Under the pieces are notes generated by a model. The model saw only the letters and a program-made list of their open reading frames with translations. It did not search any database and was not told the origin of the DNA. The position numbers and the translations under genes were made by a program. A stretch of DNA of 63,628 nt, counting the filler, from Reclinomonas americana ATCC 50394 (lineage: Eukaryota): the NCBI GenBank assembly GCA_048213135.1. It is 16 parts of 16 records of this genome, joined end to end, with 100 filler letters (N's around TTAATTAATTAA, not from the genome) between each part and the next. Parts side by side here need not be neighbours in the genome. Positions count along the whole stretch, not along the records: positions 12,308 to 19,919 come from AFZH01021826.1; 15 more parts are not named here. One strand, given 5' to 3'. Every line of letters starts with the position of its first letter. The first letter of the stretch is position 1. Positions 1-63,628 of the stretch are shown piece after piece.

Positions 1-157
1 TGACGACGCACCATTCCTCGTGCATCACCCATCCAAGTGAAAAGCGCGCATTCTGTTTTGTTGTTAAATTCTTCACCAAGGACCACAACATGTCTTTTCT
101 CTCACTGCGTGTGTCTCTCTTACTTTCTCCCTCTTTCTGTATTTTTCTCTCTCTCTA

Positions 158-1448
158 CTAGCGCCACGACACATTGCCGATGCCCTGGAACGAGTTCTTC
201 AGGCCGCGCGGATTCGCCCACGCCGAGTTGAAATGTGTGTCTTCCTCGTCCTCCGTGAGGCGCTACGATGCCAGTGAGCAACAACAACAACAGCTCGTCA
301 CGCATGACAAGCTCTTTACCTTTTGCTCCTCCTGCTTCTTGTGGTAGTACGAGATGAGCTCCTTTTGCTGATCAGTGTCCAGCGGAGCCTCGCGCACCGG
401 TGGACCAGAGCCACGCTGCAGGCACACAAAGCAAGTGTCAGGCTCGCATCATAGCACAGAGGCTCAGATACACACACACACACACACACCTTGGCCAGCT
501 TGACAATGACTTTCGTCTTCTCGTTGCGGCCGACAAACTCGGCCAGCGACTTGTCGCGCGTCAGCTGCTTGCCGGCCCACCACACCACACACGAGTCGGG
601 ATTCTGCCAGTCCGCCGTGGCCTGCCCGCCCTCCTCCGCATCACGGCCCTCCAGAATCACCATGGCCGGATCGTGCTCCCCCAATCCCTCCGGGTACACA
701 ATCATCAGGGCTCCTCGCAGGTTCGCAAACTGCTCTTCCATCATCTCGTTGGTCAGTGGTCGTCGCGTCTCGTCCAGCTGCCACGCACCATGTGATCAGT
801 TATGCTCTCTCGCACACCACATGTGAGAGAAGAGGGGCAAGGCGCACCACTGCAAGAGCCTCTCTCCGCGTTCGATCCAACAGTGCGGCCATGTCAGCAG
901 AAGGAGCTGTCCAGCACGCGATCAGTGAGCAAGAGTGTGTGTGAGAGAGCAGCGTGTGTCTGTGAGTAGACGCAACGACCCGTGTATCGCAAGCCACTGG
1001 GGTCCACATTGGGATTGGAGGTGTCGACTGAGTGCACAGAGGTGAGACGACTGTGTGTGCATGAGAGAGACTGTGAGCAGAGAGACGCAACGCTCAGTCT
1101 CCAGACTTGACATGAACGCCTGATACTCGTCTGCGGTGCGTGCCTTGCCGTACTTGCTAATGTCATCAACAACCTGTGTGTGTGAGAGAGAAAGAGTGAG
1201 TAAACGCGCGAAACTGCCACCGTCCACTCTTTGACCGATGATCACTCTTTTTCCTTGTCTCTCTGCTTCTCTCTCTCCCTTGAGTGTGTGTGTGTGTTGC
1301 ACGCAACTGCACACAGGCGCACTAGCCGGCACCTGTTGTTCCACATGAGCGCCAGTTGTCGGGCCACGTCATCACACGAGGAGGCCGATGGGATCTCCAC
1401 CAGGAACTGCTCCTTCTCCGTCTTCCCCTTCAGATGCAAGAGAACCAT
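158..1448 (-). CDS. CFAP298: Cilia- and flagella-associated protein 298 (C21orf59/Kurly homolog), multi-exon
   Basis: Spliced product MVLLHLKG...RLCAVVDDISKYG...LRGALMIVYPEGL...WWAGKQLTRDKSLAEFVGRNEKTKVIVKL...ISYYHKKQEEQKRLTEDEEDTHFNSAWANPRGLKNSFQGIGNVSWR*. It matches C21orf59 motifs end to end. GT-AG introns; TAG at 158-160. Confidence 0.93.
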
Positions 1449-1580
1449 GCTTGTTCTTGTGTGTTGTTACTCTGCTTACTCACTCACTCACTCACTTGCT
1501 CAACGCTCGACAACAACGCAATGATCGGAATAGATTACAAGCGACCAGACAGAGGACATGCAAAGTCTTTTGTTGTTGTT

Positions 1581-4500
1581 TTACTGTCTGCCTTGCGGGC
1601 CGAGTGCAAAGCGGAGAGCGTTGACCCACTCATCGCGCTGTGCCTTGGTGCGAGCCTCAAAGTCCAGCGAGCGACCGGGGCCCACCAGTGAAAAGTACAA
1701 GTTTGAGTTGACAGCTGCATTTGTAAAGACATGTGAGCTATTGACTGCTTCTTGGCGATGCGTGGAGTGCGATCTCACCAGAGCCTGTTCGTCGCAGAAT
1801 GTCGGTCGAGAGGCCTTCGCTGATGGTGTTGTAGTCGGAGAGCGGGAACTCGCGCTCGGTGCGCTTGCGCTGCTCGTCGGTCCACGACAGCATCCGCTTC
1901 GTGATGTCCACCGACACCCAGCGTGTGTGTGGCGAACCGCGTCGTCCGTGCTTTGTGAGCAGTGCGCCCTCGGTCAGCAGGCGCACCATGGCCTCCTCGT
2001 CTCGACGACGCGTCTCCGCCTCCTCCGCCTCTCGCTTCCGCCGCGCTTCCTCCTCCTGCTGTCGCAAGCGAATCAGCTCGGCAGCTCGGCGTGCGGCCTC
2101 GGCGGCACGTGCTTCTTCGGCGCGCTTCTGCTCCAGTTCCTCACGCTGCCGCCGCATCTCATCCTGCCGTCGCGCCTCCTCCTCTTGCCGTCTGCACACA
2201 CCGCCACACATGAGTTGCTTGCACATAGAGAAACAACGATTCTGGCGACACTCACCTCCGGTCCTCTTGTCGACGCTTTTCGGCTTCTTGCTCCTCGCGA
2301 AGCAGGCGCTGTTTCTCTGCGTTGGAAGGCGATCAGCGAACTCTCGCAATGAGTTTTCCCTCCCCTTCACGCCTGCACACCTTCTTCAATCCGGCGCGCC
2401 TCGGATTCGAGCCACGCCCTCTCCTCGGCGGCCTTGCGCTCCAGCTCTGCTGCCCGCCGAGCGGCCTCCTCCTCGAGACGGCGTTTTTCCAGTTCGCGCT
2501 CCAGCCGACGGGCCTCCTCCTCGCGTCGCCTCTCCTCCTCGATGCGCTTGCGCTCTTCCTCGGCACGCCGCTTGGCCTCCTCCTCCATTCGCCTGGCCTC
2601 CTCTTCACGGCGTTTGCGCTCATTCTCGCGTGCCAAGGCGGCAGCCGCCAGCGACTACAATCGCACGTTGTGAGCCGCAAAGGCACAGGGAGAGCAACGG
2701 AGTCATCGTACAACGCACTCGGAAAAAGGTGGCCGCTTCGTTGCGATCGGGGCCCGCCCACGACTCGCACTCAAACGCAGTCATGACAATGCACTGCTTG
2801 TCGGCAGTGAGTGCCATGCAGTCGCCCGTGCGTACCACATTCCGCGTCCGCATCGCATTCTGCAACTCGCGCGAGGCCACCTCTCGCGCCGCAATGTCGT
2901 CAAACGGCTGCGAGCTGCTCAGCGGGCACGCTGTGTTGACAAAGCAGAACGAGCCGACCATCTCGCGCAGCAGCCGGAATGAGTCGCCGAGCTCGCGATG
3001 CATCTGGGAAAGAGGGCAACAGCGTATGAGCCAGCAGTTTCAATAACACGCGAAAGAGTGTAAGCAAGGACGCAACGTCCTTGAAGGCCAGCAGCACCGA
3101 CGACGGCGGCACGCTCGGACTGTCCTCCACCAGGAACATCTTGAGTGCAATTGGCGCGAATCGCAGGCCGAGATACGTCTCCACAGCAAACTGCAGCAAA
3201 CGAAAAAGTGAGCTACATGAACAGCAGTTCACGAACGATCGACAAAACAGCACTCACCTCCACAGGTGTGCGAATCTGTGCCTCCATGATCCGCGTGAAT
3301 GCGTCCGTGTAGCTGCAACAGCTCGGCACGTTAGAGAAAGAGAGAGGTGAGCACGCTTGCCGGCCACACATCGCACCTCCTCGACCGCTGCACCATGCTC
3401 GCCGAGATAAGTCGATCCTCCAAACAGATCTCGAACCCAATGGCGCGCGCCACATCCTCCGGTTCGTACAGTGCCGACACTGCGGGGCAGAAGGGGGAAG
3501 TGTTACAGAGGGCAGCGAACAAGGCTGAAGAGCACAATCCACCACTCACGCACCAGAACCGTCGGACAACACATTGATTTCATAATACAAGTGCTTCGAC
3601 ACAGCGTCCCACACCAGATACTCGGGCGAGTCGCGAGTCGGCGCCATGCTGTGACCACCAAGCATGTGAGCAACGACAAGCGCCAGCACGTGGTATGAAT
3701 GAGGGGAAGCACGGCAATACAGACCGCACGCGAAGCACAGAGACCGTCTCGCGGAAGTGAGCGAGAATGTCGGCCTTGAGCGAGGCTGGACGCGACTGCA
3801 CGCAGTAGTTCACGCCGAGCGCCATGTTCTTGAGACAGTCCTTTTGTCGCAGCAAGGCAAGAACGTGACCTTGCCAGAATTCGCTGTCCAGGTGCTCACG
3901 GAAGCTCGCGTAGTCCACCTGGGGCGGTTGAGGTGAGACGAGCACATGAGAAACGCGCTGCACGTGCAACAAGAACACTACCTGCACTTCAATGCCGTAG
4001 CCGTACACACTCGACACTACAGCCTGTGCGAGCTCCACCTCTTGCTCCAGGAGGTTCTTCAGGCGAATCGAGTTCAGCCCGAAACACGCACCCAGTGTCA
4101 TGGCGATCTCGTCGGCCTGGTGCGCCACAGAAGATACGATGAGTCTCTAACTTGAGCAGTGATGCGCAGCGATGCTGCCTCACCGGTGCACACTGGAACG
4201 TGTCGTCACCGTCCACGTCAATCGCCCGCACCACCAGACCCTGCTCCAGTGTGCACGACACGGGCGACGTCGAGTCGTCGTATGCACGCTCACGAGGAAC
4301 CAAACTGCAGTGCAGGTGAGTTGCTGAGTGAGGAACAGCAAATATGCGTTGCTCACCCAAACTCGATGCGCGACAAGTGCTTGATAATGAGAGCTCGTCC
4401 AAGAGCGTCGCCACATGCGAGCTCGAGACCCTGTGAATCATGAGTGCCACATCATATCAACAGTTGGCGAAGCAGCAACACACAACTGCTTTCGTCATTG

Positions 4501-5497
4501 GCAGCAGGGTCTTGCGGTAGAAAAGCACCGCAAACTCCACCGAGCGGGCATGCAGGATTTCATCCTCGCGAACCACAAGTTGAATCTGCGCAGCAACTGT
4601 GATGAGCAGCAGCAGCAGCAGCAGCAGTTGGAAGCAACTCGAATCGCACGCAACATCCTTGCCCAGCAGTTGCTGCAAGTCGGCGCGCAGCGTGCGCAGC
4701 GGCTTGCCTCGAATAAACACGGCAATCGATACATGCTTGACCCACTGTGCACATTGCTCCCTCAGCACACGATCCATCACGCTAGCTTCACCGAGAATAC
4801 GTACCTCCGACAAAACCGCCTGCAGCACCTCCGTCGGCGGCAACTGCGCCACACCGTGCTCATCCACGCGGTAATCGACGACAAACTCATCGCCACGGAA
4901 GACGGCACCCAGATCGTTGTCGCCCTCCTCCTTGTACACGAGTCTGCGGCGATGGCGAGTGAGATCAACCAAATGAACATGCGAGGTGGGCGACGACAAT
5001 TGAACGCAACAAAATGCGCTTCAGCGCCTTGCTATACAACTCCCTCGTACTGTGGGAAGAGCGCGCCAACTGCAACAGTGCCTGTTCGAGGGCCGGCAGT
5101 GGTGGTCGTTGCCGGAAGCAATCGCAGATGCTCTGCGGAGAGGGAAAGCTGAGAACTCGGCACCTTCGCGAGGAAGGATATTATCTTTCGCACCTGCGGG
5201 TCCGGCGCAGTCACAATCAGCGCCGTGTCGGCCTCGACCGCGATCGAGGCACCGACTGACGCAGACAGGTTGCTGCTCGTGCCCGCGAGACCGGTCTTCA
5301 CCAACTGCGTGCATTCAATCACAACGTCGGCCACAATGCGGATCACCAACCGCACGCCTCCTTCTCCAGCCTCACCTCGAGAAGCGGCGACTGCCGCCGA
5401 ATCTGGTGCAAGATCATGTCCACAGAGAACGAGTCGGTGGGCGGGTACAGCAGCACCAGCAGTCCGCCAGCCACCAAGCCACTGTGCTGCTGCTCGG
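1581..5497 (-). CDS. Large protein with E/R/K-rich helical stalk and C-terminal PH domain (5' end in gap)
   Basis: C-terminal exons give LLTEGALLTKHGRRGSPHTRWVSV...LSWTD...FSLVGPGRSLDFEARTKAQRDEWVNALR (PH domain). These follow ERKRREEEARR-type repeats at 1990-2640. Upstream exons I checked splice in frame; TAA at 1581. Confidence 0.7.
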
Positions 5498-5597
5498 NNN
5501 NNNNNNNNNNNNNNNNNNNNNNNNNNNNNNNNNNNNNNNNNTTAATTAATTAANNNNNNNNNNNNNNNNNNNNNNNNNNNNNNNNNNNNNNNNNNNN
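5498..5597. other. Artificial scaffold spacer N44-TTAATTAATTAA-N44 (first of 15)
   Basis: Identical 100-nt spacers with six-frame stops start at 5498, 12208, 19920, 24567, 28624, 33928, 35717, 42566, 44115, 45464, 47401, 51012, 54238, 55774 and 61234. The cyclin, MORN5, AAA ATPase, WD40 and cyclophilin genes continue across them, so the contigs are ordered. Confidence 0.98.
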
Positions 5598-6254
5598 TTT
5601 TCTCTCCCTCTCCTTTCTTTGTCTGTCTGTCTGTGCCGCAGCTTGCGTGGCGTGCCGCTCTTGTCGGTGACGTATGAAACGTCCCTGAGTGAGAGTGCTG
5701 CTGCTGCCGCGCTCGCACTGTAGTTCTACTCTGTGCTGCCCTTGGTTTTTTTTGCCTGCTCTACCGTTTCTCGCCTCCTCCTTTGAGTCGCTCTCGCTGT
5801 GGCCGCACGCTGTCCGTCACTTGCAAGTGACTGGTCCGCTTTAGTGTGCCCGTGCGTTTGCACCGCTGGTTGGCGACAAGCAACTACTACCACCTTGCGG
5901 CGTCGCTTTTGTCAAGCCGACGCCGCTGTTTGACTCGGAATTCAAGGCTTCATCCAATCTGGCCTTTCTCTCTATCTCTCTCTCTCTCTCCTCTTTTGTA
6001 TTTCATTTACAACCCTTTCTCTCTCTCTCTCTCCTTCCTCCGTGTGTGTATGTGGTGTGCGATGTGTGCCAAACTTTGCTGCTACTGCAAACAAAAACAG
6101 CTTTTGTAAAAGCTCATAAGGTTTTGAACGTCGTCGTGGGAATGAAAACGTCGCCGTTTGTAAGGACACGTGAAGGGACGGGGCCGGACGGCAAGAAGCG
6201 AAGTCGAAGGAGCTCTGCGTGTTGCGCGTGTGTGTCTCGTTGTGACCACTAGCA

Positions 6255-6785
6255 ATGACGGGTGCGCGTGGCAGTGGTAGCCACCACCACCTCGCCTCCT
6301 CCAACACGAGCAACGCCCACCCCAATCCGGTGCCACAACGCATTCTCTCCTCTTCCTCGTCTTCTGCTTCTGCATCCTCGCCTGCCAACACAACAGGCAC
6401 TTCATCTCCATCGCCCTCCTCCTTGTCGTCATCATCGTCGTCGTCGACAACAACAATGGAACGAGTGCGCGCGTGTTGTCGCACTGAGCTGGTGGTGTTG
6501 GCCTATCTGTTGTTGCATCTCGGCTTGCAATACGTCAACATCTATCGTGCGGTGAGTGGGCATGAGAGAGAGAGAGGCACACACAAGGACACACACGTGC
6601 ACACACTCCGTCCTTCTCTCTCTCTCACCGCACGACACACAGAGGCACACACACAAGGACACACACACACAAGGACACACACATGCACACACACTCACCC
6701 TCCTTCTCTCACTCTGTGCGTGCCTCTGTGTGTGGATGTGTGTGACAGAGAGAGAGAGAGAGTGCGTGTCGCTCACTCTCTGTGC

Positions 6786-6823
<38 letters not shown>

Positions 6824-8271
6824 CACACACTCACACACACTCTCCTCACTCTCTCCCTCTCCCTCTGAGAATGCGTGATGATACTGATGATTGTTGTTGT
6901 TGGTGGTGCTGGAATGCAGAACTTTTTCAACTATGACCTGTTTGTGATTGCGATTGTGGCACTGGTGCTGCTCATGCGCCTTCTCTTTCAACTGTATGAG
7001 CGATCAGTGTATGAGGCGTCGCCGGCGGCGGTGACGCTGCAGCGGTCAGTTGTCGTGGCATTGGCGGTGGCCTCGTTCCTCCTCGCGGCGCTGCTGCTCG
7101 TGTCGCTGCAGCGTTACTCGTTCAAGAGAGTTCTCTTCCTCGCCTTGCCGTTGCGTTCATCCTCCCATGCTTGTTCGGGGGAGCGAGGGCGAGAAGCAGT
7201 GCGCTCACGAGCGTGGAGCGTGCGCGCAGACTCGTGTTCTACTTGATTGTGTTTGTGCGAGGAGGAACGGCGTTGAAAAAGGCCGAGACGCTGGCCCTCG
7301 ACGCCAAGGATGTGCGAGTGGTGGCGGCGAAGCGCATCATCTTTGAGATCCAACTGCTGCTCTATCGCAGCTTTGAGGGTGCATTTCTGGTCGGCAATGT
7401 GCCCATGATTTTTGTGGTAGTTGCGTTTCTTTCAAGGCCCCGCTTGCCACGCACGCACTCGTGCGCGCGTGTGTGTGCTCACTCTCATCGTCGCAGGAAA
7501 CCACCGTGTTCTTCGACTTGTGGAGATGTGGATCATTCTTCTTCTTTGTGTTTTTCAACATGCTCGTGCTGCTCGGCTCCGACATGTTGTATGCACAAGC
7601 GGAGAACTTGAACACACACGCGTCGTCGGTGGGCTGCTGGGTTACATTTAGAGACAGAGACAGCGAATTAGACAGGTGCGTTTGTTGTTGTTGCTGCTGC
7701 TGTGTTCCGCAGGCTCACTGCAGTGGTTCTTCTTCGCCAGACGGTCACTGGTGGAATGGTCGGCTGCGCATGCACCCTACAAGGAGGGCTCGGTGGTGCT
7801 CTGGAAGGGCAAGACATACGTGGCACTCGGCGACTCGAACGTCAATCCACCAGGGGTTCCCACAGACATTTTCATCTTTGTGCGTTTCCACTCAGCTGCA
7901 CCAATCGCTAGTAGCCGTCTCACTTTGCTTCCATGCAGTACCTGTTTGTGAACTGCGAAATGACGCAAGTATGGCTGGTGCGACTGCAGGGCCTGATCGC
8001 CCTCTCTCAGCTGGCCATGGTGGCCAACTCGGTGCACTGGGCCATCTACTCCTGCATGTTCCTGCTCAACACCATCCTCTTTATCGTGGTGGTACGGCGG
8101 AAGCGCTACATCACACGCGCTTTGGCCGCACGCGCAGCGCAGGCAGCGAATGGCGGCCTAGACGTCGGCAGCGGTGGCGGCTCCAACTCACCTGCCGCGT
8201 TCCCCGCCGAGGCGAACGCAGCAAGGAAGTTGTCCGCGACGCATCATCATCACCCTGTGCCGGTCAAGTAG
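6255..8271 (+). CDS. TMEM39: TMEM39-family multipass ER membrane protein
   Basis: LGLQYVNIYR motif, several hydrophobic helices, and EWSAAHAPYKEGSVVLWKGKTYVALGDSNVNPPG, resembling the TMEM39 WS..(P/Y)..G..V.H.K..YKA.G..NVA.P block. TAG at 8269-8271; start could also be ATG 6456. Confidence 0.8.
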
Positions 8272-8413
8272 TTTGTCGCGCGGGCTGCTGTGATGTGGGA
8301 TGACAAGTGGCTCCTCGACGCTTGCTGGGCAGTGTGGTGCAGCGCGTACGCCACCGACAGTGAACTCGAGAAAGAAACTTGTCATGCGTCTGTCCCCCAC
8401 CATCCTCATTTGA

Positions 8414-11400
8414 ATGCTGGAAAAGTCGAGGCGATGTGCTGCACATGTTCGCCGTGCCGTGCCGTCCGCAGCAGTGGGAGTGCCACTCTGCGTGTTCCTC
8501 GTCTTGCTCCTGCTCCTCGTAGCACCACTGCTGTGGAATGCGTCGCAAGAACCGGTCACCAGCGCTGTCACACACCGTGACGGCCGTGTGCTGAGCATTC
8601 CCTCGGCCCCGCGACGCACGACGACCACATCCACCGTGACCTATCGTCAGTGGTGGCCACGCGACTCGCCACCCGAAGGAGGAAGCGCCACCGACGATTA
8701 CGCGCGCAGACAAGATCGACATGCAATCCATGCGGATCATCAGCTGTTTGCGCCCCCAGTCGGAGACCGTGAGGCCGACTGCACGCTGCCGGTGAATGTC
8801 GGCGTGTCGGCCACTCGCTGCTTTGCATCGCCTGTGGCCGCTTCCGATTGCGGCTGCTTCACGCACGTGTTTGTCATTGATGTGCGCCTGTCGGCGTGGA
8901 TCACCGAGCTTCTCTCGCGTGTCGGCTGTGAGCTGCGGTGCGTCGACTCCACCCACGGCTGCAGTGTATACGTACGTCGGGCCCACTCACTTGCCGTTGT
9001 TTGCAGCGTGCACGTGGTCGATGAGGCATCGTGCGTGTTTCCAGTTGAGTGGCTGCGTCCGGGCGCTGTGCTGCTGGCGCAGCGATCGCAAGTGGCGCAA
9101 CTGAAATCGCTGGCCACGCGGCTGTCGTCACTTGTGCGGTGAGTGACTGTGTGCGCGCGCTCGTTGGATGCATACGGGGGAGGACTGACGGTGCAGGAGC
9201 AGAACTCTGACGGTGGTGTTGGTCGGCGATGAAGGCAACGACTTGGTTTCCTACGCTCGCTCCTTCTCGGCGGTGTTCTCGAGTCGATGGGAGACCGAGG
9301 GGCGACTGTCACTGGGCACGCTCTTGTCGTCGACATCACAGGCAGACAAGAGCTTGAATCTGGAACCCGCGCCCGCCGATCGTGTCGAGGCGGTGCCGAA
9401 TGTACGTATGCGCCTTTTTCCTTGTCACACACCCGCCTCGGCGCTGCAGCTGACTGCGATCGCACAGGCTTGGTGGCTACCGCTGGGATTCTCGTCGGTA
9501 CTGCTCAGAGTACACCGCAGCCGACGCTTTCTCGCACCGGCCAGTCAGCGCCCGCTTCTGTGGAGCTTTGCGGGAGTGATGGATGTGCGTGCGTTCGTCC
9601 GTCTGCCTACCTGCCTGACCCTGCAGCTGCCGTTCTCTCATGCCTGTTGCATACAGAGTGCGACCAGCGAGCGCGGAATGCTGCTTTCCTTGTTGCAGGA
9701 GGCAGTCAACAGCGATGTACTGGCACTTGGCACGGTGCACACGTCGACGATTAACACCGATCTGCTGGATGGCGAGTTGTACAGCCGGCTGGTGGCCGAG
9801 TCGGCGGTGGTTCCTGCGGTGGCCGACATGCGCGGCGCCGACACACATCGGTTGTGGGAGTGCTTGGAGGCGGCATGCATTCCCGTCGTAAAAGTGCATC
9901 CGGCACTGCAGCCGCACCTCGAGTTGCTGGCTCCACACTTGATTGTCGTGCAGAGCTGGTCGGAGTTTCCCGATGTCATTCGTCGTCTGGCCTCCGATCC
10001 CGAGCAACTCGACAGTCGTCAACGGGGCTTGCGTGTGGCGTGGTTGGTGCGTCGATTCACGCCAAAAATGTGTTCCTTGTCCTCACGATCACTGACCGGC
10101 CTTCTCCAGCGCCTGAAAGACCACTTTCGCCAGCAAATGACACTTGCCGTCGGTCGGCACACGCACAACTGGTCGCCAAAGAATGCAGCGGTGAAAGACA
10201 TGCAAGTGCCACCGTGGAGTCTCGCTCCATCTGCGCAGTCGGCGGTATCGTCCTGGTCGCTTCCGCAACCACTGACCATCGCACTGGACAAGTGCGGCTC
10301 CGAGTGCCACGCTGATCGTGTGGAGCGTGGCGTCCGTGAGGCCCGCTGTCTATTGCTCAGCGACACTGATATGTGCCCGTGCATCACGCACGTGTTTGTG
10401 CTGGTGGACGATGTATCCGACGAGTGGCTGTACCGTGTGCTCCTCCGTCACGTCGACTGCCACATTCGGTGAGTGCGCTGCCAATTGCAACCAACAACCT
10501 GACCGACGAGCGCGCTCTCACATACTGCGACAGCATTCATCGCATGTCGCACTGTCGCTGCTCGGTGGCGCCGCTGATTCCGCCGGCGTCGATATTGGTC
10601 ACCTCGTCGACTCTGGCGTGGTTCGCCGCCCTCAGCATCGACTTGGACACGACACTGGCCAGGCGCGTACACGCGTTCTTTGTTGGAATGCATGCACTTG
10701 GCGGTGACTGACACAACGGGCACAGAACGCTGCTGGTTGTTTTCGTGGGCAACGACGAAATCGGCGCACGGCAGTACGCCTTTGATTTTGGCTGGACGAT
10801 GATCGCCACCGACCTGCCACCTTCCGCCACATCTGTCGGCTACCTGCAGTCATTCTTGCAGACGGCACCGGCAGAGACGGTGCCGGCCTCGCATTCCGTC
10901 ACGGTCTCACTGCAGGAGGACTTGTCGGCGCACGGACGCATGACGGTGTGCATTTTTTTTTGGTCCCTCCCATCTGCCCCACTCGCAACTTGTGTTGATG
11001 ATATCTGTCGTCGCAGGTATCGTGGGTGCCTTGGATGCCCGGTAATCGGCTTTTGAGTTCGTCGCAGACCCCGCTGGCTTTCAAACCGCTGTCGCATCGT
11101 CGGTTTTTGTGGCTCCTCGTGTCATCGGCCACCGACGAGAACGGCGTGTTGCATTCTGCGGCACTGGCTCTGCAGGAGCTCATGGATGCGGTGGAGAACG
11201 GCGATTTGCGTGTGCGTGGTCGCGTCTTGCACTCACAGCTCGCGCTGTCGCGCGAAGCATGGAAGGCCATGTATACACGACGACTGAGTGAGAGTGCCGT
11301 CGTGATTGTCGATGTGGCCACCGAGCCGTACGTGCTGTGGGAGGCCTTGGAGGCTGGCTGTGTGCCGCTACTCTTTGCGCCCGCCGGCAGCGCGACAGGC

Positions 11401-11631
11401 GTGCACGCGGTGAATGAGCTGTTTGCCGGAGTAACATGGCTGCCCGTGGTCTCAGTCGTCGACGACTTGCCAGCGGCCTTGCGCACCGTGTCTTCGCTGA
11501 CACCCGACAAGCTGGATCAGTTGCAACGACGTGTGTATGCTCGATGGAACGCTCTCATCAGTGCTGTGCACGTCAGCGTGCAATGGCGACTGCGACAAGC
11601 AGCAAGCAGGTGGCCGTCCCGAGCAACATGA
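8414..11631 (+). CDS. Type II membrane glycosyltransferase with two tandem exostosin/GT47 (RXYLT1-like) domains
   Basis: N-terminal anchor VPLCVFLVLLLLLVAPLLW. Duplicated motifs VLVGDEGND...WWLPLG...THRLWECLEAACIPVV and VFVGNDEIG...WVPWMP...PYVLWEALEAGCVPLL match the exostosin (R/V)L(Y/W)EALEAGCIPV signature. Confidence 0.65.
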
Positions 11632-11724
11632 ACAACAACAGTATACACACATCGTTGGGCTTGTTTATGCAAGGGAAAGCTTGAAGTCAAAATCGATTTC
11701 CCTTGCCTCCGCCCGGTGTGCGTC

Positions 11725-12921
11725 TCAAAGATCCACGGTGACGCGAGTCGTCACGAGGGCCACCGAGTTGGCGCGCGAGCTCGACGACTTCTTGAAGCAG
11801 CTGCCCAGCTTCGATGTCGGTGCCGCCTTCACACCCTCGTTCAGCAGCGCCGCAACCTCCACAACCTCCGACTCCTCAAACGTCGTGTAGTGCTGCATCT
11901 GGTACGTCCACGACTCGCCGCGCGTCTGCGCGTACTTGCGTGCCAGATACATCGACGCCGCAGCCACCAGCGATGGCTTGAAGCGCAGCATGCGGTAGTC
12001 CAGCAGAGACAGCTCCGAAATGTACGTGGCCAGACCAGCCGTGGTCTCGTCCACCTCACCCGCCTTGCACCAGCGCGACATGAACGTGTGTGCCGTGGGC
12101 TGGGTCAGACCAAAGTTGAGGGTGGCCAGAATCAACCTCTCCATGCGCAGGATCTCGTCGCGAGTGTACGTCTTGGCCGAGATGTAGATGAAGTCGCGCA
12201 CCTCAGGNNNNNNNNNNNNNNNNNNNNNNNNNNNNNNNNNNNNNNNNNNNNTTAATTAATTAANNNNNNNNNNNNNNNNNNNNNNNNNNNNNNNNNNNNN
12301 NNNNNNNTGTTGGTCTCGCCAGCAATCGAGATGACCTCGTGAGACGACCGCGGAGCAGCAGCGGCGGAAGCCACGTCTGTGCAACGAATGAATGAATGGG
12401 AAGCAACAGTAAGTTTCGAGGTTTCCCCACGAGGTAGTGGAGAGATGCCAAAGTGAACGCAACTGAACATGCTGCTTGGAGCGGCGGCGGCGGCCGTGGG
12501 AACTCCCGAGTTGGAGATCAGGCGATTGGCGGCGCCGACAGTGGCCGTGGACGAGATGGCCGCAGGGCGACGAGCCTACAGGCAAGAAGATTAGCACGGT
12601 CGGCAGGCTGAATCATAGTTTTGTGTGGCGACGACGCACCACTCCAGCGGCGGGCACAGCAGTGGCGAGGGTGGGTGCGGCCGAACGAAGACCAGCACCG
12701 GCGGTGTTGGACAGATCGGAGAAGGCGCTGCGTGCCGTCGTCGGCACAGCGTTGGCCGTCAGAGTGTTGGTAGAGAAGGCAGTGGGGGGCGGTTTGTTGG
12801 GGAGAAAAGTGGCGCGTGCATTCTCCGCGTCAACGCCGCTTGTCGCCACGCCGAAAGAACGGGTGCTGAATTGTTGCTGCTGTTGAAACAAACAATCAAA
12901 ATATACATGAGTCGACGACAT
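11725..12921 (-). CDS. Mitotic A/B-type cyclin (middle of gene in gap)
   Basis: Cyclin box PEVRDFIYISAKTYTRDEILRMERLILATLNFGL...YISELSLLDYRMLRFKPSLVAAA at 11725-12207. N-terminal destruction box RSAFSDLSN near 12705-12732. Confidence 0.9.
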
Positions 12922-13565
12922 CCGGCAAGGCGACGACAGGTGTGCGTGTACGCTCGCCAAGGATAAGGAAGCAAGCAAAGGAGAGCAGAGAGACAGACAA
13001 GAGACGCTGATGCAACCGGCGGTATGTTCGACAACTGTCTGGCGCGTGCCTACGCTGACTCTCTTTCCGAGTGTGGCACTCGTTCCGACGCGTTCCTCGC
13101 GCCTCTCTCTTCCTTCTTTCTTCCCCCGTCTCCGTCCCACTTGCGCGGTGATATTCCGTGCACGAGCACGAGCAGAGGAGTGCAAGAAGTGCGAACAGGG
13201 CGCGTGTGGACGAACAGAGGAACATGCAGAAAGGAAAATATGCGAGAGATGCGAGAGATGCAACGTACCCGAGTGGCCATGGTGCTGATGGTTAGTTAGT
13301 GGAGGTGAGAGTGGTGGTGGTGGTGTTGATTGGACTGTGGCATGCGATCAAGTCAGCAATGCGCGCAAAATAAAGGAAACAAATGTGAGCGACGAGCAAG
13401 CGCGACAAACCACGGACGGACGTCGTCGACGTGTGTGTGTGTGGGTGCGTGTGCGGTGGGGGAGGGAGGGGGGAGGGGGAGGAGAGAGCAGGAAGGAAGT
13501 GTGTGTCTCTTCTCTCACAGAATGCTTGAAAAACAAAGCGTGCCGACCGTTGGGCGCCGGAAATT

Positions 13566-16500
13566 TTACATTCTATCGGACACAAAACTGCTCGGATCAT
13601 GGCACTCGACACACACTCGCAGTGCCCGAGCCGGTCCGAGGCCCCAGGCAAAGTGCGGACAGCGCTGCCGATGTGGCGTACATGCGCCACACATGACTCG
13701 ACCGCAACACCGGCAATGATGCTGGAGGAAAAACACGATGAGACAAGTGCCGCATGGAGTTTTTCCGATTTCTTCTCAGCGTTTTGCGTACCCGGCGAGT
13801 GAATGCGGTGAAGTTGCGGCGACATCTGGCACACTCGGAGCGTGTCGAGTCTGGTTCCCAGTGTGGTGCAGGGCCGTCGCCTCGCAGTGGCGGCTTTCTG
13901 GCGAAGAACTGTCCAATGGCGTTTGCCGCGACCTCCAATTGTGCATGCTGTGCGGCACGTGCCGCCGACAGTGCCTTCCACGCCCAGCAGGTGCCCCGCG
14001 CTCGAGCGAAGATGGAAATGTGTGCACGCACTGCAAGCAAGAACAATGTCAGGCACCACGGATGCAGGAGGAGTGAAGAGGAGGAGCATGACTGCACCGG
14101 TGCGTGGTCGTGCGCGCGTGAACAGCACGCCGAGCGCCTGCAGCACGGAGCACAAGTGCGGCAGGTCAGCCGCTGGCACCGGTTCAGTTTCCAGTGCAAA
14201 ACCCAGAATCGTATTCAGGCTGACTGCCACACCGGCATCCAGCAGACGATCGGCAGCGTTGGCAGCCAACTCGGGCGACGCTGCATCACACACATGCACG
14301 CAGGTGAGTCACCGCCGCACTACCAGCATCCGGAGGGCGACTCCCCCAAGTGTACCTGAACGAATCACTTCGTGCACAAGCGCCGCAGCATGGCGGACGT
14401 GTCGCCACTCCAGGCGATCGGCGCCGTACTGCAACAGGTCGGTCACGAGCACCAGTCCACCGAAATCCACAAAGGCCGCACAGTTCGCGACATTGTCTGT
14501 GTGACTGCGGTGAGAGACGATGCACCAAAGTCAAGCAAAGATGACGGCACGGAACCAAGCAGCGCCACACACAGTCCGGCAGAGAAGACGTCGATCTTGG
14601 CTGCGGCCACCTTGGCTGCACGTCGCTGATTCTGGCACATGATAATGACGGCCTGCATCAGGCCACTGGCCATGAACATCTCCTGACTGCGCTCGTCGAC
14701 TGCGGTGCGACGCACAGTGAACATCACGCAGTTCATGCGAGGGCGCACAATTCAACGCAACTGTCTTTGCTGGTCACCGGCGTGATATCGGCGTCGTGTA
14801 TCCACCGCGTCACCATGGCGCAATCGCGCAACCACTGCCCGAGTCGTGTGGTCACCGCAAACTCAGCGTTTGCTGTGCTCATCAACTCGTTGTCGTCGAG
14901 GAAGCGGAGGAGATCACGAACAACGTCGTAGCCACCGTCGTTTACAAACACTCGTCGCAGTGGTGGCTCCCCTGCACAGTGATGTTTGTCAGTGCGACTT
15001 TATGCCATGTTTTCGCGACGATTGACGACGACGACGCAACAGGCAGTGAGCGTGTACAGCAAGTCCACCGCATACTGCATGCTTTCGTCCAGTGGCACAA
15101 ATGACTGCGGATGCGCGCACAGGGCGCGGTCCGCCACCGTACTCGGCGTCAAACGGGTGTGTGCGTGCTTGCCGGTCCCGAACGTGGCACGAACAAGCTC
15201 CAGCGCGCCATAGTTGGCCAGCATCAGTGCATGAGCACGAGCCGTCTCTGCAGTGTGGGCGATGAGACAAAGGAATGATGTAACGATTGGCGGCCGACGG
15301 CACGACTCACCGATGGTGGTCATGGAAAACTCGCGACACACCCAACACAAAAGGTGAATGAGGTGTGCCACACCGGCCAGCTCGTTGGAATTGGTCGGCT
15401 GCGACTTGGTCGCGTGATGCCACAGGTGGAGCACTCGATGGATGATACCAGAGAGCAGGCGATGCTCGGTGACAAACGATGAGACCAGCAGACGCGAGAA
15501 CGATGCTGCATCGGCGTCGCCCACTCGGTCCATGTCGTCGGTGGCCGCAGCCTCGGTACGAGACGCACCAGCAGCAACTGCGAAGAAAATAATACATGTC
15601 AGTGAGAGGCAGCGACCAGCTGCACCTCAGCGCGACCGCTCACCGCAGCACGTGATGCGCAAGCCCATCAGCGGCCAGATAAAGGTTCGCCACATTTCCG
15701 GGTGCACCGTGTCACAATCAACGTCTCCGTCGTCGCCGTCATCGTGGTGGAGGTGATGATCGTCACCGTCGACAGCGGCAGTGAGCAGCGGCGCCACTGA
15801 TGAAAGCAGAAGCGGAGCGAAACGGCGTACACTGTCGACAATGCGGCCGTACAGGTGCGGTTGGTGTGCCACGTTTTGTGCTGGCCACCAAAAGAACATT
15901 GAGCGCGCAAGCACGTGCATCCGCACAGCAGTGCAACAAACCTGCACAACACAGGCCAATCCACGTGTGCATGGCCCACCCGGCCACGTCCATGACAGAA
16001 TCACTGCCGTGCGGCACGGGATTGGGGACGCCAGCGGCGGTGGCCAGCGTTTCGAATAGCAGGTCCCATTCCGGTGGCGACACCATGAGTGCATGTTCTG
16101 CAACCCAGGTGTCAGCGACTGACAAACATGAGGATTAAGGAGAGGGAGACACACCAGTGGCGATGCGCCGACGCAAGAGGCTTGTCATCAGCCACGGCAA
16201 GTGGCCCATGCGCGACACTGGTCGCTCGAATGTGTACACCAGAGCGCGAATGAGTTCCGAGTATGGTTGGGTGCCGAGGCTCATGATGGACTGCTCGAGA
16301 ACATCCTCGGGGTTCACTGCGTTGTTGCGATGTTGAGCACAAAAAAAGACAGTGCATTGTGCAGTGTGAGAGAGGACGAGAGACGCACCCACGGGAAGAG
16401 ATACTGCCGACAGAGCAGTGATCACTTGCTCGATTCGGTCGTAGTCGGCCGAACGCACCGCAGCCTTGAGTTCCAACAGGCCGGCACCGTACGAGGGGAA

Positions 16501-19318
16501 CGAGTAATCTGCGCACAGTATGACACCTCAGTTGACGACAGTAGTCACGGAGAATCACCGCACGGAGACCGACCTTGTGCGGAACTTGCAGCAGGAGGCG
16601 CATCGGTGACCTCCTCTGGCTCCACATAGTCTGGCAGGCGGCGCAGGCCCACCGGCCCACCCAGCTGTTGATGTTCGTTTTCCACAGGTCAGTTTCGTCA
16701 GGCGCATGGCGAATGTACGAATGACGCAACTCGCTCCTCCAGTAGTGTATCCACTGAACGCAACACGGACGCCATGGGAGGCCGCAGTCGTGCATCGTGT
16801 TGCCAACATGCTTCGATTATGGCCCGCACCTCACTGCCACCACAACAATGTGGTAAGCAATGAAGTCAATACCCCAGCGCAAGAATCATACAACGCACGG
16901 GCTGCAGTCAGCGGGGATGGCCGGTCGATCTCCTCGTCGCACAGCTGCAATCACTACTTCGGGGTCCCGACAGCCAACAAAGGGAACCTGCGTTGGAGGG
17001 ACGGGGTGAGTGAATGCAAATGTCGATGGTGAGCGGTAGGCGTCTCTAGAGCTCACCTTGCCAGTAATCATTTCCAGTAGAATCATTCCTACAGTGTCGG
17101 TGAGCAAAAATGTCTGACAGTGCCGACACACTCCGCAATCACACACCAAATGCGTAAACGTCAGCGGCGGCTGTCAACTCTGGTGTGGCCTCCAGCAACT
17201 CAGGGGCCAACCATAGCACGTCACCGGCGATCAGGGTGCTCGCAGTGGAGTACGACGAAGAAGTAAACGAGCGAGACCAGCTGGCTGCCTCACTGTGTGC
17301 GCGCGCGAGCATGGGATCAACAAGTGAGCACTCCATGAATGAGGCACGTGGAACCAACCTCTTTGGTATCGGCATCCCGTAATCAAAGAGCCTACCGAAG
17401 CACAGTGGTGAGCGCGACGACGGAGGACAGGCGCACACGCAACGAAGCAATCAGTACGCCACTTGAGTTGTCGATTGTCGGCGACAAGGATGGTTTTCGA
17501 TGACAGCGAACCGTGAATCACACGATGACTGTGCAGGAAGGCCAGGCCGCATGCCACATCTGCCAGCGCGCGAGTCAGCAGTCACAGTTATCACTAAACG
17601 ATCGCAGATTGCGGCGTCAATGTACACTGTCGACGCACCTCGTGCCAAGGCCAGAGTTTCACTCTCCGTGAGGCCACCCTCACTCGAATGGAGGAGGCTG
17701 AACAGTGTCTGTGGACGACCACACATCGATGAGTGAACAACTGAGCTGCGTACATGCATGCATGCACACGTACCCCGTCGGGCAGCATCTCCAGCACTGT
17801 GCACGCGTGCGCGGCCTCGTCGCACACAGCATAGCAGGGTGCCAGATTCGGGTGAGTGAGAGCCGACAGTCGACGAGCTTCGTCGTACAAGTGCCTGTGA
17901 AACGCAAGCTTTGAGTCAACCGTGCACCGCCAGCAGCAACAAATGGAATGCACGCACCCCGCAGCCAGCTCTGTCAGTGTGCCAAATCGTCGAAGTGCCA
18001 CCGGAAAGCCACTGCAGGTGCCAGCCAGCAGCTCCGGCACAAAGAGGTCTACTGGCGCCGCACTCTCGACTTCCGAGTTGCGTACGTACCGGAAGTGGGG
18101 GAGCGAGGTTTCTACGCGGACGCCAGTGAGCGCGACAATCAGCAGAGAGTTCGCGATCTGCTGCGCGAGCGCACCTCGATCGAGTGCGCCAAGGAGCTGC
18201 ACGGTGGCGTGCATCACGGCATCCCCTGTCGCAGTCTCCTGTGACTCCACGAGCTCTTCGATGCGCGCCACGGCCGTCTCCAGCTGCCAATGGCGGAACG
18301 TGTGAGTCTGCGACACACTGGTGACAGTACACGAATGAGGTGTATACCTCGGCCGTGAAGGTGGCCAGCTTGAGCGCAGCTGCACGATTCAGGTACACAG
18401 TGGCCAGTGCGCGTAGCACCAACTCCAGATTGCAGCTCGCCTCCTCATAGCCGATTCCAAAGCGAGCGCGGAGCATTCGCACTCGCACCTCGAGTGCCAC
18501 CACGTGATCTACACGCAGAGAATAAGAACGCAACGACCCCCCATTCGCCTGACAAGTCGACCGCCACGCACCCAGATACGGCTGCTCCAGCAGCACAGCA
18601 GTGGTCTCGAGTTGCGCCTGCATCTCGGACGCCGAGGCCACGCCACACGCCTCCATCATGACCTGCACATGCTCCGCATCGTGCGACACCTCCGACGCCA
18701 GCTGCTTCAGCACCAACGCCAATGCCGCCCGATCGGTCGCTGTCTCATCACACACAGACAGATGAGCCCGCAGCGCAAACCAAAGACACCACACACGCAC
18801 ACACGAGAGAGACAAGTGCCTCAACTCTCGTCCCGCACGTCGCGCTCCCACCGAAACTCGCTCCGCAAGCACAATCCCAGTCGCTCCTGACACGCCTCCA
18901 GCTGCGCCGAGACCGTCGCCACATCACAGTGCCCCAGAGTCGCTGCCAGCTGACCTCTCCGTCGCAGCAGCCGTCGCAGCCACACCCACGATGCACTCAC
19001 CAGTGGCGATGCAGCGCCATGATGCTCCAAGATCATCTCAATGTGTCGCACGCACTCGCCAACGCGATCCACCACGCCCAGCAACGGTACATCCAGCAAG
19101 CCACGCTCCTCCAGATCTATGCGGCGAGGATCAGAGACAAAGACAGCGAAAGAGCATGACAGGGACACAAGCGACAAACCTTGCACTGATTCAATGATCA
19201 GCACCGCTCTCTCGACCAAGTGGCGGCATTTGGCTCCATGCGCGCGCACCGACTTGACTTGCGTGTTCAACCGCTCGACGCTGTGCGTCAGTCGACGCAC
19301 TCGGTCGTCGCTGCTCAT
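13566..19318 (-). CDS. MLKL-like N-terminal helical domain + TKL-type pseudokinase + ARM-like repeats + FYVE finger
   Basis: Hand-spliced in one frame from ATG 19318 to TAA 13566. N-term VKSVRAHGAKCRHLVERAVLIIESVQ. Kinase fold VALRRF...HPNL...GLAFLHSHRVIHGSLSSKTILV...KLFDYG...WLAPE...DVYAFG...CWQHDARLRP. FYVE WEPD..CARC...RRHHCRCCGRVMCGAC...RVCVEC. Confidence 0.8.
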
Positions 19319-19374
19319 CCGACACCACAAACAAGAAACGGTCCTGCGCGTCCGGCAATCTCACTCGTCACACA

Positions 19375-19830
19375 ATGTTGCGCAGCGCATTGACTCTCCG
19401 CAGCAGCACTGCTGCCACCAGTGTGCGCGGCTTCTCCGCCGTCGCCGCTGCCGCTGCCAACAACAAGGCAGCAGCAGCGTCGAGCGAGCTGGCCATCAAC
19501 TTGGAGGTGCGTGTGTGTCTGTGTGACACAGACGGGCATGTGATGGCCGCCTCTCTCTCTCTCCCACACACAAACACGCACACGCAAACACACACATGTG
19601 GTATTCTCCACTGCCTTTCTCCATGCGCCTCTCCTTGTCGCCAGTGTGCGAGAACATTGTGTGTTTTTTTCGACTGCATCACTCACTCTCTCACACAGGG
19701 CAAGTTCAAGCTGCATGTGCCCGAGAACTTCCCGTTCCCGTTCGCTGGACCCAAGACGTCGACGACGACCACCAAGGAGGAGTCGCTGGCACTGTTGCGA
19801 CTGATGCTGGTGGTGCGCCGTGTCGAAATG
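19375..19830 (+). CDS. PDHA: Mitochondrial pyruvate dehydrogenase E1 alpha subunit, first two exons (rest in gap)
   Basis: Mitochondrial presequence MLRSALTLRSSTAATSVRGFS, then GKFKLH...GPKTSTTTTKEESLALLRLMLVVRRVEM, the typical E1-alpha N-terminus. Confidence 0.8.
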
Positions 19831-20840
19831 GTGCGTGAGCAGATCCCCTCGTTCCCTCGACATTGACACTGGTGCATTGTTGAGGAGTCGACTGATTCGC
19901 CCTCTTGTGTGTGTGTGAGNNNNNNNNNNNNNNNNNNNNNNNNNNNNNNNNNNNNNNNNNNNNTTAATTAATTAANNNNNNNNNNNNNNNNNNNNNNNNN
20001 NNNNNNNNNNNNNNNNNNNACCGCCATCGGAAAAATCAATCAGCAACACGACAAGTCGGGCGGGAAGAGGAGAGTGAGAGATACACGGAGAGAAGGGTGC
20101 GAGAGAGGCACGCGTGCGCATGATTGGAATAGAGAGAGAGACGGCAGAGATGGGCAAAAAAGAGGCATGATACCATCGCCACAAGCACGCGTTGTCAACG
20201 GCATGCCACCTGATTCGCATAATAGCCAAATCATTGCCAACTACATAAACGCAAGACGGGCAGATGCCAACAGACACAAGACGCTCACAGACATAAACAA
20301 AGAAAGAGAGAGAGGCAGTGGGCGCCGCGAAAGAAGAGAGAATGATGAGTGAAGGAACAACAAGAGACAGAACAAGCAGAAATCAGAGGCACGTGCCCGA
20401 TTGCCCGAAAACATGAAAAGGAAAGACGACAAAGAGCAGCAAGCAGGAAGGTGCAAGACTCACCCGAGTTGTCATGTTGATGTTGTTGTTGTTGTCGAGA
20501 CCTGTGCTTGATTGCGGAAGAGAAGGGGGGAAGAGATGGCACGCGTTGCGCCGAGGTTTGGTGAGCACCAACTGTGTGTGCAGCGTGCCAGTGAGAAACA
20601 CCGCGAGAGAGAGAGGCAAGCAGGCAAGACGACAAGAAGAGAAGAAGAAGAAGAGTGGCACGCACCTGGAAGGGAAAGGAAGAAAGAGGTTAGAAAGCAA
20701 GTTGCCTTTGCTCGAGCGCAGGTTGAAAAAGTCGCGATGAAATGAACGGCCGTTTCGGTGCGTGCTTGTCGCCTCTCTCTCCATTGCCGCCCTTTACCCT
20801 CGTGCCACCAAGCCAACGTTACTTCCGCCACTTCAATCAG

Positions 20841-23568
20841 ATGAGTGCTGCGGATGCAGGCCTCGAGGCGTTCCTCACGCAGCTGATGGAGGTGCGATGC
20901 GGGTGAGGGAGACAACAGGAAGAGTGTGCTCATGTGTGGGAGAGTGCAGCGTGTGCAAGGCAGTGGCGAAGACGCAGAACGTGTGTTGCGTGAGGCTGCT
21001 GCGGCGTTGGATGAGGGTGCGGTGGCAGTGGCACCACTGGGAGACGGTGGCAGTTCGCCCACATCGTTGCGCACAGGTCACAGTCTCATCTTCTTCCGAC
21101 ATTGTTCACTGTGTGTGTGTGCGCGTTGTAGTGAACGCTTTGAGACCATTCTGCACTCGTTTGGTGTGCTGGTGCCGGTGTCGGAGAAGCTGGGCGACTT
21201 GTCGACCTTGTTTGATGATGAGGCGCGATGTCTGTGGGTATGCCTCTCTCTCTCTCTCTGTCTGCCTTGCCACGAGTTGGGTTTCTCGTGCTGAGTTGCT
21301 CGCAGTTTGTGCAGATCTTGCTGGCGCACCGACGCACCGCGATGAGCGGGGAGACTGATCACGTGCGAGTGTTTCGATCCGCGGTGGATGTTGCGTTGAC
21401 TTGCTCTTTGTCGCTCCTCCGGCTGGCTCACTCGTACGAGGCAGGAGTACTTGCCGCGACTGTTGGTGAACTGGGAGCAGCGCAACATCAACCCGCGTCC
21501 GCAGTTCTCGTACTGGCTGCAGGTGCTGCTGGGTCTCGTGTACGAACAGCAGTGTGGCGAGGGCGAGTCTGGATCGGCACCGCTGTCGGCGCTGATGGTG
21601 TGCATGTTGGTGCGGGAACGAGCACGTGTCATTCATTGCTCCCGTGCCGTCCCCCTCATCGTTTGCGCGCACACATTCGTAACAAAAGGCACTGGTAGAG
21701 GGAGCTCAGCATTTGGCGCACACGGCGATGCGAATGACTGGCCGCGTGCCGTTTGTTGTGGTGGAGGTGGTGCCGAAGGTGCTGCAGAGCACCGTCACGC
21801 ACATGGCGCAGCATGTGTTGGAGCCCGGATGGGAGGGTGCGGCTGGTGCTTCAGTCTTCCGACCTGCGCGCACTTCGTGCTGATGATAAGAATGCACAGT
21901 GGAACTGGACTACGCCCTCATGAGATTACCGTACCGGTCCTGTGTGCAACACGCGGCGAGTCGCGACTCGTTCCGCCAGTTGCGTACCTTGTGCACGCGT
22001 GTGCATGTCCCTCGCTTCTGCCGACCATGTGCGTCGACAGCATGCTGCAGGACAGCACGCTCTTCTTCAACTGCTTGAGCATTCTGGTGGCTCTTCTCAC
22101 GCACGGCATCACCGACGCCGGTGCGTGTACACGCAGCTGCCTCTCCTGCGCTGCTGTTGGGGGTGACTGATGGTGGCAAGCAGAGTTTCAATCCAGAGCA
22201 TTGGCGTCTGTCACGCGAGTCCTCGGCGACCGATTCAGAGAGGAGACGGATGCGGCGGCGGCCTGGCCACTCTCACAAGCAGATATCCTTCTTGTGCATA
22301 TGTGATACACCGCCGTCTACGTGTCCGCTCTTTTCGTCCTTGACGGCACGTGATGCACTGCGTCTTCTCGGTATGGTGTGCACAGTGGTGGCTCAACAGC
22401 CGTTGCGTGTTGCCGCTGCCGCCGGTGGTGATGAAGGTGTGTGAATTCAGTCGGCAGTGTGTCTTCTGCGATAAATGGTGACGTAGTCTCTCTCTCTCTA
22501 TCAACGACAGTGTTTGAGTTGGAGGCCATGCTGTTGGAGCACTCGGCGGCGATGGTGCACATTGTCAGCGAGCGGGTGGACACCAACATGACCAGTTTTA
22601 TGTTCTCGGATCTCGACAAGGTGAGAGGCACGTGCTCGCTCCTCCGCAGTCGTCACCGCGCGCACTGAACGCGCACGACTGCAGCAAGACTGGGACAGTT
22701 ACCACGCGCTGCTAAAGACCTCACGGTGCACGCGCGGTCTGTCGTTGTGGATGGTGCTGGTCACACGTTTCCGTCACGAGTTGAGTCAGGTGCCAGTGCC
22801 GACACGTCGTGTTGTTCTCGACGCCCTGCTGTGGCCGTCGTTTCAGGTGAGAGCGTTGGTGAGGAGTGTCGACTCTGCTGCATTCCAGCTGACTCTCCGT
22901 CGGAGCACAGTCCGTGTGCCGCCGCTACCTGAGCTTCTTTCCCTCGCGCGGTCGTCACTCGCAGTGGACGCTCGATGTGGCGCATTTGGTGTCGTTCGTC
23001 AATCGGCTGCCGGCCGACGAGGTCTCACACAGTGTAGCCACGGAAGTTGCGCCGGCTGGTTGATGGGGTGGAAGAGCGCAGAGTGCGTTTCTCCTTCTGA
23101 CGTCACGATGGGTGTGTTTGTGTGCAGTGGTTAGAAGCACTAGCCACCCGCACGTCGCTTCTGGGTGCGCCGATATTACAGCTGTCGACACTGATGGACG
23201 TGGAGGCATCGTCGTCGTCGTCGTCGTCGCCGGCGGCGGGCAGCAATGCACCGCGGGTGACTGAATTCACACTTCCGGTTGCGTTTCCGTGATTCTCTAC
23301 CTGCTGTTGCTGCCGTGGCTGATTGCAGTGAGTGCTGCAGACCATGCCTGCATCGCCGACACCACAGCAAGCCGCGCAGACTCACGCGGGCGCTATTGAA
23401 GCCTGGCAAGCGCTGTGCCTGTCTCCAGCTGCATGCCAGCACGCCTTCTCCGTGAGCAGCACACCCAGTAGCATCGTCTGGCGTCGTCCGGAGTGGAAGC
23501 CGGTGGTGGAGCCGCCATTAACAGAGGAGGAGGCGGCGGTGGTGGCGCAGCTTCAACAGTACACCTGA
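20841..23568 (+). CDS. Multi-exon, largely alpha-helical hypothetical protein containing a U12 intron
   Basis: Exon chain MSAADAGLEAFLTQLME...ERFETILHSF...FSYWLQVLLGLVYE...LFFNCLSILVALLTHG...VFELEAMLLEH...AVVAQLQQYT*. Family not recognised. Confidence 0.6.
22283..22358 (+). other. U12-type (minor spliceosome) AT-AC intron
   Basis: 5' site ATATCCTT (22283-22290), branch site TCCTTGAC (22337-22344), 3' CAC ending 22358 (alternative AC at 22349). Removal restores the frame and skips an in-frame TGA. Confidence 0.85.
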
Positions 23569-23790
23569 CAGTGACCATGATGTGCAGGCAAACAAAGTGA
23601 GTGCGACGGTGATTTCACTCATCGCTGACACGTTTGTAGGTCAAGCGCACGTCGGTGTGACGACCACACGCGCACAAAGATCACCAGTCGACAAATATCG
23701 AGAATTTGTTTGTCCTTGGACAATGACACGTCATCGCTGTGATTGTGCGTTGTGTGTGTGGGGCAACGATTGTTTGTGTGTGGGGCAGCA

Positions 23791-25050
23791 ATGGATGTGA
23801 TCGGCGTCAAGTATGAAGGCAGCATCGTCAATGGCCGGTCTGTGTTACGCACGTTCACATACTGCACATCACAGAAAGACTCACGCGATCACGCAGAATG
23901 GAGGGCCATGGCAAGTTCACACTCGCAGATGGGCGAGTGTACGAGGGTGGATTCAAGGATGGCATGTTACGTGTCTTCTCTCTTCTCCTCTGCCTCACAC
24001 ATACACACACACACACTCTTCCTCTGCCTTCTCTCTCACTCTCTCTTCTCCTTTTTCTCCCACTGACACCACCCACTCAGGTTCCACGGCAAGGGCACGC
24101 TGACGTTTCCCGACGGAGCGCGATACGAGGCCGAGTGGGATGAGAGCAAGGAAGTGCGTGGACGCTTCTTCTTTGGCGATGGACTCGAGTATGGCGAGTT
24201 CCCCAACCAGCACGGACGTGTTTTGGATGTGTCGTCGTGGGGCTACAGCACCAAGGTGGATCGGCGATTCTACACGGAGATCCTGGGCAAGATCTACCCC
24301 GCTGGTGAGTGTGTGAGGGGGAGGGAGGGAAGGAGGAGAGAGGAGGGAGGGAGGAGAGTAAGAGAGAGGCAGTGACTGGAGGAAGATGAGTGGCACTTGA
24401 AGCAGGAGAGACACTGAGAGAGGATGAGAATTGCGTTGTCGTGGGAACTCGACTTGTCAGCTGGACTTGTTTTTGTCGTGTGAAAGGGAGAAGCGGAGAG
24501 AGGAAGGGGGAGGCAGTGACTGGAGGCAGCTAAGAGCCATGCGTTGTCGCGGAAGCTCATGCACTNNNNNNNNNNNNNNNNNNNNNNNNNNNNNNNNNNN
24601 NNNNNNNNNTTAATTAATTAANNNNNNNNNNNNNNNNNNNNNNNNNNNNNNNNNNNNNNNNNNNNGGTGACTGGAGGCTGCTAAGAGCCGTGCATTGTCG
24701 TGGGAACTCGACGTGTCAGCTAGACTGCGTCGTGTTTAAGGGAGAACCGGAGAGAGGAGGAGAGAAGAGGGGAGACAGTGACCGCAGGCAGGAGAGAACA
24801 GTTCGCTGTCGCGGAAGCTCGACAAGTCGTCGTGCGACACAGTGATTGGAAGCAGGTGGCAGAGACGGGAGTCTCAGAGCAGTTGACTGAGACTTGTGGT
24901 AGAAGAGAACAAATGCGCTGTCGTGGAAGTACGACAAGTCAGTTCGCGGCTTACTCTGTCTTGGAAGTCACGACATCATGCAGACACTCTCCACCTGCTC
25001 ACTGCGAACATGCATCTCTTGCTCGTTTGCTCTCTCTGTCTCATTCCTTC

Positions 25051-25085
<35 letters not shown>

Positions 25086-25389
25086 CTCATGCCTCCACTG
25101 TCCTGCCCTCTCCCTCTCTGTGAACTGCTCATTTTGTCTCTCTTCCGCCCTCTCTCCCTTCTCCCTCTCCTCTCCCTCTCTTCTCATCACCCATCCTCCT
25201 CCTGCAGGCGACACCCAACTGACCGACAAGAAGACGAATCCATTGCCGGTCGGCTGCTTCGATGTGGGTGAGGGATACTTGAATCCGGAGGAGCGCAAGG
25301 TGTACACGTATGCAGGGAAACCACTGAGGGAGGCCACACTCGACGAGTTGCGGTGGGCCATGAAGATGTGCCGCGTGGGCAGGGGTTAA
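23791..25389 (+). CDS. MORN5: MORN repeat-containing protein 5
   Basis: [51 protein letters not shown]...DRRFYTEILGKIYPAG...FDVGEGYLNP...WAMKMCRVG*. It follows MORN5 throughout, including DRRFYTEI. Confidence 0.92.
24370..24970. repeat. Degenerate ~100-nt tandem repeats in the last MORN5 intron
   Basis: Recurring units of the form gcagtgactggagg...gcgttgtcgtgggaactcgac. Confidence 0.75.
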
Positions 25390-25455
25390 TCGGGCAAAAA
25401 CAGCCAACCAAGGGTACTTATAAACGTGTATAGCACATGGCACACTTCACTGGTT

Positions 25456-28400
25456 CTACATGAAGTACGTCAGCGTCTCTTTTCGTCGGTTGCCTCCTTC
25501 ACCGTACATCTCGTTCCACTGGCGCAGCTCCGTCATGGTCTGTGCGTCTTCGCACACACTGGCACTGACCTCCTTTTGTGCCTTCTCAAAGTCCGACAGT
25601 CGCAGCGGTCGTAGCTCCGGTGCCGGTGCTGTGGGATCTGGCGGAGCGACAAATGCACCCTTGCTGATCTGCTTGGCCTCGTCGGCGAGGAACTCGCGCA
25701 CAGGCTGAGGTAGCTCGGTGAGCAATATGCGAGAGAGCACACATACAGGATGGTTCGAAAATACCTGATAGGCTGCGCACACACACAAGTTGCGCAGGTC
25801 GCTGCCCGAGTAGCTCGGCGTCATGCGAGCCAGGTCGAGCATGCGCAGCGCCGGATCCAACTGTTCATCCTTCAGGATCACCTCAAAGATGCGCACTCGC
25901 TGCTCCTCGCTCGGCGAGTCGACGAGGATGCGACGAGGCATTCTCCTCAGCACGGCCTCGTCCAGGTCGAACGGGCGATTGGTAGCACCGAGTACCAACA
26001 CGCGCTCTGCATTCATTGAAGTGTGTGAGTGCGCAGACAAGAAACACAGCGATCTGTCGACATGCACTCGTACCAGTCTCCTTGCTCTTCAGACCGTCCC
26101 AGCCCATCATAAACTCATTCTTCATCTTTCGCATCGCCTCGTGCTCGCCGCGACTCGCCCTCTTGCCGAGCATGCTGTCGATCTCGTCGACGAAAATCAC
26201 ACACGGTGCCAGCTTGCGAGCAAGCGTGAACACGGCCGCGGCCGCCTTTTCCGCCTCGCCAAACCACTTGCTGGTGATGGCGGCGAGGTTGACGTCTGTG
26301 GGAGGGTGGGTGGAGGGTGAGCATTGCATAGAAAAGAGGGAGAGGATGCGAGAGCGCGGGCGCAACTGAGAAAGTTGGCGCCACTCTCTGTGGCCACAGC
26401 CTTGGCCAACATGGTCTTGCCGGTACCCGGCGGACCAAAAAGCAGCACGCCCTTCACCGGCTTTGACAGTGTCGACCGCCGGAAGAGCTCCGGTCGCTGC
26501 AGCGGCAACATGACGAGCTCACGCAGAGAATTCTTCGTCGACTCCAGAGCACCAATGTCTGCAACAGCAAAGTGAGAATGCGCGCAGTGACATGATGAAT
26601 CTCAGCAGACTGCCCGCCACACACCATCAAAGTGCACTCCAATGTCGTCAGCCATCACCACATCCGCCAGCAGCCGCTGCTCGAATTCGTTCGAGGTTTC
26701 CACATCCTGCAGCGATTTCTGCAAGCCATCACAATAAAGCGCGTGAGCGGCGAGACAACATTCACACCGACTGAGATAAAGAGAGAAAGGTTAGTGCACG
26801 AAACTGGTGGCGAGCGCTCGCGCAACAACGAGTCGTACAGATTCATGGCGGCCACCATACTCTCGCCTGACAGCACCAGCTGTCGCACCGGTGCGGACCC
26901 TTCGGCTGACGCCCCTGCCGCTGCAGTAGTAGTAGTAGTTGTTGTTGTTGTTGTAGTTGTTGTTACTGCAGCAGTCTCCGAGTCACCCGTCTCCATGGGC
27001 GCGACTTCTGCTTCCACCACCGTCTTTGCAGGCTCCTCGGTCGCCGCCTCAACCTTGTGTGACTTGGAGAGCTCTGTGCTGAGGGCCCACGCGCAGACAG
27101 TTTCCACTGTGGACTTGCTCAGGGTCTCTTTTCGAAGCTGTGCCTCCGGCAATGAAATGCACTGCATGCGGTTGCGTGCCATGACCCACTGGAACAGATT
27201 TGCGTTGCGACGACACCGATCCAGCTCCGTGTCGCGTTGCATCTGTGTGTCCCACTCGGCGGCCTGTGCCAGTGTCATTCGTTGAGCAACGACAACCACG
27301 TGAGAAGACACACACACACGCACAAACCTGTGCCCAGTGCGCTGGCTTGGTGATGGCCACGCGATGCGGGAACAGATTCTCCACCAAATGCTTCATCTCC
27401 ATTGTGTTGCGCTCGAACAGCATCAAGCCACTGATGACCGCAACAGATGAGCGGCAGACACAACAGTGGAATGTACACGCACAGACACAAACACACGCAA
27501 CTCCATGTCGTTGACCATGGACGACACGTTGGAGGCGGCAATGCGCTGAACAATGCGACTGCTCGGCCGGCCGTCGCGAGGTGGCTCCGGAACTGCGACA
27601 CAGAAGGACATCGTATAAGAAACTTGGCGAATAAACAGAAAGAGGAGCGTGTACGCGCCTGCCACAGACGCTGTGACTGCGAGAGCGTTGCTCGAACTCG
27701 ACGATTCAACTGGAATGCCCAAGACGCTCGACACTGCAGGGGAGTGAGCGAAGAGCAAAGCGCGCAGCACACTTGTTATCACGCGCACATTGACCACCGG
27801 GACCACCGAGACCGCCAAGCAGCAACGACGACAGCGACCGCGATGACGACGGAGCAGAGCTCGGATCCAAGTCGTTCACCTTGGAGGCTGCAACACAGCG
27901 TGAGCGACGCTGAATACAAGAACGCTGCAACAGTCGCGACCGCATACTCACCAATCACGCAAACTTGGTGACCTTGAATCTTGGACATGAAAGCGCGGAG
28001 ATCGCGCATGAAGTGTGGCGTGGTGGACAGAATCTCGTCCACCGCTGGTATGTACACGACAATCTTCTCCTCGGCTGGCCGACGCGCAATCTCCTCAAAG
28101 AACGCACGACTGCACGCACATCCGACGGAGGTGAGCCAATTGCGTCGTGACAATGCAGTCGAACAAGTACGCAACTACCGCAACGCCGTCTTGGTGACAG
28201 AGTCGGAAGCCACCGCCGATGCCAGTTCCGACCGACTCGAGCTCCCCGAAGAACGCATGGCCAAACGAGACGCTGCGCAAGTGGTGAGTGGACGACAGGG
28301 CAAGCATGTGCGATGAACAGAACAACGCACCAGGTATCATACGAACGGAATGCACCGACGAAGACGACGACGACGATATCGATGGTGGCGGCGGCGGTGG

Positions 28401-31400
28401 TGGCATGACTGGCGAACCGGCTGCCGCCAACGCGTCGTACATACTGATCACCACACGGCGTCGCGCACTGCTGTTGCTGCTGCCGCTGCCTCCCATGCCC
28501 GACATGGACGAGGAGGATGCAGATGGAGGCATTGGCGGCGGGCGTGGCGGCGACGGTGGCATGTTCTTGTCTGTCGCGCATTACTCCGCAAGTCAGAGGA
28601 GTGCACACCGCAAAGAGGGCGACNNNNNNNNNNNNNNNNNNNNNNNNNNNNNNNNNNNNNNNNNNNNTTAATTAATTAANNNNNNNNNNNNNNNNNNNNN
28701 NNNNNNNNNNNNNNNNNNNNNNNCGTGCGAGCAAACTCGACCTTGGCGCCCACGCGGCAGCTGGCGCCACTGCGGGAGCCGGAGATGTTGGAGCCGCCGT
28801 CTGCAAGAGGTGACAAAGAGCAGCTTATTAATTAACAGTAGAGCTGGCGTGCAGACGATTGCTGGTGCACCAACCTCGGCGCTCGCCGGCCTCCTGCTCC
28901 TCCATTTCATCGGCAATGCTGCGCGAGGCAACAGCATCCAGCCGGTACAAGTCGGCGCCAAAATGATGCGCCAGCGCCATGCACAGCTGCTCATTGTAGC
29001 GCGTGGTTCCTGCATTGAGCAACAGAGTGAGAGACATTCGCAATCTATCGTCGCTCAGTCACACTCAACCTTTCGGCGACACCAGAAGAATGCGCTGACT
29101 GACAGACGACAGGTGTTCGATGTACTGCGCTGCTTGCGGGTTCTCGAGGTACAGACCCATGGATCGCACAAGCTCTTCCCGAACGGCCGGACTGCACGTG
29201 CGGTGAGTCCTCTCTGCCTACCTCAGCAAGGCCGAAGCTCTGGTGGGAGCGACGCAACGAGAGATGATACGGGAAGGTGTCGAGTGTCACGCCGAGATCC
29301 GTGGCACGGGTGACGGCCTCGTGAAGCATGGCACGCACGGCAACAAGAGCCTCGCGGCGAGAATCGTCGTCTTCCACCACAGCGCCGCCGTCGACGGCAC
29401 TCTCCAGAGCACTCGACAACTCATCACCACTGCCGGCGAGTCCACTCTCTGCGACACGTAACAGTCGATTAACAACCGCAAAGGGGTGCATTCATGAAGA
29501 TGGCTACTCACCGTCCTTGTCGTCGGCCAGCAGCGAATCGGTGCTTGCTGCCTTGCTGCGTTTGAGTGAAGACTCCGACTGCCGGGCACAGTGACAGTGA
29601 GGGTGCGGTCGAAAGAGGTGCGTGGAATTCTCTCCAAACCTCATCCTTGGTGACAATGTCTCCACGCATGTCATCGAGGGTACGCTTGCGCGTCAGCGGC
29701 TCCCCGACGCTTGTCGAAGGTGCTGCTGCTGCTGTTGGTGGTGTTGTAGTTGGCACACTCTCTGATGCCGTCGTCGTCTCACTCATCTCGGTATCCTCGC
29801 CGCTGGTGACGGTGACAGCAGTTGGTGCGGCAGACATGGTCGTGTCGGTGGCGGCCACCTCGGTGGTCTCCAGTGGTGTCACTCGCGGAGTGATGGCAGT
29901 CGCCTGAGATGTGTGCTTGGAGGCGGGTATGTCGTCGTAGCGCACAAAGATCTACAACAAGCATGCGTTCGGCAAGGGAGAGTAGAAGAAGTGGAGGAAA
30001 GCGTGAGAGATGGACACGCAACAAACTGATAGACGGTTGATCCTAGAACACTGATCTCGTCGCCCGAGTGAAGCGGCGACTGCTGCTGCTTGCGCAGCTG
30101 GCGGCCGTTGATCAGAACAGGCGTGCGATTGGTGTTGGAGCGCATCAGCGGCTGCCCGTGCAGCACATGGATGGAGCAGAGTGGTTTGATCGGCATGCGC
30201 GAATCGCGGAGCATCAGGTCACACTGCCGCGCCCGCCCGACAGAGAAACTGCTGTTGCGTAGCACAATCGATGCCGATGGAATGCCGGTGGGACGCGAAA
30301 ACTGCGGCACCAGCACACCCCACGGTCGCCCCTCGCCGCCGCCGCTGCTGTTGTCGCCCGGCAAACCACTGTCGCCCACCTCCAGCGAGGACGACAAGGA
30401 GGACGGGAGAGCAGGAGGCGGCGGCGGAGGTGGCGGCTGACCAGCAGCAGCACTGGAAGCAGAAGAAGCAGCAGCAGGAGTCGATCGCATGAGTTGTCGA
30501 ACACAGGCCTCTGCATCCTCAACGGTTCGGATCGGACGCCATCGATTTGCACCACCACCACCACCACTGGCGGCAGCACCGCCCTCCCGTCGCGCCATGG
30601 CCGCCGCCATCAGATCCTGTCGCGACAGAGCCGACTGCACATACAACAGGAGAAAGAGAGAGAGAGAGACAGACGATAAGCAAACACACGCGCCACACAA
30701 CCAATCATCGCACAGCCAAGCACCAACTCGGACAATCGTCGACGCTGCACACAACACACCACAACAAAAGTCAGCCATCAAAGCACCAAGCAAGAACACG
30801 ACACAAACAAACAAAACACACCGTCACAGCATCGGCCGCCAAGGAAGGCGCATCGGCATCTGCAATTCCCGCGCACACAGCGGTCAGACTGAATCGAGAC
30901 ACTGACGACAGACAAGACGCACTGTGCCCACACGCACTGCTCTCTCTGACAAGCACATACACGCACGCACCTTCACTCTGTCGCACTGGCGCCTTGTTGA
31001 CCGCGGCCGCCACTGCCGCGTTGACAACAGAGCCCAGCAGAGAACTCAGCTGTTCAATAGTGAGCACAGTGAGCACGCATACACTCATAGACAGTGTGTG
31101 AGGAAGAACAAAAAGAGGCGCGCGCGAAAAAAACACGTCACCTGTGCCTCATCAGTGTTGCCACTGACAGCAGCCGCGGCGGCTGCTGCGGCTGCGGCAG
31201 CTGCAGCGGCGATTACAGTAGTGGTGTTTACAGAACGTGTTGCGGGCTGCTGTTGTTGTTGTTGTGAGGAGGATGCTGTTGTTGGAGGTGCGTCTTCGTC
31301 CATGGATTGTGGAGGTGGATTGTCGACGTCGAGTTGTCTCTGCGTTGTTGAGGTGGCAAGAGCAGGCGGTGGGGGTGGTGGTGGGGGTGGGGTAGGAGCA

Positions 31401-31639
31401 GAGGGTTCCTCCATGGTGGGTGTGTCGTCTGCCTTGCTCTCGCACGAGCTGGCGGGTTTGAGAAAAAAGTTGTCCGGTCGACGTCGAGTTGGATGTGGAA
31501 TGGACGACGCGGGGCGGGAAGCAGAGCGGGTGGAGGAAACGGTGTATGGTCTGTGTGTGGTCATGAGAGCGCGTGGCGCGCGAATGCAGGCCGCTGGGAA
31601 CACGCGGCATCGTGCGACGTCGACATTGGTCCTCTTCAT
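25456..31639 (-). CDS. FHA-domain AAA+ ATPase (ATAD1/Msp1-related, plant At4g02480-type)
   Basis: Walker [14 protein letters not shown], Walker [33 protein letters not shown]-terminus [30 protein letters not shown] motif, and N-terminal FHA-like PWGVLV...[10 protein letters not shown]...NG...LHSGDEI. The start codon is tentative. Confidence 0.88.
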
Positions 31640-31792
31640 TGGTTTTTTTATCTTCTCTGCGTCGTGTTGCTCAGTGCATAAACGGCATCCACGTGGCTGC
31701 GTGCCTGCATACCACGCCCACTTCTCATCGTGTGGATCGTCCACCACGTGTCCTGCGCATCAACGTCGCACCCACTCACAACACAAAAGCAG

Positions 31793-32646
31793 ATGTTGTG
31801 GCCGCGCACTGGCATCACAGCCGCGCTTCTCGTGCGCTACAGCAGACTAGCAGCAAATGCCACATCAGCAACAGTCGCTCGTTTCGTCTCTTTCTCGCTC
31901 ACCACGAGTTGCACATCTCTCTCGCGCACACTCACTCACTCTCTCTTGCACACACACACACGCAGGATCACAACGCTTCTTCGCCACCGCCAACAGCGGC
32001 AGTGGTGGTCTGCTTGACACACTGAGTGTGCCTTCAGCAGTGGAGCCTGCAGCAGCGAGAGAAGGCAAGCAGCAGGCGGGAGGCTCGCTGGCAGTGGCAC
32101 ACGCGCGCGGCATTCACGTGTCGCCCGTGAAGCTCAACTTGGCGTGCGTGATGATTCGCGGCATGCACGTTGCGTGTGCAAGCGCATGAGTGTGTCACAC
32201 ATTTCTTTGTGCGTCTCACTCGCTCACTCATTGCTTTGCAGGTCAACGAGGCGCTTGCACAGTTGCACTTTTGCGAGAAGCGCTGTGCGGAGGATCTGGG
32301 GCGTGCAGTGCGCTCGGCCATGGCCAACGCCGAGCGCAACCACAAGCTCGACCCGCAGCGTTTGGTGGTGCACCAGGCGTTTGTCGGCAAGGGCACCTTC
32401 CAGAAGCGCATGCAGCCGCACTCGCGCGGCCGACACGGCATCCGTTTGCGCCAGTACGCGCACCTGACGGTGGTGTTGCGGCAAGTGGAGGACGTGGATC
32501 GTGAGCTCATCTTTAGCGGGAAGCGCGTGGATCGGTACGGTCGTCAGCATCGTGCTGAGGAGCGGAGAACGCCGCGTCGATGGATCAGTCCGTGGAAGCA
32601 GCAGCAGGAGCAGCAACAGCAGCAAGCAGCATCACCTCCGCAATAG
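31793..32646 (+). CDS. MRPL22: Mitochondrial ribosomal protein uL22m
   Basis: Presequence-like N-terminus, then ARGIHVSPVKLNLACVMIRGMHVNEALAQLHF...SAMANAERNH...AFVGKGTFQKR..PHSRGRHG....YAHLTVVL. Confidence 0.9.
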
Positions 32647-33820
32647 TGGCTGCGTGATGATGTGCGTGCGAGTCGTCGTTCTGCGTGCAGGGAACGGCAG
32701 TAGCAATGAATGGTGAATAGAGAAGGAGAAGGGGGGTGAGGGGGGAGGGGGAGAGAAGGAGGGAGGAGGAGAGGGGAGAGGGAGAAGAAGGAGGAGGAGA
32801 GGGGAGAGGGAGAAGAAGGAGGAGGAGAAGGGAGGAGGTGAAGAAGCAGAAGTAGGAGTAGAAGAAGAAGAAAGAGACCAGAGAATGAGGAAGAGAAAAA
32901 GAAGAAGCAGAAGAAGAAGAAGAGGGAGGAGGAGGAGGAGGGAATAGAAGTAGTACAGGAAGAACAAGAGGGAAGAAGGGAAGAAGAAGAAGAAGAGCAA
33001 GAAACGCACAAGGAGAAGAACAAGAACAAGAGGAGATGAAGTTCACGAAGAATGAGGAGATACTGAGGAGGAAAGGCACAGAGGAACATGGAGAAAGCCG
33101 GTGCACACCTCCTGATCAAGAGATGCAGCGAGGAGTCGCGATGGTACTTGTAATGTTCAATCCACGATCAAATGGTCAGCAAGGAATGGAGCTTGTGAAT
33201 GCAGAAGTGCACCCCTCTCTTCATGCCCTGGACCCGGGCGTTCAAAGGCAATATGCTTTTACAGTTGAGGGCTTGTGAATTTCCAAGCTCGACCCAAAAA
33301 CCGACTTGGAGGTGGGTGAGAGCAATGATTGTCGTCGTGCGCATGTCCGTATTTCTCCGCAGTCATGAGAGTTGTCACCCGCATCCTCGCACCTTCCCTC
33401 ACGCTGCACACGCACACACACTCTCTCCTTTGTGCACAAGTGAGAATGCGTGCGCGCACACGTGTGCATTGTGTTTGTGTGCGTCATGTGCAGACAATGT
33501 CGCACGTGTTCTCTCCCCCCCCTTTCCCCCCATTCCTCCCACCACTCCTCTTGCATGCAGTCTCCTCCTCCTCTCCACTGCTCGTCTTGCTCACCCTTGC
33601 GTGTTGCCAGTCGGAGGCCGTTGGCAAACAAAAGTGCAGAAATAGCCACCACTCATGGGCCAGAATCAGTCCAGTGCGGTGCTCTCGGAACTCGGTGAGT
33701 GACGCCACACTGGAGGGAACAGCGAGCGTTGAACAAGAGAGAGTGAGAATGTGCACACATGCATATATGCACAATGCATTATTTTATCCGACTTTCATCA
33801 ATGTTTGTCGACAACTGCAT

Positions 33821-33821
<1 letters not shown>

Positions 33822-33903
<82 letters not shown>

Positions 33904-34027
33904 AGAGAGAGAGAGAGAGAGAGAGAGNNNNNNNNNNNNNNNNNNNNNNNNNNNNNNNNNNNNNNNNNNNNTTAATTAATTAANNNNNNNNNNNNNNNNN
34001 NNNNNNNNNNNNNNNNNNNNNNNNNNN

Positions 34028-34098
<71 letters not shown>
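33822..34098. repeat. (CA)n/(GA)n and (GT)n microsatellites flanking a gap
   Basis: Long perfect dinucleotide runs on both sides of the 33928 spacer. Confidence 0.95.
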
Positions 34099-34103
<5 letters not shown>

Positions 34104-34191
34104 GTGAGAGAGAAAGTGAGCAGAGGTGCGCGTGAGACACACGCTGGTTTCACACGCAGTTTTGTGAGGTTTATGTGCTCTCCCTCCCTCC

Positions 34192-34234
<43 letters not shown>

Positions 34235-34337
34235 GCTCACTCTCTCTGCACACACGCAAGCATTCGAAAAAACAACCACTGCTGCACTCACTCCACTTCT
34301 CTCTCTTCCCTCCTCTCTCTCTCTCTCTTACACACAC

Positions 34338-34460
34338 CTCCTTGACTTCCTTGTTCACGGCCTGCTCGACCTTCTTCTCGGCCTGATGCTCGGCCTTGTG
34401 CACTGCACGCTCGGCACCGCGCTCAAGAGCCTTTTCGGCGCTGCCACAGATGTTGCCCAT
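34338..34460 (-). CDS. First exon of a putative N-myristoylated/palmitoylated protein
   Basis: MGNICGSAEKALERGAERAVHKAEHQAEKKVEQAVNKEVKE followed by a GT donor; carries an MGxxC dual-acylation motif. Downstream exons not resolved. Confidence 0.55.
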
Positions 34461-34775
34461 GATTGATTGAGAGAGGAGAGGAGTAAAGGGGAAGAGAGGG
34501 AGTGGTGATTGCGCGGTGGAGGTGATGGGATAGCAGTGGGTTGCAGGACACATTCGGTATCATGAAGTGGTTTACCGGCGACGTCGATATCATGTTCAGT
34601 AAGCGTCGTCGGCCACAGACATGGTGGTGTCGTCGTCGTGCCACGTGATGCAGTCGTCGTCGCGGCAGCAGATCAAATGCAAGCCACCTCACCTCTCATA
34701 ACATACACTCCACAATCCACCCTGCTTCCCCCAAATTCCTCTCCTCTCCTTCCCCTTCCCCTTTTTCCCCCTTCT

Positions 34776-37700
34776 TCATGACGCACCATTCGCCGGCGGC
34801 AACCTCACCACGGCCGCCTTGCGAGGACTGCTCATTGCGTGCGGCGGCGCAATCGACGGACCCGGATCATTGCGTGCGGCGGCGGCGGCAGTCACCGGCG
34901 GAAACACCGACGGTGGCGGCGGTGGCGGCGGCGTGGGCTCCATGCCCTCGCCACCCTCTCCCCCCTCCATGACCACGGTGCCGTTTGCCGCCACTCTCGC
35001 GTACAGCTGCGAGGCGTTGCTGCCGGCGAGCATGCGCCGAATGGCCGGCACCGCCACGGTATCAGAGGAGCGACGACGCGGGGTGCTGTCGGTGGCCACG
35101 CGGTACAGTTTGGTGTCGCGACCGACCGTGTGCCTGCGCACAGCGAGGTGAGGGCGTCACGCAAAGGGAGGAAAAGGTGGTAAAATGTACGCACGTGGCT
35201 GGAACACTGGTGGCATCCGGACCGGCGTACACTTGCTCCGGGGCACTGCGCTGCATGCGTCAGCGACAAGTCAAGAAAGAGAAAGAGAGCTGGGCTGCGC
35301 AACTTTGTCTCCAGCCACTTGTAGTATTGTTCCACACGAGTTGGTGAGCCAACTGCCCCCGTGGCAGGCTGCACCGGCTGCACAACTGCCAGTGTGGAGG
35401 GCGGGGAGTGAATGGTCGTTCCGTCTGCGAGATATGAGGGCAAGAGATGAGTGCATAGAAAGGCACGATCAACTCTCACTTGTCAGCATGCAGAACTCTC
35501 ACTCGTCAGCATGTAGAGAAAGAAAGTGAGAGACAGAGATCAAGACAGAGGGGAAAGGAAGGAGAACTCTCACTCGTCAGCATGTAGAGAAAGAAAGCGA
35601 GAGACAGAGAGCAAGACAGAGGGGAAAGGAAGGAGTACTCTCACTCGTCAGCATGCAGAGAGAGAAAGCGAGAGACAGCAAGAGAGCAAGACAGAGGGGA
35701 AAGGAAGGAGAACTCGNNNNNNNNNNNNNNNNNNNNNNNNNNNNNNNNNNNNNNNNNNNNTTAATTAATTAANNNNNNNNNNNNNNNNNNNNNNNNNNNN
35801 NNNNNNNNNNNNNNNNTTCACTGAGTACGAGTTGCCGATTATCTCATCATCTCTCTTTTTCTCTCAAGGTGTACATGCTACCTCCATCTTCTCCACTCTG
35901 CTTGCTTTGAACCTGTTCATCTCAAACCACCAATGACCACATATGGGCAGCTCTCGTCATCCCTGCTTTTAACTTCGCAGATCACGCTCTATCCACCACA
36001 CGCTACCAAACTGGCTCTAAGTTTTACAGAGCACGAACTGCCAACAGCAGCCAGGGTGCCCGCGATCTGCTTCTCCACGCTCTCTCCGTTCTCCTCTCTC
36101 TGTGTGCTGTCGACTCTCTTGTCTTAACTCCTCACCAGCTAGAAACACCACGATGTGTACGATGCGTTTTCGACTACGAGGAGCAACAGGAGACGGACAG
36201 AGCAACTCCATGCTTACAAAACTGCTCAGCAGCGATTGCAGCTACTCACACCCCTCAACGAGAGAAGAGAATGAACTGGAGACAGACGGACATTGAGTGG
36301 TAGAGAGTACGAATCGGCTTGTGAGGTGGACTTGCTCTCTTATTCACCTTGATCCACCGTATTGCGATCACTGATTCTGTTCGTCTCCCTCTCTTCTCCT
36401 CCTTCTTCCCCCTCCCTCCCTCCCCCTTCTCCTCCCACCACTCACCCCCTTCCCCCCCGCATGCTTCCTCGGCGACCCCACATGCGCCGCTCGCGGTGAC
36501 AGCGTGGCCGGCGGCATGGACGGAATCGGACCCGATCCCTCATTCGCCTGCGTATTACCCACCGCTCAGCGGACATTCTCCTTCTCTCCTATGCTCACCC
36601 ACTTCAACGAACCAGCAACAGGTCGACACCGGTGGGCGCATTGCGACCACAGGCGATGCATCGGAAGCGAGCAGCAGACGCCACCTCATCCTCGTCCCCA
36701 AATCTGCGTCAGTCCCAACATGAGTAAGGAGAACGACTCACAAGGTCCCCTTTCCCCCCACAAATGACTCAACAATTTCATGCCGGCAAACACGCGCTTG
36801 TCGAGCTTCTCCCGTCGCAGCACGTCGACATGCACGACAATCTCCTTCACAATCTCGGAAATCGCATGCGATTCGTTATCGCGGTGCTCCCGGTCGTCGG
36901 CCACCTCCTCGCGCAGCTCCTTGACAAAGGCCTCGAACACGTCGGCATGCACCGCGGTCTCCGTCACGCGATCCACATCTTCCATCCATGGCTGGGAAGA
37001 AGATAGGATAAGTGGAGGAAGAGGAAGGGATGAGAGTTGACAAGTATGTACTAATCTCCGTGGTGAGAACATACAACGCGAACAACAACACACAGGAACT
37101 GCATACTTGCAGTTCAAACAACTCGTGGGATGCTTTGACGGAAAGAGTGCGGGAGGTGGGGGGAATAGAGTGAGGTGGGGGGAAAAGGTGACTGTACCTT
37201 GCTGTTGATGCTTTCCTGCAACTGGGCAAGAGTCGATTGACACCGGTCGAGTTCTGTTCGGCCTTGGTGAGCGAGTGCACCAGCAAAAGAGAGGAACAAA
37301 ACTACCGCAACGTCGTTTCATCTCCACCCGCTTCACTTCCACATCCGTGATCTTGCGATCCAGGCGCTCCACGTCGCCCTCGCTGGGTGGCTGTCCTGTA
37401 CCCCTCTCGTCGTCGTCATCCTGCAGAGAGCGAGGTGAGGGCGAATACGAGAAAGTGCATGCGCATGATCGGCAACGAGAGAAGAGAGTGCGCGAGGAAG
37501 AACAGGCAGATAAGAGAGGCAAGAAACGCAACATGCGATGTCGTCAGATCCACCGTCACGCCCATTTCACTCTCAAAGTGCGCCTCCAGCGTGCGCATTC
37601 TCGATTGCAGTTCGCTGCAAGGCACACACTCCTTTAGATGCATGTCCGCAGCTCGACGCAGTGATTCATACGCAACGTTACGCTTCTCTTGAACGACTTG

Positions 37701-40594
37701 ATTGCCGTTCGATCCACCTTGTCTTCTGCAGTTCTCATGAGCAAGCAACATCAGGCGAGAGAAGGGCGGAAAGACACCAGACCTAATTGCTGACGCAGTC
37801 CAATAAATACGGGCAGGTCGCGCACAAATGACAGGTTGTCCTGTGCAGGGTTGTGGCGACGGTCAGCAAGGAGACAAGCCACTTCCTTCCCTCCATCCGT
37901 CTGAGGCGTGATGGAGGAGGAAGATGCGGGGGAAGCGAGAAAACAGCATGAGGCGAGAGAATATCCTCCCCTCAAGTGGACCGAAGAGAAGGAACAGTGA
38001 ACAGAAACAAAGTCTCTTTCTTGTTCCTTGCATCGGCATCTCTCTGTCAGAGGGCGTGATGGAGAGGAGGAAGAACGCGATGCGGATTGAGCGAGAAGAT
38101 AGCATGAAGTGTAAAGAGAATTCCTCCTCCTCTCAAGTGGACCGAAGAGAAGGAACAGTGAACAGAAACAAAGTCTCTTTCTTGTTCCTTGCATCGGCAT
38201 CTCTCTGTCAGAGGGCGTGATGGAGAGGAGGAAGAACGCGATACGATGAGTCGAGAAGATAGCACGTCCTTTTTTTCTCAAACAGACTGAGCACAGTGAA
38301 CAGCTGCAGAGTACGAAACAATGGCTTGTGACAATGGGTGACAACAAGCCGAAGGAGAATTGCTTGCAGCAGAGAGAAGAAGGAGCGTTGTGCAGGCTGA
38401 ATGGATGCAGGTCACATCCTCTCTCCTTTCTCTACCCGTCTTGTCATCTCTAACCTTGTAGCGTGACTCTATAGTTGTTCTCCACACCTTAACACTTGAC
38501 CCCCAATTCGCTAGACCCATCATCCGGTCACCAGGAACCGCCCCCTTTGTGACCATCAATGACGAATAAAGGTAGGGTACAGAAGAACCAACAGCTCCTT
38601 CCTTCTAGTGATGCCTTCCTCGCGTTGCCTATGTACTGCATCTCTTCCGCCTCCCTCTTCCCTTCACCCCTTTCCCATTCATTTCCCTCTTTCCCTCCCC
38701 TTTCCGTCGCCCTATCTCCGCATCTCTGCAGTGGCATTGCGACGGAAATGTTTCGACATCTCCTTCCTTGCCTCGCATCTCTTCCGCCTCCCTTTCCCCA
38801 TCACCCCTTCCCTCTTCGCCTCTCTCTTCCGCCTCTTCCGCCTTCCCTCTTCCCCCATTTCCCCCGCATCCCCGCACCTCCGCCGTGGCATTGCGACGGC
38901 CAAGCATATCGTCCCGTGTCATGCCAAATGTCTCGCCAAAGAGCAACAGCGCCTCGATGGAGGTGTCGTTGACGGCAGAGGCCTGCAAGCGCTGTGTGAG
39001 ATCTCACATCATCATTACGATCACCACCGCAGCTCACACCTCCTTTGACTTTTCAAACAGGCGCGCCTCTCCCTCTTGCAGCTGGAGATCCACGGCAGCG
39101 CTGCGGTTGTCGAGCTCCTCGGCAAACGAGATGCGCAGCTGGTTGAACTGCTGCTGCATGGTGTCCATGACCTCGGTGCGCATACTGTCCATGGCACGCG
39201 TGTTCTTGGCCGCCACACGCTGCTCCGCCGCTTGCATCTCCGTGCGCACGTTGGCAATGTCGCCCCTGGTGTTGACAGGAAAACGAGGGTGAGGAGTGAG
39301 GAGAAGGGGTGTTAATGAAGGAGGGAGTTGACGCACTGCAATGCGGAGCGGGCCTGCGCGGCGGCGTCTCGATCCTCCCTGTGTGATGTGTGAGAAAAGG
39401 GATCACTCATGCACTGCTCGGTATCGCTCCCACACCTCATCTTGTCGTCCACTTGTGCCGTAACCCGATTCACGGCCTCGGTCAGTGCCGTCTCGCCGGC
39501 GCTGCGTCCGCTGCGCACCTGCTGCGACAGATCCACCACCATGCGCTCCAGCGCCTCCACTCGTGAAGGTAGTTGTGCAACGGGGCCGCTGGCGGTCGCT
39601 TGGGCGGCCCCCGAGGCCACGGACATGGCGTTGGCGGTGTCGGAGGAGAGGCGGGTGAGTTCCTGGAAAGGGGAAGGGGAAATGAAGGGGAAGGAAATGG
39701 GGAAAGGGGAGGTGAGGGAGAGAGGATGAAGGGGGAGGGGGAAGGGGGGAGAGAGGGAAGGGCGTTAGAAGGAAATGAACGGAGACAGTCAGAAACGCAG
39801 GGAGGGGAGGAAGTGGGAGGGAGAGCGAAAAAGGAAAAAGGAAGAGGTAGGAGAGAAGCAACGAGGGAGAGACAGAGAAGGAGGGTGGGAAGCAGGGGGA
39901 AGCAGGAGAGAATAAGAAAACGAGAGACGAGCAAAGAGGGAAGAGGTGGAAGGGAGAGAGAAGAGTGGAGCGGAAGAGAAGGAACATACTCGGCTGAGGA
40001 CAAAAGCACCGAGGGAGAGGCGATGAGAAGGGATAGAAGTGAGAAGGAAAAGAAGACGGAGACAGACAGAAACGCAGGGAGGAGGGAGAGAAGGAAGAGG
40101 GAGGAGAGAAAGCAGAGGGGAGGGAAGCAACGAGGGAGGAAAAGAGATGAAGAGCGGGAAGAAGGGGGAAGCAGGGGGGAGAGAAGAGAGAAGAACGAAG
40201 AGAGAAGAGGGAAGACAAAGAATGTCATATGCCTCATGTCGCGCGAAAACACCACAGTAGACACGCAAGAGAACAAGACACACTCGCATCCCCAACAACA
40301 CCCACAGCACCAAACTCTTCGCATCTCCGCACACTCCTGCTGCGCACTGGCCGCATTCGCCGTCGCCGTCGTCAGCTCCTCCTGCAGCGCCAGCAGGCGC
40401 ACTTGCAATGTGGCTGTCTCCCGGTCATGAGAGGCCCGTTGACTGTCGACAAAAAGAGACACAAAAAAGGGAAAGTGGGTGAGCAGAGGAGAGAGAGAGA
40501 GCGATAAGAGTAAAGAAAGAGATAAATTGATTTACTGAGATATCGAAGTTGGATACCGCACTATTCTGCACTCCTTCCCTCCCTCGTTGCACAT

Positions 40595-40632
<38 letters not shown>

Positions 40633-41226
40633 TCACACACACACCTCTCTCTCACACACACACACTCACTCACTCACTCACTCCCTCCCCCACTCACTCA
40701 CTCACTCACTCACTCTCTCTCTCACACACACTCTCACTCGCTCTCTCTCTCTCTCTCACTCACTCGCTCACTCACTCACTCACTCACTCGCTCACTCACT
40801 CACTCACTCACTCACTCACACACTCACTCACTCACTCTCACTCACTCACTCACTCACTCACTCACTCACTCACTCACTCACTCACTCACACACTCACACA
40901 CTCACTCACTCACTCTCTCTCTCTCTCTCACACACTCACTCTCTCAACAACTGAATAATGTGCTTGAGAATGGCCTCCACGCCTTGCGGATGAAACAGCT
41001 CCGCAATGCTACGTTCCACCACTTCCGCGCTCAACACACTGCCTCCTCCTCCTCTGCGGCTACTTGCCACACTCGCACTTGCACTTGCAACAACTTCTTC
41101 TTCTTCTTCTTCTTCTTTCTCTTCTGTCTCTGTCATTGCCTTCTCCTTCTCCTCCTCTGCTGCTTCTTGTGTGTGAGAGACAGCATCGTCGTGTGCAGTG
41201 ACGAGCTCGTGCTCCTCGTCGCTCAT
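34776..41226 (-). CDS. Long coiled-coil protein with C-terminal CxxC and G-x-D-x-x-LYR motifs (QRICH2/C16orf96-like)
   Basis: Many heptad-rich exons, then ARFRCIACGR (about 36640-36670) and VGRDTKLYR (about 35100-35126). These recall the RCLSCDR and G.DG.IY motifs of that family. The exon chain is only partly verified. Confidence 0.5.
35471..35716. repeat. ~70-nt tandem repeats in an intron
   Basis: Copies of actctcactcgtcagcatg(t/c)agagaaagaaag...ggggaaaggaagg. Confidence 0.85.
37930..38265. repeat. Direct duplication, period 161 nt, in an intron
   Basis: ctcaagtggaccgaagagaagg...gaagaacgcgat starts at both 37971 and 38132. Confidence 0.9.
40590..40940. repeat. (CACT)n/(CT)n/(CA)n satellite in the first intron
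   Basis: Seen directly in the sequence. Confidence 0.95.
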
Positions 41227-41923
41227 TGTGTGGGTGGCAGGCAAGTCGGTTGGCAAAGGATTGGTTCATTGGTCAACAGCCAACCGATGCCCTATGCCGT
41301 GGCGACAACAAGCAGCAACAACAGCTTTACTAATCAAAACAGCAACACAGCTGCAGGATGATCACCATCTTGAGTGAGCACCAGAAACTCAGACATCACG
41401 GAATAAAACGAGAAAAAGTCGAGAATACGAAGGCACTTAGCGCATTGCGCGCTGGCGTTCCTGCAGCTGCAAGAGAAACCGCGCTGCGGTTCGTAACAAA
41501 CAACAATTCATTCACCAACAAACAAGCAACAGCTGTCTTGATGACCAAGTTCAACCGTATCCAAAAACACAAACATGCACACCAATCTTGAGGCAGCAGC
41601 AGGTGTCTTGTTTGTGTGTGCGTTCGCTCTCGGAGCTCCATACAAGTCGAGAACTGCGATCTTCACCTGCATGATGATCTCCAGCTTCAGTGAGCACCAC
41701 GAACCGAGACACCACGCGATCGGGAACTGCGAGACAAAGTCGAAATCATGAAGCACGCAATGTGCAAGTTGACGACAAGTGGACGCGAGAATCATTACTC
41801 AACGTGTTCAACAGCGACGCAGAGCTCACACTGTCTGCTTGTTTGCTCTGTTGGAGAAACCCCCATCCACACCAGACACAATACTACGTACATTCACCGC
41901 GCCCTGTCCCAAACGCGCCGCGA

Positions 41924-42565
41924 TCACAGGTGCAGGTAGGGATCACAGAAACACCGATGCACCACAACCGCGGCCTCCTCCACGATGAAGCACCGCAACA
42001 CCATCTCCGGCAGGCACCGTGAATCTCCTTCTCCTTTTTCCTGCATCTCCTGCACCGCTCGCATGGCCGACCGCGCAGCATCCATCTCCTGTCGAGCGAG
42101 GCCGCACGGCGTCGACCACACGCGCACCGTCCAATCACCACTCGCGCTAACAATATGCTGGCCACCCGGAGCCACAGCCACTGACCACACCCACAGATCG
42201 TGGCCCTCCAGTCGACGCACCATCTCGCCACTCGACGCAGACCACACTTGCACTGAGTTATCGTAACTGCCACTCACAAAGTGACGGCCGTCTGGGGTGA
42301 CGGCCACCGACATGACCACGCCAGAGTGTCCCTTCAGCCGTTGCACCTCCTCCCCGCTCTCCAATGACCACACTCGCAAAGTACGGTCGGTACTCCCACT
42401 CAGCACGTGTCGACCATCTGCGGTGACGGCGACAGAGACCACGTTGCCGGTGTGACCCGCCATGCATCGCACCTCCTCGCCACTCGCGATCGCCAGCGAC
42501 CACACCCGCACAGTGCGATCGTCGCTGCCACTCACCACGTGTCGGCCGTCGAGAGTAGCAACGGC
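41924..42565 (-). CDS. WD40-repeat protein, paralog A (5' end in gap), intronless
   Basis: GH...VAVTPDG.H.VSGS.D.TVRVWSL repeats plus tail STPCGLARQEMDAA...RCLPEMVLRCFIVEEAAVVVHRCFCDP. Confidence 0.9.
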   Translation of the reverse strand, partial: AVATLDGRHVVSGSDDRTVRVWSLAIASGEEVRCMAGHTGNVVSVAVTADGRHVLSGSTDRTLRVWSLESGEEVQRLKGHSGVVMSVAVTPDGRHFVSGSYDNSVQVWSASSGEMVRRLEGHDLWVWSVAVAPGGQHIVSASGDWTVRVWSTPCGLARQEMDAARSAMRAVQEMQEKGEGDSRCLPEMVLRCFIVEEAAVVVHRCFCDPYLHL

Positions 42566-42665
42566 NNNNNNNNNNNNNNNNNNNNNNNNNNNNNNNNNNN
42601 NNNNNNNNNTTAATTAATTAANNNNNNNNNNNNNNNNNNNNNNNNNNNNNNNNNNNNNNNNNNNN

Positions 42666-43456
42666 GCAGCGTGCAGCTGAGGCCGCCGAGCAACGCGAAT
42701 TCTTGTCAGTCACGCGACAGGCGCGCCAGCTTGCGGAGCTGGTTGTGCGGTACGAAAAGGAAGACCGGGAGGTGTTCGGCGAACGCGCGACTCCGCAGCG
42801 GTTTCGGTGCGCGATGACTGGAGTGGTTCGTAGCGAGAGAGAGAGAGAGAATGTGCGTGCATGTTTGTTCATTGTACGTGCTGCAGGTGATGCGAGTGCC
42901 TGTTTCTGTGAATGGACAGCCGGCGCGGTACGAACGAGCGGTGGTGGAGCTGGTGTTGCGCGAGTTTCAGCTTCTTGGCGTGGTGCTCCGCGATCCGGCC
43001 ACTGGCGACGTAGTTGATGTGGAGTCGATTCGCGTCGAGTCGGATGAGGAGTTGCAGTGCGAACTGCTGGCGGTGCGCCACCTCGCGGCCCAGGCGCCGG
43101 GATGGGATCAACTGTGGGATGAGGAGGAGTTTGGTGATGTCGACCATCCGGGCGCGTCGGCTGAACCGTCACCTGCTGTCGTCGATGCTTCGAGCTCGTC
43201 AGCCCCGGGGCCCGCTGGAGGTGTTCGTGCGGAAGAAGTCGGAGATGCCGGCGACGATGAGCTGCAGCAGACTGGACTCGATTTCTTGCAACGTCTCGCC
43301 GCGTGCACGGAGCCGTCGGAAACCGATGACGGCTGGCTGTTGCTGCGCTCAGACGCGTTTGGGGAGCCGCAGACATTTTGTGCACAGCTTGCACGAGAGG
43401 CGGTGGAGCGCAGGGAGCGTGCCGCAGCTCGCGCTCCACCGGCGCCACCTGAATGA
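42666..43456 (+). CDS. Hypothetical acidic protein, 3' part
   Basis: Two exons: ...AELVVRYEKEDREVFGERATPQR and YERAVVELVLREFQLLGVVLRDP...PPAPPE*. Confidence 0.55.
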
Positions 43457-43519
43457 AGAAGCACATCGGAAAAGTAAATGCGCGTCGTCACAGAAGACAG
43501 CTTCAGTCTCTTGTCGGTG

Positions 43520-43561
<42 letters not shown>

Positions 43562-43620
43562 TTGCTATAGTCTATGAGCCAGAACTGTTGACTTCACTCA
43601 ACCATACCAACTACTTTGAC

Positions 43621-44826
43621 TCAGAAACAAAGATGGGGATCACAGAAACACCGGTGCACCACGACTGCGGCCTCCTCCACGATAAAGCAGCGCAGAACCA
43701 TCTCCGGCAAACACCGAGAATCCACCTCCTCCTCCTCCGTTCCTGCCCCTTCTCGCTGCATCTCTTGGACAGCACGCATGGCCACATGCGCCGCGTCCAT
43801 CTCCAGTCGAGCAAGACCACACGGCGTTGACCACACGCGCACTGTGCCATCGCCACTCCCGCTCACGATGTGCTGGCCATCGGGGGTGATGGCAACACAG
43901 AAAACGCGTCCGGTGTGTCCCTGCAGCCGTTGCACTTCTTTGCCGCTCGCCAGCGACCACACACGCACTGTCATGTCGTCGCTGTCAGTCACAATGTGTT
44001 GGCCATCGGGAGTGATGACGAGGGACATCACTTCTCCTTCTCCGGGGTTTCCTTCAAATCGTCTCAGTTCTTCCCCAGTCGCCAGCGACCACACTCGCAC
44101 TGTGTTGTCAGAGCNNNNNNNNNNNNNNNNNNNNNNNNNNNNNNNNNNNNNNNNNNNNTTAATTAATTAANNNNNNNNNNNNNNNNNNNNNNNNNNNNNN
44201 NNNNNNNNNNNNNNCTCGTCGTAACTCGCACTGATAATGAATTGCCCATCGGGGCTGACCGCCACTGCAGTCATCCATTCTGTGTGTCCCTCCAATTGCG
44301 TCACTTGCGCGCCACTCGCCAGTGACCAGACACGCACTGTTGCGTCCCGACCTCCACTCACAATTAGTTGACTGTCGGGAGTGACGGCAACAGAAGGCAC
44401 GCCGCCAGCGTGTCCCTGCAGTCGGTGCACTTGCTCGCCACTCGCCAGAGACCACACGCACACTGTGCCATCGGTTCCTCCGCTCACCGCGTACTGGTTA
44501 TCCCCAGAGACCGCGACAGACAACACCTGTTCAGTGTGTCCCTCCATTCGATGCTCTTCTTCGCCACTCACCATCGACCACACGCGCACGGTGCGATCGT
44601 CACCACCGCTCACAATGTGCCGGCCGTTGGGCGTGACGGCGACACACCACACAGAGGAAGTGTGGCCCTTGCACAGTCGCACTTCTTGCCCACTCGCCAG
44701 CGACCACAAGTGCACTGTTCCGTCTCCGTCGCCGCTCACAATGTGCTGACCGTCGGGAGTGGTGGCGACAGCGAGGATTGCGTTTTTGTCGCCGTGCGGG
44801 AGAGTGCGGCAGCAGCGGAAGGCCAT
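43621..44826 (-). CDS. WD40-repeat protein, paralog B (spans gap 44115-44214), intronless
   Basis: MAFRCCRTLPHGDKNAILAVATTPDGQH... with the same repeats and C-terminal tail as paralog A. Confidence 0.88.
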
Positions 44827-45351
44827 AGGGAGAGAAGAGAGGGAAGGGAAGGAGAACTGGGAGAGACAGGGAGAGAGGAGAGAGGGGGAGAGAGGGAGGA
44901 GAGAAGAGAGGGAGAGGGATGACAGGGGAGAGGAGAAGGGAGAACAGAGGGTGATGTTGTTGCTGTTGCTTCTGTGTGTGCGTGTGCTTTGTGAGAGGAC
45001 AGAATTCTGTCAGTCCTCCTCTGACGGAGACGTCCTCTTCGCTCTTCGTGCTTGCGAGTCTCAAGGTGTTTTCGACGAGGACATGATGCTACTGCATGTC
45101 TCTTTCTGTCAGGCGTCGACGTTGATGCTGCATCGCCGCTGGATTCAAGTGAGCAAGCGACTCGCGATCGGCGATCTGGAAGTGGGGTGAGTTGTCTTCA
45201 TTCGATCGCAACAAGCCGCCAACTGCCCAGCGTAATCTACAGTTTTAGTCGAAGGAAAACACACGAGACTTGTTGCCGATCACTGGTGATGCTCATGTTG
45301 TGCATTGATCCGTGAAGATCCTATTATTATTGCCAGCTGCATGTCCACCGC

Positions 45352-46543
45352 TCAGAAACAAAGGTGAGAATCGCGGAAACACCGGTGCACCACGACTGCG
45401 GCCTCCTCCACGATAAAACAGCGCAGCACCATCTCCGGCAAACACCGAGAATCCACCTCCTCCNNNNNNNNNNNNNNNNNNNNNNNNNNNNNNNNNNNNN
45501 NNNNNNNTTAATTAATTAANNNNNNNNNNNNNNNNNNNNNNNNNNNNNNNNNNNNNNNNNNNNTCCTCCGTTCCTGCCCCTACCCGCTGCATCTCTTGCA
45601 CTGCACGCATGGCCACATGCGCCACCTCCATCTCCAGTCGAGCAAGACCACACGGCGTTGACCACACGCGCACTGTGCCATCGCCATCCCCGCACATGAT
45701 GTGCTGTCCATCGGAAGCGACGGCCACAGAGCACACCTCCTCAGCGTGTCCCTGCAGCCGTTGCACTTCTTTGCCGCTCACCAGCGACCACACACGCACT
45801 GTCGTGTAGTCGCAGTCAGTCACAATGCGTTGGCCATTGGGGGTGACGACAATAGACATCACTTCCCCAATGTACCCCCCAAACAGTCTCAGTTCTTCCC
45901 CAGTCGCCAGAGACCACACTCGCACGGTGCAGTCATCACTTCCACTCACAACGTGCTGACCATCGGGGGTAACAGCCAAAGCCGCCACCCAGCCTGTCTG
46001 CCCCTTTAACTGTCGCACTTGCTCGCCACTCGCCAGCGACCAGACACGCACGATGTTATCAGTACCGCCGCTCACAAGGAGATGACTGTCGGGAGTAATG
46101 GCGACAGACCGCGTGAAACCATCATGTGCCTTCCACTGCCGCACTTGTTCCCCACTCGCCAGCGACCACACGCACACTGTGCAGTCCTCACTCCCACTCA
46201 CAACTAGCCGACCGTCGGGAGTGATCGCCACACACAACACCGAATCCTCGTGTCCCTCCATCATCTCATACACCCTCTCGCCACTCACCACCGACCACAC
46301 TCGCACTGCGCAATCGTCACCGCCGCTCACAATGTGCCGGCCATCGGGAGTGACGGCGACGCAGTTCACAGCGTACGTGTGCCCGTCGTAGTGTCGCACT
46401 CGCTTCCCAGTTGCGAGTGACCACAAACGCAATGTTCCGTCTCGTTGACCGCTCACAATGTGCTGACTGTCGGGTGTGATGGCGACAGCATCGACCAGGA
46501 CGTTGTCGACGTGGGAGAGAGTGCGGGAGCAGCGGAAGGACAT
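45352..46543 (-). CDS. WD40-repeat protein, paralog C (spans gap 45464-45563), intronless
   Basis: MSFRCSRTLSHVDNVLVDAVAITPDSQH..., seven WD repeats, tail ending HRCFRDSHLCF* (TGA at 45352-45354). Confidence 0.9.
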
Positions 46544-46664
46544 AGGGGGAGAAGGGGGGAGAAAGGGGGGGAGAAAAGGGGAGAGAAAGAGAAAGAAAGA
46601 GAGAGAGAGAGAGGAGGGAGGAGAGGAGAGAGGGAGAGGGAGAGGAGAAGGGAGAGCAGAGGGG

Positions 46665-46711
<47 letters not shown>

Positions 46712-47522
46712 GCTTCTGTGTGTGTGCGGAAGGAAAAGGGAAAAGGAAAGTGGAGAGCAAGGAAAAGGGTGAGAGAAGTGGCAAGGAGGGCGGAGAGCAA
46801 AGAAAAGGAGGGAAAGAGAGCAGTGTGCTTGCAGATGAAGATGACAACTGCAAGAGAGAGACAGACACACACAGAATGCAACACAATACAAATGGTTGCA
46901 TTGGTGCTCGCGTCTCATTGTCCACACTTTCAACTTTTTTTGTTGTTCCCGAGAATCCACAAATGTCCAAGACGAACGTGTTGCGTTTCCTTTTGCCACA
47001 CACTCTTGCACACTCTTGCATACACACACGTGCACGCACTTTTTTTGTTGTTCCGTTGTCTGTGGTGCCATGTGCCTTGTGTGCCTTGACACACACTCAC
47101 ACGCTTGCTCACACACAAAGCATTGTCGTGCGTGCGTCTGCTCGTCTCCTCTCAGTTGTCTTATGTACTCATGTGCTGTTTGTTGAGCGAGAGAGAGTGA
47201 CTTTGAGCTGTCTCATGGTGTCTCAATCACGCTCTCTCTCTCCTCTCTCTCTCTCTCACGCACACACACACAAACACACTCTCTCCTCACTCACTGCCTC
47301 TTTCCCTTCACACTTCTCATTGTCGTCTTTTGTTGTCTCGGAGATGCGAGAAATGTCTGCCAACTTTTTGTCTTTTTTTCCCCCCTCACTCACACACGCA
47401 NNNNNNNNNNNNNNNNNNNNNNNNNNNNNNNNNNNNNNNNNNNNTTAATTAATTAANNNNNNNNNNNNNNNNNNNNNNNNNNNNNNNNNNNNNNNNNNNN
47501 CACTCTCTCTCTCCCATAATAG

Positions 47523-48683
47523 GTACTTTGACATGACCATTGGCGGCAAGGCTGCCGGCCGCATTGTCATGGAGCTGCGCGGTGAGTGAATCGCACATTT
47601 TGGCGCGAAAGTATGCGCACATCTCCTCTTCTCACTTGCGCTTTTTGTCGGGTGGCAGGCGACATTTGCCCGAAGGTGTGTGTTTGTTGTTTGACTGTTG
47701 CTTGCCTCTTCGTCGTCATGCGCCCTGACTCGCTGTGTCGTGGCAGACGGGTGAGCTCAAATTCGTTGGGCGGGAGAATCTTTGCATGTTGTTGGGCTCA
47801 CCTCTTGTGTGATAGCTGAGAACTTCCGCGCGCTGTGCACGGGCGAGAAGGGCTTTGGATTCAAGGGCAGCAAGGTTTGCCTCTTTGAGGTGGAAGAGAG
47901 AGACTCAGGTGGCTGACTTTTCGTGGTCATGCAGTTCCACCGCGTTATTCCGGACTTCATGTGCCAGGGCGTGAGTCTTTACTGTCATGATGTGCGAGTG
48001 TGGAGAGGACGAGTGACTGATCATCTCTGTTTTTCGTATCAGGGCGACTTCACCCGCGGCAACGGCACTGGTGGCAAGAGGTTGGTGTCATGACAATTTT
48101 GGGCGATGATGTCATGTCGCTGACTGTCGTGTGTGTGCATACAGCATCTACGGCGAGCTTCGTAAGCGCTGCAGTCATGTGTGTTGAATTGAGGGAGTTT
48201 GATGTGCTCACTGTCGTGCGGTTTTGCGTTGCGGGCGACAGGAAGTTCGCTGATGGTGAGTCGACAAGGGGAAAGGGGAAAGGGGAGGGAGAGGAGAAGG
48301 GAGAGGAGAAGGGGAAGGGGAGGGAACGGACAAGGGGAAGGCAAGGGAGAGTGAGAGAGGCTGCATTTGCTCTCTCTCTCTCTCTTTGTCTCTTTCTCTC
48401 ACGCTCCATCGCTGTCTCTCCCTCTCGCTCTCTCACTGTCTCTCTTACGTTCCATTGTTGTCTCTCTCCTGTCACTTTTTACTCTCACTGCCATCGTGCG
48501 TGTGTATTGTGTTTTGACTGCCGTTGCACGCCTGTTGCTGCTTGCCGTCTGTCTCGCTGTCATTTCTCGCTCTCCGCTTATGTAGTCGCGGTATTGTCTG
48601 CTTCTCTTGCGTTTCAGTACACTTATCTCGACTCCTTGCTTGTGTCGTTCTTCCGTTCTTGTTTCTTGACCTCCTCTCCTATC

Positions 48684-48732
<49 letters not shown>

Positions 48733-50208
48733 GCGCGCGCGGGGCTACAAGTATACACACGCTGTCATGTTTCGACTGTACGCTTCTCCTGTGTGACTCA
48801 ACGTCCCCTCCCACAGAGAACTTCACCCTGAAGCACACCGGCCCGGGAATCCTGTCGATGGCCAACGCCGGCCCGAACACCAACGGCTCGCAGTTCTTCC
48901 TGTGCACCGTTGCGTTTTGCCACTTGCGTCGCCAGTGTGTGCTCCCTCACTCTCACTCATCCCTCTCTTGCCAATCTGCAGTCCAAGACTGAGTGGCTCG
49001 GTTCGTGGCGGTAGTGCGCGCGTTCTCTCAGTCGACAGCTGTGATTGACTTGCTCCCGCGGCGCAGATGGTAAGCACGTCGTGTTCGGCTCCGTGACTGA
49101 GGGCATGGACGTTGTGCGCGCGATTGAGGCCGTGGGCTCGCGCAATGGCGCCACCTCGAAGGATGTGGTGATTGCGGTGAGTGGGAGGAGGGGATAGAAA
49201 AGGGGAGAAGGGGAAGGGAGGAGAAGGGCAAAGTGGGGACGGGAGGGTGGAAGGAGGAAGAATCTGTGTTATTGACTGTCTCCTGTATTGCGCTTGTATA
49301 TGCGTCATGCGCGTCGCAATATGGCATTCTGCGCATTCGCCGCTTTCTCTCTTGTTTGCACAAGCATTCTTGTAGTTTCTACGCGGCTTCATTCCCGCAT
49401 GAGTTTGCGCTTGGAGAGATTTCTCCCCCTGAGCTTTCTCCCTCATTTTGTGGACGCGATCAAGTGTCCATTCCTCTCCGTCATTCTGGGATCTGCGCCG
49501 CTTTCTCTCTTGTTTGCACAAGCATTCGTGTTGTTTCTACGCGGCTTCATTCCCTGATGAGTTTGCGCTTGGAGTGCTGTCTCCCCCGTTCTGTGGACGC
49601 CTTTTTGTGTCCATTGCTCTCACGCCTTCAACAGGGAATCCTTTCCTCTGTCATTCCATTAGGATGCGTGCATTTCTGCCTTTCAAGCTTTCCTCCATTC
49701 CTTGTGGGCCTCGCATTCTTGCTCTTCATCATGCACTCCATCTCGCTCCTTTTCTGGGAGGTGTGTTCCGACTTTTTCGTCTTTCATTCTTTGTGGGAAC
49801 GGCATTCATGCTCTGTAAAATGCAATCCGTTCCTCTTTTCTCATTCTTGGTGTTGAAGAATGCGTGTATTCCTGGTGTCTGCTCTCGAACTGTGGACGGC
49901 GGTGTTTTCTTTCTGTCCTCCATCTGCACTAGCATTCTCTCCTCTCCGCCTTCTGGAAGCAGCGGCTAAGGTGCATTACTACACTGCGTTCATTTTCTCT
50001 CTCTCTCTCTTTCTCTCACTCACTGTGATGCTATTTTGTATCATTTCCTCTTCTAAGAGTGCGCTCTATCCCGTTGAATGCGTGCATTTCTTCGGCCGTC
50101 TTTTCCGACTTGCTGCTTGCATTCATTGTGGGAATGACATTTTTGCACTTCAAATGCACTCTATCTCTACTTTCTGGGAGCACAGACAGCGTGCTAATTG
50201 TGTACTGC

Positions 50209-50241
<33 letters not shown>

Positions 50242-50293
50242 ATTGCATTGCTCACCCTTCCCCTTTTCCTTCCAGGACTGCGGTGAGCTGTAA
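47523..50293 (+). CDS. Cyclophilin A-type peptidyl-prolyl isomerase (first exon in gap; 12 visible exons)
   Basis: Exons 47523-47581, 47659-47675, 47747-47750, 47816-47874, 47935-47970, 48043-48080, 48145-48156, 48242-48255, 48817-48908, 48982-49000, 49067-49176, 50276-50293. They give YFDMTIGG...[57 protein letters not shown]...[16 protein letters not shown]...[10 protein letters not shown]...DCGEL*. Confidence 0.95.
49337..49600. repeat. Direct duplication (period ~158 nt) in a cyclophilin intron
   Basis: cgccgctttctctcttgtttgcacaagcattc...gagtttgcgcttggag occurs twice. Confidence 0.85.
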
Positions 50294-50635
50294 ACCACCC
50301 GGATCCTTCCGTGGTAACGCTCATTTCGACACCCCCCTTCCTCCCCCCTCGTGCCTGTGGCGTGCAAGCATGTTACTCCCCTCCCGTCGCGACAGCCAGC
50401 GTCGGGAAAAAAACAATCACCCTGCACACTGTGGGAACGATGGAATGAAGAAAAAATAGTCCCGAAACAACACTTGGTGGCACCAGCACTCCTCCTTGTC
50501 CTCCTTCACTTGCTCTCATGGTCACAACACATCATTTTCTTCTGCGTCCTCCATGAAGGGACGACGCAGAGAGTTGAACCCGAGAAAGAAGCAAAGGAAG
50601 AAAGAGGAGATTTTTGATCCGCGCGAGCGGGGTGC

Positions 50636-50951
50636 TTAGGCCGTCTTGACTTCACCGCAGTCGGCAATCACCACGTCGGCAGTGGTGGCGCCGGATGGTG
50701 ACGTGCCCTGCTTCTCCATCTCCTGGACGACCTCCTGGCCCTCCACGACCTCGCCGAAGACGGTGTGCTTGCCGTCCAGCCAGCTGGTCACGACTGGGGT
50801 GGGGGGGAAGGATGAGGGAAAGGATGAGGAGAAGGGTGAGGGAAAGGGTGAAAAGAAGGGGGGACAAGGATAAGGAAGCAGAGTGAGAAGCGGGAACACG
50901 GGATCAGGAAAAAAGATTCAAGTGAGGAGACTGCGAGCGTGATAGATAGAG

Positions 50952-51006
<55 letters not shown>

Positions 51007-51304
51007 AAGAGNNNNNNNNNNNNNNNNNNNNNNNNNNNNNNNNNNNNNNNNNNNNTTAATTAATTAANNNNNNNNNNNNNNNNNNNNNNNNNNNNNNNNN
51101 NNNNNNNNNNNGAACAGCGAAGCAGGAAAGGAGCACGAGGACAAAGGGAACGGGAGAGAGAGAGAGCGAGAGAGCGAGAGAACGTGTGTGAGAGAGAGAG
51201 AAGGAAAGAGAGAAGGAAAGGGGGACAGGATTGCCACAAACTAAGTGAGAGCACATCTCCTTCTTGTCTCTCCAGCTTTCTCTCTCTCTCTCCTGCTTTC
51301 TCTT

Positions 51305-51337
<33 letters not shown>

Positions 51338-54084
51338 CTTAAAAGAGAGAGAGCGAGAGCAACCAAGAGAGGATCACATCACCCTGAGTAACTCCCAGTG
51401 CAGAAAAAACATGAGAAGCGGGAAGAGGGAAGAAGGAGAAGGGTTGAATGGGAAGGGGGCGAGGGACCGAGAAACAGAGGCGGAGAGACTGGAAAATAGA
51501 GACAAAGAGGGGTTGCGGGAAGGAAGCAGCGAGAAGAAAGAGGAAATGCGTGACAATATGGAAAAGGGATTCGGGAACTCAATCGTCGAATGGAGCGAAG
51601 AAAGAAAAAACAGGAAGAGGCAAGCACAGAGACAAATCTTCGAGAAGGAGTGTCATGGAAGGAAAAACAGAAGATAGAGGCACCACTTCTTCCATGCTTT
51701 CCTTTCCCTTTCTATAGCACTCACCGGTGGTGATGAAGAACTGAGAGCCGTTGGTGTTGGGGCCGGCGTTAGCCATCGACAGCAGGTACGGGCGGGTGTG
51801 CTTCAGGTTGAAGTTCTCGTCGTCCTGCAGGGGGGGTGAGCAGAGTGCGACGTCAATGGCACATCTTGACAGGTACGCAACGAACTTGCGGCCGTAGATG
51901 CTCTCGCCGCTGTGCGCGTCACAGAGTGAGTGAGAATGATGGTGATCGCAAGACAGGTGTGGAGAAACGCACCCGCGGCCGTCACTGTTGGCGATGGGGG
52001 TAAAGATACACAAGATGGTGAGACTCTGGAAGCATTCGGACACAAACAGTCAACGAACCCACGGGTGAAATCGCTGTGCAAGAGAATGCAACAATCAGCA
52101 ACGCAGATGCAGAATCGACGTGCAGTACACAAGACTTACCCCTGTTGTCAATACAGACGAGTGATGCAGACGAAGAAAGGTGAGCAATATACAGGAGTGA
52201 GAGGAATGGGAGGGATGGGAAACGAAACTCCCTGGCACCTGCATTTACACACAACAACGTGAGCGTCTTATTTCAGCAGTTGAAGATACAGCGGGTATTA
52301 CGCACATGAAGCTCGGGATGATGCGGTGGAACTGTGGCAACGAAACACGCGAATGTTAGTCACAACGACGAGAGGGAATGGAAGGGGAACGGGCAGGAAG
52401 AGAGGAGAAGGAAAGAGATGACAGGAGAAGGAAAGAGATGCGAGGAGAAGGACAGCGAGGAGAAGAGAGAGCGATGGAAGGAGAAGAGGAGAAGGGAAAA
52501 CAAGAAAACGAGACTTGAGAACGAACGAGAGCAAACAGAAGACCACGACGGCGAGGAGAAGAGGGAGCGATGGAAGGAGAGAGGAGGATGAAGAAGGAGG
52601 AAGAGAAAAAACAAGAAAACGAGACTCGGTAACATGCAACGAAGGCGAGGAAAAGATGGAGCGACGGAAGGGGGAAAGCGGAGAACAAAAACTAGAAGAG
52701 TGAGGCACAAGAAGAAAGCAAGGGACAAGAAAATGACAGCAGATGGCGAGAAAGGATGGATGGAACAGGCGAGAAGAAACCGAGTTGACTTCTCTTCTTT
52801 GAGTGAGGGGGGAGAGGTGTGCACAAACACACACACAATTTCTCATTATGCCCCCCTCTCTCCCTCTCTGCGTGCATGTGTGTGTGTTCTTCCTCATTCA
52901 CTCTGTCTCTCTCTTCCCCCATCTCTCTCTCTCTCTCTCTCTCCCCTCTCCTTCCCGCGCACGCTAACCTTGCTGCCCTTGTAGCTGATCGCCAGGAACA
53001 CACGCAAAGGCAACAAATGTGAGACAGAGATCAGCAGTTCATACTGAACTCGACAGGCGAACGCACTGCAGCGACTTGCCGCTCCTGCACACACACAATC
53101 ATGAGCTACCACAATGAGGACAAATCAATGACATGCACTGACAACTCACGCTCCCGTGCCCTTCTCGCCCGTGCACAGAGCGCGGAAGTTCTCGGCTGCG
53201 CGCAGAGCACAAGTGTTAGCGCGGTGGGAGGCAAGGGGAAAGGTCGAGCAAATGCAACTCACCAGTCTGTGGGATGAAGGAGAATCATCGGCAGGAGCAA
53301 TTACAGTGCGATGTGAGCACGATGGAGCTCAATCAGAAGTCGTGGATTGCACACGTACCCTCGGGACGACGTCGGCTGCGATGAAGAATGAGAATCGCGT
53401 CCAACGAGAAGCATCGAGAAACAAGAAACTCACCGAACAGCTCGAACACAACACGGCCGGCCTTCTTGCCGCCAATCTGGAGAGCAGGAATAGAGTGAAT
53501 GCGCTGCAGCAAGTGGTCGCTGGCTTTCCGTCTCCTCTCTTGCCCATGCGATCTCTGCTGTCTCTTCTCCTTCATCCGAATGCTTGGGTCGCTCCGTCTT
53601 TCACACTAACACACGAACGACTTCATCCCTCTCCATTCCTCTCACACACACAAACGAACAACGAAGACTGCGCTGCGTTTCTGTGTGCACCCTTTCACTC
53701 GCTGGTTTCTGGCTCTTCACTTTATCACACTCCTTCCCCATTCAAGCCGTTCTCTCTCAAACACACAGTCTACAACTTCTCTGTCTCTCATTGGCGAACT
53801 AATGAACAAGTTTGTCTCTGCACCGCTGTCTGATCGAGTCGTTCTGTCACACACAAGTACAATCGTACAACTCAGTCCCTGCAGCTCTCTCTTTCTCTCT
53901 CGCTCTCTCTGCACTCATGCACAACATTGCCTTTGCAAGCGCTGTCGCTCATTGAGTCGCTCTCTCTCACAAACGCACAAACTTTACTCCCTGCAGCACT
54001 GTTTCTCTCGACCCTTCTCTCTTCTCTCTCTCACACACAAAATCAAACGCACAACTTACTCCCTGGAACACTGTTTCTCTCGCC

Positions 54085-54139
<55 letters not shown>

Positions 54140-54172
54140 CTCTCTCTCTCTCTACTCTACTCGTACTCTACT

Positions 54173-54214
<42 letters not shown>

Positions 54215-54421
54215 CTCTCGTCGTCGTACTCGTACGTNNNNNNNNNNNNNNNNNNNNNNNNNNNNNNNNNNNNNNNNNNNNTTAATTAATTAANNNNNNN
54301 NNNNNNNNNNNNNNNNNNNNNNNNNNNNNNNNNNNNNCCCTTAACCTACCCTAACCTACCTACCCTACCTACCTTACGTACGTACGTACGTACGTACGTA
54401 CGTACTCGTACGTACCGTACT

Positions 54422-54507
<86 letters not shown>

Positions 54508-55049
54508 GATGCATTGTCCAACGGAATTGCTGTCTCATTCATTTCCTTTCTCTCCCCCTCTCTCCTCCTTCTCCTCCTTCTCCTTTCCCAGTCCCTCCCT
54601 CCCTCTCACTGCACTCACCGTAATGTCGAAGAACCTGGACATGTCCCAAAGTGCACAAGGAAAAATACACACACACAAAACACACACGCAGAGTGAGTGA
54701 ATCGCTCACATTCTCTCTCTCTTTCCACTTCCTCATCTCTCTATCTCTCTGCACACGTGCATGCACGCGTGTGCAAAAGACAAGTCAAAAATAGGCATGT
54801 CACACGCACACACAACACCCCACACACACGCACACACAGCATGCAACTCGCCTCTCTCTCACACTCTCTTAGTGCTAGTCAGTGCAAGTGCGTGCGTGCG
54901 TGACAAGCGCAAGGCGAGAAGCGCGTGCAATGTCGTGACGTAAAAGACAACAAAAAATGATCGTGTTTCTTTGCTTTGTGCGCGCAGAGTGTTGTGCGAG
55001 TGTGTGAGTGGCGTGCCAGATCGTAACGCAACACACGCGGGTTGCCCAT
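50636..55049 (-). CDS. Divergent-loop cyclophilin (16 exons, 15 introns)
   Basis: Reconstructed [137 protein letters not shown]...DCGEVKTA*. All introns are GT-AG. Confidence 0.95.
50941..51005. repeat. (GATA)n microsatellite
   Basis: Seen directly in the sequence. Confidence 0.95.
52140..52141 (-). other. 2-nt microexon (GG) of the cyclophilin
   Basis: Minus strand reads tgacaacAG|GG|GTAAGT. It is needed for the second Gly of QGGDF and to keep the frame. Confidence 0.88.
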
Positions 55050-55872
55050 TGCGGAGAGAATGCGATGAAATGAAAAAATGCACTTGTCCTGTGTGTCCGC
55101 TGATGAAAAAACGTGGGATCTGGGCTTTCCCTCTCCCATTTGCTGCGGCTTCTATGCAGTCTGCATTGTACGCATGCGTTGACGCTGCATGGTGATTTTT
55201 CAGAGCAAAAAAAGTTGAGAAACTCCGAGGTTATTGTCCATCTCGAGCTGCTCAAGGCCCAGGCCGGCAACGAACTCGATGACAGGTGCGGTACAAAGGC
55301 GAGCAAGCTAAGGCATGTCTTCCTGTACCCTAACCGATGCGTGATGGTGATCAGCGTCTTTTTCTACCCGTGTACCCTTCGAATTCGAATTCATGATCAT
55401 CCGCGTGCGTGGAATCGCTGTTCCTCGACCCTTGACCCTTGATCCTTTACCCTTTACAGGACAAGGCGCAGATCAGCTTTATCCAACCGCCGCTGCCTTT
55501 TGCAGAATGCTTCTTGGTGTTTGTGGTGACGAGCAAATTTAAACACGCGTGATCTGGCTCCGAGAATCCAACCTCCGCACCCGGTCAACGCGCAAGCCAA
55601 ACACCGTGCCCTTCTTCTGCGCACCAAGCCCTCCACTATACAACATGCAAGTCTCTGCAGAACGCGCCTGGCACGCTACAATCGTCAACGTCGCATATCG
55701 ACGTCGCACTCGAAATCCTCATTCCAACTCTCCATACAACGAGACGCACTATACGCCTACTACGCAAAGTCANNNNNNNNNNNNNNNNNNNNNNNNNNNN
55801 NNNNNNNNNNNNNNNNTTAATTAATTAANNNNNNNNNNNNNNNNNNNNNNNNNNNNNNNNNNNNNNNNNNNN

Positions 55873-55910
<38 letters not shown>

Positions 55911-55979
55911 AGAGAGAGGAGAGAGAGAGGAGAAGAGGAAGGAGAAGGGGGAAGAGGGAGGAGAGCTATGAAGTGCGCA

Positions 55980-58900
55980 TAACTGAAGTAATCGGTTCTG
56001 CACACTGCGCAGGGAGGCAATCAGTGGTGGCGAGGTCGGAATCGGTGGACACAGCTGTGCGGTGCAAGAAAAGGTGAGTATACCAATGGAAGGGTCAAGA
56101 ACAGGGATGCAGACGCACTGGACACTGGGTGGCGTGGTGGACAAACTCGTGAAACATGGATCGGCGGAGTTCGGTGAGCTCACCGGCACCTGCGTGACAT
56201 GGAGATGTTAACAAGGCTGCATAGCGAAACTCACTGCGATTAAACTCTTCAGCGTCAACACTGTTGCAGACGAAGCACAGAATGCACACAGAAAGCAAAG
56301 AATTTTGGCAGTAAGAATCTGTCTTCCGCCAGCATCAATTGATATGTCGGAGGCTCTACCGTAAAGTGCTTCTTTTCTGCTCCCCACTTGTCCATCCTCG
56401 TCAACTCATTCTTTGCATTCGTACAGAACTCTGCTACAGTATGTACGCAGAGAGGCAGGATCGGCTGAAAAACATATCTTCTTCAAGCATCGTGACAATG
56501 CAGTCAGGGACTCAACAATCCACCGCCATGGAGTGTTTTTCTGCTGCTTCCCACTGTCCATCCTCGTCAATTCACGCTTTGCTATGCTCTGCTGCCTACT
56601 CTCGGCACAAATATCTTCAACTGCTCACACTCGCCAACAATCACTCTCCAAAACATCCTCGTCAACTCTTCATGCACAGATCGCCACTTACCACTGCTCA
56701 GACAGATATTCCTATCCAGTTCCGTCTGTGTTGCTCTCCACTACTCATCCTCGCCAACTAATTCTGTGCTGCTCAGACAGACATTCCTATCCAGTTCTTT
56801 CTGTGTTGCACTCCACTACTCATCCTCGCCGACAAATTCTGTGACGCTCAGAGAGACATTCCCATCTTCGTTGCTCTCCTTTTCCCACAACTACCAACAT
56901 TCTCTTCGCTTCTATCCACTTTCCCAGTCTGCACACGCAACGTGCATCGCCCAGCCGCTTCAGCACACTTCGCACAAGTCCGCGATTCACACGCTTGCGG
57001 CGACGCGAGATATTGCCGACGAGATCGGCGAGATTGCATGGCACAACGCCTGCGACTTGCTGAGTTTGCACACTCAAGATCATCGATGAAAAAAATCACA
57101 CGATCTCACCTTGCAGGTTTGCAGCAATCTGTCGCGACACGCGCAGAAAGCGGTGAAACTCCGACGCCGTCTGCGTCTTCCACTGCAGCTCGTATGCGCT
57201 GAATGCGTGGCACAGGAGCTTGTACTCGGCAGCCGCCGTTGTCACTGATAAAAGAGTGAGTTGTCGCTTGTGCGCAGACACGACGGCGGACCAGAGTTCA
57301 GCGCACCGGCAAACTCGAGCACATCCAGCGACGACACTGAGCAGTAAACGAGCGCTGTCACTGCTGCGCCCTGGCGCAGAGCGTGGACGTTGGAGAGGCG
57401 GAGGCGGCAGCCTGTGAATTAGGGAAAGGGGGGTGAGGGAAAGGGGTGAGAGAAGGGTGGAGAAAAGAAAAAGAGAGGCGGGCATCAGGGATTGGAGATG
57501 AGACAGAGCGGACCAGAGATGAGAGGGCGAAGGGCGAGAGATGGGTGAGCAACACAAGGAACGTGAAAGAGACAAGTAGAAAGAAGCAGCACAATGATGG
57601 ACAACGGGAACAGGGAGAAGGGAGATGCGAGGCGGGACATGGGAAAAGGAGGAAGTGAGACAAGGGATGAGAAGCCCCAGCAAAAATGAAGGGGGAAGCG
57701 AGACTGGATAGAGACGCAACCGACAGGAAAAGGAGAGAGGGAACTGAGATGGACAAGGGGAGTAGAGAGGATGAAGGAGCGAATGGAGGCGAAAACGAAA
57801 TGAGAAAAGAGAAAAGGGAGAGAGCGGGAACTTAGATGGACAACGGGAGAAGAGAGGAAAGGGAAGCGAAGGGAGGCGAAAACGAAGTGAGAAAAGAAAG
57901 AAGGGGGAGAGCGAGAACTGAGATGGACAACGGGAGTAGAGAGGAAAGGGAAGCGATGAAATGAGAAAAGAGAGAAGGGAGAGGGCGAGAACTGAGATGG
58001 ACAGCGGGAGTAGAGAGGAAGGGGAAGCGAAGGGGTGGCGAAAACGAAGTGAGAAAAGAGAGAGGGGGAGAGCGAGAACTGAGATGGACAACAAGGGGAG
58101 TAGAGAGAAAAGGGAAGCGAAGGGAGGCGAAAACGAAGTGAGAAGAGAGAGAACTGAAATGGACAAGGGGAGTAGAGAGGGTGGAGGAGCGAATGGAGGC
58201 GAAAACGAAATGAGAAAGGAGACAAGGGGGGAGCGAGAATTGAGATGGACAACAGGAGTAGAGAGGCGCAGATAATACGAAATGAGAAAGGAGAGAAGGG
58301 AGAGGGAGAAGGGACGACTTGTTGACGTCTCCGAATGAGTCACGAGAACAGAGAGTCTTGCAGACAATACGGTCGTCCCTTCTCCCTCTCCCTTCTCTCT
58401 TTTCTCATCTCGTGCTATCTGCGTCTACTCCCGAAGTTCCATGAAATGTGAAGAAGAAAGAAACAGACGACACGGGCTACATGCGAGTGAGCGGGATATG
58501 AAACAAAGGACTGGCGACAGAACCAATGAAACGAGACGCTCACCAACTCGCAGTGCCCGTCCCATGCGATCTGGCATGCTGACATGTGTGAGATACAAAT
58601 GAATGTCGTCGTCGAGTTCATAGATGCCGTCCTCCAGCAGCAAGGTGATGGTCCTGCATGATGGCGACGAGGTGGAGGGGAGTGATGAGGACAACGAAAA
58701 GGAAAGAGAGGACGAGAAGCATAAGTGCAGCAAATGAGAAAGGTGATGCTTCTGCATGATGGCGACAAGGTGGAGGGGAGTGATGAGGACAACGAAAAGG
58801 AAAGAGAGGACGAGAAGCATCAGTGCAGGTTGTCACCTCTTTTGACGTGAATCTGCTCTAATCTCCTGACTAAACACCCTTCTCCACTTACGCCCACTCA

Positions 58901-60770
58901 CCCAATGTAGTGTAGGAGCTCCGGTATGGGTGAACTACCACTGCCACCGCCGACTCCCGTCGACTCGAGACTCGCCAGCTGCGACAGTGAAGCATGGGAG
59001 TACACTGTCTCTCCGCCGCCACTCGCCTGCGATTGTGACATAATCGACACGCGACACGACGGGCCGATCGCCGCTGGTGGGGGCATGGCGGCCGCCGAGG
59101 AGCTCTCACTGCGCAGCGACGCACAGAGTGAGTCATCAACAATTCGGTGAAGGGAATCAAAGCCCCATCAAAGTGTACCTCCACTCCACACCCTCCACCG
59201 ACACGCACAACGGCGTTGGCGCTAATCGCGGCGCGCCCACATTGTGCGCGGCAGCGCAGGCGAGGAACATGGGTGGATTGCCGCGATCGTCGCCCGGTGC
59301 GATTGCCGTGCAATCGGTGAAGAGGAACGGCAAGCCGACCTGCACGAAATGCCGCATCGCACACGCCTCGGTGCCCCAGCACAAGAGGACGACAGAGAAC
59401 AAGGCATCTGGTGGTCAAGATGGGTGAGAAGGCGTGAGAGACGACTGTGGCTCAATAAAACAGACCAGCCTCGTCTGCCAACTCAATCAAAAAGTGCGGT
59501 GCGGCATCGGCTGCCACGGAAGCTGGCAGGGTGGGCAACACGGCCGGCAATGGGAATGGTCCGTGTGCGAGGGACCTGCGATCAAGCTTGAATATCCAGA
59601 AAAGGCAGAGATTCCAAGACAGATACAAACCCCACTGCCGACACCAGGCCGCGAACGTGCCACCGGACGTGACGCTGTGCCGTGGACAGACGATCGCACA
59701 GCTGGCGAACGCTGGAGATGGACATGGGGAATCGACCGCGGAGGATGGGTGGGACGGGGGTGGCTGGGGCGGAGGTAGGTAGCAATTCGGCCAGTGGGCG
59801 CATGCGGTCCGCGCATAGTTCGAAGTAGGCAAGGGAGCGGACGAGGTCGCTGCGGGGGCAAAGGGGGAAGGGAAAGGGAGAGGGGGAACAGGTGAAAGAA
59901 AAGGGGAAAGGGGGAAGGGAAAATGGGAAAGGGGAAGGAGGGGGCAGAAAGCAGGGGGGCAAAGAGCGAGATTTTAGAAAATCAATGAGATGCAGATGCA
60001 ACACAAGGGCAGGCCGGGGACAAGAGAGCGAGAGAGAAAGTGCATGCAGCGGCGAAAGGCAGATGTAGATGTACACTGGGAGATGGGTGTTCTTCGTGCA
60101 AGATCGCACCAGCAGAACACGAGGGAACGAGATTGAAGGAGAAGGCAGAGTACATGATGCCGAGAGAAGAAATCCGGAAGAAACGAGAGGACGAGAGGGC
60201 GGCGGTATTGAAACGAATGACTCAGACCAGAAGAAGAAGAAGAAGATGGAAGAGGAGTAGAACGAGGAAAAAGAGCAGAGAGCATGGTAGCAAGAGAATG
60301 GGAGCAGAAGTAAAGAGAGAATAAGGCATGGGACGTTGTGAAGGAAGTAATAATCGTATTGCATGTGAAGACAAGAATGCACAGGCGAAAAGGTTGAGCA
60401 ACTGTTGAAAGATAGTACAGCCTGTGCAAAGTAGAAACCGAAGCGAGAGGCGAGAAGGGAAGAAGGACTGACAAGTGGAGCGAAACAACGTCGTGGAAGC
60501 ACACACCGGCAGTTTTCGACGGTGACGGGTGTGTCGGCCACCTCCAAGAAGCGCTTTGCCACGGCCTGCAGGCATCGACATCAATGGCAGCACGTAATTC
60601 GTGCACCCCGTTGACCCTTGCAGCGCACCTCTGCTCCCTGCTCCCGAACGCGCACGAGCTGCCAGGCTTCGACGACCAGCCATCCACAGTACAGCAGCGC
60701 CATGCTGGGCAACGGGTGGCCGCGCAGCTCCACGATAGCTTCGCCGGTTCCATCGCAGACATGGAGAGAG
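55980..60770 (-). CDS. CTC1: CST complex subunit CTC1 homolog (N-terminal and central OB folds; ends uncertain)
   Basis: Motifs in CTC1 order: LHVCDGTGEAIVEL...W.L; FLEVADTPV; HVRGLVSAV; RHFVQVGLPFLFT; LLHYIG-TITLLLEDGIYELDDDIHLYLTH...RALRVGCRLRLSNVH...LVYCSVSSLDVLEF; RRSMFHEFVHHATQCP. They parallel human CTC1 as recalled (LYVRDNTG; YSGAVT...GLYELDG...RPGVCLQLQDVH; RNAHNEILEEPHHCP). A possible C-terminal exon ends at TAA 55539. Confidence 0.72.
56370..56830. repeat. Degenerate ~75-nt tandem repeats in a CTC1 intron
   Basis: Recurring ccact(a/t)ctcatcctcg(c/t)caac cores. Confidence 0.75.
57720..58431. repeat. Purine-rich ~60-nt tandem repeats ending in an inverted repeat (CTC1 intron)
   Basis: Units gaactgagatggacaa.gggagtagagagg and ggcgaaaacgaa(a/g)tgag; inverted arms at 58255-58318 and 58372-58431. 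Confidence 0.85.
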
Positions 60771-61423
60771 GAGAGGGTCACTGGCAAAGGCAAAGGGGGA
60801 AAGGGGCAAAGGGGCAAAGGGCAGGTAGGTGAGAGAGCGACAAGCAATTGTTACTCTCTGTCCCTCGATTTGTGTTCGTGTGTGCATGAGTAAGTGAGTG
60901 AACAAGAGTGAGTAAAGGAGTGAGTGAGTAAGTGAGTAAGTAACAGGGAGTGATAGAGTAAGTGAGTGAGTAACAGGGACTGAGTGAGTAACAGGGAGTG
61001 AGTGGAAGAGTGTGTGTGTGTGTGTGTGGTGCAACTGTTCTCAACAGGATCCGTTTGCGACAGACAGGTCATTTTCCCCTCTTCTTCCTCATACTCAATC
61101 TCATACACACAAGACACGCAACAACCCCCTTTGAAAGATCCGGAACTCACTCCCATCGTCGCTCTCTGTCTCCGTACCTCACTCTACTTCTCACAAACAC
61201 AGCAAACTTTCGAGTTGTCGCTGTCTCGCAAAANNNNNNNNNNNNNNNNNNNNNNNNNNNNNNNNNNNNNNNNNNNNTTAATTAATTAANNNNNNNNNNN
61301 NNNNNNNNNNNNNNNNNNNNNNNNNNNNNNNNNTAACGTAACGTACGTACCGTACCGTACCGTACGTACGTACGTACGTACGTACGTTACCTTCCGTTAC
61401 GTTCGTTCGTTCGTCGTTCTACG

Positions 61424-61490
<67 letters not shown>

Positions 61491-61984
61491 GTCTGCTCAC
61501 TCTCTTATCTGTTCTCTGACTGACCTGGTCTCACATTCTGTCGTCGTATGATCCCCGCCGCTCGTACGCTGGATCACTCTCTTCTAGCTCTCTTTCGTTC
61601 TTGCTGCCGGTAATCCACTCATCTCTCTCTCTCTCTCTCTTTCCCTCCGTGCGCATCGTGGCTGCATGCCACGAGAATTTGACCCTGTACTCTTCTCCTT
61701 CCTTCAACACTATCTCCTCGCCTTCACCCCCCTTCTCCACTCACCAGCGGCTGCGATCACACTCTTCTTTCTCACATGCATGCTACGGTTGCTGTCAGTC
61801 AACCTCTGCATTCGCTCATTCTCTCTCTTCTTTCTCACTTTCATTCTTGCTGCCGGTAATCCACTCTTCTCTCTCGCTCTTTCCCTCTGTGCATATCGTG
61901 GCGGCATACCACGTGAATTCGACCCTGCACTCTTCTCTCCCCCTCAAGACGATCTCGTCACCATCACCCCCTTTCTCCACTCAC

Positions 61985-63362
61985 CAGCGGCTGCGTTCTC
62001 GTCTGCACCGCATCGTGGCCCACCAGCAACAACAGCGCGGCGAGCGACATGGACACGGCCCATCGCACTGCACCGCTACCTCCTCCTCCTCGTGACGAGC
62101 TCATGAGCTCCACCACCAGTGCACCCAACAGCACCAACGCCACCGTCACCACCACGTGCCACAGTGAGTTGGCGTGCGGTGAGGGCGGTGACGATGAGGA
62201 GAGTAGAGACCAGATGCTGAGCGCGGAAATGGGTCCCATGAGCAGGAAGAGACTGGCGAGGCGGAGGCGCCGGTGGAGGGTGGATGGTGGCTGTGGAAGG
62301 GCAAACGGGAAGAAGGGGATAAGAGGAGAAGGATGAGGGCAGGGGAAGGCAAAGGGGAGGGGGAAGGGAGGAGATGGATGTATGAGAAGGCAGTAGGGAG
62401 TAGGGATGGGAGGAAGGGAAGACATGGAAGGGAGGAGGTGGACGAGGAGGGGAAGGAGGAGATGTATGAGGAGGGGAAGAAGGAGATGGTTGAGGGGAAG
62501 GCAGGGGATGTATGAGGAGGGAATGGGAGGAGATGTATGAGAAGGGAATGGGAGGAGATGCATGAGAGGAAGGGAGGAGGTGGAAGAGGAGAAGGGAGGA
62601 GGTGGATGAGAAGGGAATGGAAGGTGATGTATGAGGAGGGAATGGGAGGAGATGGATGAGCGGAGGAAATGCACGAGAGAAGGGAATGGATGGATCAGGA
62701 GAAGGCAAAGAGGAGATGAATGAGGGAAAGGGAGGAGATGAGATGGATGAGGGGGATAAGGGAGTGGAGGGCAAGTGAGTGGGGAATGCAGAAGGGAGAG
62801 TGTTACTGGAGACAACACAACACAGTGATGAACGAGTGAGAATGATGAAACCCAATGAAGGGAGAGTGAAGAATGCAGAGCGAGAAAGACAGAAATGCAG
62901 GCTCTCAAATGCTTCACATGCACAGTGCGCGTGTGTGTGCACACACAGAGAGACAGAGTCATTTTCGCGCTTCATGCAACTTCAGAAGTCGCTGTTACTT
63001 TTCTCTCTCTGTGTTCTCTTTTCTCTCTCTCGCTTGACGCACCATGGATTGCACCGATGCCGGTCGCACAAGCAACAGCAAGAGCTCCATTGTTTTGCAA
63101 AAGAGAAGAGAGACAACAGTGTGTCCTGTGGGACCGGAAGTCTTTCAGTGTGTTTGGAGGCGAAAGGGTGAGAGAGAGTGTGTGAGTGTGTGTGTGCATG
63201 TGTGCGTGTGCACGCAAAGAGAGACAGAGTGTCATTTTCGCGCTTCATGCAACTTCAGAAGTCGCTGTTATTTTTCTCTCTGTGTTCTCTCTCTCTCTCT
63301 CGCTTGACGCACCATGGATTGCACCGATGCCGGTCGCACAAACAACAGCAAGAGCTCCATTG
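61985..63362 (-). CDS. Internal exons of a multipass membrane protein (partial)
   Basis: A 50-nt exon (A)MELLLLFVRPASVQSM and a larger hydrophobic exon ...SLFLLMGPISALSIWSLL...HVVVTVALVLLGALVV...SLAALLLLVGHD...QPL, with canonical splice sites. Confidence 0.5.
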
Positions 63363-63470
63363 CTTTGCAAAAGAGAAAGAAGAAGACAACAGTGTGTCCT
63401 GCGGGACCGGAAGTCTTTTGCGCAGTGTTTGGAGGCGAAAGGGTGTGTGAGAGAGAGAGAGAGAGAGTGA
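62930..63470. repeat. 270-nt tandem duplication including an exon
   Basis: accatggattgcaccgatgc at 63041 and 63311, with near-identical flanks. Confidence 0.9.
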
Positions 63471-63585
63471 GAGAGTGTGTGTGCTCACTGTGTGTGTGTG
63501 TGTTTGTTGCAGTGAAGGGATGGGTGAGGCTGATGAGCTGGCGCGAAAGGTTTGTGTAAGTGTGGAAGAGTGTGTGTGTGTGTGT

Positions 63586-63628
<43 letters not shown>

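Follow-up and report, generated by a model that had tools for sequence, protein, structure and literature searches.

A frequent second class of 5' splice sites, GTTGCGT, in short GT-AG introns of Reclinomonas americana

Results

Genes and introns in the window

The window, i.e. the whole stretch of DNA analysed, comprises 63,628 nucleotides of Reclinomonas americana ATCC 50394. Introns starting with GTTGCGT or a related heptamer were found in CFAP298, the mitochondrial uL22 gene, cyclophilins A and B, an FHA-AAA gene and a kinase-like gene, among others (Table 1). The median intron length is about 65-70 nt, and introns end in GCAG, preceded at a distance of some 16-18 nt by a branch motif of CTCAC type. 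They were predicted with a gene finder (DP) using flat donor scores, in which knowledge of the donor was limited to GT; a refined run also used a donor mixture fitted to the data. About 30 junctions were fixed by homology, meaning gapless alignment to homologues, and every other intron in the 63-kb window is a prediction.

Table 1. Introns with GTTGCGT and variant donors. Base, last exon nucleotide; HSP counts, gapless HSPs/HSPs spanning the junction (within ±8 aa at 976); flat and refined, run of the gene finder.
Coordinates	Strand	Gene	Base	Donor	Basis
907..976	-	CFAP298	c	GTTGCGT	42/54 HSPs; predicted donor, refined
1028..1091	-	CFAP298	c	GTTGCGT	flat; 9/53 HSPs, variable region
1174..1307	-	CFAP298	a	GTTGCGT	52/54 HSPs
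3004..3076	-		c	GTTGCGT	flat, frame only
4586..4654	-		t	GTTGCGT	refined only
4944..5010	-		t	GTTGCGT	flat
7150..7229	+		c	GTTGCGT	flat
7420..7496	+		a	GTTGCGT	flat; in-frame alternatives at -3, -6
12377..12463	-		a	GTTGCGT	flat
14700..14761	-		a	GTTGCGT	flat, no in-frame alternative
14972..15040	-		t	GTTGCGT	flat
16665..16730	-		a	GTTGCGT	refined only
21390..21444	+		t	GTTGCGT	flat
21979..22040	+		a	GTTGCGT	flat
23278..23340	+		g	GTTGCGT	flat; sole one with -1 G
27431..27501	-	FHA-AAA gene	a	GTTGCGT	flat; unconserved region
29192..29258	-	FHA-AAA gene	c	GTTGCGT	9/9 HSPs
29952..30022	-	FHA-AAA gene	t	GTTGCGT	flat; 2/6 HSPs
32169..32241	+	mitochondrial uL22	c	GTTGCGT	exons adjoin on PDB chain 28ye_O, residues 40/41
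37421..37532	-		t	GTTGCGT	flat
48909..48981	+	cyclophilin A	c	GTTGCGT	122/122 HSPs
51825..51881	-	cyclophilin B	c	GTTGCGT	117/121 HSPs
17392..17462	-	kinase-like gene	a	GTGGCGT	frame and kinase motif NRQLK/LFDYG (manual reading); flat and refined
21066..21131	+		c	GTTGCGC	flat, no in-frame alternative
23046..23127	+		a	GTTGCGC	flat
26296..26366	-	AAA domain	a	GTTGCGC	10/10 HSPs; Pfam AAA profile 27 then 29
26719..26804	-		a	GTTTCGT	5/10 HSPs
29010..29069	-		g	GTTGAGT	8/9 HSPs
48157..48241	+	cyclophilin A	a	GCTTCGT (GC-AG intron)	manual reading SIYGE/KFAD/ENF
52142..52228	-	cyclophilin B	a	GTTTCGT	2-nt exon follows; manual reading FMCQG/G/DFT

Six GTTGCGT junctions (976, 1307, 29258, 32169, 48909 and 51881) and two variant junctions (GTTGCGC at 26366 and GTTGAGT at 29069) were fixed by homology. 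These introns have GT...AG termini, and their removal restores the frame and collinearity with homologues, as for U2-type introns. The initial annotation had regarded junctions in the cyclophilins, uL22, CFAP298 and the AAA gene as pinned by conserved protein sequence. This held at 48909 and 51881, 32169, 976 and 1307, and 26366 and 29258 respectively, but not at 1091 and 30022, where the surroundings are gap-rich and the junctions not fixed. The in-frame alternative donors that it had mentioned at 976 and 7420 are present. Of its variant donors, GTTGCGC at 26366 lies at a fixed junction, while GTGGCGT at 17462, GTTTCGT at 52228 and GCTTCGT at 48157 are frame-consistent by manual reading and not by alignment counts: splicing at 48157 yields SIYGEKFADENF, and FMCQGGDFT is obtained at 52228 solely if the 2-nt exon comes next.

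Frequency of GTTGCGT donors

The heptamer GTTGCGT occurs 38 times in the 63-kb window, and 100 shuffles gave a mean of 11.73 (sd 3.51) and a maximum of 19. Upstream of branch/3' modules 25 of the 38 were located, with 11.7 expected. In the output of the flat-donor gene finder it was the commonest donor heptamer, used by 18 of 143 introns, and by none of the 42 introns on the losing strand. Independent columns, as in a single position-independent model, predict 0.5 such donors (binomial p ~1e-22), so that the excess is well above what chance would give. An acceptor model that had seen only G(+5)-type seeds in training gave GTTGCGT at 18 of 146 introns, against a random GT expectation of 0.69. 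In the refined run, 23 of the 38 occurrences served as donors. The exact heptamer accounts for about 13-16% of introns, roughly one in six, and together with its relatives (GTTGCGC, GTT[A/T]CGT, GTTGAGT, GTGGCGT and GCTTCGT) for about a quarter.

All 18 GTTGCGT coordinates listed in the initial annotation carry the heptamer on the strand given; 13 were used as donors in the flat-donor run and 16 in the refined run, leaving 28175 and 55032 unrecovered. A putative frame-compatible reading can be made at 28175, and the gene finder predicted no gene at 55032. The flat-donor run added donors at 12463, 21390, 21979, 23278 and 37532. In this DNA, GTTGCGT (GUUGCGU in RNA) is a genuine 5' splice site that ordinary short GT-AG introns use frequently.

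Two donor populations

An EM mixture of the donors was best with two classes (BIC 4159.8; one class, 4217.7; three classes, 4256.0). The first component, G/GTG[C/T/A]GT (the first slash marking the exon border), comprises about 57% of donors and the second, GTTGCGT, about 25%. The consensus of the second at +3 to +7 is 90/78/75/89/86%; +5 is C in 75% and +6 is G in 89%, so that the +5 G of U2-type introns is mostly replaced by C. At +4, ordinary donors favour C or T and avoid G, with no bias for or against A. GT was found at +6,+7 in 31 of 72 non-G(+5) donors and in 1 of 71 G(+5) donors. Both the BIC and these counts agree with the two populations claimed at the outset, with G at +5 and at +6.

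The classes also differ in the last exon nucleotide, which is G for 1 of 19 GTTGCGT donors and 31 of 49 ordinary ones. In a wider comparison the counts were 5/31 and 48/71 (Fisher 1.5e-6), and among homology-fixed junctions only 1/8 and 16/18 (Fisher 4e-4). At 1 of 27 GTTGCG donors, the -1 G is below background, a depletion that the shift model discussed below does not require. The GTTGCGT class forms a separate population rather than a tail of the main consensus.

Pairing with U1

Neither U1 nor U6 was found in the 63-kb window at gathering score or E <= 5. Pairing was modelled with an 11-nt canonical U1 5' end, bare of pseudouridine, the U1-C and U1-70K proteins and the cap; this gave -6.3 kcal/mol on ordinary donors and, on GUUGCGU, -0.10 in the canonical, -0.72 in the shifted and -0.50 kcal/mol in the bulged register. 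The bulged register gains less over the canonical one than the ddG <= -1 kcal/mol required of bulge +2/+3 sites in Tan et al. 2016 (PMC4856993). Recognition of GUUGCGU thus appears, in this model, unexplained by standard U1 RNA, and the poor pairing in every register leads us to predict a co-evolved or a second U1. As the bulged and shifted registers are both unstable with canonical U1, a variant snRNA is no less likely than plain bulging.

Our tentative preference is for the same U1 snRNP binding GUUGCGU one nucleotide off register, with a U1 changed to pair with the C of the motif. The class would be the ordinary U1-binding motif moved by one base, from G/GUGCGU to /GUUGCGU, and the first intron G would occupy the place normally held by the last G of the exon. 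In the shifted pairing +1G would lie opposite U1 C9, +2U would be mismatched and +3U to +7U would lie opposite A7 to A3. The U1 of this organism would pair with the C through, for example, a G at position 5, as reported from Mastigamoeba, which would leave the class with an uninterrupted helix of 5 bp; a hypothetical U1 of this kind gave -5.5 kcal/mol in the shifted and -0.1 kcal/mol in the canonical register. Once handed over to U6, the site would pair with it through +6G and +7U, one U being looped out, and cleavage before the G would be set by GU itself. A changed U1 is suggested because canonical U1 pairs too weakly in any register and the motif insists on +4 G and +5 C. Donor preference alone does not predict the U1 sequence, since Roy & Bowser (bioRxiv 10.1101/2022.06.08.495308) report a standard U1 in Micromonas and Thecamonas despite their preference for C at +4. 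The near absence of the exon-end G argues for a one-base shift; the -1 G of GTTGAGT at 29069 counts against it.

The same U1 might instead bind in a bulged register, with +1G-C8 and +2U-A7 pairs, one U (+2/+3) looped out and +4 to +7 paired with U1 6 to 3. GUUGCGU can indeed be read as GUGCGU plus one U, and GTGGCGT at 17462, which is better accommodated by a bulge than by a shift, as GUGCGU plus an extra G, a variant explained by bulging alone. The +2/+3 register was validated in human cells, as described in the part of Tan et al. 2016 (PMC4856993) available to us, and U6 would need a looped-out base whichever register U1 uses. Simple bulging is nevertheless unlikely, since it would gain a pair from the -1 G that this class lacks, and is essentially unstable with canonical U1. 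In every U1 version modelled, the shifted register also surpassed the bulged one in stability, by 0.2 to 6 kcal/mol overall and by about 1.5 kcal/mol for both single-U1 versions carrying G at position 5.

A dedicated second U1, or another 5'-site-reading snRNA, complementary to GUUGCGU would mean that two RNAs feed one spliceosome. The very tight +3 to +7 consensus and the scarcity of intermediates, which set this class apart from the degenerate main one, are in line with this, as is the predicted failure of canonical U1 to pair. Changing one base in a U1 matched to GUGCGU would, hypothetically, allow 7 continuous pairs at -11.7 kcal/mol. Variant U1 genes exist in human, and Physarum is listed with standard and modified U1 variants in the accessible text of bioRxiv 10.1101/2022.06.08.495308. 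We consider a second U1 improbable all the same, as none was detected in the window in the search above and a single co-evolved U1 accounts for these data as well and requires one RNA less.

Branch site, 3' end and intron length

CTCAC was the commonest branch motif in ordinary and GTTGCGT-class introns alike, and CT[CG]A[CT] was present in 21 of 27 introns of the latter and 85 of 120 others. The GTTGCGT class has a CTNAY-type branch motif shortly 5' of YAG, as U2-type introns do. Median distances from the branch A to the 3' end were 18 (ordinary) and 16 nt (GTTGCGT class), and median lengths 65 and 70. The GTTGCGT introns were recovered by an acceptor model trained on ordinary introns alone, the likeness of the 3' signals being partly built into the gene finder. 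The common branch motif, 3' end and length point to one spliceosome, which makes the undescribed spliceosomal specificity proposed initially unlikely in the sense of a separate machinery.

The dominance of a single heptamer and the uniform lengths could suggest the relic of a mobile intron family (introners) with a fixed 5' end rather than a recognition class. This is very unlikely: an all-against-all blastn search gave 0 hits among the 27 GTTGCGT-class introns beyond the splice signals, so that they are not copies alike along the intron, and the 17 intron pairs with hits that were looked at or listed, cross-class ones included, all involved simple dinucleotide repeats by eye. The motif is moreover kept at differing positions in old conserved genes, and an introner origin would leave recognition of the site unexplained.

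U12-type introns are known for a highly conserved, extended 5' motif without an exon-end G, features that the GTTGCGT class shares. A diverged, separate minor-type (U12-like) spliceosome is nonetheless scarcely credible, as the donor is unrelated to [A/G]TATCCTT, a TCCTTAAC-like branch word, expected 10-20 nt from the 3' end, occurs in 0 of 27 introns, and ordinary introns have the same branch motif, distance, 3' end and length. Misplaced junctions or a chance excess are barely conceivable: most introns are predicted and some have in-frame alternative donors (7420, 976), yet 38 occurrences were reached in 0 of 100 shuffles, six junctions are gapless against homologues and the heptamer contains no in-frame GT.

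Comparison with known donor systems

No description of a GTTGCGT-type donor class was found in the literature searched. Shifted-register 5' splice sites are known from mammals (Roca & Krainer 2009, via Tan et al. 2016, PMC4856993, and the review PMC9311317). In the available part of PMC4856993 they are a handful of atypical human sites, whereas those described here, at about one intron in six, constitute a separate class with a tight GUUGCGU motif, which is modelled to pair poorly with canonical U1 even when shifted. For bulge +2/+3 in human, 68 sites were predicted and 54 curated out of 201,541 (~0.03%; Roca et al. 2012 via Tan et al. 2016, PMC4856993), and all noncanonical registers together make up 2.1% of human 5' splice sites, as far as the accessible text of PMC4856993 goes. 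GUUGCGU resembles these sites in the extra nucleotide right after GU and in downstream pairing one step along. It differs in its frequency of 13-16% of introns and in the missing -1 G, which argues against a bulge.

The U1 5' end is ACAAAC in Entamoeba and ACGUAC in Mastigamoeba, where donors are GUGCGC (bioRxiv 10.1101/2022.06.08.495308, available part). Both have lineage-specific donors with a +4 pyrimidine, as here, matched there by a changed U1, and the G at U1 position 5 of Mastigamoeba is the exact change that the shifted-register model requires. They differ, in what is accessible of this source, in having one donor consensus in the canonical register, with no second population displaced by one base.

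It is possible, though rather doubtful, that the introns follow a two-register donor code, G/GUGCGU or off-register /GUUGCGU, read by a U1 changed at positions 5/6 (to G, perhaps GC) or by a second U1 paralogue that differs at position 8. This would be the first genome with off-register 5' splice-site recognition as a major selected mode and not a rare tolerance. The shared motif would then offer a natural experiment on the uncoupling of the U1 register from the U6/active-site register.

Mamiellales reportedly have strict GTGCG[T/C] donors. They resemble the main class described here in their GC-rich genome, GTGCGT-type donors and strong branch motif, but are intron-poor and have a single donor class with +5 G. 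Their U1 is standard, according to the accessible part of bioRxiv 10.1101/2022.06.08.495308.

Frequency of the donor GTTGCGT

The heptamer GTTGCGT occurred 38 times in the window, compared with 11.73±3.51 times (maximum 19) in 100 dinucleotide shuffles and 14.5 times as expected from a third-order Markov model. It was the most enriched GT-heptamer 15–140 nt upstream of branch-plus-YAG modules, where 25 of the 38 copies were located (11.7 expected).

To avoid circularity, introns were predicted with a Viterbi gene finder giving every GT an equal donor score, with codon log-odds, an acceptor/branch matrix and an intron-length prior (75% component peaking at 67 nt) as inputs. The acceptor/branch model was added because an earlier finder, with donors and acceptors both flat, yielded mostly noise (98 introns, no dominant motif). 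Because loosening the intron penalty gave too many introns (366, both strands counted), strand conflicts were resolved and penalties scanned. With flat donors, 90–174 introns were then predicted depending on the penalty. GTTGCGT was the top donor heptamer at every penalty (14, 16, 18 and 19 cases) and was never found among the 7–79 introns on the losing strand. After retraining of the acceptor model solely on introns seeded with G at +5, GTTGCGT still opened 18 of 146 introns (0.69 expected for a random GT).

The initial annotation held that many introns start with GTTGCGT, more than a single position-independent donor model would give. This was borne out by 18 of the 143 flat-donor introns, with 0.5 expected from one such matrix built on the same 143 donors (p about 1×10−22), and by six junctions fixed by homology. 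Of its 18 individual sites, the flat model used 13 as donors and the refined model described below used 16; 28175 and 55032 were not recovered. The heptamer alone represents 13–16% of predicted introns and six of the 26 alignment-fixed junctions. The class is thus confirmed as real, and chance or misannotation is rejected as its source, given the shuffle maximum of 19 against 38 and the junctions fixed by homologues.

Junctions fixed by homology

Products spliced in silico were aligned locally to homologues, and a junction was scored as gapless when no gap fell within 8 residues of it (Table). For uL22, residues 42–65 of the upstream exon match residues 15–38 of PDB chain 28ye_O, leaving two residues before the exon ends, and residue 2 of the downstream exon corresponds to chain residue 42; the upstream match taken alone is weak (E 0.44). 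Another 18 donors were fixed likewise. Most are G/GTGAGT, GTGCGT, GTGTGT and GTACGT (the slash marks the exon end), and the others include GTATTT at 25764 and GTAAAG at 319. Judging by the fixed donors GTATTTT, GTAAAGA and GTACGAG, donors are otherwise rather degenerate in this genome.

Table. Donor sites and other features located in the window. HSP counts are gapless/spanning.
Feature	Position	Strand	Evidence or remark
GTTGCGT donor	48909	+	122/122 HSPs gapless
GTTGCGT donor	51881	-	117/121 HSPs gapless
GTTGCGT donor	29258	-	9/9 HSPs gapless
GTTGCGT donor	1307	-	52/54 HSPs gapless
GTTGCGT donor	976	-	42/54 HSPs gapless; in-frame alternative 979 would cost one residue
GTTGCGT donor, junction not fixed	30022	-	2/6 HSPs gapless; gap-rich region
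GTTGCGT donor, junction not fixed	1091	-	9/53 HSPs gapless; gap-rich region
GTTGCGT donor, uL22	32169	+	flanking exons abut on PDB chain 28ye_O
Variant GTTGCGC	26366	-	10/10 HSPs gapless; Pfam AAA profile positions 27 then 29 either side
Variant GTTGAGT	29069	-	8/9 HSPs gapless
Variant GTTTCGT	26804	-	5/10 HSPs gapless
Variant GTGGCGT	17462	-	manual reading of conserved motif
Variant GCTTCGT, GC-AG intron	48157-48241	+	manual motif reading; G(+6)U(+7) as in the new class
Variant GTTTCGT, cyclophilin B	52228	-	manual motif reading
Homology-fixed donor g/GTATTTT	25705-25764	-	off the usual +5/+6 G pattern; G at -1
Homology-fixed donor g/GTAAAGA	263-319	-	off the usual +5/+6 G pattern; G at -1
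Homology-fixed donor g/GTACGAG	26007-26073	-	off the usual +5/+6 G pattern; G at -1
WD40 ORFs or pieces	41927-42565, 43624-44112, 44215-45009, 45566-47212	-	largely intron-free, neighbours not

The earlier view that protein sequence pins the junctions in the cyclophilins, uL22, CFAP298 and the AAA ATPase was upheld for six GTTGCGT sites and for the variant at 26366, but not for 1091 and 30022. The use of all four variants proposed previously (26366, 17462, 52228 and 48157) was supported, the first by alignment and the others by manual reading. A GTAAGC lies 5 nt downstream of the donor at 48157, out of frame. In cyclophilin B, reading FMCQGGDFT in frame requires a predicted 2-nt exon 'GG' at 52140–52141 on the minus strand, flanked by introns of 87 nt (its donor the GTTTCGT at 52228) and 66 nt (with GTAAGTC at 52139 as donor); two abutting introns are an equivalent reading.

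Two donor populations

An EM mixture including a background component was fitted to every in-frame candidate donor in the 143 introns, with coding and length scores as weights. Two classes were preferred (BIC 4159.8) over one (4217.7) and three (4256.0). The first component (57%) has G at −1 in 73%, then GT, G 70%, C/T/A 43/32/21%, G 91% and T 62%. The second (25%) has GT, T 90%, G 78%, C 75%, G 89% and T 86%, with G at −1 in 11%; the background takes up 18%. The flat-donor model placed donors wrongly until a second class was permitted. With the mixture fed back, the refined gene finder predicted 147 introns, with donors GTTGCGT (23), GTTGCGC (4), GTTTCGT (3), GTTGAGT (2), GTGCGT (20), GTGAGT (16) and GTGTGT (12).

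GT at +6 and +7 was present in 31 of 72 flat-model donors lacking G at +5 (34 of 52 refined), against one of 71 (one of 93 refined) of those with it. The predicted introns therefore contain two donor populations, as previously suggested: an ordinary class with G at +5 and a new class, GTTGCGT and its relatives, with G at +6.

A feature beyond the initial annotation is the absence of the exon-end G from the new class. It was found at one of 19 GTTGCGT donors and none of six close variants, versus 31/49 and 23/39 in the G(+5) classes. In the flat model the counts were 5/31 for the new class versus 48/71 (Fisher, 1.5×10−6), and in the homology-fixed set 1/8 versus 16/18 (4×10−4).

Other intron signals

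Both classes are probably handled by one spliceosome. CTCAC was the top branch motif in ordinary (19/49) and new introns (11/19), the median distance from the branch A to the 3′ end was 18 and 16, respectively, and both commonly end in GCAG, a 3′ likeness that is partly built in as the gene finder requires a branch-like motif. The new class was found equally well when only ordinary introns were used to train the acceptor model. Median lengths were 65 (ordinary) and 70 (new), and neither class showed a phase bias. A U12-type identity was rejected, the U12-type branch word being found in none of 27 new-class introns. The same 27 gave no matches in an all-against-all comparison, and other matches inspected sit in simple repeats; without a common sequence, they do not form a young introner family.

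Possible modes of recognition by U1

Placed in register, G/GUGCGU and /GUUGCGU differ in one base and in the position of the cut, and the G that opens the new intron occupies the place of the ordinary site's last exon G. In this shifted register +1G would lie opposite U1 C9, a geometry reported for a few atypical human sites (Tan et al. 2016, PMC4856993; review PMC9311317). Alternatively, the new class could be recognised with a bulge at +2/+3, +1G lying opposite C8 and one U looped out, a register that suits GTGGCGT at 17462. A bulged helix would, however, still gain a C9 pair from G at −1, which the new class lacks, while in the shifted helix +1G already occupies C9. The missing exon-end G thus speaks for the shifted register. 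The shift leaves unexplained the G at −1 of GTTGAGT at 29069 and the depletion of this G below background.

Registers were scored with ViennaRNA as mean energies against an 11-nt U1 5′ end, which we take to be the canonical sequence. Its core is ACUUAC (Roy & Bowser, bioRxiv 10.1101/2022.06.08.495308). For ordinary donors the canonical register gave −6.3 kcal/mol; the new class reached −0.1 (canonical), −0.7 (shifted) and −0.5 kcal/mol (bulged). By these energies, a standard U1 would therefore explain neither the shifted nor the bulged register, and it would not explain the strict +4G and +5C. A hypothetical U1 with G at position 5 would give −5.5 (shifted) and −3.9 kcal/mol (bulged) for the new class and −7.6 kcal/mol for ordinary donors. 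With GC at positions 5/6 the new class would reach −7.5 (shifted) and −6.0 kcal/mol (bulged), and a one-base U1 paralogue complementary to GUUGCGU would reach −11.7 kcal/mol.

The ordinary donors (+4 C/T enriched, A neutral, G avoided; +3 A rare) fit a U1 with G at position 5, as described for Mastigamoeba (Roy & Bowser). The fit amounts to a prediction rather than a deduction, since Micromonas and Thecamonas prefer +4 C with a standard U1 (Roy & Bowser). Taken as a whole, the earlier interpretation is partly supported: the two populations are established, and recognition may be through a shifted or bulged register or a variant snRNA.

No snRNA gene was found in the window at Rfam gathering scores, nor any snRNA among its 75 matches at E≤5. 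Nearly all of these are to miRNA families, probably driven by simple repeats. Such spurious sub-threshold matches lie on both strands at 6725–6855, 34035–34280, 48272–48446, 51150–51370 and 58274–58416. (GA)n, (CA)n and (GAGT)n repeats are very abundant.

Comparison with known systems

Few features of spliceosomal introns are as conserved as a G at +5, and off-register pairing of U1 is known solely as a rare mammalian exception. For the human bulge +2/+3, 68 sites were predicted, 54 after curation, out of 201,541, and all noncanonical registers combined make up 2.1% of sites (Tan et al. 2016, PMC4856993). In contrast, a single heptamer here opens 13–16% of predicted introns. Entamoeba and Mastigamoeba reportedly have altered U1 5′ ends, and Physarum a mixture of U1 types (Roy & Bowser). 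Donors of these three always keep the canonical register, unlike the second population here. None of the literature matches listed describes a donor class with G at +6, although a genome paper on this organism may do so. Non-canonical-register 5′ splice sites were previously known; their occurrence as a major, discrete class would be novel.

A genome in which a fixed G(+6) motif lacking the exon-end G marks a sixth to a quarter of introns is significant for three reasons. Gene-finding and splice-site-scoring programs with one position weight matrix would break on it. It offers a clean natural setting in which to study how cleavage stays in place when the U1 helix is displaced. It also makes a sharp prediction on this organism's U1 (and U6) genes, which would widen the few known cases of snRNA and splice-site co-evolution. 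Should U1 be canonical, recognition of the new class would involve almost no U1 pairing, an outcome that would be equally instructive.

Contigs and genes

Fifteen linkers of the form N44-TTAATTAATTAA-N44 (the first at 5498–5597) connect 16 contigs over 63,628 bases with a GC content of 49–61%. At least two linkers are crossed by genes: 28624–28723 by an FHA+AAA ATPase gene (31088 to 25456, minus strand), both halves of which align to the same ~1200-residue homologues, and 51012–51111 by a cyclophilin gene with its last exon beyond the gap. The contig order is therefore meaningful, with the linkers as scaffold gaps in true order.

The recognisable genes encode CFAP298 (455 relatives in a representative protein search), a cyclin, the FHA-AAA ATPase, mitochondrial uL22, a kinase-like protein, tandem WD40 proteins and two cyclophilins, and thus indicate a flagellated, mitochondriate and very intron-rich eukaryote. 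No protein in the collection searched was identical to any window exon. The nearest (53–77% identity) came from marine transcripts, Trichosphaerium, Pharyngomonas and plants. A metagenome scan gave 13 loci with at most 72% identity, hence no relative usable for comparison.

Four adjacent WD40-repeat ORFs or gene pieces span 41924–47212 on the minus strand, each on a separate small contig. The cyclophilin genes (47503–49197, plus; 50636–53626, minus) have an extreme intron density of at least 12 introns per ~170 codons, far above other genes of the window, and include a 19-nt exon (48982–49000). Both paralogues contain an apparent 4-nt exon, at 47747–47750 (plus) and 53263–53266 (minus), at the same place in the protein (...PK / TAENF...), and the junctions beside it were gapless in 81–82 of 84–87 spanning HSPs.

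Follow-up and report, generated by a model that had tools for sequence, protein, structure and literature searches.

A predicted PI3P-docked pseudokinase with an orphan N-terminal helical domain in Reclinomonas americana

In the accounts given in PMC12881547 and PMC9815663, executioners that combine a four-helix bundle with a pseudokinase have so far been documented in animals and seed plants, and related bundles occur on fungal and plant immune proteins. PMC9815663 describes SesA, Helo_like_N, and HeLo as sharing a four-helix core with MLKL. Separately, PMC3019232 and 10.1101/168187 describe protist kinases with a FYVE domain or C-terminal Armadillo repeats, including the Phytophthora infestans TKL PITG_10645 with 10 C-terminal Armadillo repeats, the AGC kinase PITG_01365 with a FYVE domain, and the FYVE-carrying PAKA kinases of Stentor. 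Here, we analyzed a gene of the protist Reclinomonas americana ATCC 50394 that had been predicted to encode an MLKL-like executioner fused to ARM-like repeats and a FYVE domain. The protein of approximately 1,400 residues is predicted to be cytosolic and to consist of an N-terminal helical domain, an acidic linker, a dead TK/TKL-type kinase, a region of approximately 700 residues, and a FYVE finger.

The protein resembles animal MLKL, the executioner of necroptosis, in having an N-terminal helical domain, a helical linker, and a dead TK/TKL-type kinase that has lost catalytic-loop residues, as well as in its affinity for phosphoinositide membranes, which is here predicted to be conferred by the FYVE finger. 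It differs from animal MLKL in that its N-terminal fold is only putative, its kinase domain is not specifically MLKL-related, its linker spans approximately 180 residues, and no RIPK3-type partner is known; it is also about three times longer, with the 700-residue region and the FYVE finger being missing from MLKL. With plant MLKLs and the fungal HeLo, HeLo-like (HELL), SesA, and Goodbye domains, as described in PMC9815663, PMC12881547, and 10.1101/681015, it shares a multidomain build in which the very N-terminus is a helical domain. These families were the only ones that any of the tools, here the ESM-Atlas, placed near its N-terminus, whereas none of their profiles matched in Pfam at E≤10, and the fungal domains are partnered with NLR or amyloid modules rather than with a pseudokinase and a FYVE finger. 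Like the Phytophthora and Stentor kinases, the protein is from a microbial eukaryote and joins a kinase fold to either a FYVE finger or helical repeats on the C-terminal side; the accounts of those kinases give each one accessory type and do not describe them as inactive, whereas here a dead kinase is joined to an orphan N-terminal domain, and any repeats in the middle region are only putative in comparison with the Armadillo repeats of Phytophthora. No sequence relatives were found in searches that included 1,835,955,588 representative sequences and 4,886 candidates.

The coding region occupies positions 13566 to 19318 on the minus strand of the window, i.e., the whole stretch of 63,628 nucleotides that was analyzed. 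It is carried on a contig (12308 to 19919) flanked by artificial linkers of the form N44-TTAATTAATTAA-N44 at 12208-12307 and 19920-20019. Because the window strings short contigs together, the genes alongside provide no genomic context. In a hand-built model, one spliced frame runs from an ATG at 19318 to a TAA ending at 13566, in agreement with the original prediction, and joins 25 exons (19318-19180, 19116-19001, 18949-18839, 18743-18572, 18508-18348, 18283-17774, 17708-17639, 17559-17463, 17391-17147, 17088-17057, 16987-16899, 16833-16719, 16664-16574, 16508-16389, 16316-16155, 16097-15942, 15880-15644, 15577-15311, 15247-15020, 14971-14762, 14699-14573, 14504-14356, 14280-14098, 14030-13792, and 13721-13566) into a protein of 1,393 amino acids. 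All 24 introns are GT-AG introns of 48 to 95 nt. Intron 2 (18950 to 19000) is doubtful: it is 51 nt long, in frame, and without a stop codon, its composition is exon-like (T 19.6%, G 47%), and, as read by eye, the CTNAY-type branch motif present in each of the other 23 introns is missing from it. If kept in, it would add 17 residues after residue 85 and give a protein of 1,410 amino acids. In a leave-one-out codon-usage test, the model frame was the top-scoring frame in 24 of the 25 exons, and the Pfam kinase pieces and FYVE profile were colinear across the splices. We conclude that this is a real, single, intron-rich, eukaryotic gene.

The FYVE zinc finger (13596 to 13863, minus strand) is divided by intron 24 (13722-13791). 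Residues 56-79 of exon 24 matched positions 1-24 of PF01363 (E 1.2e-3; 19.4 bits), and residues 1-42 of exon 25 matched positions 25-63 (E 1.1e-6; 29.1 bits versus a cut-off of 27.8), so that the two profile halves join exactly at the intron. All three PI3P motifs, WxxD, (R/K)(R/K)HHCR, and RVC, are present, as WEPD (1320), RRHHCR (1341), and RVC (1377). The profile, the motifs, and the zinc-binding Cys pairs identify a FYVE domain of the PI3P-binding type, as had been predicted. Because the three motifs are intact, the finger would be expected to anchor the protein on endosomal or phagosomal membranes.

The kinase domain (residues ~311-619; exons 6-12; 16719 to 18052, minus strand) was delimited by PK_Tyr_Ser-Thr pieces and PDB kinase alignments. 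Segments 45-86, 106-142, 149-192, and 231-256 of PF07714 (PK_Tyr_Ser-Thr) matched exons 6, 8, 9, and 12, respectively, in order, the best of them with an E of 1.9e-5 and 24.5 bits versus a cut-off of 23.1, while PF00069 scored lower. In PDB sequence searches, exon 8 was aligned by kinases (best E 1.1e-4), and TK/TKL kinases were weak matches of exon 12. Residue-by-residue alignment to PDB kinases placed HGSLSSKT (residues 442-449; 17492 to 17515) at the catalytic loop in place of HRDLKxxN and opposite HGDLKPSN (9gmp), HRNLNSHN (LIMK1), and HGNVCGRN (TYK2 JH2); thus, Ser takes the place of both the catalytic Asp (S444) and the loop Lys, and Thr (T449) that of the Asn. DYG replaces DFG at residues 462-464 (17376 to 17384), at the canonical spacing of +13 from the Thr in the Asn position. 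The DYG Asp and the APE are kept, as is Glu368 of alpha-C. VALR328-331 lies 37 residues upstream of Glu368, with R352 as an alternative beta-3 position, and the expected position has no Lys whichever of the two is taken. As judged from these residues, the kinase fold is catalytically dead. The prediction of a dead kinase was thus upheld for the fold, the catalytic loop, and the DYG, while its reading of VAIK as VALR is ambiguous, although no Lys is in the expected place; the claim that there is no Gly loop is likewise ambiguous, as a degenerate loop, GTCSGF (321-326), precedes VALR.

The segment from DYG to APE (residues 465-520; 17208 to 17375) is long, with 14 Ser/Thr residues in the 57-residue window 465-521, and is a candidate regulatory phosphorylation loop. 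Among the 60 matches listed of 366 for exon 8, MLKL did not appear; among the 92 matches of exon 12, it ranked 15-20 (E 0.64-0.69), after EphB1, MLK4, TIE2, and CTR1. These matches suggest that the domain has no specific tie to MLKL over other TK/TKL kinases, in a comparison of low power because all kinase matches were on short exons. Dead kinase folds that flank long helical regions and serve as scaffolds or switches are found in ULK4-type and JAK JH2 pseudokinases, and the ULK4-type architecture is that of a pseudokinase with helical repeats. Homology to both is limited to the kinase fold, and neither has a FYVE finger.

The remaining regions are orphans. The N-terminal helical domain (exons 1-3; residues 1-122, or 1-139 if intron 2 is kept; 18839 to 19318, minus strand) is the part proposed to be MLKL/HeLo-like. 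The letters quoted for this proposal are present; they were said to fit a putative pattern of MLKL N-terminal/HeLo-like domains, v..vk.n...C..L..R, of which C..L..R alone also turned up in 7.4% of the shuffled versions of residues 1-122. Exon 1 has a net charge of +4; fungal HeLo-type members usually begin with a hydrophobic first helix, whereas the N-terminus here is charged. No Pfam family matched at E≤10, neither with the 160-residue read-through nor with exons 1, 2, and 3 singly, so that the profiles of PF14479 HeLo, PF17111 Helo_like_N, and PF17107 SesA gave no match at or near the gathering score. PDB sequence searches retrieved neither MLKL nor HET-s nor any CC-R domain of plants, the 1,835,955,588 representative sequences contained no match, and no homologue was found for an alignment. 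We note that no profile or sequence evidence linked the N-terminus to MLKL/HeLo. A single-sequence AlphaFold model was all helical with a pLDDT of 50.1, which is too low for use, and drew residues 3-44 as a single helix without a hairpin. In the ESM-Atlas, the named neighbours of residues 1-160 were Ascomycota clusters with SesA (10%) and PF17111 (10-24%) and a top score of 0.91; those of residues 68-160, an overlapping query, were PF17111 (11%), HeLo (86% of members; score 0.85), and SesA. Scores of 0.85-0.91 are reached by shuffled proteins 4-10% of the time, the recognition value of 2252 is below the 2300 attained by 91% of known-family proteins, and the shared features (165 and 158) are both below 170. 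These neighbours constitute a weak language-model lead and the sole positive sign for a bundle. As an observation in its own right, they consistently named SesA, Helo_like_N, and HeLo, which points to a lytic protein rather than to a switch or scaffold.

The acidic helical linker (residues 123 to ~310; exons 4-5 and the start of exon 6; 18053 to 18743, minus strand) lies in a brace-like position, has a net charge of -9 over residues 123-300, and had no Pfam matches. For the middle region of approximately 700 residues (exon 13 to the first part of exon 24; 13864 to 16664, minus strand), 12 queries at the exon level matched no Pfam family at E≤10, and the PDB matches were at chance level (all E≥0.07; the best, a DARPin, 0.073). 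Self-BLAST found no internal repeats, none of the 4,886 candidates scored E≤1, and the AlphaFold model of exons 18-19 (pLDDT 42.2), all helices, was too poor for use. The ARM-like repeats of the original prediction were therefore not borne out, and these results gave no support for an Armadillo repeat protein (PF00514 and relatives), for which tandem repeats of about 42 residues matching the ARM profile or an alpha-solenoid fold would be expected.

Based on these analyses, we favor, with a probability of about 0.5, that the protein serves as a pseudokinase switch or scaffold docked on PI3P. In its favor are the gene model, the dead kinase, the FYVE finger, the precedent of protist kinases with FYVE or C-terminal Armadillo repeats, and the lack of profile or sequence matches tying the N-terminus to MLKL/HeLo. 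The FYVE finger would hold it on the membrane, the dead kinase fold, by analogy with other pseudokinases, would switch conformation, possibly in response to phosphorylation of its long activation segment, and the N-terminal and middle helical regions may bind partners or oligomerise; lytic activity would not be needed. This reading is largely the default for a pseudokinase, with localisation and partners being predictions. A more tentative alternative, to which we give clearly less weight, is that an MLKL-type killer exists in a microbial eukaryote that is neither animal, plant, nor fungus. Jointly, this would entail that a HeLo/MLKL-type four-helix bundle of ~120-140 residues is kept inactive by the linker and pseudokinase, that a signal, e.g., phosphorylation of the activation segment, frees it, and that it permeabilises the PI3P-positive membrane docked by the FYVE finger, causing cell death or a phagosome- or endosome-directed defence. 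The Atlas clusters nearest to residues 1-160 and 68-160 point in this direction, given the four-helix core that PMC9815663 and PMC12881547 attribute to SesA/HeLo families and MLKL_NTD in common. The domain also lies at the extreme N-terminus, with a basic exon 1, and helical head, helical linker, and pseudokinase follow the MLKL order. The H-G-x catalytic loop presumably resembles that of MLKL as well. Against a killer stand the lack of Pfam matches for the whole domain and each exon, the lack of PDB matches to MLKL, HET-s, and CC-R domains, the low-pLDDT model with one helix in place of a hairpin, the Atlas recognition and shared-feature values below 2300 and 170 and scores that shuffled proteins also reach, from two overlapping queries, and a kinase that is not MLKL-specific by its exon 8 and exon 12 matches. 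Thus, of the predicted executioner, the dead kinase, the FYVE finger of the PI3P type, and the single gene were retained, and the ARM-like part was not; the kinase domain is not specifically MLKL-like, and the MLKL/HeLo-type bundle stays a candidate. If the N-terminus were a HeLo/MLKL-type bundle, the protein would be a protist version with its own PI3P address tag, bearing on the age of the killing module and suggesting a route for steering membrane damage to internal compartments; permeabilisation would be aimed at endosomes or phagosomes and not at the plasma membrane, and the "bundle plus pseudokinase" design would have been assembled independently or very anciently. If the N-terminus were an unrelated helical domain, the protein would be one more lineage-specific multidomain pseudokinase, of annotation value and ordinary.

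Two other explanations compete with a pseudokinase switch or scaffold. Some kinases function with displaced catalytic residues, as in the WNK-type precedent, and an atypical active kinase docked on PI3P membranes could phosphorylate local substrates; with the catalytic-loop Asp and Asn both replaced, no Lys at any plausible beta-3 position, and a degenerate Gly loop, we consider this highly improbable even though the DYG Asp, Glu368, and APE are still present. Slightly less remote, yet still unlikely, is that the model fuses a kinase gene stopping after exon 12 with a separate gene for the middle region and FYVE finger. The single-gene structure is predicted from a genomic model, read-through of intron 12, which is just 54 nt long, meets an in-frame stop after 13 codons, and exon 13 is a short low-complexity linker of 30 residues. 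However, intron 12 is bounded by GT and AG and contains the branch motif CTGAC, the downstream exons offer no opening start codon until residue 702, the gap separating the supposed genes would be <100 nt, and from exon 13 onward the model frame is the top-scoring one in every exon, with codon usage unchanged. We note that the layout of the protein, in which a helical domain at the very N-terminus precedes a helical linker and a pseudokinase, matches that of MLKL, which speaks for a lytic protein over a switch or scaffold.

The gene was modeled on the minus strand by joining stop-to-stop ORFs from three frames, and it runs from an ATG at 19318, preceded by an in-frame stop, to a TAA finishing at 13566. 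The model has 25 exons and 24 introns and a coding sequence of 4,182 nt for a protein of 1,393 residues. All 24 introns have GT-AG ends, and their lengths range from 48 to 95 nt. Three independent checks support this model. In a leave-one-out test of codon usage, the assigned frame scored best for 24 of the 25 exons, while the single exception, exon 25, is Cys/His-rich and is validated by a Pfam match. Positions 45–86, 106–142, 149–192, and 231–256 of the PK_Tyr_Ser-Thr profile match exons 6, 8, 9, and 12, respectively, in order and in differing reading frames. Finally, intron 24 coincides precisely with the break in the FYVE profile match, with positions 1–24 in exon 24 and positions 25–63 in exon 25. 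The original prediction of one spliced frame is borne out by these data.

The T content is 29.2% in the introns vs 21.3% in the exons, and a CTNAY-type branch motif was counted by eye, rather than computed, near the 3′ end of 23 of the 24 introns; in nearly all introns of the gene, this motif sits 8–35 nt upstream of the AG. Intron 2 (19000–18950, 51 nt) is without this motif and has an exon-like composition; because it is in frame and stop-free, it is probably coding sequence, in which case the protein has 1,410 residues. We note that the lengths of 11 of the 24 introns in the gene (13722–19179, minus strand) are divisible by three and that introns 1, 2, 4, 14, and 18 are also stop-free in frame, such that their retention would keep the reading frame. 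A 42-codon Ala/Leu-rich ORF that ends in a stop codon (19368–19496, minus strand) is located some 50 nt before the start codon and could represent a uORF of the 5′ leader. Considered as an upstream exon, this ORF (19496–19368) showed no phase-compatible donor-acceptor pair into the main frame by reading of the sequence.

The kinase domain (exons 6–12, residues about 311–619) is predicted to have a catalytically dead fold. Exon 8 had 366 matches among PDB kinases at E≤10 (best E, 1.1e-4), and its catalytic loop, vIHGSLSSKTilv, aligned with HGDLKPSN (9gmp), HRNLNSHN (LIMK1), and HGNVCGRN (TYK2 JH2). In this alignment, the catalytic Asp is replaced by Ser444, the loop Lys by Ser446, and the Asn by Thr449. 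DYG occupies the DFG position at residues 462–464 with canonical spacing, and APE is at 521; these results confirm the predicted changes of HRDxxxxN to HGSLSSKT and of DFG to DYG. The 57 residues at 465–521, which directly follow DYG and end with the first APE residue, include 14 Ser/Thr. For the predicted change of VAIK to VALR, it holds that there is no Lys in a plausible beta-3 position, but the assignment is uncertain: VALR328-331 and the alpha-C Glu368 are 37 residues apart, and R352 is an alternative. Similarly, the Gly loop had been described as missing, while a degenerate version, GTCSGF, is present just before VALR. Because PF07714 outscores PF00069, the domain is assigned to the TK/TKL type. 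From the matches obtained, it is not specifically MLKL-like: MLKL was absent among the best 60 of the 366 PDB matches for exon 8 and ranked 15–20 of the 92 PDB matches for exon 12 (E about 0.65). Exon 6 had only chance-level PDB matches, with lumazine synthase at the top (E=0.021), because the N-lobe is strongly diverged, and the single PDB match for exon 9 was irrelevant.

At the other end of the protein, the FYVE finger (exons 24 and 25) is canonical by its motifs, i.e., WEPD (1320), RRHHCR (1341), and RVC (1377). In FYVE domains, motifs of these types make PI3P binding an expected property and, because all three are present, PI3P binding is expected for this finger. The region between the kinase domain and the finger had been read as ARM-like repeats, a reading that was not borne out. 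Within residues 620–1310, none of the exons had a match to a repeat family of Pfam at E≤10, self-comparison revealed no internal repeats, and the PDB matches of the exons were all at chance level (DARPin, E=0.073; Smoothened, 0.12; ZER1, 0.66; voltage-sensor phosphatase, 0.74). Three motifs of the form G-G-hydrophobic..L. look like ARM or ankyrin cores; 0.35 were expected in shuffles, and this comparison is no test since the "ARM core" pattern was written after seeing the sequence. An AlphaFold model of exons 18 and 19, with intron 18 read through, contained helices only and was too poor for a fold search (pLDDT, 42.2).

The N-terminus (exons 1–3, residues 1–122, or 1–139 if intron 2 is retained) was searched as a 160-residue query in which introns 1 and 2 were translated along with the exons. 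Neither this query nor exon 1, 2, or 3 singly matched a Pfam family at E≤10, and the two PDB matches obtained for the N-terminus using phmmer were both irrelevant. Exhaustive phmmer gave no match at E≤1e-3 among 1,835,955,588 representatives, and a word-indexed search against proteins of near length gave none at E≤10 among 211 candidates. AlphaFold was run on the N-terminus, with both introns read through, as a single sequence because no homologues were found; the model (pLDDT, 50.1) draws residues 3–44 as one long helix and is unfit for fold comparison. Residues about 21–42 may resemble helix 2 of human MLKL. Shuffled sequences seldom contain the long N-terminal pattern (1e-4), which is a weak test since the pattern was written from the same sequence.

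An ESM-Atlas feature search with residues 1–160 placed the nearest clusters in Ascomycota, and the nearest Pfam-labeled clusters carried SesA (10%) or PF17111 Helo_like_N (10–24%). An overlapping query, residues 68–160, returned PF17111 (11%), SesA, and a cluster with HeLo (PF14479) in 86% of the members (score, 0.85). The top score for residues 1–160 was 0.91 with 165 shared features, where a score of 0.9 is reached by 4–10% of shuffled proteins and all shared-feature counts for the N-terminus are <170; recognition was 2252, under the 2300 mark, and the agreement in family among the top ten also occurs in a third of shuffled proteins. A common four-helix core is described for SesA, Helo_like_N, HeLo, Goodbye, and MLKL_NTD (PMC9815663; PMC12881547). 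Membership of the N-terminus in a HeLo/MLKL-like superfamily is a tentative lead that falls somewhat short of even odds.

We favor, with a probability of about 0.5, the reading that the protein is a pseudokinase switch or scaffold that docks on PI3P and has helical regions serving for interaction rather than lysis. The proposal that it is a membrane-permeabilising executioner draws on the HeLo/MLKL lead and on the extreme N-terminal position of the helical domain, the basic exon 1 (net charge, +4), the helical linker of ~180 residues, and the pseudokinase next to it; these features are consistent with MLKL but not MLKL-specific here, and with a kinase domain of general TK/TKL type, we regard this function as less likely than the preferred one. 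An atypical active kinase would be compatible with the retained DYG Asp, alpha-C Glu368, and APE, while the substitutions of the catalytic Asp and Asn, the lack of a plausible beta-3 Lys, and the degenerate Gly loop speak against it, and it is the least probable alternative. That the model fuses two separate genes is improbable as well: intron 12 is only 54 nt long and its read-through meets a stop after 13 codons, while its GT-AG ends and CTGAC branch motif, the codon usage of exon 13 and the exons after it, and the lack of a start codon in the downstream exons before residue 702 argue for a single gene.

The protein is of a known kind, in which a multidomain pseudokinase carries a lipid anchor. 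Among protists, FYVE domains and C-terminal Armadillo repeats have been described on kinases (PMC3019232; 10.1101/168187). Among the titles and abstracts listed in literature searches, none described a protist protein that combines a HeLo/MLKL-like domain, a pseudokinase, and FYVE. By sequence and within the collections searched, every part other than the kinase and FYVE modules appears to be an orphan. Against longer proteins, exon 6 gave no match at E≤1e-3 (0/5,966 candidates) and exons 18 and 19 none at E≤1 (0/4,886); against JGI metagenome contigs, none of 539 pattern matches for exon 6 was confirmed. A tblastn search of the window with the protein model gave eight HSPs outside the gene, all with E≥0.37.

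The window is a pseudomolecule of 16 short contigs joined by 15 artificial linkers, each N44-TTAATTAATTAA-N44, at 5498–5597, 12208–12307, 19920–20019, 24566–24665, 28624–28723, 33928–34027, 35717–35816, 42566–42665, 44115–44214, 45464–45563, 47401–47500, 51012–51111, 54238–54337, 55773–55872, and 61234–61333. The gene is wholly within the contig at 12308–19919. Because the contigs are artificially joined, gene order across linkers is meaningless, and the other genes in the window say nothing on its neighborhood. An Rfam scan of the window gave no match. On the minus strand, ORF fragments resembling exons of an AAA+ ATPase, with an AAA lid, lie at 25459–26601 (PF00004, E=1.7e-14 and 1.8e-9) and an FHA-like piece at 29879–30823 (FHA, E=1.5e-3; Yop-YscD_cpl, E=1.1e-5), while a piece of a cyclophilin-type isomerase is on the plus strand at 48021–48992 (E=2.5e-7). 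Highly regular WD40 repeats are encoded on the minus strand of two contigs, 44215–45463 and 45564–47400 (Pfam WD40, E=4.7e-63 and 2.7e-53), and the tract upstream of the longer WD40 ORF can be read, in the frame of that ORF, as an uninterrupted run of 16 Asn codons.

Follow-up and report, generated by a model that had tools for sequence, protein, structure and literature searches.

A cyclophilin gene of Reclinomonas americana probably carries an internal coding exon of only two nucleotides. We consider it likely that the dinucleotide GG at positions 52141-52140 is used as a genuine exon in the main mRNA of an intact, intron-dense gene of the cyclophilin A type. Read from the DNA, the splice signals around these two bases, the sizes of the flanking introns, the branch-like motifs, the comparison with a paralog and the score of the product on a profile of homologs favour a real exon. 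If it is real, it is among the shortest coding exons known, and it falls within the active-site motif of an enzyme whose conservation is universal. A gene finder that misses it would take the gene for broken or predict the wrong protein.

The DNA analysed here (the window) is 63,628 nucleotides long, filler included, and consists of 16 parts of 16 records of the ATCC 50394 assembly GCA_048213135.1 joined end to end. Besides two cyclophilin genes, called A and B below, it contains a WD40 gene, a reading frame with an FHA domain, an AAA ATPase and a fragment of CFAP298. The WD40 reading frame gave generic WD40 matches. A reading frame for ribosomal protein L22 is of the bacterial type and probably organellar, with matches at 37-44% identity. 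An Rfam search of the window returned no matches. Taken together, this gene content suggests a eukaryote with flagella and introns.

Gene A was modelled from start to stop codon as a chain of mostly very small exons (Table 1). In order, they measure 24, 43, 17, 4, 46, 18, 16, 26, 10, 2, 15, 12, 28, 100 and 155 nt, the last followed by the stop codon. With the 2-nt exon included, the frame is open through all 15 exons and the conceptual product is a gap-free protein of 172 residues, which scores 282 bits on a profile built from 15 homologs. Its identity as a cyclophilin can be read from single exons: exon 15 alone matches the Pfam family PF00160 with an E value of 2.7e-10 (41.1 bits, cut-off 21.7), and exon 14 alone does so with an E value of 1.4e-08 (35.6 bits). 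Exon 15 also matches solved cyclophilins in the PDB, 122 distinct sequences in all, over their C-terminal 45-49 residues (best E value 4.1e-14). When the last exon was used in a protein search restricted to longer proteins, 22 of 42 candidates matched and none was identical; identity reached at most 72% where at least 86% of the query was covered, and up to 83% for partial matches. All of the residues that we take, following human cyclophilin A, to be catalytic or to contact cyclosporin, QGGDF included, are found in the translation if the 2-nt exon is counted. Two gaps of 100 nt, 54238-54337 and 51012-51111, fall in the long introns 1 and 14, and the lengths of these introns are therefore nominal.

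Table 1. Features of the two cyclophilin genes as modelled; positions count along the window.
Feature	Length	Position	Strand	Remarks
Gene A, cyclophilin	172 codons	50636-54642	-	Start to stop codon; 15 exons, 14 GT-AG introns
Gene A exon 4	4 nt	53263-53266	-	Microexon: Thr codon and first base of an Ala codon; skipping shifts the frame
Gene A exon 6	18 nt	53067-53084	-	Phase 2 on both sides; holds most of the 7-residue 'divergent loop' insert
Gene A exon 8	26 nt	52306-52331	-	End falls within the Met codon of FMCQGGDF
Gene A exon 9	10 nt	52229-52238	-	Ends after the first Gly codon
Gene A intron 9	87 nt	52142-52228	-	Weak GTT-type donor, CAG acceptor; phase 0, between two Gly codons
Gene A exon 10 (predicted)	2 nt	52140-52141	-	GG, first two bases of the second Gly codon; CAG before, GTAAGT after
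Gene A intron 10	66 nt	52074-52139	-	GTAAGT donor, CAG acceptor; gene A only
Gene A exon 11	15 nt	52059-52073	-
Gene A exon 12	12 nt	51973-51984	-
Gene B, cyclophilin paralog		47523-50293	+	Convergent (tail to tail) with gene A; 11 modelled exons (47523-49176) and last coding exon 50276-50293
Gene B 4-nt exon	4 nt	47747-47750	+	Same codon position as gene A exon 4; synonymous third-base difference
Gene B intron B5	72 nt	47971-48042	+	Splits QGG between its two Gly codons, in phase 0; corresponds to intron 9 of gene A

The candidate exon was proposed in an initial annotation of this DNA, which assembled the QGGDF region from a 10-nt exon, an 87-nt intron, GG, a 66-nt intron and a 15-nt exon. 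All of these coordinates and lengths are exact, and the CAG and GTAAGT that it described on either side of GG are present. The two bases thus form a stretch of no more than 3 nt with AG directly upstream, GT directly downstream and introns of normal size on both sides. Skipping them shifts the frame, as the annotation had stated, and three stop codons arise. Its further statement that no other GT-AG solution exists does not hold: other in-frame GT-AG solutions can be drawn, the nearest being a single intron of 150 nt. The exon had also been called obligatory. It is needed for the conserved motif and for the frame, but with a GT-AG alternative that also keeps the frame, the term goes too far.

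How unusual are the signals that border the two bases? The 11-mer CAG-GG-GTAAGT occurs once in the window, counting both strands, against 0.03 occurrences expected, and 3 of 100 shuffled sequences contained a match. The shorter pattern AG-GG-GT is found at 14 sites on both strands of the window, and roughly 0.02 are expected per 150 nt. We scored splice sites with two local matrices, which, like the intron size classes given below, derive from two genes that we modelled ourselves and are consistency checks rather than independent proof. In the first, built from 18 other introns with all introns flanking tiny exons left out, the acceptor of the microexon site scores 7.6 bits and its donor 4.7 bits; the site ranks fifth among 448 AG-N2-GT sites and first among the 14 that have GG. 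In the second, built from 22 introns, intron 9 has a donor of 2.3 bits and an acceptor of 5.9 bits, and intron 10 a donor of 6.8 bits and an acceptor of 6.6 bits. The intron 9 donor is weak, at 4.2 bits under the 18-intron matrix; the GTAAGT donor of intron 10 scores 4.7-6.8 bits depending on the matrix. GTAAGT is found at this one donor among the 24 of genes A and B, where the local favourite is GTGAGT, and T stands at donor position +3 in eight of the 24. Five AG dinucleotides lie between 52245 and 52050. Under the 22-intron matrix, three score positive as acceptors, and these are the three that the model with the 2-nt exon uses.

Intron lengths in the two genes fall into two classes. Apart from introns 9 and 10, there are 18 short introns of 57-92 nt (median 67) and four long ones of 561-1142 nt. 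Introns 9 and 10 lie within the short class, and a merged intron of 150-155 nt would fall between the classes. The branch-like motif CTNAY is present in the last 60 nt of 21 of the 24 introns. In intron 9 it reads CTCAC and lies some 39 nt ahead of the acceptor; in intron 10 it reads CTGAT, some 21 nt ahead. The region 52250-52050 showed no significant RNA fold (z = -1.83; 5 of 200 shuffled sequences fold as well).

The paralog, gene B, provides a second view of the same region. Its first exon is lost in a 100-nt gap at 47401-47500. In an alignment of the two proteins, 111 of 153 residues are identical, with a dS of 0.54 and a dN/dS of 0.42, so constraint is not strikingly strong. Genes A and B have five intron positions in common, including both introns that flank the 4-nt exon and the pair A9 and B5. 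Going by the two gene models, a donor after the first Gly codon is the ancestral state. An intron 2 nt after B5 is absent from gene B; of the two introns that flank the 2-nt exon, the paralog shares the first alone. By the same models, a 4-nt exon has demonstrably been kept in both of the diverged genes; since the paralogs share it, the organism evidently splices exons of a few bases. Together with this shared exon, the 2-nt exon, if real, would indicate that exons far below the footprint of the spliceosome are tolerated in a housekeeping gene, and it would support recognition intron by intron.

To weigh other ways of reading the region, we enumerated all solutions between 52238 and 52059 that remove one GT/GC-AG intron or two, with a minimum intron length of 20 nt. 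Of the 46 that are in frame and free of stops, 40 leave the peptides on either side intact, and a single one among the 40 restores QGGDF, namely the model with the 2-nt exon. The motif was located by pattern in 15 of 22 fetched homologs, and a sixteenth (P0002) starts within it. On a profile made from 15 homologs, the product of the microexon model scores 282.1 bits and its nearest rival 276.0, a difference of 6.1 bits. The simplest competitor would have one GT-AG intron of 150 nt (52223-52074) removed in the main mRNA, so that the internal CAG-GG-GTAAGT is coincidental and the protein reads QGVSDF rather than QGGDF. Such an intron is canonical, in frame and without stops; a single splicing event suffices, and its donor lies 5 nt from that of the microexon model and is likewise of the GTT type. 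Yet it would replace one Gly by Val-Ser, breaking a motif present in every full-length homolog inspected, at a cost of the same 6.1 bits on the 15-homolog profile. Its donor at 52223 has no positive score under the 22-intron matrix, its length lies outside both size classes, and it gives no account of the unique 11-mer. We regard this reading as improbable. Still harder to credit is a single non-canonical intron of 153 nt (52227-52075) with TT...CA ends and no internal exon. It equals the merged interval with each border moved one base inward, so that the two G's come from the first base of the upstream GT and the last base of the downstream AG, and the mRNA is identical to that of the microexon model. 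Mature cDNA (CAG GGA GGC GAT) therefore cannot separate the two. But the other 23 introns modelled in genes A and B all begin with GT or GC and end with AG, and the 153-nt intron would turn the internal acceptor and donor, two branch-like motifs and two normal intron lengths into coincidences.

A different kind of objection is that gene A is not functional here. As a duplicate of gene B it may be untranscribed or in decay, or a two-base error in the draft assembly could mimic the need for a microexon. The two cyclophilin copies are adjacent, the dN/dS between them is moderate, and the window is draft sequence with three 100-nt gaps in the neighbourhood. None of these gaps, however, is close to 52000-52400, and an indel error would not produce a matching CAG-GG-GTAAGT in the middle of an intron. 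The frame of gene A stays open over 15 exons with 14 canonical introns, and the active-site residues of human cyclophilin A are all seen in its translation. A defunct gene or a faulty assembly seems an improbable source of the pattern, and a spliced 2-nt exon in a working gene is the reading that we prefer.

How would the spliceosome join such an exon to its neighbours? Introns of 57-92 nt next to exons as small as 2 nt suggest that recognition operates across the introns and not across the exons. Most likely the short introns of gene A are recognized one by one, by intron definition. In intron 9, the weak donor at 52228 would be paired with the CAG acceptor at 52142; in intron 10, the partners would be the GTAAGT donor at 52139 and the CAG acceptor at 52074. 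U1 snRNA contacts on a donor cover the last bases before the GT. A footprint of this type on the intron 10 donor would overlap the acceptor AG of intron 9, so the two introns could not both be fully engaged at the junction and would be removed sequentially. With its stronger sites, intron 10 is probably the first to be removed. Intron definition with sequential removal, the model proposed for a 1-nt exon of Arabidopsis, is a reasonable inference for gene A as well.

The 2-nt exon would owe its existence to the extra intron A10, which adjoins an old intron in gene A. Most likely a second intron came to sit 2 nt downstream of the older one that is still present in the paralog, or else the paralog lost it. 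The 519 coding bases of gene A are interrupted by 14 introns, and nine of them are absent from gene B. Six of these nine are in phase 2, and three lie directly after the GG of successive Gly codons. A bolder reading is that the two cyclophilin genes, lying next to each other, preserve the trace of a local burst of intron gain which cut a housekeeping gene into microexons; the 2-nt exon would then stem from the arrival of a new intron 2 nt away from an old one. We put this forward tentatively, as a possibility that is more likely wrong than right. When the 20 short introns were aligned all against all, nothing pointed to a mobile intron family (best score 24; shuffled maximum 28). If such a burst held genome-wide, exons of less than 3 nt would be spliced routinely, with relaxed donors, and the organism would offer a natural system for studying how the spliceosome handles exons below its own footprint.

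We also looked for the arrangement elsewhere. Among 80 metagenome loci, the highest identity to the last exon of gene A is 73%. Neither the split architecture nor a close ortholog was found among the 80, and conservation of the 2-nt exon was seen neither there nor in paralog B. The QGGDF motif is uninterrupted in 44 of the 80 loci. Four regular-expression matches to the split architecture in these loci were due to chance, with no cyclophilin peptide on either side. Among the literature matches listed, none combined cyclophilin and microexon.

The protein itself fits a familiar pattern. In the alignment of A and B, the product of gene A carries a 7-residue insert at what we take to be the place where 'divergent loop' cyclophilins carry theirs. 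Like cyclophilin 3 of Caenorhabditis elegans (PDB 1dyw), it is an ordinary single-domain cyclophilin with an insert at the position of the divergent loop. Nothing unusual was seen in the protein; what is unusual about gene A is its structure as a gene.

In a spliceosomal twin intron (stwintron), an internal intron interrupts a splice signal of the outer intron, and the outer signal is complete only after the first splicing. Introns 9 and 10 do not have this form: in the genomic sequence, each already possesses a full set of donor, branch-like motif and acceptor. Recursive splicing in Drosophila uses zero-nucleotide ratchet points (bioRxiv 10.1101/006163, PMC8605326). These resemble the gene A site in that an acceptor and a donor adjoin inside one apparent intron that would be spliced in two steps. 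Ratchet points, however, retain no nucleotides and, in the accounts cited, serve very long introns, whereas gene A would keep 2 nt between introns of 87 and 66 nt. A recursive splice site of the zero-nucleotide kind was rejected here on these grounds: two bases lie between AG and GT, and the flanking introns are short.

Very short exons have been described before. Volfovsky, Haas & Salzberg (2003, cited through PMC12940212) reported exons of 2-5 bp from Arabidopsis, Drosophila and human, and human MPC1 has a constitutive exon of 4 bp (PMC9929638). The 2-nt and 4-nt exons of gene A belong to the same size class. Shorter still, at 1 nt, is a constitutive exon of APC11 in Arabidopsis (Guo & Liu 2015, PMC4674806), for which the authors argue intron definition with introns removed one after the other; they cite a 9-nt exon of a potato invertase, where the downstream intron is removed first. 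The 1-nt exons of APC11 and VPS55 are conserved across land plants, as are their GTRAGT donors (Yu et al. 2022, PMC8831610), and plant 1-nt exons have been validated by RT-PCR, reporter assays and RNA-seq (PMC4674806, PMC8831610). Gene A resembles these plant genes in having a putative internal coding exon below 3 nt, ordinary short introns, a need for the exon in keeping the frame, and a donor of the GTRAGT consensus type after it. The plant exons, too, were missed by annotation, like the 2-nt exon of gene A. In contrast to APC11 and VPS55, the exon of gene A has 2 nt, is read from sequence alone and is absent from the only paralog compared.

Another parallel comes from fungi. P450 genes of the CYP621A family in Fusarium contain a 1-nt exon within a Gly codon of a conserved motif (Nelson & Syed 2026, PMC12940212). 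There, an apparent intron of about twice the usual length betrayed the hidden exon, which is supported by 20 orthologs and SRA reads, and G is favoured, fitting the consensus of both splice sites (PMC12940212). With 1-nt exons already validated in plants and Fusarium, as these sources describe, the case of gene A is not conceptually new. It differs from CYP621A in gene family, in organism and in having two nucleotides rather than one. In both, the tiny exon, a predicted one in gene A, falls within a highly conserved motif, inside a codon for Gly; the merged intron is about twice the usual length, and G is the favoured base.

Both the minus-strand cyclophilin gene (gene A) and its convergent plus-strand paralog (gene B) carry, in the modelled structures, a 4-nt exon at an identical codon position, the two copies differing at the third base in a synonymous change. 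In gene A, leaving out this exon would shift the frame.

How do the intron positions of the two genes compare? Nine introns are found in gene A only, and six of these (introns 5, 6, 8, 10, 11 and 12) lie in phase 2. Introns 10, 11 and 12, the first of which begins after the 2-nt exon, each directly follow the GG of successive glycine codons. When the short introns of the two genes were compared with each other, no sequence similarity above shuffled controls was found. Intron 14 of gene A (after 51725) and intron B9 of gene B (after 48908) lie 1 nt apart in the aligned coding sequence; the same codon is split in phase 1 by the former and in phase 0 by the latter. Intron sliding and independent gain are candidate explanations for this offset.

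Exon 6 of gene A encodes most of a 7-residue insert, the 'divergent loop', that gene B does not have. Omission of exon 6 would keep the frame and yield a loop-less product with one residue more than gene B has there, and we consider it a candidate cassette exon. Further AG-N(1-5)-GT sites in the window reach at least 5 bits for both acceptor and donor with local matrices, the splice-site scores built from the two gene models; examples of these candidate microexons are listed below.

Positions of features in and around the two cyclophilin genes
Feature	Position	Strand	Remark
4-nt exon, gene A	53263-53266	-	modelled; Thr codon plus one base
4-nt exon, gene B	47747-47750	+	modelled; counterpart of gene A's
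Exon 6, gene A	53067-53084	-	18 nt, both ends phase 2
Stop codon, gene A	50636-50638	-	gene model
Last coding exon, gene B	50276-50293	+	after 1099-nt intron
Intron B7, gene B	48157-48241	+	modelled as GC-AG
Runs of N (three)	47401-47500; 51012-51111; 54238-54337		100 nt each; identical central 12-base linker, stops in all frames
Candidate microexons (examples only)	1285, 7939, 35144	+	AG-N(1-5)-GT
Candidate microexons (examples only)	16901, 34245, 61186	-	AG-N(1-5)-GT
WD40 protein	44167-47212	-	Pfam
AAA ATPase	25459-26601	-	Pfam
L22, bacterial-type	32155-32643	+	Pfam
CFAP298 fragment	319-795	-	Pfam
FHA-domain frame	29879-30823	-	Pfam

The last coding exon of gene B lies about 340 nt past the stop codon of gene A on the opposite strand, and the 3' regions of the two genes therefore probably overlap. 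The three runs of N are scaffold joins of the draft assembly: the first hides the first exon of gene B, and the second and third fall inside introns 14 and 1 of gene A, respectively.

The WD40 gene has large uninterrupted reading frames, so a very high density of introns is not a general feature of the window. The L22 protein is probably organellar.

Taken over all 24 modelled introns of both genes, the acceptor ends in CAG in 23. The conserved stretch IYGEKF can be kept only if intron B7 begins with GC; use of a GT five bases downstream would break the frame. The third base of the intron is T in eight of the 24 donors, an unusual choice for spliceosomal donors.
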